Assembly (NCBI GenBank): GCA_025594325.1
Contig: JANHCV010000014.1
Coordinates: 248,001 to 312,000 of the forward strand
Length of the DNA: 64,000 nucleotides
Direction of reading: 5' to 3'
Source: Blastocladiella emersonii ATCC 22665
Taxonomy: Eukaryota > Fungi > Blastocladiomycota
The notes below the pieces were generated by a model, which saw only the letters and a list, made by a program, of their open reading frames with translations, was not told the origin of the DNA and searched no databases. How positions within the stretch are numbered: position 1 is the first letter of the stretch; the number at the start of each line of letters is the position of its first letter. The position numbers and the translations under genes were made by a program. This document shows, in pieces, positions 1 to 64,000 of the stretch.

Positions 1-1
1 G

Positions 2-1270
2 GGGAACAACGCGTCGCGCGAGGATACCACCAACCACCACCACGTGTTTGTCGGCGACCTGTCGTCGGACGTGACCGACCAGGTCCTGTTCAAGGCCTTC
101 TCGGCGTTTGGGACCCTGACGGATGCTCGTGTCATGTGGGACATGAACACGGGCAAGTCCCGGAGGTACGGGTTCCTCGCGTTCCGCGAGCGCGACGACG
201 CCGAGCGCGCCATCAACACCATGAACGGCGAGTGGCTCGGCGGGCGATCGATCCGCGTCAACTGGGCCAACCAGAAGAACCAGAACAACCCCGACGGCGC
301 GCCCGGTGGTCCTTCCTCCTCGTCCCGTTTTGGCGGGGATGACGCCGACCGCTCGAGCCAACCCGCCGCCTCCTCCTCGTCCGCCGCCGGCAACAACCCG
401 ATGGCCGCGCTCCCCGCCTCCGCCCTCCCCGCGCAACCGTCGCTGTCGTACGACGTGGTCGTCAACCAGTCGCCGCCCGCCAACGTGACGGTTTACGTCG
501 GCAACCTGGCGGCCTCGGTGCGCGAGTCGGACCTGTTCCCGTGCTTCTCCGCGTACGGCTACGTGCACGAGGTCCGCCTCCAGCACGACCGCGGCTTCGC
601 CTTCGTGAAAATGGACACGCACGAGAACGCCGCCATGACCATCTGCTACCTCAACGGGTTCGCGGTCCACGGACGCCCGCTCAAGGCGTCGTGGGGGAAG
701 GATAAGTTCCTCGACAACAATGGCGGCGGCGGGAGTCCCGGGCCGCAGAGCAACCCGTACGGCGCGCCCGCGGCTGCGGCGGCGGGGTACCCGGCAGCGG
801 TGGCGGATCCGGCCGCCGTGTACCAGCAGCAGTACGCCCAGTACTACGGCGCGTACGCCGCCGCGCCTTCGGCACCCGCGGCCGCGACGGCAACCGCGCC
901 CATCGACCCCGCCACCCTCCCGCCCCTCACCGACCCGATCGCCGCTGCCGCCGCCGCCGCCGCCCAGGCCGCCGTCACGTACCAGATCCAGCTCCTGCAC
1001 GCCCAGCAGCACCAGGCTGCCGCGGCTGCGCCACCAACAACCGCGGCTGACGGTACCGACCCGATGGCCGCCGCTGCCGCCCAGGCCGCGGCTTCGGCGA
1101 CCGCATCCGCCGTCGCCGCGGACCCGTCGGCCAACGCACAGGAGTATTACGCGTACTACTACGCGTACTATTACCAGCAGGCGCAGGCCGCGTCCGCGGC
1201 GTCCGCCGGGTATGATGCGAGCGCGGCGACGGCGGGCGCGGCGGGTGCGGGGGCCGCGGCGGCGCAGTGA
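2..1270 (+). CDS. PUB1: RRM-domain RNA-binding protein, PUB1/TIA-1-like (5' part lies before the window)
   Basis: The frame is open from base 2. Two RRMs are visible (HVFVGDLSSDV..RYGFLAFRE..RVNWANQK; TVYVGNLA..RGFAFVKMD..KASWGK), followed by an Ala/Gln/Tyr-rich low-complexity tail; stop TGA at 1268-1270. Confidence 0.8.
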   Translation, partial: GNNASREDTTNHHHVFVGDLSSDVTDQVLFKAFSAFGTLTDARVMWDMNTGKSRRYGFLAFRERDDAERAINTMNGEWLGGRSIRVNWANQKNQNNPDGAPGGPSSSSRFGGDDADRSSQPAASSSSAAGNNPMAALPASALPAQPSLSYDVVVNQSPPANVTVYVGNLAASVRESDLFPCFSAYGYVHEVRLQHDRGFAFVKMDTHENAAMTICYLNGFAVHGRPLKASWGKDKFLDNNGGGGSPGPQSNPYGAPAAAAAGYPAAVADPAAVYQQQYAQYYGAYAAAPSAPAAATATAPIDPATLPPLTDPIAAAAAAAAQAAVTYQIQLLHAQQHQAAAAAPPTTAADGTDPMAAAAAQAAASATASAVAADPSANAQEYYAYYYAYYYQQAQAASAASAGYDASAATAGAAGAGAAAAQ

Positions 1271-1689
1271 CCGGCCCTGCATCGTATCGCGTCGCGTCGC
1301 GGGCGGCGGTCATGCATCATGGCGGCGCCGAGATGGGGATCGTGGCGGCGGCGGCGCCGAGGCGCCGGGGCGCGGAGCAACGTGTTTTTGTGCAGGAGGA
1401 TACACGAGGTGGATTCTTTTATTTCGCTGGTCTGGTGCTGAAGGAAGGGTGCGGTGCGGTGCAGTGCGGCGCCACGGAAGGCGGAGAGAACGTGCGGCGA
1501 GAGACGCAGCGAGGGAAGGAAGCGGAACGTGGGCGGGGCGACGATGGCCGCGTGAACGCAAAGTGTCTCGCATGTCTCGCGCTGCGCCACCACCGCGCGA
1601 CGGAGCGAGTGAGCGGGCGACGCGAGCGAGCCATCCTTCTGCTGGACTTGTTCATCGGCACGCATTGCGTCGCGAGCCGAAGGTACCGA

Positions 1690-2720
1690 TGCCCGTGGTC
1701 GCGCGCTGAGGTTGCTGTGAGAGGCGACGGCGGCTGTCTTCGCGCCGACGCGAAGAAGCTGTGGACTGAGCTCGACCGCATCGACGACGTTCCACATCGC
1801 AACCGTTGACGTAGCTCTCTGCTGGCGCGACCTCGGCCGCGACGGCATCACCGCTGTGTCGAGGCGGTGCGGCTCTGTGCTCGCGGACCACCGTCGCCGC
1901 CGTCTCTCGCGCGCTGGCGGACGCTGCTCGCACCGCGCTTGGCCCCACGATCGACGGCTTCACTCGCATCAGGGACGCCGAGGCAGACGGCGACGAGTGA
2001 AACTAGCGACGACGACGACCATGAGGCACTGCGAACGGCGCGGAGCGAGCTGACGAGGAGCATGTCCGATGTCTCGCGCTGGGCTCGCGTCAAGCGCGGA
2101 CGGCCGTGGCGGCCCTGGCCAGCGAGCAGTCATAAGCTGAGTTCGACTACGGCGACAACGCTCCTCGTCGAGTGCTGTGAGGTATCCCTCTCGATCAACG
2201 CCTGCACAACGCGGATCGAGGCGACCAAACCCATGCCCGTGGTCGCGCGCTGGGCTCGCGGCGTGTAACGACGGCGGCCAACGGCGCACCGGCGCGGAGC
2301 AACCGTGGACTGAACTGGACCGCGACTGCAGCGGCGAGGCTCTTGATCGCAACGTCGACGGACTTCTCGCGCGTTGAGATCGTGTGAGGCGATGATGGCC
2401 GTTGCCGCCATGGCGCGGAGTTGCCGTGACCTGAGCTCAACCTCGGCGACGACCCTCATCATGTCGCCTTCAACCAAGCTCCCCGCTGACACGAAGCCGA
2501 CCGTGAGGCCATCACCGAGGCCATCACCATCACGCCAAGGTTGTGCGGTCCGGCTCTACTCTGACGGACCGTCGCCGCCACCGCCTCTCGCAAGCGGACG
2601 CTTCTCGCGCACCACGCGTTCAGCCTCACGATCGACAGCTCCTCTCGCTTCAGGGACGACGCCGAGGCCGACAGCGATGAGCGACGACGACGACAACGGC
2701 CGCGAGCGAGATGGACGCGA
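1690..2720 (+). repeat. Degenerate tandem duplication of a non-coding or pseudogenic segment
   Basis: ATGCCCGTGGTCGCGCGCTG..GTGGACTGA occurs near 1690-1770 and again near 2233-2312. CCGTCGCCGCC..CACGATCGAC..TCAGGGACG..GACGACGACGAC occurs near 1890-2010 and again near 2570-2695. The copies differ by many substitutions and indels. Confidence 0.6.
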
Positions 2721-3049
2721 TCGGTGACGCTTCGCCGTGTGGCGTTGTTCAAGCGCACGTTTTCCTGCGCGCCGCCGGGTCGGGTCGGCGGTCGCCGGTG
2801 CCAGCATGAACACGTTGTGCCGCGCGCGCTTCGCCACACCACACACCTGCGTCACCATGAACTGCACCGGACTGATCGCAACGTTGATCCGCACGGGTCT
2901 TCGCTCGGGAAATCACGGGCGGAGCCGCGTGGGCCAAGACGCTCCGAGGTCGGTCGCTTGCCGAACCGAGAACGTGCGCGCGCGCGACTTCGCTTCGCCT
3001 TCCCGACCTCGCCCTCGCCGACTCGGGCACCATGGAGCAGACCGAGATG

Positions 3050-3055
3050 TATAAA
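3050..3055 (+). promoter_or_regulatory. TATA box upstream of alkaline phosphatase
   Basis: TATAAA lies about 95 bp upstream of the ATG at 3150, in otherwise very GC-rich DNA. Confidence 0.45.
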
Positions 3056-3149
3056 GAGACACGCTCGCCGCGCCTCCCTCTCCTCGATCCGGCAGAGATC
3101 GACGGAGACGACACCTAGACTTTAGACCGACCTCCCACCTGGCATCACC

Positions 3150-5108
3150 ATGCTCGTCACCAAGTACAGCATCCTGGTGCTCCTCGCCCTGATCGCCGCC
3201 ACCGAAGTCTCGGCCACGTCGCCCAAGAAGGCGTGCCGCAACAAGCCCGGCCAGCACGGCGGCAACGGCTCGTACAACGGCGGTTCGGGCTCGGGCTCGA
3301 GCGGCAACGGCGGTTCGGGTTCGGGCGGCAACGGCGGCTCGAACGGCGGCAACAACGGCGGCAATGCCGGCCAGGTGTGCGAGTCGCCGCTCGCCGAGCA
3401 CCACCCGGGCTCGACGCTGCTCAAGGGCAAGTGGGCGACGTACACGGGCAAGAACCAGGCGACGCCCAAGGGGTGCCGCCCCAAGAAGAACTTCATCTTC
3501 ATGGTGTCGGACGGCTTCGGCACCGCGTCCGAGACCATGGCGCGCGAGTTCTACCAGTACGGGTCGACGGGCACCATTGCCGACGCGCTCGGCGACGTGG
3601 ACGGCATCCTGCCCCTCGACACGCTGCTCGTCGGCTCGGCCCGCACCAAGTCGTCGGACGCCTGGGTCACCGACTCGGCCTCGGCCGCCACCGCCTTCGC
3701 GTGCGGCCTCAAGACCTACAACGCCGCCATCGGCGTCGACCCCAAGCAGAAGCCGTGCGCGACCGTCCTCGAGGCCGCCAAGTTCAAGGGCTACAAGACG
3801 GGGCTCGTCGCCACCTCGCGCATCACCCACGCCACGCCCGCCGGCTGGTCGGCGCACATCATCGAGCGCGACTGGGAGAACGAGATTGCCGCGCAGCAGA
3901 TCGGCGACAACGTGCTCGGCCGGTCCGTGGACGTGATGATCGGCGGCGGCGCGCGCCACTTTATCCCGAAATCGAACAAGGGGTCGTCGCGCAAGGACGA
4001 GCGCGACCTGCGCAAGGAGGCCGTCGACAAGTTTGGGTTCAGGACGGTCGTCGAGTCGCGCGCGGCCCTGCTCAACGTCACGGGCAAGGACGTGCCGCTG
4101 CTCGCCCTCATGGCCGGCTCGCACATGGACTACGAAATTGACCGCAACAAGACGGCCCAGCCCAGCCTCGCCGAGATGGCCAACGTCGCCCTCACGCTGC
4201 TGTCCGAGGCCACCTCCGACTGCGACTCGCCCGGCTTCTTCCTCATGGTGGAGGGCTCGCGAATCGACCACGCGGGGCACTCGTACGATTTCATTACCCT
4301 TTGCGGCCGTGTCCGCGACGTTTGCTCGGAAGCGACAAACTAGCGCCCGGAGGCGACAAACGACCGCTGCAAAACAGCAATCTGACGCGCTTCCACGCCG
4401 CCGCTTCCATCGCGTAGCAACGACGTCGCCACGCACATGCACGACATCCTCGCGTACCAGGACGCGGTCCACCTCGTCAAGTCGTACGTCAAGGCCAACC
4501 CGGCCACGGGCGCGCTGTCGGTCTCGGACCACGAGACGGGCGGCCTGACCAAGGGCGCACAGGTCGACCAGTCCAAGGACCCCGGCACCTTCTACAACTG
4601 GCACCCGGAGGCGCTCCTCGCCGTCAAGATGTCGGTCGAGAAGCTCTCGCCCATCATCGCCAAGGCGGCCGACGCCGGCATCGAGGCCTTCGTGACCGAG
4701 GCCGTCGCCAAGAACCTCGGCATCAAGGACCTGGCCAAGCCCGAGCTCGACGCGATCCTCGCCGCGCGCGCCGTCACCAACGCCAAGAAGGCGCCGTCGG
4801 GCGTGTACCCGCTCGACAACGCCCTGACCGAGGCCGTGTCGCGCCGCGCCTGGGCCGGCTGGACCACGCACGGCCACACGGGCATGGACGTCAACCTCTA
4901 CGCCATCAACGCGCCCGGGCTCCGCGGCAACGTCGACAACACGTACCTCGCCAAGTACTCGGCCGAGTTCCTCGGCGTCGCTGACGCGCTCCCGACCCTC
5001 ACCAAGCGCCTCGCCAACCAGAAGGTCACCGCCGACACCCCCGTCGCCACGAAGCGCAGCGTCGGTCCCCGCGACGAGCACCACCGCGACGAGCGCGTCT
5101 ACCACTAA
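3150..5108 (+). CDS. PHO8: Alkaline phosphatase (PHO8/PhoA family), signal peptide, 2 exons (intron 4283-4417)
   Basis: Motifs FMVSDGFG, VTDSASAATA (Ser nucleophile), LVATSRITHATPA, MVEGSRIDHAGH, SDHETGG and THGHTGMDV. Removing the GT..CTGAC..TAG intron gives in-frame HAGHSNDVATH. Hydrophobic N-terminus; stop TAA. Confidence 0.93.
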
Positions 5109-7482
5109 GTGTGTGCGTTGTGGTGAGAGTGGGTGACAATGGGAGTGATTGTGATATACATATACGACGAGCGCTGCTCGAGCCTTTCTACTTGATCTCT
5201 TATTTACTTGCCCTGTGAGTGTGGCTGGCGGAACGCAAGTGGTCGGTCGAGAGAAAGGGAATCTCGCGCCGCGTCACGCGAGTGGCGCATCGCGTCCAGC
5301 TTCGAGTTGAGGGGAGCAATGTGGCCGTTGCAGGATGGACGACTTCCAGCTCTCTCGCGTCGTGTGCTCCTTCTCGATTCGATTCAAACCTTCACTCTCG
5401 CCCGACTCTCAACGCACTGTTCCGACCGCGTCAGCGAGGACAGCAAGGCGGCGCGAACAAGGTGTGCGAGCAACGGACGTGTTCCAATCTATCCAACAGC
5501 TCCTCGACCCACACGCCAAGCGAACCCGACCATGATCCCGAGTACAAGAAGCCCCACCCACTCGACCTAACCAACGCCGCGAGCAAGCTGTGCGAAGAGG
5601 TGTCGCGCCATGCCGCGAGACAAGTGCATGGTCGGGTCCGGGTTAAGACTCGGGTGTCGGTACAGGTCAGGCTTAATTGTGCGACGATGGGGTGCCAGTA
5701 GCGAGCCAGGCGGTCGTGGGTACGGGGCCGTCCTGTACTTGCTGCTGTACAGCTTTGGCGACGCGCTCACCGTTGGCAACGACTCGGAGTCGAGGCCTTG
5801 TCGTGGCAGAGACGAGCCATTCATGGGCAACGAGGCACGAGAGGTGCTGGTCGGCGCAGAAGTAACAGCGACGGCCATGCGCAAGCCTGGAAGCTCGCAG
5901 TGCCGAATTCAACCAAACGTGCAAGTGGTAGAGTCGGACCGACCTGCTGGCGAGGAGTAGTGTTGCGCCGTGTTGAAAGACTGGCCACGGTCGATTCGGC
6001 CGCATTTCGACAGGAACGCGCCGCGCGGTACGCTTCATGCCCAGCTCGGCCCCGCGCTCCTGGCTGTGTTGCATGAAGATGCTGCGCCGCAATGTGCTGG
6101 TGATACGCGATACATGGGAGCGAGGAGTAGAGAGCACTCGAAAGCAGCGCGCGTTCAACCATGGACTCATGAGCGACGCGTTCTCCTCGAGGTCCCGCGA
6201 AGGACACGCACAAACGGGTACATGTTGTTCGGGTACATCCGATCGCGTTGCGGCCCCCTCACACCGGCAGGTCCGCCATCCCTGCAACGTCGAACCCGGC
6301 GGCGCGCTCCGCGTCCAGCATGCGACCGTGGTGCAGCAGCAAGAGGCGATACAGGACCTTGATCGCGGACTCGGCGATCCCGACCTGCTTGGCCACGTCC
6401 TTGACGGACTGCGGCGACCCGACCAGCTGCGCGATGAAGATTGCGGCGGCGCCGTGGATCGTCGCCGGCACGCGGGCCGCGAGCTCGTCGACCTCGCGCG
6501 CGTTGCGTGCCACCTCGGTCACGAGGACGCGGGCAGGCCCAGCGCATCGCACAGCCGCGCACTGACGTCCGCCGTGTCGCGATGCACGCGGGCGGTGTCC
6601 AGGAGTCGATTCACCTGGTCGAGCGCATCCACGGCCGAGCGCTGCGGTTCTGTTCACAAGCAGCGTCAGCCAGTCATGGCGCGGACCGGACCGTGTTGAG
6701 CGAACGGAAGCGTACTGTGTTCGGCGACACCCGCCGCGCCCGCTGTCACCTGGACGGTGCGCGTGACGCCGTGTCTGCGGCAGCCGAGGAAGACGCACAC
6801 GGCGGCCAGCTGAGCGGACCTTCTGCCGCTTGAGCAGCACCGGGTCCGCCTCGACCGCGGTGCGGAAGCACAGCTTGGCCGTACCGACAAGCGATCTGGG
6901 AGGCCGAGTTTCTCGCCCGTGATCACAATCTCCTTTGCTGCTGCCCGTGCTGCCGAGAGCCAGTGACTGCTTGGCGCGGATACTCGCCAGACTCGATGCA
7001 GAAGCGTCACCGCCGCGCACCACGGGCAGGATCGCGGTCCTCATTTCACCGATCCCCGCTGACGCCTCTCTCAACCATCCCGACACGCGCGACGGCACGG
7101 CACGGTACACCTCGCTGCGCGCGCTGGCGGCAGGAGTCGGGATGCGCGGCGACGAGGACGGCATAGCGGGCGCGTTACAGTGGTTTGGGTTACGAGTTCT
7201 CAACAGCCGCAGCCTCAAAGCACCGATGCGCGGGAGTGAACGACGTCGTGGGAGCGTGGGCCAGCTGCGGGCGGTGGCGAGCACTTCAAGTACGGCGGAC
7301 GGCCGCACACTCAATGCCGGAGCTCACACTGGGACTGACTTGATTCGGATTCATTTGCTTGCATCGACTGAGGGAGCGAGAGGGGTCGCCTGCTGGTGGC
7401 GGACACTTGGCGGACGTGGACAGATCGCCGTGACCTGAAGCGGGCATCACATGAGCCAGGCGTGATTGTTCGACGCGTCTCA
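3523..7482 (+). repeat. Inverted repeat 1, left arm (A); pairs with 20555-24514
   Basis: Six-frame ORFs in this interval have identical mirror ORFs with coordinate sum 28037 (e.g. 4437..5108+ / 22929..23600-, 6259..7314- / 20723..21778+). Both ends were checked by eye. Confidence 0.97.
6259..7116 (-). pseudogene. SUA7: TFIIB (SUA7-like) pseudogene, frameshifted
   Basis: TFIIB-like pieces in shifting frames: SE..VPSRV, AAKEIVITGEKLGLP, QLAAVCVFLGCRRHGVTRTV, ARLCDALGLP, PATIHGAAAIFIAQLVGSPQSVKDVAKQVGIAESAIKVLYRLL. One GT..CTGAC..CAG intron relic and several frameshifts. Confidence 0.75.
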
Positions 7483-7829
7483 CGACTCGCGTCTCGCCAC
7501 TCTGTTGCTTCTCTCCGCAGAGACTGCGTCCGAAGGTGTCTCCTGATTAAGTGCTGCCTTAAATGGTTGTAGATCGCGCTGCTCACGGTGAGCATCGAAC
7601 CACGAACATACACGCCCGCGTGAACGACTTCGGGAAACTCTTTGGCTGGTGTCGCTCACACTGGCCTTGACACGGTCAGGCTCACGTATCGCGGGAGCCA
7701 GAGGTCATGCCAACGGGACACCTGTCGCTGACACGCAAGGTCGCTCGCTCTTCGCGCATTCCGCTCTTCCTCTCGAACACACTTGTTCACAAAGTCAAGA
7801 TATATTGGAGCGCAACGGTCAGGACTTCA

Positions 7830-9930
7830 TCAAGCGATGAGCCAGTAATCACGCGGCACATAACCCCACTTGCGCACCTTGTCGTCCGTGTGCGCCATGG
7901 CCCACTTGCGCATTTTCAGCAAACGCTTGCCGCATCCTTGCTCGCCGCGCGAGGCTGCGGCCTCGAGCGCAAGCTTGAAGAAATTGAGGAACGCAATAAT
8001 ACGTTTACCTTCGTGCTCGGCAAGGTCAGCAAAGTCCGTGTCTGTGAGTTCGAGCGGCATATCTGGCCGAATGAGCGCAGCTATGGCCACATCGTAAATG
8101 TCATTGCGAATACGAGCTTGATCAAGCACGTCGAAGATCGTAAGCCCGAGACCGTTGATGCCACCGTGGAGGCACGCATCACGCCCGAGTCCGCCGCGAA
8201 TAGCACTGGAATCGGGTGTAGGTGCGAAGTGGGGTGAGCGGTACTTGAGGAGATTTTCAAGCGTCGTCCCTCGAGCGCTTTTGACAAGGCTGATCCAGCC
8301 AACGCGCAGGCGGCTGCGCATCAAGTCGCCTTGCTGAACCAAGATGCGGCGTTGGTGCTCGACCAGTCGCGCCGCATTAGCTGCGAGCTCCTCGTCCGTG
8401 TACGGGTTGACGCGAAAGACAAGGTCGCCGTCAAACGGCCAACTGTAAAGTTTGTCGTTGGCCGCGAGGTTTACAAGATCGTCGCAAGGAGGGCAATTAA
8501 CAAGGCTGAATGCTGGCTGTGACCCCCAGCACTCGTGGTAGGGAAGGACTGGAACAGCATCCAGAATCGTTCGAGCTGCGGGCCACGCGTTGGCCCTGAC
8601 GCACACGTGGCGGAGCGTATCAAGCTGGTGGACGTGATTGCGGGTTGGAACCCAGTGCCGGCACATCCAGGACGCGTATGACGATGCGGCATCATGGGTT
8701 TTAATGAGCATGGGCGACCACCAAAATTGGAGCAAGTGGTTGAGTCCAGCCAAACCGTCGAGAAGCGTGTCCATGTCAATGCCGTCCGCGGCGAGGGTGA
8801 AGTAGGGAAGCACTCGATCAACTAGTACTTGGACAGCATCATCATCATGTGGCTCGATTTGGATAACATGTGGGATGTAGAACAAGACATGCTCGGCCGC
8901 AGCCCAATCGTTTGTCGGGGACAGCCGCGGACGAGTGACAAGATCTGCTGATGAAAGAACAACCAGATCAGCAAGTACCGCAAAGGAATCGAAGCCGAGT
9001 GAATTCTGGACACGCGCGTGTTTAGTGGCCTCTGTTACAAACGCCTCAATCAGCGAACGCGCGTACGAAGGCTGCGCCCAAGCGAGGATGCGCGACATGG
9101 TCCCAACGACTGCTTGGGGCCCAATGGCAAAGAGCGTGTGGAAGCTTTTCGCATCAACTGGTCCTCGGACCACCGGGTATACGCACATGAGCGACGCCGC
9201 CTCGAATAAAAGGGTGGCATACACGGGGTCATCGGGATTCGCACGCACGGCGAATAGGCACTCGACGATGCTCAACACATTCGGCAAACGGAGCCCGAGG
9301 CCGCCTCCCTTCCGTGAGTCTTGTGTGCTGCGGTATTTGATCCATGCCGAAGGGACACCAGTCACTCGATCGCGCCACGCCCGTCAGAATGTACGCGAGT
9401 GCATGCGGCGAGCCCGTTGCACGATAGCCGGCGCACACTTGGTCAGCTGGAAACGCCTTGGTCCCGAACTCGGAGTTTGCTGACTACGGAGGCGCCGAAA
9501 AGAGGAGGTCGCGGAACTCGGTGGTCGTAAGCGGCACCTGGCCCTTGGCCCACTCGCGGAGCCACGACCACGGACGCGGGTCGCCCACGTCGCTGAGCAC
9601 GAGTCGGCGGGCGACATTATGGAAAGTGGTGCGCATTTGAACGTTGGAAATCGACGGTCAACGCGAAACCCTGCCGCGGTGGCGACCTCGTTTGCGACCG
9701 TGGTAGACGGGTGCGACAGCAAAGAACGCGTCGCGGTCCATCCCGCTCAGGGCGATCGTCATTTCGAGAGCGGGCGGCGCATGTGCGCGCCAAAGCGGCC
9801 CGGCAAGGATGGTGCGGCACGTTGCGCGGAGAGCGAGTCGGTCGGCATTCGACAACCCCCACGACGCGATCGATTTGAGCACATCGTCGGGTAAATCCGA
9901 GAGTGATAAGCACGTTTCATTAGGTAGCAT
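7830..9930 (-). pseudogene. F-box-like protein family A, disrupted copy
   Basis: N-terminal LSLSDLPDDVLKSIASWGLSNADRLALRATCRTIL. Later segments (DVGDPRPWSWL, ALAYIL, WWSP, GINGLGL) match the 14189-16186 protein but are split by frameshifts and a TAG at 9484-9486. The 3' part is a 511-aa ORF. Confidence 0.6.
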
Positions 9931-10148
9931 AGCGGAAACGTTTCATGGATGGGTGTGCGGGAAGAGGCTCAAGGCTCAGCAGCGGTCGTTCAAGAGAGCG
10001 CGACGTGAACACTGTCTCGCCTCCTTGATCAGCTCCTTGATTACTCACGGCGGCGCTCACGAATGTTTGGCGGTAACGGTTTCCGGCCTTCAAAAATAAT
10101 AGAATCAACATTTATATTGCTAACCCAGCCGAGCCGCGTCCGCTGGAC

Positions 10149-11977
10149 TCAACGTCGCACCGCTTGCAACGCTCGCTCTTTCCCGCGCGCCTGCTTCTCG
10201 TGCAGCATCGTGTCGAGCGCGATTAACGCATTGTGGGTTTTGGCTGTCGCTGGCATCTCACGGATCGCGTCGCGAACCACAGCCTTCTCGATGTCGCGCG
10301 GCGCGATGCGGGCCAGCTCGCGCACCGCGAATAGGGCGCCGAATTGAGTGCGTGCCACAACATGGGCGGCGAGGTTAGCGAACTTGGCCTCCTCCCATCG
10401 GCCGTCCATGAGGCCGTCCGGGACGCACTACCAGAACTCGAGCGGGAGCATGTGGGCCGTCGGGTTGGCCAAGAAAATGTCCAGGATGCCCTGCGGATCC
10501 ATGCGCAGCAGCAAGGCAGCCAGACGAAGTCGAGGAAGCCGCAAGGCGAGCTTGCATTTACAAGGCAGCTCGCCCTCGTCCTCGTCCTCGTCCTCGATTT
10601 CCACATCTTCCCACAAAATCCCCGTGAAGAAGCCCCCGGGAAACGACTCCCGCAGAAGGATCGAGGACAGCATCGTGGCGCGGAACGACAGGTCGGAGAA
10701 ATGAAGCTCGCCGCCGTGAATGTCGATCAGTTCGGTGAGCGTGTCAAAGTACGATCCCTGCAATTGAAGCGGGCACTCGGCACATGAGATTTGACCGTTG
10801 CCGATGGGGACCGCGCAGTGAGCTCGCGGGCCAAATACAGTGGCCGAGAGAAGCACCGAAATGTGCGCAGCAGCCGTGCCCAAAGCCGAAATGGCGGCCA
10901 CCGCCGCATCGTGCGTCGCCGGGTTGCGAAGCGCGGCCACCGTGAGCCATGCCATGATGGAAGGCATGTCGTTCTGGGTCTGCGCGACCGGCATCGAAAG
11001 TACCGTATTCGCAAGAAGAAACTGGGGCCAGTCCGCTTGGGCATAAGGGCGGTTGGCAAAGTGCGCGGTAAAGCCTCGCTCGGGCTCCGCACTCACGTCG
11101 AAGACTTCCTTGAGCTCGGCGGCAATGCAAGTGAAGAGCGACTCGACGCGGTCGGGGAAATGCCGGAAGGCGCACGCAAGGATCGGAACCGGGTCGGCTT
11201 CATGGTATATAGTGGTGTTGACCACTACAAGGATGGCGAAGAATCGGCGTTAGCGTGCGCAAGGGGAGTGTGATTTCAGTATTTCAGTAAGCGATGTGCA
11301 TCGTACTTTCAGCTCGCGCTGCCCCAAAATCGTCACCAAGACCTGGGATCAAGGTTTGCCCACACGGTCCACGGCAGCCGAGCGAAGAGCAGGGCTGGCG
11401 CCCGCGCAAGGGTTCGTCCAAGGACGTGGCGGAGAGCTACGGGCGAGCCCCGGCACACAAGGCCGACGAGGTTCTGAAGATATGAATGCAACGGAAACTT
11501 TGCCACTGGGAGGCACCGGTTCTCGATAATGTTGAATGTACCACGAAGCGCGTCCGAGACGCGGCTAATGTCGCTTGCCGACTCGCAAAGCACGGGCTCG
11601 GCCACGTCGAGCAAGCACTCCGTGGATGCAAGGAAGAGTGGTAGAAGCGAGTCAAACGTGACTGTATTCTGCTCGGGCAACTCGAGGAGACTGACCTTGT
11701 ACGTGACGAGGGCCAGGGTGACGTCTACGGTTCGCGGTGTCAAGCTATGGGCCATGAATAAAGTCTTCCACAAGCAGTCGATCCACACACTTCGCACACC
11801 CAAGTCACGACAGGGAGCAGCAAAAATGCGAGTCGCCAAGTTGACGGTGGTCCGTGGGGTGGCGAGCTGCAGCACCACCGCCAGGACCTCCGTCGGGAGC
11901 GAGGCGAGGTGGTTCATTGGGCCATAAGTCGCAAGTTTCACCAAGTGGTGATCAGTTTTCATGGGTAGTGTGTCCAT
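10149..11977 (-). pseudogene. F-box-like protein gene (resembles family B N-terminus), probably disrupted
   Basis: LASLPTEVLAVVLQLATPRTTVNLATRIF near the start; GTACG..GCTAAC..TAG intron about 11225-11306; in-frame TAG at 10428-10430 followed by further coding-like sequence to 10149. The upstream exon needs a frameshift to join. Confidence 0.45.
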
Positions 11978-12791
11978 TGCAGCATCGGGCGGGGAGGAAG
12001 AGCCCGCTTCGGTCGTGACTCGGCTTGACGATTCGGTGACCCAGAGCGCGGAGCACGCCGGGTCACCCGAGTGGCGCAACACGAGCCTCGCCACCTGCCT
12101 CGCCACCGACGTCTGCGGTCGGCGGGTACACAAGGGCCATGAAGCGTCTCGATTCACTCTATTCTCTTCTCGCGGCGTTGAGCTACTTTCAACCGAGAGA
12201 GCTCGATTTCGCGCCAAACCCGTACTTGAGCCGATGTAAGAATCCGTCTCCCTTCAGAACGGTTATCCGCAAGCGAACCTCAGTCCACTTGAGCACCCTT
12301 GTCCGCATGCGCCTGGCCTTCTTACGCGCATCCGCCGTATCCGCACAACCTTGCCTTCCTCGCCGCGCGGGCCAGTAGCTATGGGTGCGCACTCTACGAG
12401 ACCCAGGAACTGAAGAGTTCTGTCAAGACAAGCGTGTTAGGCGAGCTCGGCAAGCGCTGCACCTTTCAAGCCAAGCGGTACGCCCGGCCAAGGGAACGTG
12501 GCGACGGTGACGCTACAGATCTCGGTCGTTGTCTTACCACCTGCGAGCATACAAGAACCGAAGCTAAACTTTGCAAGCGAGACCACAATGTGAAGATTGT
12601 GGGCCCGGACCGTCGAGGCCCGCGTGCGAGGGCACGCGTAGGGGCCGGTACCGCTGTGTATCGCGCAGGTGCCTGCTACGGGCGGGAGTACGCTGAGCAT
12701 CTGAAACGTAGGCATGAGAGCATGCATGCAGCGCGAGGAGAAGGGTCCGCCGTACTGCCTGGGACAGCTTGAATCGCGGGCAGCCACGCGG

Positions 12792-13357
12792 TCAAAATGC
12801 CTGTGACTCGGCCGCGCGAAGCCGTGAGTGCGCACGCGAGCGCAAACGGCAATCCCTGTGCACGATACCCTGTCCAGACTTGACCAGTCGGAAGCACCTC
12901 AGTACACGACTCGAGCCAGGGCGGACGGCGGGAGCGCAGGTAGGTGGGCGCCGCGGAAGTCGTGTACCGTCGCGATGAAGCGCCTGGTCCTTGGCCCACG
13001 CGTGCAGCAAGGACCACGGGCGCCGGTTGCCCACGTCGCTGAGGCCGAGTCGGCAAGCGGCAGCAAGGAATGCGGGGCTCATTTGGAGGCTAGGCGTTGG
13101 AGATCGGCAGTCGCGACAAACACTGCAAGAGTGCCCACGTTTTCAGCCGCGGACGGGCGCGACGGCAAAGAGCACGTCGCAGCCGGTTCCGCGAAAGCCA
13201 AAGGTCGTCTCAAAGGCCGGCGGAGCGTGTACGCGCCATGGCGTGCCGGCGAGGATCGTTCGACACGTCGCACGAAGCGCGAGCTGGTCCGCGTTCAACA
13301 ACCCCCACGACATGATTGCCTCGAGCATAGCTTCGGAAACATTTAGCAGATCCAGGC
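12792..13357 (-). pseudogene. F-box-like family A 5' fragment
   Basis: IMSWGLLNADQLALRATCRTILAGTPWRVHAPPAFE and LSDVGNRRPWSLL closely match the 9550-9930 region. It is frameshifted and has no 3' part. Confidence 0.65.
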
Positions 13358-14188
13358 TAGTTGCATGAGGTGGCATCGCGAGAAAGCTGCATGTATTGGC
13401 GCTCGGGAGTGAAGTCGGCCGGTCGACACGCGCCTTCGCCGTGCGCGTCAAGGATAACAGGCGCGACACTCGACCTGCGACGTCGTCGAGTGAAGCGGCA
13501 TGGGCCCTTGCACGTTCTCAGCGTCGTGTTATTGCTCGAGTGGATGAGGGAGGACGAGAGCTGCGTCGTCGTCGTCACGGCGAAGGTTCATTGCCGCGAG
13601 CGCACGGCGCGATCACCACGGGCATCGCGCACTTCGTGCATCGTGAGGGGCCAAAGTAGCAACGTAGGTAGCATGAGGGTCCTCGGGATTCCCCGCGCGC
13701 CGGACCTTGTGGCGGCGAGGGGTCTTTGCATCTTCAGAGAAGTCGACCAGCCCACATTCGTCACGGGACAAGAAAAACATTATTTGTGTGGGTCCCGAAG
13801 GTACCCTTACAAGTAAGATTTCCGCTACTGATTTGGATACCGGAACAGCCAGGGAGAGCGAGGGCCCGCAGCGTTTTTATACCGCGACGGCAGGCGCGGC
13901 GAAGGCCGTCCGCGCAGGGTGAGACAAGTGCGCGGACGTCAGGTGACCCGCGAGACATCACATGATATCCCGACGCGTCGATCCGGGCTTGCTCGACCCG
14001 CGGGCACCCGAAGTGAGAGCTTACGGTTAGGCGTATAAATGGCTTCAGTGGGTAGATATGCTCTCGTGCTAGACGTGGGGCTATTAGGAGCGAATTTTGA
14101 CGGCACCTCGCGTGAGACACTCGCGCGCGTTCTTTGGCCATCAAAGCCGAATGTGCAATTTTGAACGTATATTATGCTTCAGTCGGAG

Positions 14189-16186
14189 TTACAGGTCATC
14201 CACGTCCATGTCATCAACGTTGACGTCAACGTTGTGCTGCTGCTGCACGGCCACGTACTGCTGCTGCAGCTCGGCCACGTACTGCTGAAGCAAGACTGGG
14301 TCGATACTTTCCGCCGGATAGCAGTACCGGACCCCGGAATCCCGACCCCCGAGCTCTTGAAGCCATGATTCGACCTGGGCGACCATCGGTTGGGTGAGAG
14401 CTCCACGTTTGTGTGCACAAATGAAAAACTGGGTGAGAGCCTGGACATGGTCGCGGTTGAAGTCCATGCTTTTAAGCTGGTTGAGAAACGCGGCCGAGAT
14501 GTTCCACGGGCGCCCGTGGAGGGTTGCAAGACACCCAAGATCCATTGCACGACCGAAAGTTCCGCAGAGCGCAAACAGGAGGTAGCTGAGCTGGAGCCCA
14601 AGCCCGTTCACGCCCAGCGGGGATGCATCGAGCGGCTCGTTTGTGCCAGGTGCGGGCGCGCCGGGATATTGAATGTCGATGAGAGCAGGAAGACCGTTCG
14701 GCCATTGCAGGTGAGTCGTGATATAGGCGGCCCAATGGTCCGCAACCAGCTTGCGCTTGGCCGGAAAACTGCGAAGCGTGGCATGGTACTCGGCCATGAC
14801 CCGCGAGTATACCGCCGCCCATTCGCCGTCGGAGAATGACTCGGAGCGAAGCACCCATAAATTGGTCGGCAGGCTTGCCAGCGGAGCGTGGTCGAGATGA
14901 ACAATGAGCGGGACGTGGTTGGCCACGGCGGCAAGTGGGAGAGAACTCGCATGGTCGATACTGGCGCCGAACGGAAGCCGGCGTGCACTTCGGAAACCGT
15001 TCAAGAGTCCACGTTCGGCAGCGCTGCGAAAAATGATCCCGTTGGGCGCCCACCAGCGCACCTGTTCGAAAAGCAGTGGGAATGCGGCCGGCGAAGAGGG
15101 CACAGGCAAAAAGCCGTTGCAATCGGACCAGAGATCAACATACAGGTCTCCACCCTTGGTGCACGCGAGGACGACCGGAAGAAGGGCATCGAGCTTGGCG
15201 AGTGCTGTCACGCGGTCCGTTTGAGGAAGGAGCGACTCGATGCGTGCGCGAACCGGCTCGATGCCGTTGACGAGGTCGATCTGCACTTTGTGTGCGGCAG
15301 AGCGACAACCGGGTCCAGAAGCACGCGCGAGAATTACCAAGTCGATGAGAAGTCGGGCGTGCGCGGCGGTGACCGGAAGCTTAAGCGGGGACTTTTCGAA
15401 CACGGCCAAAATGAGATGGCGAAAGAGGTCGATCGCGCGCGCGCCGCACGCGAGCGGAAGTTCCCGGGGTACATCGAGCAAGATTTGCAGAACGACCTCG
15501 ACTGGCTGTCGGACGAGACATGCGATGACCTGGTCCTCGAAAAAGCGCATCGACTGGAAAAATATGGCGCGCAGCAGCACAGCAGCATCCCCGAGCGGAG
15601 CCGTGGTCATGCTGGCAAGCGCCGACGTGATGCGCGGGATCGGGATTTTGCCAAACGGTCCGATGCAGATGTCGTAGAAGAGCTTGCCGGTGCGGTCCTT
15701 GAGTCGTAGGAGGAATGCGAGCGCTCCAGCGGCGTTCGACTCGACGGCCACGTTGTACATCTTAGCGTACATGGTCGGGTCGGTTGGAAAGTTGTTGACG
15801 GTCCAAGTGTAGAGAATCGACCACGGCACTTCGTCGCCCACGTTGCAGCGGACCAACCCGAAAGCGAGTTCGTGAAGCATCTGCTCGAGGTTGATCTTAT
15901 GGCCCGACGCGTCACGCACCGCCTTCTCGCGCGCGTCAACGTAGGGCGGGGCAATGGAGAGAAAACGCTCGGGATCGCGAGCTGCCAGAGCGAAGAGCAA
16001 GGGCCACCACGGCCGGCCGCGCCACAAGTCCGAAGCTAGGACTGAGCGGCAGGTCGCGCGAAGGGCCGCGGCGTCGCGCAGCGTGAGTCGCGCCGCGACT
16101 TGCAACTGCAGCTCGGCTGCCAGCGAGAGCATGTCGGCCGCCGGACGAGAGGTCGATTGCATCAAGTCATTCATTTGCTTAGCCAT
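14189..16186 (-). CDS. F-box-like protein family A, intact single-exon 665 aa
   Basis: Long ORF with MLSLAAELQLQVAARLTLRDAAALRATCRSVLASDLW (degenerate F-box pattern), followed by a Leu/Ala-rich, likely helical region and an acidic/Gln tail; paralogous to 7830-9930. Confidence 0.65.
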   Translation of the reverse strand: MAKQMNDLMQSTSRPAADMLSLAAELQLQVAARLTLRDAAALRATCRSVLASDLWRGRPWWPLLFALAARDPERFLSIAPPYVDAREKAVRDASGHKINLEQMLHELAFGLVRCNVGDEVPWSILYTWTVNNFPTDPTMYAKMYNVAVESNAAGALAFLLRLKDRTGKLFYDICIGPFGKIPIPRITSALASMTTAPLGDAAVLLRAIFFQSMRFFEDQVIACLVRQPVEVVLQILLDVPRELPLACGARAIDLFRHLILAVFEKSPLKLPVTAAHARLLIDLVILARASGPGCRSAAHKVQIDLVNGIEPVRARIESLLPQTDRVTALAKLDALLPVVLACTKGGDLYVDLWSDCNGFLPVPSSPAAFPLLFEQVRWWAPNGIIFRSAAERGLLNGFRSARRLPFGASIDHASSLPLAAVANHVPLIVHLDHAPLASLPTNLWVLRSESFSDGEWAAVYSRVMAEYHATLRSFPAKRKLVADHWAAYITTHLQWPNGLPALIDIQYPGAPAPGTNEPLDASPLGVNGLGLQLSYLLFALCGTFGRAMDLGCLATLHGRPWNISAAFLNQLKSMDFNRDHVQALTQFFICAHKRGALTQPMVAQVESWLQELGGRDSGVRYCYPAESIDPVLLQQYVAELQQQYVAVQQQHNVDVNVDDMDVDDL

Positions 16187-16463
16187 GGGTGTTGCGAGTA
16201 CAGAGAGCGAGCAGGAGTGGTGACCGGAGTGACGCGTTCATCCGAGACGCGTCGCGCGGCGGTGGCGCGAGTCTTCCTCCACTGATCCCGAGCGAGACGG
16301 CGGTCATCGACGCCAACAAATTTTCTGCTCTGCCGTGAATAACGCGCGACAGCGCGTTCAGGTTTATTAACGATAATACATAGTGTTCCACGACAGGAAG
16401 GACACGGACTATTGACACACAAAGCTCGGAGCGCGAGGTTCCTGAGAACACGCCGCGCTTCCC

Positions 16464-17345
16464 TTACTGCAGATTCATCGAGGCCACGAGCGCGTCGGCA
16501 GCGCGAAACAGTCCATCGCGTGCGGCATGAGCAAGAGCCGGCCGCTCAAGCATTCCCGCGAGCTCGAGCAGGTTGGTCCACTCGGCCATGGTCCAATCCT
16601 TGACGCCCTCGGCGGCGTCGCACGCGGGCGGCTGGCCGGGGACCCAGCCGCAGTACAAGTGAACCAGGGCTGCCGTGAAGGCACGAGGGCGCCACGCGGT
16701 GAGGGCGAGCGGATCCGAGTCGGTACCCGACCCCGCTTCGGCCCATGAGCCGTCGCCGCGCAGCATAGACGCGAAAAAGGACGAAGCCGAGGCGAGGACC
16801 GCACGCGAGGCGTAGACCTTGGAATCGGAGCCGAGCGAGGGCAAGAAGACGACGTCGCATAGCGAAGGGTTGTTTATGGTCGCCGCGAGCGGGTGGGCCT
16901 GGCATACTAGCGGTGTATGCGGTTCCTGCTCGGCGGTACGAATCATTGGGCGGAACATAGTATTAAGCTCCGCCTCGGTTACCGGAACGGTGTCATTGGC
17001 GAATCGGACAAGCAGGACTGAGGAGAGGCCCGAGGGCCAACGGGAAAGCGACGTGGACGTGGCAACGGCGTGCGCGGCACCGTGCTCGGCGACTATCGGG
17101 ATGACGAGAGCTTCGATGTTGTGATACAACATTTCCTTCGCGACGGGGGATTGCTTTGCCGCGCCGGCAAACGCTAGGATGGATGTACGGGCCATGCGGG
17201 GTCCCGACCCGGCGCCACCATCGCCCATGATGATGTGCACGGCGACGGTAATAGGTCTCCCGTTCCAATATTCGTCGGGCACAAGGAGCACAATGCGAAA
17301 GAGGCAGCCAGGAGCACCAGGACGGGAGCGAGCGGGGTCAGACAC
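16464..17345 (-). CDS. BTB/POZ-domain protein (true start uncertain)
   Basis: INNPSLCDVVFL..KVYASRAVLASASSFFASMLRGDGSWAE..AFTAALVHLYCG..LLELAGML is a typical BTB fold pattern. Confidence 0.75.
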   Translation of the reverse strand: MSDPARSRPGAPGCLFRIVLLVPDEYWNGRPITVAVHIIMGDGGAGSGPRMARTSILAFAGAAKQSPVAKEMLYHNIEALVIPIVAEHGAAHAVATSTSLSRWPSGLSSVLLVRFANDTVPVTEAELNTMFRPMIRTAEQEPHTPLVCQAHPLAATINNPSLCDVVFLPSLGSDSKVYASRAVLASASSFFASMLRGDGSWAEAGSGTDSDPLALTAWRPRAFTAALVHLYCGWVPGQPPACDAAEGVKDWTMAEWTNLLELAGMLERPALAHAARDGLFRAADALVASMNLQ

Positions 17346-17742
17346 GACTGATATGACAAGTGGCCTTCGAAAGTGAAGCGAGCAACTTCATCAACATCAT
17401 CGCGCGTCCAATCAGGTCCGTCGACCTTGACCTGAATGCGGGCAGGTCGGCATCAGTGGTGTCCGCGGTAACTGGAGCCAGTGCGTCGCGGTCACGGCAC
17501 GCACAGGAAAGAACCGCTGGGTGAGCGGGACGCCAGTCGTGGGATCCGAGTGCGTCGACAAGTTCATTGCATAAGGTTTCCAGCGGCAACAAGATCCATG
17601 GGGAGCGGAGTGAGGAGAGGGCGAGAGAGCGCGGCCGCCGCGCGCTTTACACATCGCGTTGCGCCTCGCCGAGGAGTCATGTTCGAGCTGGCTGCGGAGA
17701 CCGTTCCTTCTCCCCAACGCCGATGCAACTCTGAGCAACGCC

Positions 17743-20353
17743 ATGGATCTGGACAGCCTAACTTCTTGCAATTATCGAATTGCCATGCAATCTGTCTCCT
17801 TGGGGCTCTCAGACCTGCCCGCCGAGGTTGTTGCTCAACTGCTGCAGCTCGCCGTTCCACGCACCGTGGTCCCGGCCGCGACGCGCGGCTTCTCCGAGAT
17901 CGCCTCCTTGCGGTCTACGCAGTGGGTGTGGCGCTGCACCGTGCTGTTCGAGCCTGACTTGTGCGGCTGGGAACGCACAGACGGGTTCTTTGGCAACGTG
18001 TCGCTCAACGACCCGATGCCGCTCACGCCGTACTTGAGGCACCTTGCTCGCACCGAGGCGGACGATGCTTTCGCTCGTGACGATGACCAGTTTCGCTGGC
18101 TGCCGTGCCCCGACGTATTCGATCGCCAAACGCTCGTCCGCCTTCTTGCTCGGGTCGCGCCACGGCTCCCCGAAGACCTGACCATCGACGACATCAACCA
18201 GTGGGGACTACTTCATCTCCCAGAATTCGACGGTACCGTCTCACTCATCGCGCCCGTGAGCAACTTTTTCCTGGTCCAGCAACTCGCGCTCTACTTTGCT
18301 GCGGTTGGCGACGTCGACGGGCTCGCGATCACTCTCGACGAGTTTGCCGACGACCGAATCATGCAGCAAGCCATGAAGTTGCGTGACTGGGCCTTCTTGG
18401 ATCTCGACTGGCGCGGTCCGGTCACCCACGCGTGCTTTGAGCATACTAGTGTGCAGCTTGACGTGCCGGCTCAATACCTCCACTTGCTCAACGTTGAAAT
18501 TCCAGAAAACCCCAAGATCACCTTCCAGCACTATCTCTTTCTTGCGTGCGTCAAGTGGTGGCGCCCCGAGATGCTCCATGTTTTGGAGAATCGGCTCGCC
18601 GCCGACAACTCTGAACTGGTCAGCTTTCGTCATCTCTTCTTCCGGCAGCACTACGTCAAGATTGTTCTAGCGGCTTACCACTCGACCATTTCGACTCCGA
18701 CCCTCGCTTCCACTCTCGAGTGGGTATTTGGCGATGGCAGCGGCCTCCTTGAAGACGGCAATCGTCAAAGCGCGGTCGCGTATCTGCTCCGCGGCAGCAG
18801 CAGCAACACGGTGATTGTGGAGCTGCTCCGTGTGTTTCGGCAGGAAACCAACCGAACTCAACCCCCAAACGACCTTGTCCATGATGTGTTACGGGAGCGT
18901 GGTACCAGCTTGGCCCGAATTTTGGTGACTGGTATCATCAAGGATCACGAATGGGCTATCCTTGCCCTCGCGCGGCTCGGCCTGTTCGATCTCAAACATG
19001 CTCCATGGATTCTTGTTCTCCTGCTCGACACTCCGTGCTCGTCCGCTCCCAATTTCTTGGACTGCTTTGGCGAAAACGATGTGGACGTTCTCGCTGCCGG
19101 TGCGTCCCCGCTCACTCAACATGCGGTATACCCCGACTCATGCTCACGCTAACGCGCTTCTGCTCCCGACCATTGACATAGCCGTGCGGATTGCTGTCGG
19201 ATCAAACGTAAGCAAACGGTTCGAAATTGACACACTTGATTCAGCCAAGTTCTATCGGATGGACTCGCTGAGCAAGCGGACGGCACATATCGCCATGTGG
19301 TGCTTCGACCGGCTCGTTTGGCTCTCACTTGCTCGCTCGCTGGATCCTTGCCAGCATCTTGATCTGAGTCTTCTCGCGACGCTCGCCAAAGTGGGACTCC
19401 TCAACGACACGATTACGTTTGTCAACATTTATGTGGAACCGCTTTCGCTGCTCAAGACCTGCACTCCGCTGCTCTCAGAATGCGCAAACGAGACTTGAAC
19501 GCGGACCTTCGGACATCTTCTCGTTGCTATGCTTTGCGACAGCGAGACGTCAGGCGCGACCCTGGACTACCTCGCTCAGCAGCACCGATATTTGTTGAAG
19601 GATTCGCTCTGGTCCGGCACCGCGTTTGATCTACTTCTTCTTCCTTCAGCTCGCACTGCTTGCGGCCCCGAGTACCGGTCCGTGGACGCGTTTTTGGCGA
19701 GTCTATCGTGTCGCGTACGGACGCAGGACTCGCTTGCCGAGGCTCCAACCATGGAGATCACCAATCCAGGTCCCGATAGACCGCAGGCTGTTGCTCCTCG
19801 CAAACGCCCCACGGGTCCGTGCCGGCCACGGGCGAGTTTTCCCGACCCATCACTGAAGCCGTGGCAGTATGCGATCCAGCTTACTTTGACCACGACTCCC
19901 GAGCTTATAATGTTTGATTCCATCGGGAACAACGTGCGCGACACGGTCTTTTCGTCAAGTGCGCTCTTCATGGCCGACTTTCTCCGCCGCGGCGAGCTCG
20001 CAAGCGGCATCCGCAGGCCTGGATCCGATGTGGCCTGGATTATTGAGCAGCTGCACCGCGCAGCTCCCGCCGCCTGCATCAACAATGTTGTTCAGCTACG
20101 CATGACGAGCCCACGCCACGTCTGGCGCATGCTTCCGGCCGGTGCGCTCAGTGGAGTGCATTCGCCGACGTGGGTCCTTGCTGCTATAATAGTGGCCCTC
20201 GAGAACCCGCGTCTGACCGAAACGGCGCGGCGCGAGTCGCTGAACGCGATTCTGGTCGCGGCTGGCGATCTCGCGCAAACGGCCGAGTTCCGCGCCATGA
20301 TGCGCGCTGACTTTGAGCGGCGCGGGCTTCCCGTCCCTGATCTTGTGCAATGA
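17743..20353 (+). pseudogene. F-box-like protein family B copy 1 (intron 19100-19181; in-frame TGA 19496-19498)
   Basis: LSDLPAEVVAQLLQLAVPRTVVPAATRGF; WWRPE motif. Splicing GTGCGT..GCTAAC..TAG joins the frames; a single TGA then separates in-frame ORFs. The C-terminal KPWQYA motif is shared with 45122-47692. Confidence 0.65.
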
Positions 20354-20354
20354 T

Positions 20355-20500
20355 GATGAGCGCGTTATATGATTCCTCAATTGGTTCAAGCTCGCGCTCG
20401 AGGCCACAGCCTCGCGCGGCGAGCAAGGATTCGATTAGCGTTTGTTGAGCGTGAAAAACGCGACCCAACTGCTGTTTAGGGTGCCGCTAAGGAAGGGCCA
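20355..20500 (+). pseudogene. Relic of family A C-terminus
   Basis: Reads DDERVI*FLNWFKLALEATASRGEQGFD*RLL versus EGKRIIAFLNFFKLALEAAASRGEQGCGKRLL at about 7915-8010 on the minus strand. Confidence 0.75.
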
Positions 20501-20554
20501 CTGCTCAGCGCAGGTTCGGCGGAGAGCAGTCGCGGGGTAGCAAGGCGCGAAACA

Positions 20555-23500
20555 TGAGACGCGTCGAACAATCACGCCTGGCTCATGTGATGCCCGCTTC
20601 AGGTCACGGCGATCTGTCCACGTCCGCCAAGTGTCCGCCACCAGCAGGCGACCCCTCTCGCTCCCTCAGTCGATGCAAGCAAATGAATCCGAATCAAGTC
20701 AGTCCCAGTGTGAGCTCCGGCATTGAGTGTGCGGCCGTCCGCCGTACTTGAAGTGCTCGCCACCGCCCGCAGCTGGCCCACGCTCCCACGACGTCGTTCA
20801 CTCCCGCGCATCGGTGCTTTGAGGCTGCGGCTGTTGAGAACTCGTAACCCAAACCACTGTAACGCGCCCGCTATGCCGTCCTCGTCGCCGCGCATCCCGA
20901 CTCCTGCCGCCAGCGCGCGCAGCGAGGTGTACCGTGCCGTGCCGTCGCGCGTGTCGGGATGGTTGAGAGAGGCGTCAGCGGGGATCGGTGAAATGAGGAC
21001 CGCGATCCTGCCCGTGGTGCGCGGCGGTGACGCTTCTGCATCGAGTCTGGCGAGTATCCGCGCCAAGCAGTCACTGGCTCTCGGCAGCACGGGCAGCAGC
21101 AAAGGAGATTGTGATCACGGGCGAGAAACTCGGCCTCCCAGATCGCTTGTCGGTACGGCCAAGCTGTGCTTCCGCACCGCGGTCGAGGCGGACCCGGTGC
21201 TGCTCAAGCGGCAGAAGGTCCGCTCAGCTGGCCGCCGTGTGCGTCTTCCTCGGCTGCCGCAGACACGGCGTCACGCGCACCGTCCAGGTGACAGCGGGCG
21301 CGGCGGGTGTCGCCGAACACAGTACGCTTCCGTTCGCTCAACACGGTCCGGTCCGCGCCATGACTGGCTGACGCTGCTTGTGAACAGAACCGCAGCGCTC
21401 GGCCGTGGATGCGCTCGACCAGGTGAATCGACTCCTGGACACCGCCCGCGTGCATCGCGACACGGCGGACGTCAGTGCGCGGCTGTGCGATGCGCTGGGC
21501 CTGCCCGCGTCCTCGTGACCGAGGTGGCACGCAACGCGCGCGAGGTCGACGAGCTCGCGGCCCGCGTGCCGGCGACGATCCACGGCGCCGCCGCAATCTT
21601 CATCGCGCAGCTGGTCGGGTCGCCGCAGTCCGTCAAGGACGTGGCCAAGCAGGTCGGGATCGCCGAGTCCGCGATCAAGGTCCTGTATCGCCTCTTGCTG
21701 CTGCACCACGGTCGCATGCTGGACGCGGAGCGCGCCGCCGGGTTCGACGTTGCAGGGATGGCGGACCTGCCGGTGTGAGGGGGCCGCAACGCGATCGGAT
21801 GTACCCGAACAACATGTACCCGTTTGTGCGTGTCCTTCGCGGGACCTCGAGGAGAACGCGTCGCTCATGAGTCCATGGTTGAACGCGCGCTGCTTTCGAG
21901 TGCTCTCTACTCCTCGCTCCCATGTATCGCGTATCACCAGCACATTGCGGCGCAGCATCTTCATGCAACACAGCCAGGAGCGCGGGGCCGAGCTGGGCAT
22001 GAAGCGTACCGCGCGGCGCGTTCCTGTCGAAATGCGGCCGAATCGACCGTGGCCAGTCTTTCAACACGGCGCAACACTACTCCTCGCCAGCAGGTCGGTC
22101 CGACTCTACCACTTGCACGTTTGGTTGAATTCGGCACTGCGAGCTTCCAGGCTTGCGCATGGCCGTCGCTGTTACTTCTGCGCCGACCAGCACCTCTCGT
22201 GCCTCGTTGCCCATGAATGGCTCGTCTCTGCCACGACAAGGCCTCGACTCCGAGTCGTTGCCAACGGTGAGCGCGTCGCCAAAGCTGTACAGCAGCAAGT
22301 ACAGGACGGCCCCGTACCCACGACCGCCTGGCTCGCTACTGGCACCCCATCGTCGCACAATTAAGCCTGACCTGTACCGACACCCGAGTCTTAACCCGGA
22401 CCCGACCATGCACTTGTCTCGCGGCATGGCGCGACACCTCTTCGCACAGCTTGCTCGCGGCGTTGGTTAGGTCGAGTGGGTGGGGCTTCTTGTACTCGGG
22501 ATCATGGTCGGGTTCGCTTGGCGTGTGGGTCGAGGAGCTGTTGGATAGATTGGAACACGTCCGTTGCTCGCACACCTTGTTCGCGCCGCCTTGCTGTCCT
22601 CGCTGACGCGGTCGGAACAGTGCGTTGAGAGTCGGGCGAGAGTGAAGGTTTGAATCGAATCGAGAAGGAGCACACGACGCGAGAGAGCTGGAAGTCGTCC
22701 ATCCTGCAACGGCCACATTGCTCCCCTCAACTCGAAGCTGGACGCGATGCGCCACTCGCGTGACGCGGCGCGAGATTCCCTTTCTCTCGACCGACCACTT
22801 GCGTTCCGCCAGCCACACTCACAGGGCAAGTAAATAAGAGATCAAGTAGAAAGGCTCGAGCAGCGCTCGTCGTATATGTATATCACAATCACTCCCATTG
22901 TCACCCACTCTCACCACAACGCACACACTTAGTGGTAGACGCGCTCGTCGCGGTGGTGCTCGTCGCGGGGACCGACGCTGCGCTTCGTGGCGACGGGGGT
23001 GTCGGCGGTGACCTTCTGGTTGGCGAGGCGCTTGGTGAGGGTCGGGAGCGCGTCAGCGACGCCGAGGAACTCGGCCGAGTACTTGGCGAGGTACGTGTTG
23101 TCGACGTTGCCGCGGAGCCCGGGCGCGTTGATGGCGTAGAGGTTGACGTCCATGCCCGTGTGGCCGTGCGTGGTCCAGCCGGCCCAGGCGCGGCGCGACA
23201 CGGCCTCGGTCAGGGCGTTGTCGAGCGGGTACACGCCCGACGGCGCCTTCTTGGCGTTGGTGACGGCGCGCGCGGCGAGGATCGCGTCGAGCTCGGGCTT
23301 GGCCAGGTCCTTGATGCCGAGGTTCTTGGCGACGGCCTCGGTCACGAAGGCCTCGATGCCGGCGTCGGCCGCCTTGGCGATGATGGGCGAGAGCTTCTCG
23401 ACCGACATCTTGACGGCGAGGAGCGCCTCCGGGTGCCAGTTGTAGAAGGTGCCGGGGTCCTTGGACTGGTCGACCTGTGCGCCCTTGGTCAGGCCGCCCG

Positions 23501-24514
23501 TCTCGTGGTCCGAGACCGACAGCGCGCCCGTGGCCGGGTTGGCCTTGACGTACGACTTGACGAGGTGGACCGCGTCCTGGTACGCGAGGATGTCGTGCAT
23601 GTGCGTGGCGACGTCGTTGCTACGCGATGGAAGCGGCGGCGTGGAAGCGCGTCAGATTGCTGTTTTGCAGCGGTCGTTTGTCGCCTCCGGGCGCTAGTTT
23701 GTCGCTTCCGAGCAAACGTCGCGGACACGGCCGCAAAGGGTAATGAAATCGTACGAGTGCCCCGCGTGGTCGATTCGCGAGCCCTCCACCATGAGGAAGA
23801 AGCCGGGCGAGTCGCAGTCGGAGGTGGCCTCGGACAGCAGCGTGAGGGCGACGTTGGCCATCTCGGCGAGGCTGGGCTGGGCCGTCTTGTTGCGGTCAAT
23901 TTCGTAGTCCATGTGCGAGCCGGCCATGAGGGCGAGCAGCGGCACGTCCTTGCCCGTGACGTTGAGCAGGGCCGCGCGCGACTCGACGACCGTCCTGAAC
24001 CCAAACTTGTCGACGGCCTCCTTGCGCAGGTCGCGCTCGTCCTTGCGCGACGACCCCTTGTTCGATTTCGGGATAAAGTGGCGCGCGCCGCCGCCGATCA
24101 TCACGTCCACGGACCGGCCGAGCACGTTGTCGCCGATCTGCTGCGCGGCAATCTCGTTCTCCCAGTCGCGCTCGATGATGTGCGCCGACCAGCCGGCGGG
24201 CGTGGCGTGGGTGATGCGCGAGGTGGCGACGAGCCCCGTCTTGTAGCCCTTGAACTTGGCGGCCTCGAGGACGGTCGCGCACGGCTTCTGCTTGGGGTCG
24301 ACGCCGATGGCGGCGTTGTAGGTCTTGAGGCCGCACGCGAAGGCGGTGGCGGCCGAGGCCGAGTCGGTGACCCAGGCGTCCGACGACTTGGTGCGGGCCG
24401 AGCCGACGAGCAGCGTGTCGAGGGGCAGGATGCCGTCCACGTCGCCGAGCGCGTCGGCAATGGTGCCCGTCGACCCGTACTGGTAGAACTCGCGCGCCAT
24501 GGTCTCGGACGCGG
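20555..24514 (-). repeat. Inverted repeat 1, right arm (A')
   Basis: Reverse complement of 3523-7482 (coordinate sum 28037). Confidence 0.97.
20921..21778 (+). pseudogene. SUA7: TFIIB pseudogene, identical second copy
   Basis: Mirror of 6259-7116 within the IR1 arm; intron relic 21322-21387. Confidence 0.75.
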
Positions 24515-24533
24515 GGCCGAAACCGTCGGACAC
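22929..24533 (-). pseudogene. PHO8: 5'-truncated duplicate of alkaline phosphatase
   Basis: Identical to the 3523-5108 part of the intact gene, including the intron. It begins at VSDGFGPAS and lacks the promoter, ATG and signal peptide. Confidence 0.9.
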
Positions 24534-24599
24534 TGGCCCGCGTTACCGTCGCCCGTTGCGGCGACGCAATTTCGTACTCCCAGTCGCGCTCTATGACGC

Positions 24600-25200
24600 G
24601 CGCGGCCGCGTTTGGCGTGTATGGCGGTGGCGAGGTCCATTCGCCCGTCTTGCCACAGCCCGACCTCGCGTCACTCGAGCTCGACATTGAGAACACGAGG
24701 TCACTGACGCAGCGCGTGCCGACCGAGCTCGATGCGGGCGGCTGCGGCGAGACGCAGGGCGACGTGGGCGCAGCCGGCGGGTTGCCGTCGGCCGTCGAAG
24801 CCGAGTTGGCGCTCGACGCGTTCCTCGTGGACGAGCCATTGCTCAAGTTCGATAACCCGCTCCGCCCGCCCCCTGCCGCATAGATGGCGGGTCCCGGTGC
24901 CGCGACGGCGGCAGCGGCGGGTCAGTTCTCGGACAACCCCCCGGCACTCGACGCCCGCCCACAGGCCGGCGGCAGGGACGGGCGGGAGCGCTGCGGGCAG
25001 CATCGGCTACACGGCGCTCGGGTTCGGGTCCACGGCGTCGAGCATATTTGGCGGGATCGGCGGCCGGTTCGCGTCGACGGGTCGCGGTACCATGAGCCGT
25101 CTGACCACTACCACCGCCTTCACCTATCCGCCGCCGCTACCACCCGCATCGCTCGTGTCCGTGGGGACGCTCCCGCTGAATTCGTCGTTCGACCCGCTCG
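24600..25200 (+). pseudogene. Diverged internal fragment of the MATH-BTB gene
   Basis: VHSPVLPQPDLASLELDIE..VPTELDAGG..ALDAFLVDEPLLKFDNPLRPPP matches VHSPVFPQPDLPSLDVDVE..VPTELDAGG..ALDAFLADDPMLDFEGPLRPPP at about 55764-56445 on the minus strand. It has stops and indels. Confidence 0.9.
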
Positions 25201-25344
25201 CTCCAAAATCAATCCGCCAGAACACGGGATCGATGGACCCGGTTAAGCTCACGCGATAGACCATCGCGGCGACGCGAACGAGCAGAACGTCGGCTAACAC
25301 GCGCAATAGCACCAAGACGAGAGAGGAGGCGGTCTAGTTCTCAA

Positions 25345-26523
25345 CCCAAACCGCTCGGATGTGCGCGAAAGCCGGGCGGCGCGGCGTGCGTGTGGGCCTT
25401 GCATCTAGGAGCCCATGCGCGACACGTCAACGCCGGACTCTGCCGGTCCGTAACGACCGGGGCGTCGGGGACACTTGGGAAACATAATCCAGCAAGTCCT
25501 TGCCGGTTTCCATTCGATGCGTTCGCAGCAGAGTGGCGTCAGCTGGAGAGCGAGGACGGCCGACTCGACGCGGCGTTCATGGTGACGCCCTCGGCTCACC
25601 TTGGGGCTCACCGACACCTCAGCGTGAAGGCAGCCGTCCAGCGACGCTCGGGGATGGTTTGAGGGCGTCTCACGAAGTAGAAACGCGACGATCGCGTGAG
25701 CCGACGCGGAGACAACGCGTGTCGATGCAGGCAACGGCGTGCGCGTTTGCACCGGAACGCGTCCTTGGACATCGCGAAGCAGTTGCAGCACGCGATGGTC
25801 CAAGCTCTCCTCGATGTCATGGAGCAATATGGAAGGCGGCCGCCGTCGAGCCCAGCGGCGACGCGATGGAGCTGCTAGGCGAGTGGCCCGCGGCAGGCCG
25901 TGGCGGACGTGTTGCTGCGACAGGGCTCGGGCCGCCGGAATCGCTCATGAGTGCCATGAAGACAATGGGGATGTGATGTGGATGCGAGCGGGTCTGCAGT
26001 GCGAGTGCTGGAGGCGGAAACGATGGGGCGCATTAGACAGGTCGGAGGAGATCCGGGACGTCGTCCCTGAGCCGAATCCTCGCTCGCAAGACTGCCCCAG
26101 CGCGTCGTAGACATTGTCTCTCAGGCTCAAGGGTGCCGATCGGGGCTGCCGTGCCCGCGACACCGGCAAAGCGGGTCCCGCCCGCTGCGCGCTCGGGAGC
26201 CTGTCGGAGCGGCCTCGGGACCGCCGTTGCGGGCAGTCGCGCAGGAATTTTGCGGTCCATGATACCGCAAGACGCCTGTGAACGCGCCGTCGAGGGGGAG
26301 ATTTGGAGGGCGAGGCGGCCGCCGTCGTCAGCGTGGATGGGAAACGGGGTGACGCCATGGCGCGTGCCGTGCGACTGTGGCGCAACGCGCTTGTGCTGAG
26401 ACTCGGACCCGGACTCTTTCGCGGCACTATCAAGTGCGTACGATTGGCGCAAGTACCGACGAGAACGACTTGTTGGATCCGTGTCCAGTTGCTCTTGGTG
26501 TCGATGCGAGGCGAAAATCCCCC
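25345..26523 (+). repeat. Diverged outer part of inverted repeat 2 (pairs with about 53903-55125)
   Basis: Shared blocks such as CAGCAAGTC(C/T)TTGCCGGTTTCCATTCGATGCGTTCGC and GCGGTCCATGATACCGCAAGACGCCTGTGAACGCGCCG, separated by many substitutions and indels. Confidence 0.85.
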
Positions 26524-29500
26524 CGCTTCGCGGTCACCGGGGGCCAGGTGCGCGCGCGAATTTGTCTCGGAGCCACCGGAGACGCGTCGGCGAGACGCGC
26601 CACCCGCGCGTTGTATCCGGAAACGCGTCGCACCGACGCGTCGGAAAACTTGTTCTCTCGTCACAACCCGTCGACTCCTTGCAATGCCATCAACCCTTCC
26701 TCTTCCGCACGCGTGTCCCTGCAACACTACCTGCGACTACTCGTCGTGCTCGCGGCCCGCGCCCGAGTATACGCGTGTCGACGCGCGCGAGCAGGCCGCT
26801 CGATCGACGCGGCCGGTCACCGTCCAGAGCTCCGTGTACCACTACCGCTCGTCGCACATGACACACGGGGTGGCGGCACTCCTTTCGCAACGCCGTGCAG
26901 CACCATCCGCTCCGATCATGTCCGGTACGGAGACGGTCGATTCCGCAGGTCGTCGTCGATGCTGACCCGCGCATCCACCCGTGTAAACCGACCGAACATC
27001 GCCACGAGCCCTCAGCATCCCACTTTTCGCCTCCGCGTGCCCTCGGTCATGTTCGGCGGCACCTTTGCTACATCTGGTACGCCAAGAACACGCTTCGCGG
27101 CTTCTGCTGACGCGGCGCACGTCGTTCCAGGCAGGCATCCACGCTCCTCCCCCTCAACGTCCGGCTGGTACGTGCTCCGACTCGTGGCGCTCTCATCGAA
27201 ACGCGTCGCCGTCGGTGATCGATGCGTCAAGATGCAGGTCAAGTTCGACGTGGATCGCGTGGATCCCACTGCGGCAGCAACGACTCGGTGACGGTACGCG
27301 CGTTTTCACGACACCCGTCGCTCGGCTTGTCACTGACCTGGGTCGGCGGCTTCCGCGCAGCAGCGACGACTTCAAGCTCGCACTCGACCGGCTGTACTGG
27401 CGGCGGCGGGGGCGACGGCGGGCTGGTCCGCGACCATTAACTGCTCCTCGTGTTTCTCGCCCAGTTCTCGCAGCACGGCCGCTTCCTCTCGACCGTTGCC
27501 TCAAGCAGAGCGACGGTACGAGTTTTCATGGTCTCGTAGTGGTCGCCATGCCCTCATTGCTCACCCACGTCCGATCTTGTAGTAACCGTTGCGCGGCTGC
27601 CTGCGGCGGGGGCCGCGCGCGCAAGTTCGAGGGACCAAGTCGCTCGACTACTACTACGGCAATACGCTACAACAACGCCTCAAGTCGGCCGCGCTAGACG
27701 CACGACGCTCACGTTCAACGTACGGCATTGGCGCTCGACGCTCGAAGCTCGACCGACCGTGCGGCGCTCAAGTCCAAGATGGCGGGCGGTGTACATTGCG
27801 CCTGCATGGATGGTACGTGTCGTCGCTTCGTCGTCGGTCGCCACGAAAGGTATCACCAATGACCACTCACATCTTGCTGTCGCTGCTGCACTTCACACCA
27901 GATCCTCGCCGTGACTCTCGATTCCGGCGACTCGTGCTCCTCGGCAACACACGACGACCCGAGAACCAGCACGCGCGCGTTCAAGGCCAGCAGCAGCAGC
28001 AGCATCGGGCGTGGGCCGGCTCGCGCTCATCGAGAAGCTCAACACGCACACACTGGTTCGAGGACTCGCTCGCTGGTCGAGATCGAGCGCGCGGCCATGA
28101 TGGCCATGGTCGTGGTCATGATGACTCGCTCAAGCCGCGGGTCGGACGGCAAGGAGCAGCAGTCCAAGCTGGCCATTGTCGTCGTCCATCCCCGAGACCA
28201 CGCGCACCGAGTTCAAGCCGAGCCGCGGGGTAGCTTAAGGTACGCACAAAGTGCTCGCTGCCACCCACAGAATCGTGACTGACGCGTCGCTCTGAGCTAG
28301 GGCGAGTACGACACCACACGACTTTTCGCCGACCAATACTACGCGCGGCGCCGGCTGAGCCTCACGTACTCGTCGTTGCCCTTGTCGAAGCTCAACTTCC
28401 CCCTCTGCGACGACCTCAAGACGCTGCAGGGCGCCCCGACGTCGGTCGTTCCAGAAATGCAACGGCCGCCGCCAGACCGTCTCGATCATCAACTGCGGTC
28501 CATGGCCAAGCTCACGCTCAACACGGTGCTCTCACCAACAGCGCCTCGGCTTCTACGAGTCGACTTCATCGACTTCATCGACTTTCGCGACAAAAACGCA
28601 CGCGCGTCGACCACCAAGCTCCGGCCAGCCACAACACGACGCGACGCGCCGCGCCGCGACGCAACGCGAATGGCCAGCTCAAGTCGGCGGCGAGCGTCAC
28701 GCGGTGGGGTCGGAGGTCAACGTCAACCTGGGACGTGTCGCGCTGGATCTCTCACTCGTGCGAACATGACCGACCACTCACACACTGCTCGCTCGCCCTG
28801 CGCTCTGCGCTTTGCGCTAGAAGTTCATCGTGTGGGCCTCGACCAAGTACTCGCGCGCGACAGTCTGACTGGCCACTCTCTCGCGGCGAATGCTTCCGGT
28901 GCCGCCGCCATGTCCATGGCCCATCGCGTGCGTCCGCGTCGTGATCCCGCCTCGCTTCGTCAGCGCTCCAAGTCGATCCAGATCATCATCATCCGCGCCC
29001 CGCCGACATTGCCGTGTTTGTGTCCGCCGCCGCCGCCGCCGCGCCAGCTTGGCGGTCGTACGACACCAAAGGTACGCTACCGATCTCCTGCCGCCGCGTC
29101 GTCACGGGAAACTGACGCGTCGCTCGAGCCTAGAGGGCTGGAATCTCCCGAACGGAGCACGGCCGGGGCTCCGTTGGCGCGCGACGATGACAACTACGAC
29201 TACTCCAACACCTACGGCATGCACTCGGGCACGCATCTCGGCCGCGAGCTCAAGAAGGGCTACGACGACTCGGTGATCGTCAGCAACCTCGGCTTCGCGC
29301 AGCAGAGGCGACGGCCACGAACTACACGAGATCGAGATGAACGACGGGATGATCGACTGCGAGCTCATCACGATCCACGAGACGACAAAAACGACCTACG
29401 GCATCAACGAGTGGACCGACATTCAGCAGCACTCGAGCAGCGTACCTGGAACGTGTCACCTTCTTCCTTCTTCCGATCATACCCATGCCCCAAGCCTGTG

Positions 29501-30921
29501 ATCGCTGACGCCTGTTCTCCGCGACCGTTAGTAGATGGAAGCCGCGCTACCTCTCCTCGCCCGCATCGATCTGACTCGTGTTCGCGCGCCGTACCGCGTC
29601 CGACAACAAGCTGTCGCGTCGTCGCTCGCTTGTCCGCGGCCAGCTGCTCGCCTTGTACACGTACACGTACACGTACACGGACGGCCTCGGCGGCTACATC
29701 TCCACCACCGCTCCGAGTCATGTACGCGTCGACCGAGACGAGGTCAAGATCAAGGAGAACCGCGGCCGCGGGCGGATCACACGACAACTCGATGATATCG
29801 GTACGCGTGGCCGAGACGAGACGAGACAAGACGAGACGAGACCATCCCCACGGCGGCTCATACTGACCGAGCTGCGCGACAGCATCCGCCGTGTAGCCAA
29901 CTCGACCGTCTTTGAGTCCTTCTTCCTCCGCGCGCCCGTTCTCGCCTCCGTTCTCGCCTCCATCTTCGACGCTGCCGCCACCGCGACCAGCGGTGCTTCA
30001 CAACGACAACGACTTTGTTTCCGTGACGGTACGCTCCGCCTCTTCTGCGCGTAGTGGTTTCGAATGCGGCGGGCTGACGCGCGCAAACCCGGTTCCTCCG
30101 AGCAGGCGATGCACGCTCTCAACGAGAGCTGCCGATCGATCGTATCGCCACCGTCTCTCTTCCTCTTCCTCAAGCGTGTCCGGATCATCATCCTCGTGGT
30201 CGCCTATCTGCTGCTTCGGCAACCTCGACGCCTCGCCACGCTTCGCGTTCGCCATCGTCCAGCCCAGCAGCACGTGTCCGTGGCCTCACGCCGTCGCCAT
30301 GGCCGCGGAGGGCATCGACTATGGTTCATGACCCGCGCGCGACATGATCAGGCTCGGAGCGCGCGCGACACGAACCAACGACTCTCATCCCCGAGCTATG
30401 CGCGCGCACGCTCGAGTCCAAGTCGTCGCCGTGGTCGTGTCGGCGGCGGCGCAGCAGGTCGTCGTCCAGCATGGAACGTGTTTTCCTGGTCGGTCGCTGC
30501 AACCCCCGCTCATTAGCCGATGATCGATCACTCACGCCTTGCTCGCTCGCCGCGCTATGCTAGTAGAGCTGACGCCCGGTTCATTGTGCTTCGAGTCAAA
30601 ACGGCGGCAATTTGACAATGCCGACCGTCCGTTTCGCGAGCAGCATCGACGACGTCGTTCGTGGTCAACAAGGCTGCTGCGACGCGCGCGTCAAGCTCTT
30701 CTTCCTCCACACGTCGGCCTGCTTCCACTACTCGATAGCAAGCTTGCCGCGCAGCACGGCGGCCAAGGCTCGGGTGGCGGGCGACACTACGGTGGGTGGG
30801 TACGCGGCAAGCCAGCCGCTCTCTCGCTCGATGACTTGCCACGGATACTGACCAAGGTTCGCCCGAGTGTAGTGCGATTCGACGCAATGAGGCCGCAGAA
30901 CACGACGAGCGGCCGACGCGC
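26524..30921 (+). repeat. Inverted repeat 2, left identical core (B'); pairs with 49505-53902
   Basis: Mirror ORFs are identical with coordinate sum 80426 (e.g. 28376..29866+ / 50560..52050-, 30064..30516+ / 49910..50362-). Both ends were checked by eye. Confidence 0.97.
27220..30330 (+). pseudogene. Heavily degraded multi-exon gene, tentatively GH114/PelA-like glycoside hydrolase
   Basis: Coding-like C-ending fragments with intron-like gaps: GEYDTTRLFADQYY, DDNYDYSNTYGMHSGTHLGRELKKGYDDSVIVSNLGFAQQ, IRRVANSTVFESFF, IIILVVAY. The family assignment is by recalled motif resemblance only. Confidence 0.3.
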
Positions 30922-31454
30922 GCTTTGCTCTGCGGCCGCGAGAAACGTCGGCAACTGCGACTACTCCTTCCACTCTCTGCTGTTCGCCCAGTTCACTTAA
31001 CAGCTTGCCGCTTCCGAAGTCGGATCTCGTGATGCTGGCGACGAACAGGGTAACGTAATTAGCGGCAATGACAGGCTGACGGAGGCTCGCTAACCGCCTA
31101 TATCAGTCAAATACGAACGTGACAACTGTGACGGTTGTCGTTTTGGAAGTGCGGCACCTGTCGCAGGCGCACTGACGCTGACGCGAGAACAATGAGGAAC
31201 GGCGCGGCGGATGTCTCTAGCAAGCTCAGAACGCTCCACAGAGTCTTGAGGAGAAGCAGAGGTTGTATGTACTCAGTGTTGTTCGTGGGTCGAGCACTCG
31301 AAGCGGGATGGCCCGCGCGACCAACTTGAGCCGCGCGACGTGCGCGGGGCCCTCGAGTTGACGCAACAGCGTGCGTAAGAGGCTCGCGTGTTTTTCACAT
31401 TGGCAGTGTTTTGCCTCTGCCTAGCGACCCGATGGTGAGGGCGAGACGGAATGC

Positions 31455-31477
31455 GAGACGCGTCGGGAAAACACGTG
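31455..31477 (+). promoter_or_regulatory. Composite motif GAGACGCGTCG-GGAAAA-CACGTG (MCB-like plus E-box)
   Basis: About 110 bp upstream of ATG 31589; recurs upstream of other island genes. Confidence 0.55.
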
Positions 31478-31588
31478 GCCGATCCGCCACCCCCTTGCGT
31501 TTCGTTTTTCGCGGAGCGACGTCCGGCGTTCACCTCTTCCCCCGCGGCCCCGATCTACAATGCAAAACTGATGGAGTAACTTGGCGCA

Positions 31589-34500
31589 ATGCACTCAGCA
31601 ACATCGTTTATGCCGACCCAGTCGAGTTTGACGGTCCTTTATGCGGACCCGTCGGACGAATTCGACCCGTTCCGCGACTCGTATGCCACCGACTTGTTTC
31701 TTTACCACGATGCGACCGTGGCCGACCGCAAGCTGAGCGCACTTCTTTGCGGCTTCAATGACTTGCGCTCGGTCGCCAGCACGCTTTACGAGGCGAAGCG
31801 CAAGCACTCGTGCGCACCCATGTCCTTCGTGTTCAACGACATGCGCCCCGAGCCAATCGCTCGCGCGCTCTTGATCCTCCATGCTCTCATGTTTTCGATG
31901 TTGTCCCGCGACGAGGTTGTCCCGATTATTGCACAGTTGTGGTTCTCCGAGCACATCGAGCTCAAGGCGCTTGATTTTTTGAAAGAGCATTTGTGTGGGT
32001 GCCTCGTACTTGACTGGCGCTCAACCTGCACTCGAGTTCGAGTTGCCGACGAGGCGACGCTGCGCGGCGCGCAGTCCTGCTGGCGTCTCTGGCTCGAGCG
32101 GTGCGACGACCCTTCATCGTCAGCTCGCCAGACGCAAAAGCGGAAAAATTTGATCGAGTCCCCCGCTCGCCCGCACCAGGCTGTGGAGGCCCAGGCTACT
32201 CACGCCGCTACCTTGGGTCTGGCCGACGAGCTGCAACCGTCCCGTCAAGCCCACGCGCGGTGCACGATTGGGCGCCACGTCGAGACTGGCACATGCTTCG
32301 CTTCGACATGTAGCAGCGTAGACGATGTCCCTGGGACTGTTGCGAACCCCACGTTCTTTGCAGCAAACGGCGGCACTCCCGGAATCATGCCAGCCGCGTT
32401 CACGGGCTTCCTTTTTGACGTCAGCTGCAACCGTATCGAGCGGGATATGTTTGTTCAACTCGAAAAATGGCTAATGAACCTCTGGGACATGTTCGAACAG
32501 CTCAGCTTCTCTGCCGACGGTGCAGACCACCCGAGCACTTTGAGTCCCCTTTCCCACGAAATTACATTTGTCCTTGGCGACGCGGTCCTCGTCATGGAGC
32601 AGTTTCTTGCTGACTCCGCGCAGCGCTTCGACGTTGTGGATACTTCGGCGCTCATGGATCGCTGCGGTGGCCTGAACCTTGTTCTCCACGGCTCTCACTT
32701 GCTCAAGCACAACCACGCCACGGCGGGCGACAAATCACTTCTCTATATGTGTACTGCCAAGCAAATCGACATGATGACGTCGTATTCCGCCGAGTTCATT
32801 GAAGAGGTGTTCCAGATCTCGGTCCACAGCTTCCCCGAGCTTTTTGGCGTTGCGATCGCGGAGGAGCAAGGCAGTGATTTCGGCCACTGGCTTGCCCATG
32901 TCCGCCCTTTTGCACCGAACGGCCGCGGCTCTTCGGGAGTTGCGCCGTACCGCAACATTACGTTTGTCAAATTGGAGGCCCCCGAGGTGGCCGTATCCGC
33001 CTTGGCCTCCGAGCCGCTTTTGTTGGTCTTTACCAACATGATTGGCATGGACGACGGCTTCACTTCGGTCAAGGTCTCGCGGGGTACGATTTTCCGTAAG
33101 AAACTTTGTTGTCGCTCACGGCTGACTGACTCCATGTCTTTCGTTGCAACTAGGCGGTTTGTTCATAACACCCGCGTTCGGCATCAAGATGGTCGCGAAT
33201 GCGATGGCCTCGCGCCGGCTGTCGTGGGACCGCGCGGCGGCGTACGAGGCGATGCCGTTCTGGTCCGACTCGCTCAACCAAAAACTCTTCCACTCGACGT
33301 TTTGCAACAGCATGCGGGCTCTCACTGGCGAACGCACCGTCCTCGCCTTGACCCACGGCTTTGGGGGCAGTCTGGATGCGATCCGGCGCTACAAACGCGT
33401 GTTTCATGCGACCGCCACTTTCAAGCTTCGCAAACTCGAGGGCGACCTCTCCACGTGCTGCATCAGCGTTTTTATGAACTCGGGCGATCGGACCTATGGC
33501 CACGAAGTGTACGAGAGCTTGAACGTGGTCCACGATCCACGCGGCGGTTGCGTACGTGTATCTTGGTACCTCGATCCCAACCTTGCCAAGGGCCGCTCCA
33601 GCGTCCGCTTCACGCTTCGTGCCGTTCCTGCGCTTCAAGCTTCCTCGGGCGAGTTTAGCTTTGGCGTTGTTGATTCGGAGTGTGTCAGTGACGTCCTTGT
33701 GTTTGACCCGAAGAAACCTCTCGCCAACAGCGCAATTTCGATGACCGAGGTCCCGGTGGCCGATTTGCAGAGCGCGATCCGCGGCGTCATGGCGTACGCT
33801 GCTGCCGCGCCCGCGCCGCCCCGCCGCCCAACGTGGTACCTTCCCGTTCGCGAAACTTGGCGATCGCGGCGAGGACGACTCTACCGCGCTACTGACTCTC
33901 AGCATTCCGCGCGGTCGCGACAAGGTTACTGTCAAACTTATGGCTAACCGCGATCTCCCGCAGTACCGCGGCGCCGTTGCGTTTCTTGTTGACGGGAAGC
34001 CGCAGGTGCTCCGCTTGCCAACCTCGGGGATTGCCACTCACATTGACGTTGACCGCAAAGCGCGCACAGTCTCGGTCTTGGTCCAGAAGCTTGCTCAGGC
34101 CGTTGCGCCAGAGATTGGACTCGGTCCGCTGATTCCGCGATTTGCGTCGTTCGTCAGTTCCCGCCTTGGCCCTCCCGTGTCCTCTTTTGTGCACCTCGCC
34201 GCGCTTCGCACTCTCAGCAACATGTTCACGCTCTGGGAGTGGCCGATTGAATCGCGTGCAGTCGAGCTGTCTGCCACGCCGCCTGAGCGTGACGACGGGC
34301 TCGGCGTATGGGGCGCGACCTCGCTCAAGCTGCTAATCCAGGAAGTGTTTGCTTACGCGGCCGAGCAGGGTGGCGCGTGCGCCATCAAACTCAACGCCAA
34401 GTACGGCGTGATCGGCATGATTTTCGTCCAAAACCCCGTCGTGATTCCGCCGCAGGGCAAGGCGCTCTGGATCACGCCCGCGCTCGACGTTTGCTTCCTG

Positions 34501-34860
34501 TACGTGCCGCCAGTCGCCTCAAAGACCGCATCAGCGGCCGTGCGCGCCAACGTGCGGCGGCTTCGCGAGATCGTCGACCAGGCCGAGACCGCTTACAGCA
34601 CGGCCACGGGTGGGCAGCGCTTCCACGCGATCAAATGGACGAGCGACCACCACGCGGACGTGATTGGCGAGTATCTCGACTACTGCAGCGCTGCCGTCAC
34701 GGACCGCGGGATCCCTGACATCAACCAGTACCCGATGACCAAGCCCGGGACCGAACAGCACGCGGCGGCCACGGCCGCGTCGTTCGAGGTGCTCAAGGGC
34801 GAGCTCAAGCGCGCGCTCCTGCTCCCCATGTTTCCCCATTTTTCTGACGGCCGCCGCTAG
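31589..34860 (+). CDS. DUF4470-like protein (intron 33084-33153; apparent frameshift about 33800-33830)
   Basis: N-terminal ALLCGFNDLRSVASTL..SFVFNDMRPEPIARALLILHAL resembles the DUF4470 GD(L)R..ND...ARN pattern. Splicing joins to the 33144 frame, and coding continues in the 33940 frame to KRALLLPMF. No MYND finger was seen. Confidence 0.6.
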
Positions 34861-34973
34861 CCGTGTCCCTTGTGTTGTATCTGACTCGGGTCCTATTTTT
34901 TTTTTGTTTTCGCATACATTTGCCTCTTCCATCGCCCTCACACCGTCCAACATTCAGGAACGTCTCACGCTGC

Positions 34974-34996
34974 GAGATGCGTCGGGAAAGCACGTG
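34974..34996 (+). promoter_or_regulatory. Composite motif GAGATGCGTCG-GGAAAG-CACGTG
   Basis: About 90 bp upstream of ATG 35086. Confidence 0.55.
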
Positions 34997-35085
34997 GGGT
35001 GGGGGTGGCGCCGCACACGCTGTCGCTGTCAGCTCGAGTTGTGTTGGCGTCGACCTCCGCCGCCGCTCCCGGGAAACGAACCACC

Positions 35086-37493
35086 ATGAAGCCGAATGTA
35101 AACTTGCACTTATGCGACTTGCCGCAAGACTTGTGCGACGCTGTCGTCTTGCTGACCAAGCCGAGCGCGCACCTTGCCGCGTCGTCCAAGTCGCTCGCGG
35201 CGGCGGCCAACTCGGCAAGCGTGCGGTGCTCGTGGGCTCGCCAGGCCACCGACACGATTATTATGAAGAGTACATGACGGCCGAGCCGCCGCTCGCTCCG
35301 ACGCATGTGCCGTGGTACCTCGATCCGCGCAAGGCGTCGCTCGTTGGGACCGATCTGGACCGCGAGTACCCGCTTGCTCGCCAGCTCCAGGTCCCCTTCA
35401 TGTGGTACCTCAAGTTGCGGCTCGGTTACATGCGCCGCCACTTGCCGATCCACCACGGCTTCAACGACCCGGCCGTTGTGCGCGCGCGCTCGTCGCACCC
35501 GTTTACGCCGGCGGTCGTGGATGCTATCTATCGTCGCGCGGTGCCCGGCTTGACTTGCGTGGCGAGTATTGCCGAGGCGCTCGACCAACTCGTTCCGTCC
35601 GTGTTTGCTCCGCTGCCGAATTGCGTTTCCCTGCGCTCGTTCCCCGAGGGACTCGCGCTCCCGTTCTTCTTCCTGCACGTCAACGATATTGATGCGCTCC
35701 GTGGCTGCCTCGAGAAGCTGTACAAGCTCTACCCTGCGCTCAAGACCGAAAAGGCACCGCTGCACGTCTGGGCTCGCATGTGGCTCGACGAACGTGCCGA
35801 AGTCCGCTTGTTCTTGTCACTTGCATCCGAAATGGGGGTCAAGACGACGTTCCCGATGGCGCTTGCCCTGGCTGCGCTGACCTCGTGGAACCTCGACGCC
35901 TTCGACGCGATTCTGCTCACCGTGAGCGACGACCTGAACGGGATGTACTACGAGGTATCAGACATCTTTTGCGAGCACCGACCGCTCGCTCGCTCGTACT
36001 TTTACACGATCTGGTTTCTTCGCGGCCACGCCGAGTCCGCGGGCAAGCTCGTGCGCGTGCTCATGGACCGCCTCATTCCAGCGAGCGACCTTGGCCCGTG
36101 TCTTTCGGGCTTTCTCGACCCCGTCTCGGACCCAGAGCTTTTTATGGTCCTGTTCGAGGAGTTTGACTCGCTCCGCGCAAACGCGAAAATGACCAAGCCC
36201 ACCGAGCTCGCCATCGCTTTCGCCGGCCAGGGCTTCCTGGACCCGGCGTGGCTCATCGCCGACATGGGTATGATGGACGGTTCGTGGGAGCGTCTCCTTC
36301 TCGCGACCCACGCCAACCCCGAGTCGCGCCGCGCGTTTATCTCGCTCGTCAAGGAACACTACCGCGGCTCGGATTACCGGTCGCTCGCGCTCATGGGTAC
36401 GGTTTCTCGATCCACATCAACTCGCAGCGAGCACTCGCTCACTCACGCCGCTCCACTTCGCCGTCTAGCCATTTTTGACGTCGACTGGGCTGCCTGGACG
36501 CCTGAGTGCGGCTGGTCGGGGCTCAAGCTCGGCGCTATGTACGAGCTATGGCGCGAGCTTGGTCTCGACACGACCGAGACGTTCTCGTCCGCGTTCCTTC
36601 TCCTCTGCACGAGCTACGTCGGCGTCGACCAGATTCTCGAGACGGCTTCCACCGAGGACATCTGCGCGGCCATCCTCTTTGCCATGGACTCGCATTTCCT
36701 GCTCACTCCGGAGCGAAAGATTGGCGTCGTGCTCGCGCGGCTCATCGACCCAAACTCGCCTTTTACCGCTCGCCGCAACCGCATCTTGGCGTTGCTTTCC
36801 GGTCCGCCGCGCATGCCCCATGCGCCGTCGCCGTGGATCCTCGCGCTCGCCAGCATCGTGATCTGTGCGCTCCACGAGCCTGCCGGCAGCGACCAAATCG
36901 CTGTTCTTCTCGCCGCGCTTGGTGCGCTCTTCCAGCTTCCGTGCGCGCCCAAGTCGTTCCCGCACAATTCTCCCGTCATCGCCTACATCTGCACCTGGCT
37001 GCCTATGGCGCTCATCGACAACAAGGCCGGTTTGTCCAACATCGCCAGCGTGGTCAAGATCCTCGCGCGCTTTGACATCAACTGGTTCGTGGCGAGGGCT
37101 ATGGTCGAATCGATGCATGGCGGTTTGAGCATTCACAAGCGCGCGCTTAAGTTTCCGCCCGCCTTCCTCGACGCCGTCATGAGCGTTCCCGGGTGGCGCG
37201 AAGCCGCTGCGCTGATCAAGGGCGTCCCGCAGACCGAGGATCCGACCCCACAGCTGCTCGCGCACGCTGCTGGGCGCGAGGGTCGCGGCGCGGAGGTTGA
37301 CGACGAGGCCCTCGACCAGCTCATTGCGCGACTAACTCTCGCTGCTCCGCCGCCGGCTCCTGCTGCGCGACCTGCGGTGGCCGCTGGCGCGACCGTGCCA
37401 CCCGCGTACTTTGACGCGAAGATGGCGCCGCTCCCGCCGACCAACTTCGAGGCGTACGACCGCGAGAACTCGGTGGGCTCCAGCCAGCAGTAG
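35086..37493 (+). pseudogene. F-box-like protein family C copy 1 (frameshift about 35250-35275; intron 36397-36468)
   Basis: LHLCDLPQDLCDAVVLL..WARQA lies in one frame and the paralogous body (QLQVPFMWYLK..IHHGFNDP..LPFFFLHVNDID..PGWREAAA) in another. Confidence 0.65.
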
Positions 37494-37571
37494 GTTGATG
37501 TCCGATACATGATTTCTGTTTTGATACACGCGATTTAGCGAAGCTTTCACATTGTGCGCGAGACGAGGCGT

Positions 37572-37594
37572 GAGACGCGCCGCGATAGCACGTG
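37572..37594 (+). promoter_or_regulatory. Composite motif GAGACGCGCCG-CGATAG-CACGTG
   Basis: About 75 bp upstream of ATG 37668, with the same 6-nt spacing. Confidence 0.5.
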
Positions 37595-37667
37595 GGCGTG
37601 GCTTGGGAGGGCCTCAAGGTCGGCGAACGGTCGAGCGACGAGCTGCCTCTCCCTCATTGATGCTACC

Positions 37668-39884
37668 ATGAAACATACAATGAATGGAACCCTAAGCGAC
37701 TTGCCGCAAAATCTCGTCGAACACGTTCTTGCGCTTATGCCGGCGTCTCCGCGTGCCGCGGCGGCATCGGGCCTCCTTCGCGCCGCGGCCCTCTCCCTGG
37801 TTGCCCAGGCCGCTTGGGCTCGCCAAGCCATTGCTAGCGTATCCTTCGAGCGCTATGAGCGGAGTGACCTGTCCGAAGAGGACTTTGACGAGTACTACTA
37901 CGGCGTGATGCTCGACTCGACGTATCCCGACGCAGCCCAGCTCGAGGTGCCGTGTGTCTGGTACCTCAAGTCGCTTTTGGGCTTCTCGCACGAGCTCTCG
38001 CCGATTCACCGCGGCTTCAACGATCCGTCGGTCGTTCGCGCGCGCTCGCTGCATCCGTTCTCGCCTGTCGCCTTGGACGCTGTGTATCGCCGTCGCGCGG
38101 CTGGCCTTGCTTCGATCAAGGACATGGTCAAGGTACTTGACCGACTTGTTGGACCGAAACCAAACCGTAAATGCCTTGGTCTTCGCTCCCTCCCGCTCCA
38201 GCTCGCACTCCCTTACTTCTTCCTTCATGTCAACGACATTGACGGCATCCTCAACTGCATCAACAAGCTTTTTGCGCTGTATCCCGCGCTTCGAACGGCC
38301 GAACTCCCGCTCGCCACCTGGGCGCGCGTGTGGCTCGACGACCGCGAGACGCAGCGCGCCTTCATCACCATGTCCGTTGGTTGTGACATTGAGATGACGT
38401 TCGGCGCGGCGCTTGCGCTGGCCGCGCTGTTCAAGTGGAATCTTGCCGCCTTGGATGCAATTAACTCGCATGCGGATACCAAGCTTGATATCGCCGCGTT
38501 CTTTGCTGACCACCGCGACCTGCTACATTCGCTGATGCCCACGCTTCGAAATCTCCGCGGGCATACCGAGTCTACGTGCCTCTTGCTAAAGCGCGTCATG
38601 ACCCACTTACAGGCGGATGACTCCATCCCGCTCATCGTTAGCTTCCTCACCGAGTGGTCCGACCCCGACCTATTCGTGGCGATTTTTGACGCGGTAGACG
38701 CTACCCACACCTCTCGAGACATGGATCAGGCCGACTCCGGTGCGCTTGCGTTTGCCAAGAAGGGTCGCGTCGGTCCCGCGCTTCAGCTCGCTCGTGCTGT
38801 GTTGCTCGAAAAGGATGACCTGAGCGACCTGCTCATGCGACTCCATGCGAATCCTTCGTCTCGCGCTCAGCTAGTGCAGATCATCAAGAACCTCAAGGTT
38901 TGCGGCGTTGCCAAGGACATTGCTATTCACAGTGCGTATCCAGATGTTTGTGACCTTGTGTTTCGCTGCACTATCTGACCAAGATACGCGGACAGATGCG
39001 TAGCCATGGAGCTCATGTTTCTTGAGTCTACGCGCGAGCACAACTTGCTTGATTACGTCGGTGGAGTTGACGTGCTTGGTCTCGCGGGTGCTGGCGAGCC
39101 GGTCAAAATGAACACGGCCGAGATGGTGCGCGTATGGCGCGAGCTCGAGCTCGAGCTTGATGTCCCCGACATGCTCGCCATCAGCATCGTGGACATGGTA
39201 CCCACGCACAATCATATCGGCGGACTTGTTTCTGCGGTTTCCATCAACGAGGTGCTCACCGCTGTCAAACTCTTTTTTGACCGTGAGCAGGCTGGTAATC
39301 ACTCGCAAGTGCTTTCGTGCATCCTGGCACTCCTGCTTCATCCGCCCAGCGCACCCGAGTGGCTTTCGTTGTTTAGCCAGGTCACGAACGAGCAGCTACT
39401 CACACTCCTTGGCCCAGGCACTGAATACTGGCCACTTGCGCTGGCTTGTGTCGCCGAGTTCTGTATGTACGGGACGCTTTCTGACGGCTTTTCCAGAAAC
39501 TTGTTCTTTTGCGCCCTCAAGCTGCTGCTCAGCATGCCCGGGGCTCCTCGCCAACTTCCCAAGGTGTCGGCTGATCTACTTGGGGTCTGCCTCGCCCAGG
39601 TTCTCTTCCGCGTCGACAAGCAGCCTTCTCTTGCGGCCTATATATCTCACACCATCGACGCTCTGCTCAAGCACGATGTGGCGTGGGTCGTCGCGTGGGT
39701 GCTTCCGCAGGCGATGCGTCACAACCTCAAAATGGCGAACAAGTATCTCGAGTTTCCCGACTTTCTCCTCGATCTTGTCACGCAGACGCCTGGCTGGCGC
39801 GAGGCAGCGGCGACCATTCAGGAGCCTCGCCTGAGCAACCCGACCCCGCAGCTGATCGTTCACGCGTATCTCAGTGTTGACTGA
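37668..39884 (+). CDS. F-box-like protein family C copy 2, intact (intron 38932-39003; 714 aa)
   Basis: TLSDLPQNLVEHVLALMPASPRAAAAS..; removing GTGCGT..CTGAC..TAG gives a continuous 2145-nt frame. Confidence 0.72.
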
Positions 39885-40181
39885 GACTAGATTCTCGCAT
39901 ACAGGCTTTCCTTGGACGTTCTTGCTACTTCCGCCGCACCAATGTTCCCTCCTGTCGAGCTCGCCTGCTTCCGAATTTTTTAAATAAATCGGCTTCAGTT
40001 GTTGCTTCATTGTTTGGGGAGTGAACCTGGGCGTCGCGCTCAACGTGCTCGGCAAGCATGCGTACTCAGTAATGCTGACGATCGACGTGCTGTTACCCAT
40101 GGGCAAGTTCGCGTCTGAGCTGCAGTCGACTTCCTGACACAGCTCGAGGCTGACCATGGCATCCAGCTCAACCAGACGCGG

Positions 40182-40379
40182 GTCCGCGCTGTCGAAGCGT
40201 CCGCGCTGTCGAAGCGTCCGCGCTGTCGAAGCGTCCGCGCTGTCGAAGCGTCCGCGCTGTCGAAGCGTCCGCGCTGTCGAAGCGTCCGCGCTGTCGAAGC
40301 GTCCGCGCTGTCGAAGCGTCCGCGCTGTCGAAGCGTCCGCGCTGTCGAAGCGTCCGCGCTGTCGAAGCGTCCGCGCTGT
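40182..40379 (+). repeat. Perfect tandem array, 17-bp unit GTCCGCGCTGTCGAAGC x11 plus 11 nt
   Basis: Unit counted directly; no variant units and no spacers. Confidence 0.97.
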
Positions 40380-40738
40380 TTGACACGTACCAGCAGTCCG
40401 TGAAGCTCGCGATCGGATCAGCCGTGTACGAGCTCGCGTGCCACGTCTCGAGCGTGCCCAGCTACGCGGCCTTCAACAAAAAGCTCATCGATCGGTGGCG
40501 CATGAGGGGCGCCATGGACACGCTTGAGCGCGCCAAGCGCGTCTTCGCCGATCCGCGCGTGGGCGAGTGGCCGCGAGCACCGCGCCGCTCCCGCTCCCGC
40601 GAACCGACGACTTGGTCCGTGACAACGACACGAACCGTGAACAATAAATTCGGTCTTCTTTGGACACATACATAGCTTGCGAGGTGAGGCGAGGTTTGCC
40701 AAGCGGCCGGGCCACACGCGAGAGGGGCGGGGTGAGCG

Positions 40739-40762
40739 ACGACGCGACGAAAGGAACACGTG
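40739..40762 (+). promoter_or_regulatory. Composite motif variant ACGACGCGACG-AAAGGAA-CACGTG
   Basis: About 50 bp upstream of ATG 40813; 7-nt spacer. Confidence 0.4.
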
Positions 40763-40812
40763 AAGGCGGCCGAGCCGACGCCACCCGTCCTCGCTCCCTC
40801 GTCGATGCAGCC

Positions 40813-42979
40813 ATGGAACACAAAATGAATGAAACCCTCGACGACTTGCCGCAAAGTCTAGTCGAGCACGTTCTTGCGCTTATGCCGGCGTCTCCGCGCG
40901 CCGTGGCGGCATCGGGCATCCTGCTCGCCGCGGCCCGCTCCCAGGTCGTCCAGGCCGCTTGGGCTCGCCAAGCTATCGCTATCGTATCCTTTGAGCGCTA
41001 CGAGGATGGAGACCTGACTGCCGAAGAGCAAGCCGAGCATTTTCTTCATGGGAGTCGTCTTGACTCGATTATCTCCCACGCCCCGCAACTGCAGATTCCG
41101 AGCGTGTGGTACCTCAAGTCGCTTCTGGGTTTTATGCACGAACGGTCGCCGATCCATCGTGGTTTCAACAGCCTTGCGGTCGCTCGCGCTCGATTGCTTC
41201 ACCCGTTTTCGCCGACCGTACTGGGCGTCGTTTACCGTCGCCGCGCGACCGGCGTTGCTTCGGTCAAAGACATGGCCAAGGTGCTCGACAAGTTTACGGG
41301 ACCGACGCCGACGCGTAAATGCCTCGGACTCGGATCGCTCCCCTTGGCCCTCGCGCTGCCCTACTTCTTCCTTCATGTCAACGACATTGACGCCGTGCTT
41401 GGCTGCCTCAAGAAGCTTTGGTCGTTGTACCCCTCGCTTCGTACGGCCGAGCTTCCGCTCGTCATGTGGTCGCGCGTTTGGCTCGACGAGCGCGAGTCAC
41501 AGCGAAACTTTTCCACCGTTGCAGCTTTACCGTGACGTACGGTGCAGCCCTTGCGCTTGCAGCGCTCACCAAGTGGAACCTGGTCGCGTTTGACGCCATC
41601 AACTCGCACTTGGCCACCAAATTGGACTTGACCGAGCTTTTCAAGGACCACAGCGAGCTCGTGCCTCCCCTCATGGGGACCCTCCACTACATCCACGGCC
41701 AAGCCAAACCGGCATGCATCTTGCTCAAGCGCGTTTTGGCTCACTTACTGCACGCGGGCCCTCAATTCACGCTCATTGTCGATTTCTTTGACGAGAGCTG
41801 CGATCCTGACCTGTTTGTGGAGGTCTTCGACTCCGTTGACGCTTCTCGTGCCACTCAGGGCATGAATCGTGCCAACCCTGTTGCGTTGGCGTTTGCTGCG
41901 AAGGGCCACGTTGGCCCCGCGATTCGGCTCGCTCAAGCTGGACTGTTTGACGCGAAACAACTGGGCGAGCTGCTTGCGCAAGTCAATGGAATTCCCCAGG
42001 CTCGCGCTTGGGTGCTCCAGGTTATCGATGATTTCAAGCTTGGCAGCGAGGTCAAGGCCGTTCCTTCTCAAGGTACATGCCTCATCTTTACTAGGTTTTC
42101 GCGTTCCAAAGCCTAATCACGGGCTGATGACATGTAGCCGCAACGCGCACCTCGACCAAGTTCATGCGTGACTTGCCTGGCCAAGCTGATGCCAGCGAGT
42201 CACTCGAGATGGACATGGCCGAGCTCGTGCGCACTTGGCGCCTGCTCAAGCTCGACGTCCCCGAGATGCTTTTCACCAGCATGGCAACCAATGATTTCGC
42301 AGACGACCGTATTGGTGAGCTTCTGGTCGCGGTTCCGATCGACAATATGATCGCCGCCGTCAAGCTGTTCCTTGAACGCGGGCACACTGGTCCTCATTCG
42401 CATGTGTTCGCTACCATTCTCGCGCTCTTTCTGTATCCGCCCAGTGCGCCCGAGTGGGAATCGTATTTTTCTCAGCTCTCACTCAAGCGACTGCTTGTCC
42501 ATTTCGGCCCAAGTAGCGAATACTGGCCCCGCACGTTGGCCTGCATCGCTGAATTCTGCCTTCACGGAGTTTCCAAGCCCGGTTGCACAGTCCACATGTT
42601 CCACGATGCCCTCACAGTTTCGCTCAACATGCCCGGGGCTCCTCATCGTCTGCCAAAGCCTGTTGCTGAATACTTTGGCTCTTGCCTCGCCCGGGCCCTC
42701 CACCAGCTTGACGAAGACCCTTTGCTTCCACCCTACATTGCTGAAGCCCTTAGCGAGCTACTAAAGCATGACGTAGCGTCGGTCGTTGTGTGGGCGCTCC
42801 CGCAGGCGATGCGAACGTATCGGGCGAACGTAGACGGCCATCTCGAATTTCCCAACTTTGTGCTTGATCTGGTCGCGCAAACTCCAGGTTGGCGCGAGGT
42901 AGCGGCGACCGTCAACTTGCCCAGTCACTTCAACCCGGCACCGCAGCTGCTTGTCCACGCGTCCCTGAGCGTCGACTGA
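40813..42979 (+). pseudogene. F-box-like protein family C copy 3 (about 10-nt deletion near 41520-41535; intron 42073-42137)
   Basis: TLDDLPQSLVEHVLALMPASPRAVAAS..; closely similar to copy 2. The frameshift falls at NFSTVAALP*/TVTYGAALAL, and the intron position is conserved. Confidence 0.7.
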
Positions 42980-43182
42980 GCCCATACCTCGCGGAGCTCC
43001 GCGCATCACCGATTCTTTCGCATGTGCTCTTGTGTGCCGCCACGACCACTCCTTTTGAGATCATCTGCTCGCATTTTTGCATAAATTGCGTTTTGTTCCC
43101 TTCGTATCAATCGCGCCACGATCATGGCTCACGCTCGCGTAAGCTACTCGCGACGCGTCGCAAAATCATGTGAGATCTCTAT

Positions 43183-44748
43183 CTAGCAACGCACGCACCC
43201 GCCTCCTGTGTCGGGCCTCGCGCTACGGAGCTTGAATGTGGTCACGCTAGTTCGAAGAGTTATATCGTGAATGAGCGAACGGTCGAAATGAATCGAAAGC
43301 GCAACGTAAGGCGAAGAAACAAACTCTAGGTGAAAGAAAAGGTACCAAAAAAAATTGAGGCGCGAGCAAAAGGGTGCGAGATCTAGCCGAGCCCCGTCCG
43401 CGTCAACCAGGTGTCGATCGCGGATCAGCTGCACCCAACAGATCCGACGGCGGAACCTGGGTGAGCTCGACCGATTCCAAGCCAAGTTCGCTGCTGAATC
43501 GTGGCGGTTGGTTTCCTGGTTTGAGCAAAGGCGCAAAATAGAACGGTCGCCCGCATTTGCGTTGCTGTACTTGAGGACGGCCGAGCCGTGCAGAAGCAGA
43601 TTGAGGGCCCCGCACCGATTAGCCAAAGTCGAAGTCTCGATGACATCGAAGCGCCGTGTGGGATCTGCGGTCAGCTCCTCGAGAACGAGCATGGCGTCGC
43701 CGAGATAGAAAGAGAGCTGGTGCGCCAGCGAGTTCGAGGTGTCTGGGCCAAAAGCGGTGAGAAGTGCGCTCGTCCACTTGGCAAGCTGCCCCAAAATTCC
43801 ATCCTCGATGCCTTGAGAGCTCACATCCATGAATATCCCGGCAAACTGCAAGCCTAGGGTCGAGTTTGTTGAAGAGCCGCGGTAGAACGTTGGATTCACG
43901 ACAGTTCGCAAGAGCGAGCCCGATTTCGACCGTTTCCGTGGCTGAGGATGTCCGCGAGAATCGCCAAGGAAGTACGCGTTGCGGTCAACTAGCCGCTGGC
44001 TTTCGCAAGCGAGGCGCCCTTCCGTAGAGAAGCCGAGGATATCGGTAGTCCCAATATGGAGCGCCGCCCGGGCTTGGCAGATGAGAGCGTCGCGAGCGGT
44101 GATTACGAGTTTGCCGTCGCCCTGTGGTGTAATGAGATCGTGGTCCTTTTGAGGCCGATGAAGTGACAGTGCATCTTTCGCGAGGAGCTGAACACGAGCG
44201 GCCGCCTGGTCAACCGATGTGGGATACGAGTCGCACCGCTCGATCCAGTGCTGCCAACAGGTACGGGCGGCTTGGTAGGTTGACTCGTTTGCTACGCGTA
44301 CTCGCAAGTTCATCGAGAGCCAGTCCAATTCGAGACAAGCGCGCATCTGCTCGATCCAGAAGGTGATCGCGTCGGACTCGAGGTGCTCCGAGAACCACAG
44401 CTGTCCAACGAAACGGTCAAGAGCCGCACGTTCAAGCTTCGAGTGCATTAAAGCGTGGAGAAGTAAGAGCGAGCGCGCGATCGGCTCGGGGCGTAGCTCG
44501 TTGAGCGCAAACGACATGTTCGTGCGCGAGCCCTTACGCTCCGCCTCGACGAGCGTGTGAGCAACCGAGCGCAGGTCGTTGAATTCACATAAAACTGCGT
44601 GCAAGGTACGGCCGGGGACGCTGGCGTCGTGGTAGAGAAACACGTCGGCGGCATACGAGTCGCGGAACGGATCAAAGACCTGGGCCGGGTCCGCGTATAC
44701 GACCGCGGCGCTCGTTTGTGTCGGTATAAATGAAGATTTTGGATGCAT
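43183..44748 (-). pseudogene. DUF4470-like paralog, 3'-truncated, inverted relative to 31589
   Basis: MHPKSSFIPTQ..YADPAQVFDPFRDSYAADVFLYHD..NDLRSVAHTL..PEPIARSLLLLHAL..GALNLLLHG aligns with the first ~380 aa of the 31589 gene, then similarity is lost. Confidence 0.7.
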
Positions 44749-44848
44749 TGCGCCAAGTTATTCCATCAGTTTTGCATAGCGCATCGGGATGTACGAGAGA
44801 CGACTCCAAAGCGGTGAGAAACGAGGGCCGTGTGGCTGATCGCGGCTT

Positions 44849-44871
44849 CACGTGTTTTCCCGACGCGTCTC
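44849..44871 (-). promoter_or_regulatory. Composite motif GAGACGCGTCG-GGAAAA-CACGTG
   Basis: 23/23 identical to 31455-31477; about 100 bp upstream of ATG 44748. Confidence 0.55.
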
Positions 44872-45121
44872 ACTCTGTCTCAACACCATCCTGTGGTCGA
44901 ACCACGTCGTATCGAGCGTCGAGCGAGTCACTGTCAAAGACAGATGCAAAATGCACTTATTTTTGTTACAGCTCGTGAGCCGGTGCTGAATTGACATGGC
45001 AAATGGACTGGCCGCCCGCGCACGAGCGACCCCAGGCGGGAGCGAGGCAGCACACCGTCGGGGCGGAGATAGAAGATAAATAATCACGTTTATTGCAATC
45101 GAGATACACGCAACGAGGAAA

Positions 45122-47692
45122 TCACTCTTGACCGAGGTGCTTGTCGCAGAGCGGGGCGGCAAGTTCAGGAACACCGAGGTGTGCGCACTCTTCATAGACC
45201 AGCCCACGGAACTCGTGCGACCATTCGAGTTCGCTCACGGCGGCAAAGACCTTCGCAATGAACTGCTCGCGCGCATCGGCATCGAGTTGGCCAGGCTTGG
45301 TGAGCTTTAGTCCCACCACGTGAGCAAGCAGCTCAGGCACCTGGAGCTCTTCAAGCGCGTCGCGAGGAGGCATGTCCGAAAGTGGGACATGCTCGGAAGA
45401 CCCGAGGACGATGAGCTCCCGCATGATGAACCAGGAAATGGTCCAGGTCAACTTGTCCAAGAGCCACATGGCGTCGGTACCAGGTCCGCCCGCCGTTTCG
45501 GCGCAAAAAAGCGCGTAAGTCTCGGTGATCGCCTGCTTGGAGGCGAGCTGAGCGCACGCCTCGCGCGGAAGATTGTACGGCGTGAGCGAGAATCCTTCGA
45601 CCTTGGTGAACATTGAGTCAACGGCATACTGCCACGGCTTCCAGGCCGAGTTGGGCAAGTCGGCGGGCGGAGGCCGCGGATGGGTCAAAAGCGCGCGAGG
45701 CTGGATGGATAAGAATGAGCCCGTTTCGATCAAGGATGCGGTGGCGACGCTACTTTCAAAATCTGCGAGAGTGAGGTGCTCGAACAAGGTGACTATGTAC
45801 GCGTCCACGTTTCAGTGATTGAGAGCAGCTGCGCTACGGACTTCGGGCGCGAGCAGCAAGTGTACGTGCCAGTGCGCAAACGGAGTGTCGAGACGCGAAT
45901 GGAGTTGCGCAAGAAAGGCTCGCGTGTCAGCTGCAGTCGACGGATCACTGAGCAAAGCGACAAGGAGCGGGCCCATGTGCGCTGCAACGGCCGGATCAGC
46001 AACGACGTCTTTGTTGAAAGCGTTATTGCACACGAGTTTGTTGTAGTCCTGTAGGAGTTGAAGGGGATGGACGTACGCGCACATCACTGCAAGCATGTCG
46101 CGAATCAGACCCTTGCTGGCTAGCGCGGAGAATGAAATCGAATCAAAGATCATGGCGGAGGAGCCGCAAGCCAGGGACAGCTCGACGAGCGCCTTGAGCT
46201 CCAATAACGTCGCTCGCGCGTCCCGCTCAAGGGCAACCTGAGGCGAAGTCGCCCACGCATGGCGCCTCGCGTTGAACAGCGTCCTGCCGGGCAAGGTGCA
46301 CGTGGCGAGGACGATGTGCGCAGCTATTCACAACGGGGCTCGCAGTGCGTCAGTTTGGGGGAAAGCCACCATGCGGTTAGTGGCGGACGTACCCGCAAGA
46401 AATACCTTTGGCCGAATCGTAAGGGGCAAAGTGCGCAAAAGATCGCCCAGATGCTCTGAGCCGGTGCGCAGGAGTCCAAGGAGTAGACCGGCACAACACT
46501 CGTGCTCGACGCAACGGAGTTGAATGAGATCGAACACGATCGAGGCATGTTCGCCAAGCCGGCCCTCCATGATCAGCGCGTCAAAGCCGGTGCCGCGCTC
46601 GGATAAGACTCGAGCTGCAAGCGAAGAAAGGAAGTTCGCGGATCTTCCTGCAAAAGCTTCCACGTTCTTCCGGTGATAGCGGCGGACAAGCTCCAAGGCG
46701 GTCGAAGCGCCGCAAGTCTCGAAAAATTCAGAGGCAGGTGAGTTTCTGGGCCTATCCACGTTCTGGACAACGATCCAGTCCAGCGTAGCCGTGACGAGAT
46801 CCATGGGAAGTGATGCGTGATACGCGCGAGCGACAAGGCGAATGTAGCCGTGATCGTCAAACGCAGCGCGGAACCGGGCGAGGTTGAGGCCGTGCTTGGG
46901 GTTTGCCAAGATGGAAAAGACCTCGGGCCGCCACCACCTCAGCGCACACAGCGCGAGGTATTCGATCAAGGTCGGGCAGTGCGCAAACTCAAGCTCGACG
47001 ACAGTCCGGAACGGATCATCGGCGAAAGCTTGGAGCATTTCTTTGACGGGCTCACGCCAGTCGAGATCAAACTTGACCCATAGCCTGAGAAAGTGTTGTT
47101 GGCGAAAGATGCGCTTGCTTGCGATCATGTCCAAGACGAGAGCAAGGAGTTCCGAATTACTGACGGCAACGAGGAATATGACGAGCTGGGACACCTCGGC
47201 GAGCGCCTGCAAACCTTCGTCGGTGCTAGATTTGAACTCAGCGGGCCGCTTTTTGAGCGAAGCCGGCAGCGAGGGTATGGTGCGAGAGACGAAATACTTG
47301 AGCGTGAAGGCGTCAAAGGCATCGCTGCCCGACGTCCAGCGGACGCCATCGCCATCGTGTTCACGCAGAGCCGCCGCAGCTTTTTCGTATTTGGCGAGAT
47401 GTTCGAGGTAGGGCGTAATCGGGATCCGATTGCCCAGTTTCCTGCGCAAGATGCAGCCCTCGTCACCACCGTCGACGCCGTGAACTTTGCGCCGGAGTAT
47501 CGCGTCAAGCCTCCAGATCATGCTCGTACACGGCTCCGAAACAATTGAAAGGAGCTCCCGAGAAGCAAGCGGGACGGCCGAGCGAGGAGCAGCGAGGCGG
47601 ACGACCTGCATCATAAGCTCGGTTGGAAGGTTCGCAAGTGTCAAATGCTGGCTCGCCGATTCATTGCATGTAGTCTTTTCATCTGTTTCCAT
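45122..47692 (-). pseudogene. F-box-like protein family B copy 2 (intron 46324-46392; in-frame TGA 45812-45814)
   Basis: LTLANLPTELMMQVVRLAAPRSAVPLASREL; WWRPE; the intron is at a position similar to copy 1. The single TGA aligns to Trp in the paralog (ALNH*NVDA versus ALKAGWNVDA). Confidence 0.7.
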
Positions 47693-49318
47693 GGTGTCGT
47701 CGCAAGGGGTGGTCCGAGAGCGAGCATCGAACGCCTCGACGTTTAAAATCGCCGCTGCCCGCGCACGTGATGTCTCGCGCATTTGTCTCACGCGGCGCGA
47801 GCGAGCAACGCCGACAGACTCGATTGGAACGCAATGGGGAAAAGAACAATTTATAACAATAAAACATCAATAATGCGGGGCCAGGAGGCTCGTCAAAGAA
47901 CCTGGCCGCGAGGTGAGGGGCACCGCGATACCTGCTCTTGTTCTGAAGTCTTTCGCGGAACTCGGCAGACTCCGCAAGCTCTCCAGCGGCACCCCGAATC
48001 TCAGCAAGTAGCTCGTCACGGCTCGCGTCGTCAATCTTGGGCGTGAGGGGCAACTTGAACAAGATCCCACTCACGATGCTGAGCGGCCACTCGGGCGAGT
48101 ACCGATTGGCAAGCACGCTGCGCGGGAGCACGGCCCAGACCGGAAACGGGTCCTAATGCGAGAGAGACATCATGTAGTTCATGGTGATGTAAGGCTCAAC
48201 GGAGCACAGAAAGTGGACAAGCCTGACGTCGCGGGAGGCGGGACTGTCCGTCCCGCTCGCGACCTCGGCACGCCAAAGCGGGTACGTTTTGGAAAGGGCC
48301 TTTCTCGAAAGGAAGACAGGGAACATCCAGCTAGGGACGTTGTTCTCTGTCAGCTTGAACTCGGGGATCTTGGTGAGCACGGAGTGGACGGCGTACTGCC
48401 ACGGCTGCCTGTTCGGATCAGGGAGGTCTGAAGGAGGCGGCCGCGGGATCAAAGAGACGGTACGACGGCAAGCAACGAGACTGCAAAGCAGACCGCGTTC
48501 TGCAAGGTCGGCATATGTGAGGTGCATGAGCTGCGAAGCCGCAAACGCATCCACGTTCCAGCCAGCTTTGAGAGCGACATCGTTGCGGACGTCAGGCATG
48601 AGAAGGGAGTGAATGTGCCAGTGCGCGCAAGGGACCCAGAAGGGGCGGCGAACTTGAGCAAGGAAAGCAAGCGTGTCATCAACAGTGGTTTGATCGCTAA
48701 GCGGCGCGGAAAGTAGCGGACCCATGTGAGCTGACACGCGAAGGTTGGGAGCCACCGCGAGATAAATGTTCCGTTTACAAACCAATTCGTGGTAGCACTG
48801 GAAGAGCTCCAACGGCGAGGTGAAGGCGCACATCACGGCGAGCATGTCGCCAATTGCATCCATTTTGGCCAGCGCGGCGAGCGAGACCAGGTCAAAGCTC
48901 ATGGCAGAACCGCCCCATGCGACGGAAAGGTCGATAAGCAACTTGAGCTCAAGCAGCGTCTCGCGGGTGCCACGCTCGATTGCAACAGGGCCCAACGATG
49001 ACCACCACGCGTGGCTCCTTGATTCAAAGCTGACAGGGCAGTCAGCATCAGCAGAAGACCTCAGGGAAAGGTGTGAGCGGAGTTGAGAACATATTTGGGC
49101 CGTCTGAGGATTGGGATGACCTCGGGCCGCCACCATTTGAGCGCGCACAAGGCAAGGTACTCGATGAGCGTTGAAGCGGGCCAAAGACAGCCCCGATTGA
49201 GGCTGTGAACGTGGTGAGTAAACGATGACATGATTCCGGTGCTGATGCTGCGGGCTCGTGGAACTCGAAGAACGTGAGCAGGAGGTTGATCGTTGCGCGC
49301 GGCGCGCCGTGGAAGCAC
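47679..49318 (-). pseudogene. F-box-like protein family B copy 3, 5'-truncated (in-frame TAG 48153-48155)
   Basis: IEYLALCALKWWRPEV, TLLELKLLIDLSVAWG, HMGPLL, QPWQYAV and AESAEFR match copies 1 and 2; the N-terminal part is missing. Confidence 0.7.
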
Positions 49319-49504
49319 CCGTTCCGCACCACTAACACAATCGAGTTCTTGGCCACGGCAAAGTCGGGGTTGGCGAGGAGGAGAGCGAGACCCCTTGATC
49401 TTGCCCCGCCGAGCCGCGACGCGACGCGACGCGCCGCCGAGCCCATGTCGGAGCGGCGGAAGAAGAAGCCGTAGCCGCCGACGTCGCTCGTGGCCGCGGA
49501 AGAA

Positions 49505-52500
49505 GCGCGTCGGCCGCTCGTCGTGTTCTGCGGCCTCATTGCGTCGAATCGCACTACACTCGGGCGAACCTTGGTCAGTATCCGTGGCAAGTCATCGAGC
49601 GAGAGAGCGGCTGGCTTGCCGCGTACCCACCCACCGTAGTGTCGCCCGCCACCCGAGCCTTGGCCGCCGTGCTGCGCGGCAAGCTTGCTATCGAGTAGTG
49701 GAAGCAGGCCGACGTGTGGAGGAAGAAGAGCTTGACGCGCGCGTCGCAGCAGCCTTGTTGACCACGAACGACGTCGTCGATGCTGCTCGCGAAACGGACG
49801 GTCGGCATTGTCAAATTGCCGCCGTTTTGACTCGAAGCACAATGAACCGGGCGTCAGCTCTACTAGCATAGCGCGGCGAGCGAGCAAGGCGTGAGTGATC
49901 GATCATCGGCTAATGAGCGGGGGTTGCAGCGACCGACCAGGAAAACACGTTCCATGCTGGACGACGACCTGCTGCGCCGCCGCCGACACGACCACGGCGA
50001 CGACTTGGACTCGAGCGTGCGCGCGCATAGCTCGGGGATGAGAGTCGTTGGTTCGTGTCGCGCGCGCTCCGAGCCTGATCATGTCGCGCGCGGGTCATGA
50101 ACCATAGTCGATGCCCTCCGCGGCCATGGCGACGGCGTGAGGCCACGGACACGTGCTGCTGGGCTGGACGATGGCGAACGCGAAGCGTGGCGAGGCGTCG
50201 AGGTTGCCGAAGCAGCAGATAGGCGACCACGAGGATGATGATCCGGACACGCTTGAGGAAGAGGAAGAGAGACGGTGGCGATACGATCGATCGGCAGCTC
50301 TCGTTGAGAGCGTGCATCGCCTGCTCGGAGGAACCGGGTTTGCGCGCGTCAGCCCGCCGCATTCGAAACCACTACGCGCAGAAGAGGCGGAGCGTACCGT
50401 CACGGAAACAAAGTCGTTGTCGTTGTGAAGCACCGCTGGTCGCGGTGGCGGCAGCGTCGAAGATGGAGGCGAGAACGGAGGCGAGAACGGGCGCGCGGAG
50501 GAAGAAGGACTCAAAGACGGTCGAGTTGGCTACACGGCGGATGCTGTCGCGCAGCTCGGTCAGTATGAGCCGCCGTGGGGATGGTCTCGTCTCGTCTTGT
50601 CTCGTCTCGTCTCGGCCACGCGTACCGATATCATCGAGTTGTCGTGTGATCCGCCCGCGGCCGCGGTTCTCCTTGATCTTGACCTCGTCTCGGTCGACGC
50701 GTACATGACTCGGAGCGGTGGTGGAGATGTAGCCGCCGAGGCCGTCCGTGTACGTGTACGTGTACGTGTACAAGGCGAGCAGCTGGCCGCGGACAAGCGA
50801 GCGACGACGCGACAGCTTGTTGTCGGACGCGGTACGGCGCGCGAACACGAGTCAGATCGATGCGGGCGAGGAGAGGTAGCGCGGCTTCCATCTACTAACG
50901 GTCGCGGAGAACAGGCGTCAGCGATCACAGGCTTGGGGCATGGGTATGATCGGAAGAAGGAAGAAGGTGACACGTTCCAGGTACGCTGCTCGAGTGCTGC
51001 TGAATGTCGGTCCACTCGTTGATGCCGTAGGTCGTTTTTGTCGTCTCGTGGATCGTGATGAGCTCGCAGTCGATCATCCCGTCGTTCATCTCGATCTCGT
51101 GTAGTTCGTGGCCGTCGCCTCTGCTGCGCGAAGCCGAGGTTGCTGACGATCACCGAGTCGTCGTAGCCCTTCTTGAGCTCGCGGCCGAGATGCGTGCCCG
51201 AGTGCATGCCGTAGGTGTTGGAGTAGTCGTAGTTGTCATCGTCGCGCGCCAACGGAGCCCCGGCCGTGCTCCGTTCGGGAGATTCCAGCCCTCTAGGCTC
51301 GAGCGACGCGTCAGTTTCCCGTGACGACGCGGCGGCAGGAGATCGGTAGCGTACCTTTGGTGTCGTACGACCGCCAAGCTGGCGCGGCGGCGGCGGCGGC
51401 GGACACAAACACGGCAATGTCGGCGGGGCGCGGATGATGATGATCTGGATCGACTTGGAGCGCTGACGAAGCGAGGCGGGATCACGACGCGGACGCACGC
51501 GATGGGCCATGGACATGGCGGCGGCACCGGAAGCATTCGCCGCGAGAGAGTGGCCAGTCAGACTGTCGCGCGCGAGTACTTGGTCGAGGCCCACACGATG
51601 AACTTCTAGCGCAAAGCGCAGAGCGCAGGGCGAGCGAGCAGTGTGTGAGTGGTCGGTCATGTTCGCACGAGTGAGAGATCCAGCGCGACACGTCCCAGGT
51701 TGACGTTGACCTCCGACCCCACCGCGTGACGCTCGCCGCCGACTTGAGCTGGCCATTCGCGTTGCGTCGCGGCGCGGCGCGTCGCGTCGTGTTGTGGCTG
51801 GCCGGAGCTTGGTGGTCGACGCGCGTGCGTTTTTGTCGCGAAAGTCGATGAAGTCGATGAAGTCGACTCGTAGAAGCCGAGGCGCTGTTGGTGAGAGCAC
51901 CGTGTTGAGCGTGAGCTTGGCCATGGACCGCAGTTGATGATCGAGACGGTCTGGCGGCGGCCGTTGCATTTCTGGAACGACCGACGTCGGGGCGCCCTGC
52001 AGCGTCTTGAGGTCGTCGCAGAGGGGGAAGTTGAGCTTCGACAAGGGCAACGACGAGTACGTGAGGCTCAGCCGGCGCCGCGCGTAGTATTGGTCGGCGA
52101 AAAGTCGTGTGGTGTCGTACTCGCCCTAGCTCAGAGCGACGCGTCAGTCACGATTCTGTGGGTGGCAGCGAGCACTTTGTGCGTACCTTAAGCTACCCCG
52201 CGGCTCGGCTTGAACTCGGTGCGCGTGGTCTCGGGGATGGACGACGACAATGGCCAGCTTGGACTGCTGCTCCTTGCCGTCCGACCCGCGGCTTGAGCGA
52301 GTCATCATGACCACGACCATGGCCATCATGGCCGCGCGCTCGATCTCGACCAGCGAGCGAGTCCTCGAACCAGTGTGTGCGTGTTGAGCTTCTCGATGAG
52401 CGCGAGCCGGCCCACGCCCGATGCTGCTGCTGCTGCTGGCCTTGAACGCGCGCGTGCTGGTTCTCGGGTCGTCGTGTGTTGCCGAGGAGCACGAGTCGCC

Positions 52501-53902
52501 GGAATCGAGAGTCACGGCGAGGATCTGGTGTGAAGTGCAGCAGCGACAGCAAGATGTGAGTGGTCATTGGTGATACCTTTCGTGGCGACCGACGACGAAG
52601 CGACGACACGTACCATCCATGCAGGCGCAATGTACACCGCCCGCCATCTTGGACTTGAGCGCCGCACGGTCGGTCGAGCTTCGAGCGTCGAGCGCCAATG
52701 CCGTACGTTGAACGTGAGCGTCGTGCGTCTAGCGCGGCCGACTTGAGGCGTTGTTGTAGCGTATTGCCGTAGTAGTAGTCGAGCGACTTGGTCCCTCGAA
52801 CTTGCGCGCGCGGCCCCCGCCGCAGGCAGCCGCGCAACGGTTACTACAAGATCGGACGTGGGTGAGCAATGAGGGCATGGCGACCACTACGAGACCATGA
52901 AAACTCGTACCGTCGCTCTGCTTGAGGCAACGGTCGAGAGGAAGCGGCCGTGCTGCGAGAACTGGGCGAGAAACACGAGGAGCAGTTAATGGTCGCGGAC
53001 CAGCCCGCCGTCGCCCCCGCCGCCGCCAGTACAGCCGGTCGAGTGCGAGCTTGAAGTCGTCGCTGCTGCGCGGAAGCCGCCGACCCAGGTCAGTGACAAG
53101 CCGAGCGACGGGTGTCGTGAAAACGCGCGTACCGTCACCGAGTCGTTGCTGCCGCAGTGGGATCCACGCGATCCACGTCGAACTTGACCTGCATCTTGAC
53201 GCATCGATCACCGACGGCGACGCGTTTCGATGAGAGCGCCACGAGTCGGAGCACGTACCAGCCGGACGTTGAGGGGGAGGAGCGTGGATGCCTGCCTGGA
53301 ACGACGTGCGCCGCGTCAGCAGAAGCCGCGAAGCGTGTTCTTGGCGTACCAGATGTAGCAAAGGTGCCGCCGAACATGACCGAGGGCACGCGGAGGCGAA
53401 AAGTGGGATGCTGAGGGCTCGTGGCGATGTTCGGTCGGTTTACACGGGTGGATGCGCGGGTCAGCATCGACGACGACCTGCGGAATCGACCGTCTCCGTA
53501 CCGGACATGATCGGAGCGGATGGTGCTGCACGGCGTTGCGAAAGGAGTGCCGCCACCCCGTGTGTCATGTGCGACGAGCGGTAGTGGTACACGGAGCTCT
53601 GGACGGTGACCGGCCGCGTCGATCGAGCGGCCTGCTCGCGCGCGTCGACACGCGTATACTCGGGCGCGGGCCGCGAGCACGACGAGTAGTCGCAGGTAGT
53701 GTTGCAGGGACACGCGTGCGGAAGAGGAAGGGTTGATGGCATTGCAAGGAGTCGACGGGTTGTGACGAGAGAACAAGTTTTCCGACGCGTCGGTGCGACG
53801 CGTTTCCGGATACAACGCGCGGGTGGCGCGTCTCGCCGACGCGTCTCCGGTGGCTCCGAGACAAATTCGCGCGCGCACCTGGCCCCCGGTGACCGCGAAG
53901 CG
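49505..53902 (-). repeat. Inverted repeat 2, right identical core (B)
   Basis: Reverse complement of 26524-30921 (coordinate sum 80426). Confidence 0.97.
50096..53206 (-). pseudogene. Identical second copy of the degraded GH-like gene
   Basis: Mirror of 27220-30330 inside the IR2 arm. Confidence 0.3.
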
Positions 53903-55467
53903 CAGCGATTTTCGTTTCGCGTCCACACGAAAACCAATTATCGAGACCATATCAAGTCGCTTGCGTTGGTGCGTGAGCTCTGCGCCTGCACCTGCACCAG
54001 CGTTGCGACAGCTCTCCCAAGCTTCTGCGTCCCAACTCGAGCGCATTGCGCCACAGCCGCATGGCACGCGCCATGGCGTCACCACGACTCTCACCCACGT
54101 TCACGATGGCGGCCGTCCCGCCCTCCCCTCTCTCCTCACCGGCGCGTTCACAGGCGTCTTGCGGTATCATGGACCGCAGTAAACTGGCGCGACTGCCCGC
54201 GACGGCGGTCCCGAGGCCGCTCCGACAGGCTGCGACCCTCGGCGCGCCCGGGAGCCGCCTTGCCGGTCCAGGCGGGCGTAGCGGACCCAATCGGCACCTT
54301 TGAGACAGCCAGATGTTCTCTGAGACGCGCCGACACGGTCACACGAGGAGATCCGGCTTCGGGTGCATGCCGCGGCCGTGCTCCAACATGGCCAACGCGC
54401 TCTCAGCCCTCGCATGGCAGATCTGTTCGCATCCACATCACATTTTCATCGTCGTCATGGTGCTCATGACCGAGTCCGGCGGCCCGAGCCGTGTCGCTGC
54501 AACACGTCTGTCTTGGCCTGCCGAGGGCCACTCACCTCGCGACCGCACCGCGCCGCCTGTCGGTCGGTAGAGGATCGCCTTACATATTGCTGCATGAGAT
54601 CGACGAGAAGACCTTGAACCATGAACTAGCGAGCGCTGCAACTGCTCCTCGATGTTCGAGGACGCGTTTCGATGCAACGCGCAGGCCCTTGCCGCGTCCC
54701 CCCGTGTGAGCCCCGCGAACACCGACCGACCGCGTCAGCTCACGCGATCCTCGCACTTCTACTTCTTCAGCCGGTCATCGACCATGCCTGAGCGTCGCTC
54801 GATACGAGTCCTATGGATGGACTCTGTGGTGTGAGGTGCCGCATCGCCACGAACACCGAGTCGAGCCGGCCGCCGCCGCTCTCTCCCTCTGACACCGCTC
54901 CGCCGCTCCGCCGCGAACGCATCGAATGGAAACCGGCAAAGACTTGCTGCATTCTGTCTCCCGGGTGTCCTTCATGCTCTCGTTACCACGGACCGGCTGG
55001 ATTCGGCGCTGCCGGCGCTGTGTGTGTCGCACGGCCGCACTCGGCTGCGCCTGAGCTCCGCGACGTCGATCGTTACACACACCGTGGCGGCAGGTCCTCG
55101 CACATCTGTGCGCCACGGTTTGAGGTCTGGATCGCCTTCGCGGCCGTCGTCCTGCGCTTGCACGCATGAGAGCCGAGGTCCCGCTCGTTCGCGTCACTGT
55201 GTCGGTCTGGCACATGGGCTTCATCAGTCCACTGGTACCTCGCGTGTGGACCGAGATACGCCCTTGAACCTTAATACGACGCGTCGGCGGCGCGAATGAA
55301 CTGCGCGAGACGTTCCTGCGAGACCTCCCGTGCCTGCCACTCGCGCCGCTCCGCGCGTATTCCGCCGACCTTCCACCAGCACCCCTGCTTCCACATCGGC
55401 CTGCTCTGTGTGAACGTCGGAGGGTTGACTATTGCGTACATTCATCCCCACCCTCCCTCCTCCTTCC

Positions 55468-58377
55468 TCAGATATAAAACTCTGGACTCTCGAGCCGCCC
55501 GCGACCCTCGACCCTGCCCGGCGCCCCGTCCGCGGGCGGGAACAGGAGGTACTTGTACGCGGCGAGGAGGAGGTCCTTCATCGCGGGCCACGCCATGACG
55601 TGCTGCGTGCGCTCCACGGTGCCCGACAGGTACTCCTTGCGCATCAGAGGGAACCGGATGAGGCGCACCAGCTCCGTCATGGCCACCTGGTGCTCGGCCG
55701 TCGCCGCCTGCGACCACTGCAGCGGCCACCCGCCGCCACTGGCGCCGCCGGCGCGGGGTGAGCCGAGCGGGTCGAACGGCGCCCTGAGCGGCGACGTGGC
55801 AACCGACACGAGCGACGCGGGCGGCGGCGGGTGGTGGGTAAAGGCGGAGGTGCCGGTCAGCGGGCTCGTGTTGCCGCGGCCCGACGTCGACGCGAACCGG
55901 CCGCCACCGCTGGTGCTGCCGCCAAACCCGCTCGACGCCGTCGACCCGAACCCGAGCGCCGAGTCGCCGACGCTCCCCGCGGCGCTCCCGCCCGTCCCCG
56001 TCCCCGTCCCCGCCGCGGACGTGCGCGCAGGCGCCGAGTGCAGGCGGTCATGCGGGAACTGGCCCGTCGGCGCGGACGGCTGCTGTGCCGTCGCCGCCGC
56101 CGCGGAACCGGGAGCCGCCACCTGCGCGTGCGGCGGTGGGCGCAAAGGGCCCTCGAAATCGAGCATCGGGTCGTCCGCGAGGAACGCGTCGAGCGCCGAC
56201 TCAGCCGCGAGGGCGGACGGCGACCCCGCGGCCGCTGCGCCCGCGTCGTCCTGCGTCTCGCCGCCACCGCCGCCCGCGTCGAGCTCGGTCGGGACGTGCT
56301 GCGTCGGCAACCCCGCGTGCTCGACGTCGACGTCGAGGGACGGCAGGTCGGGCTGCGGGAACACGGGCGAGTGGACCCCACCGTGCTGCGCTCCCGCCGT
56401 GGCCGTTGGGAACGGGCCCCACGGCGACGCGGGCGCGGCGCCGAACCCGGCCGCGCCGCCGCCCGTCTCGTGGACGAGGGTACCGGGGATCGCGAGCGGG
56501 TGCGTGCTACGCGTACGAGCGCCGGCGCTGCCGTCTTCGAAGCGGGCTGCGACCCACTCGGCGAAAAAGTCGAACACGCGCTCCTCGGACTCGACGTTGA
56601 GGCGGTCCGCCGACAGGATGGCGCGCATCAGGTCGAGCGTGATTCCGGCGATGCCCTCCTTGGCCTGCTGCAGCGACGCGAGGGAGGACGGGTCGTGCAG
56701 GAAGTCGCCGCCGCCGGCCGACGTGGCGACGGACGCGTGGCGCGACCGCGCGGGCCGGGCGTGCGCGGATGTGCTGCCGCCCGTCGCGACGCGGTGATGG
56801 TGATGGATGAGCGGGGACCGCGCGGGCGACCCGACCACGTTCTCCCCGCCGCCGGCGCCGGCGCCGCCCGCGAACATGAGCAGCGACGAGCTCGCCCGCG
56901 ACTCGCGGACGAGCAGGGTGCATAGGCGGTCAAAGTGGCCGGCGATATACGCGAACGCGCGCATCTCCGTCGCCGCACAGTGGAACCGCCGCGCGAGCTC
57001 CCACACCTGCCAGACGTTGTGGTCGGTGACGTGGAGGCGGACGGCGCGCATGAGGACGGGCGCCCACGCGTTGACCTGGAACCGCTCGGCGGTCTCGAGG
57101 CACGCCTCGAGCTCAGGCAGCGTGAGCGAGGGGAGGATCGATGTCGACGACGGCTGCCGGTACATCCACCCGAGCATGTACTCGAAGGCGACCGGGTCGA
57201 CGTGCAGGATCCGGACGCCGCGGTGCGCGGCTGCGCTCGCGTCGGCGAACTGCGACGAGAAGAGCGCCGCAAAGTACGGGGATTGCGCGGCGAGGAGCGA
57301 GCGGAGCACGGGGAACACGACGGGGACCTCGCGCTCGTCCCAGCTGACGTGCAGGAAAGCGTCTAGTCGTGATGAATCGAGCGATCAGTGACGGTTCAAT
57401 GGAGTGAGAGCACTGGGTGCGCGTACCCGCGAACGCCTCGGACTTGAACAGCGCGTCGAGCGGCGACGGCGACACGATCTCGGGGTCGTCGACCGTGGCC
57501 AGGATCGTGAACCGCACGCCGACGTAGATGGCTACTCGCGCACGACGTCAAGCCCCGCTCACTTCCTCTGCACCAACCCGTCCGCGTCGCGTACCATCAT
57601 CCTTGATCAGCGGCGCGACCTGGCCGAGCGTCAGCAGCGTCTCCTCGCCCCACGTCGGGTGCACTACGCGCCGCGCGCGCGTTAGCGACCGCGGTCCACG
57701 GCCACCGTCCCGCTCACGTACGCGAGGAGAACCAGACGGGCCGCTCGTGGCGCATGTACCCGGCGAGCCGCGTGTCGTTGGGGCTGCCGATCATGAAGGT
57801 GATCTGGATCTTCTTCTTGACCGCGTTCATGGGCACGTCGCACCCGAGGTACAGCGAGAGGACCTGGTGGCGGCGGCCGCGGCGCGGCGGTCAGATCCAC
57901 CCGCGATGCGAGCGAGCACAAAATGACGTACGTTCGGGTTCCGCGGGCGGCCCTTGTACACCTTGAGCGTCCACGGCAGCGCGTCGGCGCGGAACACGGG
58001 CGACCGGTACTCGGCGAGCGGCGACAGCTGCGACCACGGCTCGACCTTCCAGCTACACGTCCCCTCCTGCATCAGCACCATCCCGCTCTCCCACCCGACC
58101 CCCGCATCGCGTACCGGTACGTATACTCGAGATCGTGCTCCCACCGCTCAAACTCGCCGGCGCCGCCCACGCCCGCGGCGCCGCTGACACGCGACGCAGC
58201 GAACGACGACGCGGCGCTGAGCGACGATCCGGACGACCCCGCGGTCGGCGGCAGGCTCGGGAACACGGTGGCCGAGCTGCCGTTGCCGCCGACGCCGCCG
58301 CCGAACCCGGGCCCCGGCCCATGGTGCATAGTTGGGACCTGGTCTGTGGTCATGGCGCGGCGGAGTTGCGGCCACAT
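55468..58377 (-). CDS. MATH-BTB(-BACK) protein, SPOP-like Cullin-3 adaptor, multi-exon
   Basis: MATH: TCSWKVEPWSQL..YRSPVFRADALPWTLKVY, LSLYLGC, PTWGEETLL..LIKDD..IYVGVRF. BTB: LFKSEAFADAFLHVSW..FPVLRSLLAAQSPYFAALF..VDPVAFEYMLGWMY. BACK: NVESEERVFDFFAEWV, LVRLIRFPLM. Several short GTACG..AG introns (e.g. 57363-57426). Confidence 0.88.
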
Positions 58378-59081
58378 TGTGTTGCGTTGCGGTCGGTCGA
58401 TGCGTTCAGTCGGTGCGTGCCCTGGAGGCGATGGAGAAGGCGGATCGGAGGAAGCGAGAGCGAGAGCAGCGGGGTGGGGGTGCGGCGAGGTGAGGGGAGA
58501 TGAGCGCGAACCGCGCGGCCGGCGGCCGACGCGTCGCGCCCACGCGCGTTCTCCAGCCACGCGCCGCTCGCCGATCAGCCTCCGCATCACAGCTGCTCGC
58601 ACACCTAAAAACGACGCTCAAGACCTACGACGAGACCGAAGACCGAGGACGACACTCTGGACGACACTCAAGATCGAGGAAGACGGTCGAGAGACAAGCA
58701 ACAGACATGAGAGTGAGGTAATCCAACGTCGGGCCTGACGGCACAAGGTCGAGTATATTTTGGGGATTTTTGTTAGTCTCGGCTCGTTGCCTTGACACCA
58801 CGGCGAAAGGGGAGGGAGAGGGGAGGGTAGGGCGAGGCTGGTGCAGGGGCAAAAGGATCCAGGAGGGACCTCTACCCAGACGGCAAAGAGGTGCGAGAGA
58901 GAGAGAAGGGGGGAGAGAAAGGTGGTGATAAGTAAAAAAAGGGCCGGACGAATGTCGGAGGCTTCTATTGACGACAGCACTCCGTCACTCGACGAGCACC
59001 AACCACGGTGAGGCGGTCAGTGGTACGACGGGCGAGCGGGGCGAAGGCGGCAGGTCGAGGAAGCGCGGCGACACTTTTCCC

Positions 59082-59586
59082 TTAGTATCTCTTCTTGTTG
59101 TCGGTCTTCTGGAGGAACTCCGAGAACTCGTGGAAGGGCGACTTGGTGAAGGTGGCCGTGGGCCAGAGGTCGGGCGTGAGGAACGCGTACGTGTTGCCGA
59201 TGGCGGCGAACGTGGCCTTGACGAAGTTGCCGAGGGTGCGGGTCGAGCCGCGGGCCGACGTGTAGCAGTCAGTGACACCGGCGAGCTGGAGCAGCTTCTT
59301 GGGGACCGGGGCGGCGACGATGCCGGTACCGCGGGGGGCGGGCACGAGGCGGGTGACGACCGAGCCGCACTTGCCGGTGACCTTGGCGGGGACCGTGTGG
59401 GGCTCACCGAGGATGGTACCCCAGTAGCCGCGACGGACGGGGATGATCGAGAGCTTGGCCAGGACGATGGCACCGCGGATGGCGGTGGCAACCTCCTTGG
59501 AGCACTTGACGCCGAGGCCGACGTGGCCGTTCGAGTCGCCAATGACGACGAAGGCCTTGAAGCGGGTGCGCTGACCGGCGCGGGTC

Positions 59587-59621
<35 letters not shown>

Positions 59622-59974
59622 CTTGAGGCCGCGGAGGAAGAAGTCGATGATCTGGTACTCCTTGATGGGGAGCGAGAACAGGTACACCTGCTCAATCGAC
59701 TTGATCTTGTTCTCCTTGACGAGACGGCCGAGCTTGGTGACGGGGACCCAGTCCTTCTCCTCGTCCTTGCGGCCACCGCGAGCGGCGCCACCACGGCCGC
59801 GACCGCGACCACCAGCACCACGGCCGCGGCCGCCAGCAGCGGCACCACGGCCAAAGCCACCACGAGGGGCTGTTCAGGAGCGAGGGGAGCGGGCGTGAGT
59901 GGGACGGTCAAGTGGCGAGTCACAGCCGAAGAAAACGCACCAGAGTTACGATCGGCCGGCGCAGAGTCAGCCAT
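59082..59974 (-). CDS. RPS2: 40S ribosomal protein S2 (uS5), 2 exons (intron 59870-59940)
   Basis: RGG-rich N-terminus, [58 protein letters not shown]; 273 aa after splicing. Confidence 0.97.
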
Positions 59975-61513
59975 TTGCTGTAATCGAGTGGGAGGTGATC
60001 GGGAACGGGCAGGGCAGCACGAGGTCAGTCTAGCTGCGCAACCAGAAACCGGTCGCTAACGACGGCGCCCGCGCAGCGGTGCGGAGTGGTTAACGAGCCG
60101 AAGAGCACGAGATGGAGAGGCGAGGGAAGGAATGGTATAGCGTAGCCGAGTCGGTGGGCGACAGCACGGTGGTTGGCGAGAATTTTCCAGAACCGCACCG
60201 GTCGGGACGGGCGGACGGCTGTGGCGCAGCAAAATCCGAACCAAAGAACCGTCCCGTGCCGGGCAGCGTCTAGCCAGGCTGACCGCTCTGAGTGAGGCGT
60301 CCGTGAAGGACGGGTAGCTCGCCGCACAAGCCGTCCAGGACGGACTGGCAGGGGGCAAGCGAGGCAGGGCGGCGGCGAGACGCGAGCGGCGAGGCATCGT
60401 ACGCTGTCGGGAGCGCCGACGAGTCGCCGGTTGCGCCAAGAGGCTGTGGGCAGTACTTTTCGGTCACGGTGCGTGCGCGTCGGCGGCGCCGGTTCGTCGG
60501 GCAAGTGGATGGTTCAGCGTGGCATCCCGGCATCCAGCCCTCCCCAGGCGGCCGCGCAGCGCACGCGCAGTCAGCGTCTCTGCGGTCAGAGGCACACACG
60601 TCGGTGCCGCGGCGCAGGGGGCCGCGGTCGAGGCGGCAAACGAGTTTCGAGGTCACAGGCGGCGCTCCCGAGGCTGGCGGGGTGGAGCGCATCGCCGTGG
60701 CGTGACAGTTTTTCGGCCCGGCACCGCGCGGCATGGTCGAGGCACTCGAGGTGACACTCGCATCCCATCCGCAGCGGTCGGCGTTTTCCGAGGATTTACA
60801 TCGAGTCGTTTGCATGCATTGCGAGTGTGGTGCGTGGGAATCGGCCAAACGCGTGCTGGCCACGACCGGGAGCGAAGTGGTCGGCGGGCGGGCGGCGAAT
60901 GACCGTACGTCGTTATGTCGGGGGTTGAGACTCGACAATTCGAAAGGAGGGGGGCTGAAATACCTGTGCGAGCGTAATGAGAGAGCGGGGGCGGCAGCGC
61001 GGCAGCACGGGGGGTCGGCGGGCAGGACGGCGGGCAGGGCAGCCTACGCCACACGGAGCGGCCACACGTGGGCTTGCCAGCGCTTTCAACCTCCTCCTCC
61101 TGCCGATCCTGCTTCGCCACCCTAGCCTTCGTAGTCGTCGTCTTGGCCTGCTCCAGCGATGAGCTAAATATGCGGACATGGCGAGGGAGACGACAGGAAG
61201 TCGTGAGGCCAACGTGATCGTGCTCACCTCCTCCCGGCGAACCTACCCCGGGAGATCGCTCCGCCGACCGATGGTGATCATCGTGGTCGACTCTGTGTGA
61301 GGAGAGCCTTGCTGTGCTCAAGACGCGTTTCCTCGGCGAGCACGGGACCTTGGGGAGCGGAGATGGCGGCGGTGGCCGATCTCGAGTGTCGAGTGCTGAC
61401 GTTGCTCGCGTCGCTTGAGCTCGCTGCCCCTCTCGAAGCGGACCACGATCCCAGCCCATGCAACCTCCCGCGGACAGCTAACCTGCCGCAACGTTATCAC
61501 CGCCACGACGAAC

Positions 61514-62490
61514 ATGTCTTCTGCATCGCTGCGCACCCTGGTCCGCGGCGCGACCCGCGCGGCCGTCCGGGTACGGCAGCGCACTTGGGCGACCCGCCTC
61601 AAGTCTTGCATGCTGAACCAGGCGGAACTCTGCATGTGTAGACGCCCGTTACCCGCACCCCGATCCGCGCGCTGAGCTCGACCCCCATCCTGCGCGCGGC
61701 CGACGCGCCGCAGCCGCCCGCCCCGCGCAAGGGCGCGACGCCGTACACGGCCAAGTCGCGCGAGTACGAGGCGGCGGGCGAAGCGGCGACCTCCTCCTCC
61801 ATCTTTGCGCGGTTCATCACGCCCGCGGTGGCGAAGCGTCTGGCGCCCGTGTTCGGTCTGCAGTCCAAGGCGCAGACGCACCAGCGCGAGACGCTGTACA
61901 TGTACGAGCGGTGCAGTGCCGCGGCGAACGCGCACCTCGACTGGCTGATCCGCGACGTGGGCCTGCCCGACACGTTCCAGACGTGGTTCGGCGTGACACA
62001 GGTGCACGTGTGGATGGCCATGGTGCGTCTGCGCGGCGAGGGTCCCGCGGGCAAGGACGCGATCCAGGGGCTGGTGAGCCACCTGTTCCGCGACATGGAG
62101 GACCGGCTGTGGGCCATGGGCATCCGCAAGAACGCGATCGTCGACCGCTCGCTCAAGGAGTTCCTGTCCATCTTCTACGGCGGCATCATGTCGTACGACG
62201 AGGCCCTGGTGCACTCGGACGCCCTGCTGGCCTCGGCCCTGTGGCGCAACCTGTTCCAGTCGCAGGCCGACCCGCAGCACCTCGCCGAGTTTGTCGCCGT
62301 CGTCCGCAAGGAGCTCGCGCATCTCGAGACGGTCGACGCCGAGACCGTGCTCGCTGGCCGGTTCCACTTCCTCAACGAGGCCACCGCCGCCCCCGCGTCG
62401 TCGTCGGTCGCGTCGGGCACGATCGACGACTCGAAGCCGCTCTCGCCCGACGAGATGCGCGCCCTGCAGCAGCACCTCGGCGGCCTCTAA
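61514..62490 (+). CDS. CBP3: Ubiquinol-cytochrome c reductase chaperone CBP3/UQCC1 (intron 61571-61641)
   Basis: GLPDTFQTWFGVTQVHVWMAMVRLR..DMEDRL..FYGGIMSYDEAL..DALLASALWRNLF; Arg/Ala-rich mitochondrial-type presequence in exon 1. Confidence 0.92.
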
Positions 62491-62773
62491 GGTTTTGTGC
62501 GATGTCGGCCGTCCGGCCCGAGCTCTCTCCTTCAGTCCCGAGTATTTTCTAGATATATTTCTCATGTCCCTGTTTGACCTACCTGCCGAGTGAGCGAGCC
62601 GAGCCATCCCGCCCCACACACGCTCAGGGGGCCGCGGCTCGGACTTGGCCGTCGCGCGGATTCACCTCGTCCGACCCCCTCCCTCTCCAACTCCCGCACC
62701 ACCCCAACGCCAACCCATGAATCTTGCCCGCTAGTCGCTGCAACGTCATCGCCGTGCACGCACACGCTACACC

Positions 62774-64000
62774 ATGACGATCCCGGGCCCGCCGCCGCCA
62801 GCACCACCACCTTTGTCGTCGTCCGCCCCACCACCCATGGGCACCCAGCTGCTGTCCCAGTCGCAACCCGATGTCTCGGCGAGCCAGCCCGCCAGCACCG
62901 CCGCCGCGCCGCGCCCGCTCGCGCAGCCCGCCAAGTACGTGCCCGACAGCCGGCACACGGCGCTGTACGGCATGTTCGGCGCGCGCGGGTGGATCGAGAA
63001 GCGCCAGCGGCTGGTCATCACGCAGATGGTGCTGCGCGACTTCAAGTCGTACGCGGGCGTGCAGACCATTGGGCCGTTCCACAAGGTGCGTCGCGTCCCC
63101 GCTTCCCGCGCACCCACGCCCGCTCACACTCCCCACCCAACGTAGTCCTTCACCGCGATCGTTGGCCCGAACGGTTCGGGGAAATCGAATGTCATCGACG
63201 CGCTGCTGTTCGTGTTCGGGTACCGCGCGTCCAAGATGCGCCAGTCCAAGATCGGCCACCTGATCCACAAGTCCGAGGCGTTCCCGGACCTGCCGCAGTG
63301 TTCGGTCGAGATCCACTTCCAGGAGATTCTCGAGGAGGGCGGCGACACCACGCCCGTGCCCGGTACGCAGCTGGTCGTGTCGCGGTCGGCCACGCGCAAC
63401 CACCAGTCGCGCTACTTTCTCGACGGCACCCCGAGCACCTACGCCGAGATCACCTCGCTGCTCAAGGGCAAGGGCATCGACCTCGACCACAACCGGTTCC
63501 TGATCCTGCAGGGCGAGGTCGAGTCGATTGCGCAGATGAAGGCCAAGGCCGCCACCGAGCACGACGAAGGTCTGCTCGAGTACCTCGAGGACATTATCGG
63601 CACCTCGCAGTTCAAGGAGCCCATCGAGACGGCCACCCGCGAGCTCGAGGTCCTCCAGGAACGCCGCAACGAGAAACTCGCGCGCGTGCGGCTCATCGAG
63701 CACGAGCTCACGCGGCTCGAGGACGGCAAGGCCGCCGCCGAGGCGTACCTGGGCAAGGAGAACCGCCTGCGCCAGTACCAGGGCAAGCTGTACCGCCACC
63801 ACCGCAAGCGCCACGCCAATTCGTTGGACGTCGCCCGCCAGGCCGTCGCCGAAGCGCGCCGCCGCATTGAGAAGCTCGACGCCGAGCACAACGCACCCGA
63901 GCAGCAGACCCGCAAGGCCGGCCTCGAGCGCGCGGTCCAGGCCGCGACCCAAGCCCTCGCTGCGGCCCGCAAACGCGTCGACCCGCTCGCCGCCGAGCTC
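62774..64000 (+). CDS. SMC4: Condensin subunit SMC4, 5' part (intron 63086-63145; runs off the window)
   Basis: RLVITQMVLRDFKSYAGVQTIGPFHK|SFTAIVGPNGSGKSNVIDALLFVFGYRASKMRQ (Walker A), LKGKGIDLDHNRFLILQGEVESIAQMK. Confidence 0.95.

Follow-up and report, generated by a model that had tools for sequence, protein, structure and literature searches.

Two abutting inverted repeat pairs in Blastocladiella emersonii, probably kept identical by gene conversion

Results and Discussion

A 53-kb region of contig C6 of Blastocladiella emersonii ATCC 22665 contains two long inverted repeats that lie back to back, each enclosing a spacer of its own, in the order A-X-A'-B'-Y-B. We consider it probable that the two pairs formed independently, that gene conversion has homogenised their arms, and that they are joined at an old end-joining scar. 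If the pairs indeed have separate origins and copy-correction keeps their arms identical, the locus would be an ordinary structure for a palindrome-rich genome rather than a virus-like switch.

Anatomy of the locus

The window that we analysed is a stretch of 64,000 nucleotides (C6:248001-312000), and all positions below are counted from its first letter. The first-pass annotation of this DNA had described the A-X-A'-B'-Y-B geometry, and self-BLAST together with an ungapped comparison of the window recovered both inverted pairs as claimed. The arrangement is genuine in the assembly, and matches of 4 kb without a mismatch cannot have arisen by chance. Copy number and orientation of the arms are those of the published assembly, which was built from HiFi reads (~190x, mean length 10.5 kb; PMC9730499). 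The features of the locus are as follows.

3150-5108, plus strand: intact alkaline phosphatase gene (exon ORFs 3150-4343 and 4437-5108)
3504-7528, plus strand: arm A, perfect over the core 3523-7482
7483-8029, plus strand: inward extension of the A homology in diverged form (71-77% identity; 320-bp indel)
7529-20508: spacer X (12,980 bp), with lineage-specific ORFs and an old internal direct repeat
20509-24533, minus strand: arm A', containing an alkaline phosphatase copy that lacks its 5' end (24533 down to 22932)
24534-24602: junction filler between A' and B'
24603-26523, plus strand: outer part of B', a diverged member of the B family
26524-30921, plus strand: perfect core of B' (4,398 bp), which pairs with 49505-53902
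30922-49504: spacer Y (18,583 bp), with a 17-bp minisatellite
49505-53902, minus strand: perfect core of B, partner of 26524-30921
53903-56405, minus strand: outer part of B, diverged from B'
55468-57318, minus strand: BTB-BACK ORF straddling the outer end of B (Pfam BTB, E = 4e-10; BACK, E = 7e-10)

The setting of the locus on C6 has many repeats and a lower G+C content. Neither tRNAs nor Rfam families were found in the window, so the structure is not a tRNA-bearing palindrome.

Pair A carries part of an alkaline phosphatase gene

The claim that A starts inside a phosphatase gene holds insofar as the arm begins in exon 1; the gene itself can be specified as an alkaline phosphatase. Its exons match Pfam PF00245 with E = 1.2e-74 (profile positions 1-275) and E = 2.1e-06 (profile positions 280-421), and homologues of this enzyme are present across fungi. 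Arm A comprises the 3' four-fifths of the gene and 2.4 kb of downstream sequence, and it occurs only twice in the genome. Both copies (3537-5105 and 24500-22932) match the annotated protein H9P43_009255 (478 aa), which begins at an internal Met. Synteny between this locus and the phosphatase locus of B. britannica was not found.

An ungapped comparison of 3504-7528 with 24533-20509 covers 4,025 bp with 0 gaps and 18 mismatches, all of which are confined to the two edges (3509, 3515, 3522 and 7483-7523). The core between them, 3523-7482, is free of mismatches over 3,960 bp. At the outer edge 16 of 19 bp match, and the inner 46 bp are ~67% identical. Sensitive blastn traces the homology further inward in two alignments (7440-7594 with 20597-20443, and 7916-8029 with 20448-20337).

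Pair B belongs to a dispersed family

The ungapped comparison of 26524-30921 with 53902-49505 revealed 0 mismatches in 4,398 bp. This identity is complete over 4.4 kb only, and B is thus not the uniform repeat that the first reading of the sequence had made of it. The inner edge is frayed for 50 bp, to 30971/49458. The outer extension, 65-80% identical and with many indels, reaches approximately 24603-24625 on one side and 56383-56405 on the other. The gene that the outer end of B interrupts had been called MATH-BTB; Pfam identifies BTB and BACK, and the ORFs tested upstream yielded no MATH domain. The first 600 bp of the outer part of B' are what remains of the C-terminal part of a BTB-BACK gene, truncated on the 5' side.

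Nor is B an end peculiar to this island, as had been supposed: it is a member of a dispersed family that numbers at least 40 copies, the others being 70-88% identical. The perfect core exists in two copies. Other family members align unbroken across both core boundaries, which rules out that the core is a separate young insertion. The family is non-coding over the core and flank that were tested. Among its indels 31-38% have lengths that are multiples of three, and its mismatches follow no codon phase. Pfam produced no match in the ORFs of the B core or in ten ORFs of other family copies, and a PDB sequence search with the B core returned a single match at chance level (E = 0.24). We could consequently discard the notion that the core is a gene or a transposon, given no Pfam match, no codon phase and indel lengths that are random with respect to three; a carbohydrate-enzyme-like gene in the core is equally unsupported by domain match or coding signal.

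Outside the core, B and B' are not sisters. The flank of B' shares 82.9% identity with the C21 copies, compared with 72.8% with B, and the last 600 bp of B are 86.8% identical to a copy on C3 and 84.4% to the copy at C6:586 kb, compared with 79.4% to B'. A clade of B and B' is rejected by the AU test at p = 0.034, a modest value from a test that was run after the tree had been seen. By these measures pair B has arms of greater age than their identity would imply. Ectopic conversion between members of the family could obscure how the B flanks really evolved.

The A'|B' junction and the spacers

The gap between A' and B' measures 69-91 bp (24534-24602 or 24624). Within it lies a direct copy, ~50 bp long and ~80% identical (24557-24604), of the phosphatase coding sequence at 24139-24186. 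The best 31-mer of this scrap matches at 28 of 31 positions, against a maximum of 23 of 31 in 30 shuffles. The phosphatase paralogue on C3 has no match to it and is excluded as its source, and no further copy of the filler was found elsewhere in the genome. The alkaline phosphatase and BTB-BACK copies face each other at this point and both lack their 5' ends, in agreement with the initial description of truncated genes. Beside the junction, identity to the outer arm is 100% on the A' side (to A) and 73-79% on the B' side (to B). The best reading of these observations is an old end-joining scar.

A second high-identity copy was found for neither spacer, and a sensitive self-comparison detected no direct homology between X and Y. 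The two share an old inverted paralogy at the protein level only (X 17.8-20.3 kb with Y 45.2-48.4 kb). X contains an ORF with a BTB domain on the minus strand (16464-17345); Y contains a pair of DUF4470 genes in old inverted orientation and 3.1-kb tandem duplicates. Atlas look-ups with the largest ORFs of both spacers returned only low, uninformative scores. Parts of X (10166-16255 and 16746-16812) are colinear with a paralogous block at C6:587-593 kb. In the larger paralogous region, C6:575-593 kb, the X homology comes within at most 490 bp of a B-family copy, A' is absent between them, and the orientation of X relative to that copy is the same as its orientation relative to B' in the window.

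How the locus may have formed

At the edges of the cores, identity falls sharply from perfect to 65-80%. Gene conversion leaves such a signature: a perfect core with old, diverged homology on its borders. We infer that this process homogenised the arms. Pair B would then consist of two old, non-sister family members that lie 18.6 kb apart in opposite orientation, and in which a 4.4-kb stretch was equalised by non-reciprocal homologous recombination, with the diverged flanks priming either gene conversion or gap repair. Pair A would be an inverted duplication, probably old, of which 3,960 bp have been kept identical through arm-to-arm conversion, while the parts beyond the reach of conversion (the outer 19 bp, the 550-bp inner continuation and the junction scrap) drifted to 71-90%. 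The A'|B' contact would be a non-homologous joint that received 69-91 bp of filler, including the copied phosphatase fragment, and left both gene copies beheaded. Host homologous recombination between the 4-kb identical arms could occasionally flip X and Y. Such flips would leave all arm/spacer junction sequences as they are, and the locus bears no mark of regulation.

Some considerations weigh against this scheme. If the origins of the pairs were fully independent, the meeting of their arms within 91 bp would be a coincidence, unless one fragile site served both. Furthermore, the initiation of conversion between copies of 75-80% identity is inefficient in model yeasts.

Alternative explanations

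The age of pair A is the point at which a different history comes closest to the data. The diverged A edges and the junction scrap are the sole pointers to arms that are older than their identity implies, and all three of these unconverted relics show a similar old divergence. An old duplication maintained by arm-to-arm conversion is most likely in our judgement, even though a young duplication fits the identity of A equally well, provided that errors of copying account for the scrap and the edge mismatches. In such a history, at the right end of X a fork that had broken or a chromosome end would have invaded the short, diverged inverted homology at 7483-8029, break-induced replication would have copied A backwards for 4 kb, and the product would have been joined to the truncated B' by microhomology or by polymerase-theta-type end joining with a templated insert. 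This possibility, which we hold to be unlikely though worth serious consideration, accounts for 3,960 bp of A without a mismatch, for homology that is found at the inner edge only while the outer edge stops abruptly, and for the paralogous block that lacks A'. Templated scraps are typical for joints of this kind, and inverted duplication mediated by inverted repeats is well known (PMC11293582, PMC10766183). What a very recent event does not lead one to expect is the same old divergence wherever conversion cannot reach: the scrap is merely ~80% identical to its template across ~50 bp, the outer edge matches at 16 of 19 positions, and the inner continuation stands at 71-77%. Another proposal derives the entire central A'B' block from one event, either as an inverted copy of the B|A junction of a 53-kb island that had circularised or duplicated in tandem, or through a single chain of three template switches. 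The geometry is consistent with this, both central gene copies are cut exactly where the outer arms end, and the filler resembles a repair scar. However, the two sides of the junction are unequal (A' at 100%, B' at 73-79%), the flank of B' groups with the C21 copies and not with B, and B is a dispersed family. The linkage between X and B' already exists in the paralogous block that lacks A'. A tandem duplication followed by a central inversion predicts X and Y as direct repeats, and no direct homology connects them. The first-pass view of the central block as a copy of the end-to-end junction does not survive this comparison, and we regard a single origin as distinctly improbable.

We can be firmer still about artefacts of assembly, by chimeric reads or a mis-resolved graph, which are scarcely credible as the source of the inverted copies. 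The cores are perfectly identical, and Pilon polishing with short reads might in principle wipe out small differences (PMC9730499). Yet one duplicated locus cannot yield a unique filler, frayed diverged edges and distinct outer flanks of B and B'. Invention by the assembler is very unlikely because the sequences of the junction and of the frayed edges occur nowhere else and because HiFi reads with a mean length of 10.5 kb span the 4-kb arms; fold-back reads are no explanation either, since the spacers of 13-19 kb are longer than a single read. Recombination between the arms might actively invert X and Y independently of each other, and so often that four isomers would coexist in a culture, in the manner of class E herpesvirus genomes. 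The arms, at 4 kb and 100% identity, and the spacers of 13 and 18.6 kb fall within the size range in which inverted repeats inverted segments of 4-103 kb in Candida albicans (PMC6591007), and the evidence for conversion implies that the arms interact. Against flip-flop stands the finding that the assembler resolved one path through four identical 4-kb copies, which may point to a single prevailing orientation. X also lies in the same direction relative to B' as in the paralogous block, flips would not change the arm/spacer junctions and hence no switch is evident, and no recombinase was found among the ~40 large ORFs scanned. Flipping of X and Y is plausible, but at a frequency that keeps four isomers in a culture we consider it unlikely.

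As to the enzymes involved, approximately 40 of the 70 window ORFs of at least 200 aa were scanned with Pfam, and none contained a recombinase or transposase domain above threshold. This agrees with the original remark that no recombinase is evident, and the perfect cores bounded by diverged homology agree with its companion claim that host homologous recombination acts at the locus. A site-specific invertible switch of the invertase or shufflon type is a poor description of the locus, with no recombinase among the ORFs scanned and with arms of 4 kb instead of tens of bp.

Wider meaning

At least seven other, exactly mirror-symmetric pairs occur on six contigs among the matches listed (C5, C15, two on C17, C19, C20 and C21). 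Large, perfectly homogenised inverted duplications seem very common in the B. emersonii genome; the words "inverted" and "palindrom" are both absent from the main text of the genome paper (PMC9730499). The present locus is one data point on these duplications, and an example of how fungal chromosomal inverted repeats arise and stay identical. Its two pairs differ in origin, copies of a dispersed repeat in one case and a segmental duplication in the other, which meet at a repair scar. A bolder and quite speculative idea, to which we assign low probability, is that dispersed families such as B seed template switching or conversion between diverged inverted copies throughout the genome, thereby making and keeping perfect palindromes, and that the two pairs recombine so frequently here that the 53-kb region exists in culture as a mixture of four isomers. 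If true, herpesvirus genome isomerisation would have a counterpart on a chromosome, with host recombination as its only driver. Orientation isomers, if real, would offer a natural assay for mitotic inverted-repeat recombination in an early-diverging fungus.

Comparison with known systems

The layout had been equated with that of class E herpesvirus genomes (ab-UL-b'a'c'-US-ca). The formal geometry stands: two unique segments, each with its own inverted repeats, and the internal copies adjacent. In class E genomes a terminal "a" sequence is present in direct orientation at both ends and in inverted orientation at the internal junction. The B. emersonii locus is without such an element, as a sensitive self-BLAST found no sequence that the junction has in common with the outer ends of A and B. 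The locus is also chromosomal, unlike a replicating and packaged viral genome, and its internal B' is no faithful copy of the terminal B. The likeness is therefore a formal analogy only.

Inverted triplications contain three copies with the middle one inverted, whereas A and the perfect core of B each occur twice. DUP-TRP/INV-DUP rearrangements (PMC11293582) and ODIRA (PMC10766183) share with A' a pattern of one junction in pre-existing inverted homology and one non-homologous junction with an insert. The present locus departs from them in lacking a triplicated segment and a third copy of A, in its large spacers, and in that the event appears old.

Long inverted repeats of Candida albicans drive inversions, as shown by PCR (Todd et al. 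2019, PMC6591007). Both cases involve a fungal nuclear genome, kb-length repeats that are highly identical, spacers that range from a few kb up to ~100 kb, and host homologous recombination as the driver without a dedicated recombinase. The inverted repeats and spacers described here lie within the ranges of that study. The inversions in C. albicans were seen by PCR, whereas our locus is known from assembled sequence, and repeat identity is 100% here compared with a median of ~98% there (PMC6591007).

With regard to the maintenance of identity, a parallel comes from human chromosome Y, although one pair here stems from members of a dispersed family and not from duplication in place, the arms, at 4 kb, are short next to spacers of 13-19 kb, and the gene content consists of truncated copies instead of amplified functional genes. 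The ampliconic palindromes of this chromosome are reportedly kept identical by arm-to-arm gene conversion, a finding attributed to Rozen et al. in 2003. Common to both systems are long inverted arms of ~100% identity around a unique spacer, which holds for both B. emersonii pairs (cores of 3,960 and 4,398 bp), together with sharp boundaries and, for pair B, evidence of arms that are older than their identity suggests.

Geometry of the Locus and Its Central Junction

Sequence comparison recovered both inverted pairs and the adjoining A' and B' arms, and the A-X-A'-B'-Y-B layout described in the first-pass annotation is therefore real in the assembly. The two central arms are separated by a gap of only 69-91 bp.

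Arms, spacers and genes at the arm ends (window coordinates)
3504-7528 vs 24533-20509, inverted: pair A, 4,025 bp, ungapped, 18 mismatches, all at the two edges
3523-7482: core of A, 3,960 bp, zero mismatches
26524-30921 vs 53902-49505, inverted: core of the B pair, 4,398 bp, perfect
up to 30971/49458: inner edge of the B pair, ~50 bp of frayed homology
to ~24603-24625/56383-56405: outer continuation of the B pair, 65-80% identity, many indels
12,980 bp: spacer X
18,583 bp: spacer Y
3150-4343 and 4437-5108: exon ORFs of an alkaline phosphatase gene (Pfam PF00245, E = 1e-74)
55468-57318, minus strand: BTB-BACK ORF containing the outer end of B

The genome comprises 32.65 Mb in 21 contigs, and the window corresponds to C6:248001-312000. 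PacBio HiFi reads (mean 10.5 kb, total 6.37 Gb, ~190x) were assembled with the La Jolla Assembler, and the assembly was processed with purge_dups and Pilon; the main text of the genome paper contains neither "inverted" nor "palindrom" (PMC9730499). Arm copy number and orientation are given here as in the published assembly, and isomer frequency is a matter of inference. The segment between the outer arm ends (3500-56400) is a repeat-rich compartment of distinct composition, with a G+C content of 0.57-0.65 versus 0.66-0.72 in the flanks. An RRM-protein gene (44-1270) lies in the flank outside the arms.

The outer end of A falls within exon 1 of the phosphatase gene, and the copy in A' is therefore 5'-truncated. 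The first exon ORF is 99% identical to protein H9P43_009255 of B. emersonii ATCC 22665; this annotated protein (478 aa) begins at an internal Met, and both gene copies match it. In the gene at the outer end of B we found BTB and BACK domains; the MATH domain proposed earlier was not confirmed. The first part of B' is a matching C-terminal relic of this gene. These truncations bear out the description of the A'/B' junction as a head-to-head joint with both gene copies beheaded. Within the filler between A' and B', ~50 bp are a direct copy of coding sequence from the phosphatase gene (24139-24186, ~80% identical); the best 31-mer of this copy matches at 28/31 positions compared to a maximum of 23/31 in 30 shuffles. 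This templated scrap marks the junction as a non-homologous repair joint. A phosphatase paralogue on contig C3, considered as a source of the scrap, gave no match.

B and B' as Members of an Old Repeat Family

Besides its two perfect copies, the B core has at least 40 further matches, spread over a dozen contigs and 70-88% identical; several are arranged in tandem with a unit of ~4.2 kb. The family also includes the diverged outer part of B'. Other copies align unbroken across both edges of the perfect core, which rules out that the core is a separate young insertion and identifies it as a segment from within the family unit. Over the core and adjoining flank (25.2-30.8 kb), mismatches between family copies lack codon phase, 31-38% of indels are divisible by three, as expected at random, and the ORFs of this region or of other family copies gave zero Pfam matches. 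As judged from these patterns, the family appears to be free of coding constraint over this stretch. One codon phase is somewhat enriched only in the outermost ~1.2 kb, the C-terminal part of BTB-BACK. Long open frames recur at one place in several copies (28376-29866 in the window; L007:2462-3553 and L008:2557-3648 in two sequences with further copies). Their low-complexity translations have no Pfam match and no codon-phase signal, and the frames are probably an effect of base composition.

Across the flank at 25454-26488, B' is 82.9% identical to two mutually identical copies on contig C21 and 76-77% identical to copies on C3 and at 585 kb of the window's own contig (C6), but only 72.8% identical to B. 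At 24625-25204, B is closer to the C3 copy (86.8%) and the C6 copy (84.4%) than to B' (79.4%). In a maximum-likelihood tree the C21 copies are the partners of B' (support 90/94). A tree constrained to unite B and B' is worse by 20.4 log-likelihood units (AU p = 0.034, weakened because the test was run after the tree had been seen). These closest relatives of the B' flank, C21:601898-606954 (+) and 214912-218644 (-), are inverted, lie ~383 kb apart and are identical over the aligned 1-kb segment. Flank divergence and tree topology indicate that B and B' did not arise simply as duplicates of each other. We infer that a perfect 4.4-kb core between non-sister flanks (73-79% identical) is the signature of non-reciprocal copying between two old family members. 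This copying could have occurred by gene conversion, or by gap repair primed in the diverged flanks.

Age of Pair A and Origin of the Central Block

Pair A has the same edge pattern as B, a perfect core with diverged margins. Past the inner edge of the core, homology continues with 71% identity (7440-7594 vs 20597-20443) and resumes beyond a 320-bp indel with 77% identity (7916-8029 vs 20448-20337). The outer edge matches at 16 of 19 positions before homology ends. Because all three stretches beyond the reach of conversion (outer edge, inner continuation and junction scrap) have drifted to 71-90% identity, we favour an old duplication of A held identical through conversion. A young break-induced duplication that produced A' is a serious rival to this drift-based reading, though we consider it somewhat unlikely.

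The central block had been proposed to copy the junction of a circle or tandem duplication of the whole 53-kb island. A one-step event of this kind predicts that the two sides of the joint have diverged equally and that B' derives from B; a tandem duplication followed by inversion additionally predicts that X and Y are direct repeats. All three predictions fail: divergence differs across the joint, the B' flank is nearer to the C21 copies than to B, and no direct homology connects X with Y, which eliminates the tandem-then-inversion route. The only relation between the spacers is an old inverted paralogy at the protein level (17.8-20.3 kb of X vs 45.2-48.4 kb of Y, 30-45% identity). In addition, a second block on this contig (C6:575-593 kb) is colinear with the window: it aligns first with X 10166-16255, then over 67 bp with 16746-16812, and last, through a B-family copy, with B' from 24603 on. 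The X-like and B-like parts are ~490 bp apart in that block compared to 8.4 kb in the window. X and B' were therefore either linked before A' was present or linked independently of it.

Mirror Pairs Elsewhere in the Genome

With only B-family and Y sequences as queries, searches revealed at least seven other inverted pairs with exactly mirror-symmetric coordinates and identical scores.

Other mirror pairs (contig, coordinate sum)
C20: 955,766, arm length at least 21.5 kb
C17: 2,125,458
C17, second pair: 1,338,200
C15: 2,553,263
C19: 2,203,130
C21: 820,542
C5: 1,600,304

By this measure the present locus is ordinary for the B. emersonii genome. Its one special feature is the abutment of two pairs, for which a shared breakpoint region, as opposed to a common origin, is the best explanation.

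On C20, seven match pairs (405585-427148/528618-550181) all sum to 955,766; the implied inverted arms are free of indels, measure at least 21.5 kb each and enclose ~100 kb of spacer. B-family matches run plus-minus-plus on C17 (1049993-1058946, 1066512-1075465 and 1163979-1172932) and on C15 (around 1264642, 1288621 and 1465456). Within each triple the first two copies mirror each other exactly, whereas the third, direct copy is displaced by a constant distance (113,986 bp on C17); these look like rearrangements of the inverted-triplication type.

Spacer Y contains an old inverted DUF4470 gene pair (31549-32107/44230-44788, 71% identical). It also has a tandem duplication of 3.1 kb (37649-39885/40794-42980, 66-71% identical). 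A perfect 17-bp minisatellite (40182-40379, 11.6 copies) covers the exact B/B' midpoint (40213). We take this position as chance (~1% a priori), since the older DUF4470 pair has another axis (38168).

Flipping of X and Y and Comparison with Known Systems

Host recombination had been named as the driver of the locus. This view is supported by the perfect cores, which are evidence of arm-to-arm recombination, and by the finding of no recombinase domain in the large window ORFs scanned. Since partner arms are identical, a crossover inversion within a core would recreate the same four arm/spacer junction sequences. The sole effect of a flip would be to turn X or Y around with respect to the surrounding sequence, and no promoter-to-gene link over a junction would be altered unless transcription runs through an entire 4-kb arm.

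The proposed likeness to herpesvirus class E genomes holds for the geometry only; it does not extend to an "a"-like sequence common to termini and junction, which the locus lacks. Inverted repeats similar to these in length and distance have been shown to invert segments of 4-103 kb in Candida albicans (PMC6591007). By analogy with this system, occasional flipping of X and Y is plausible.
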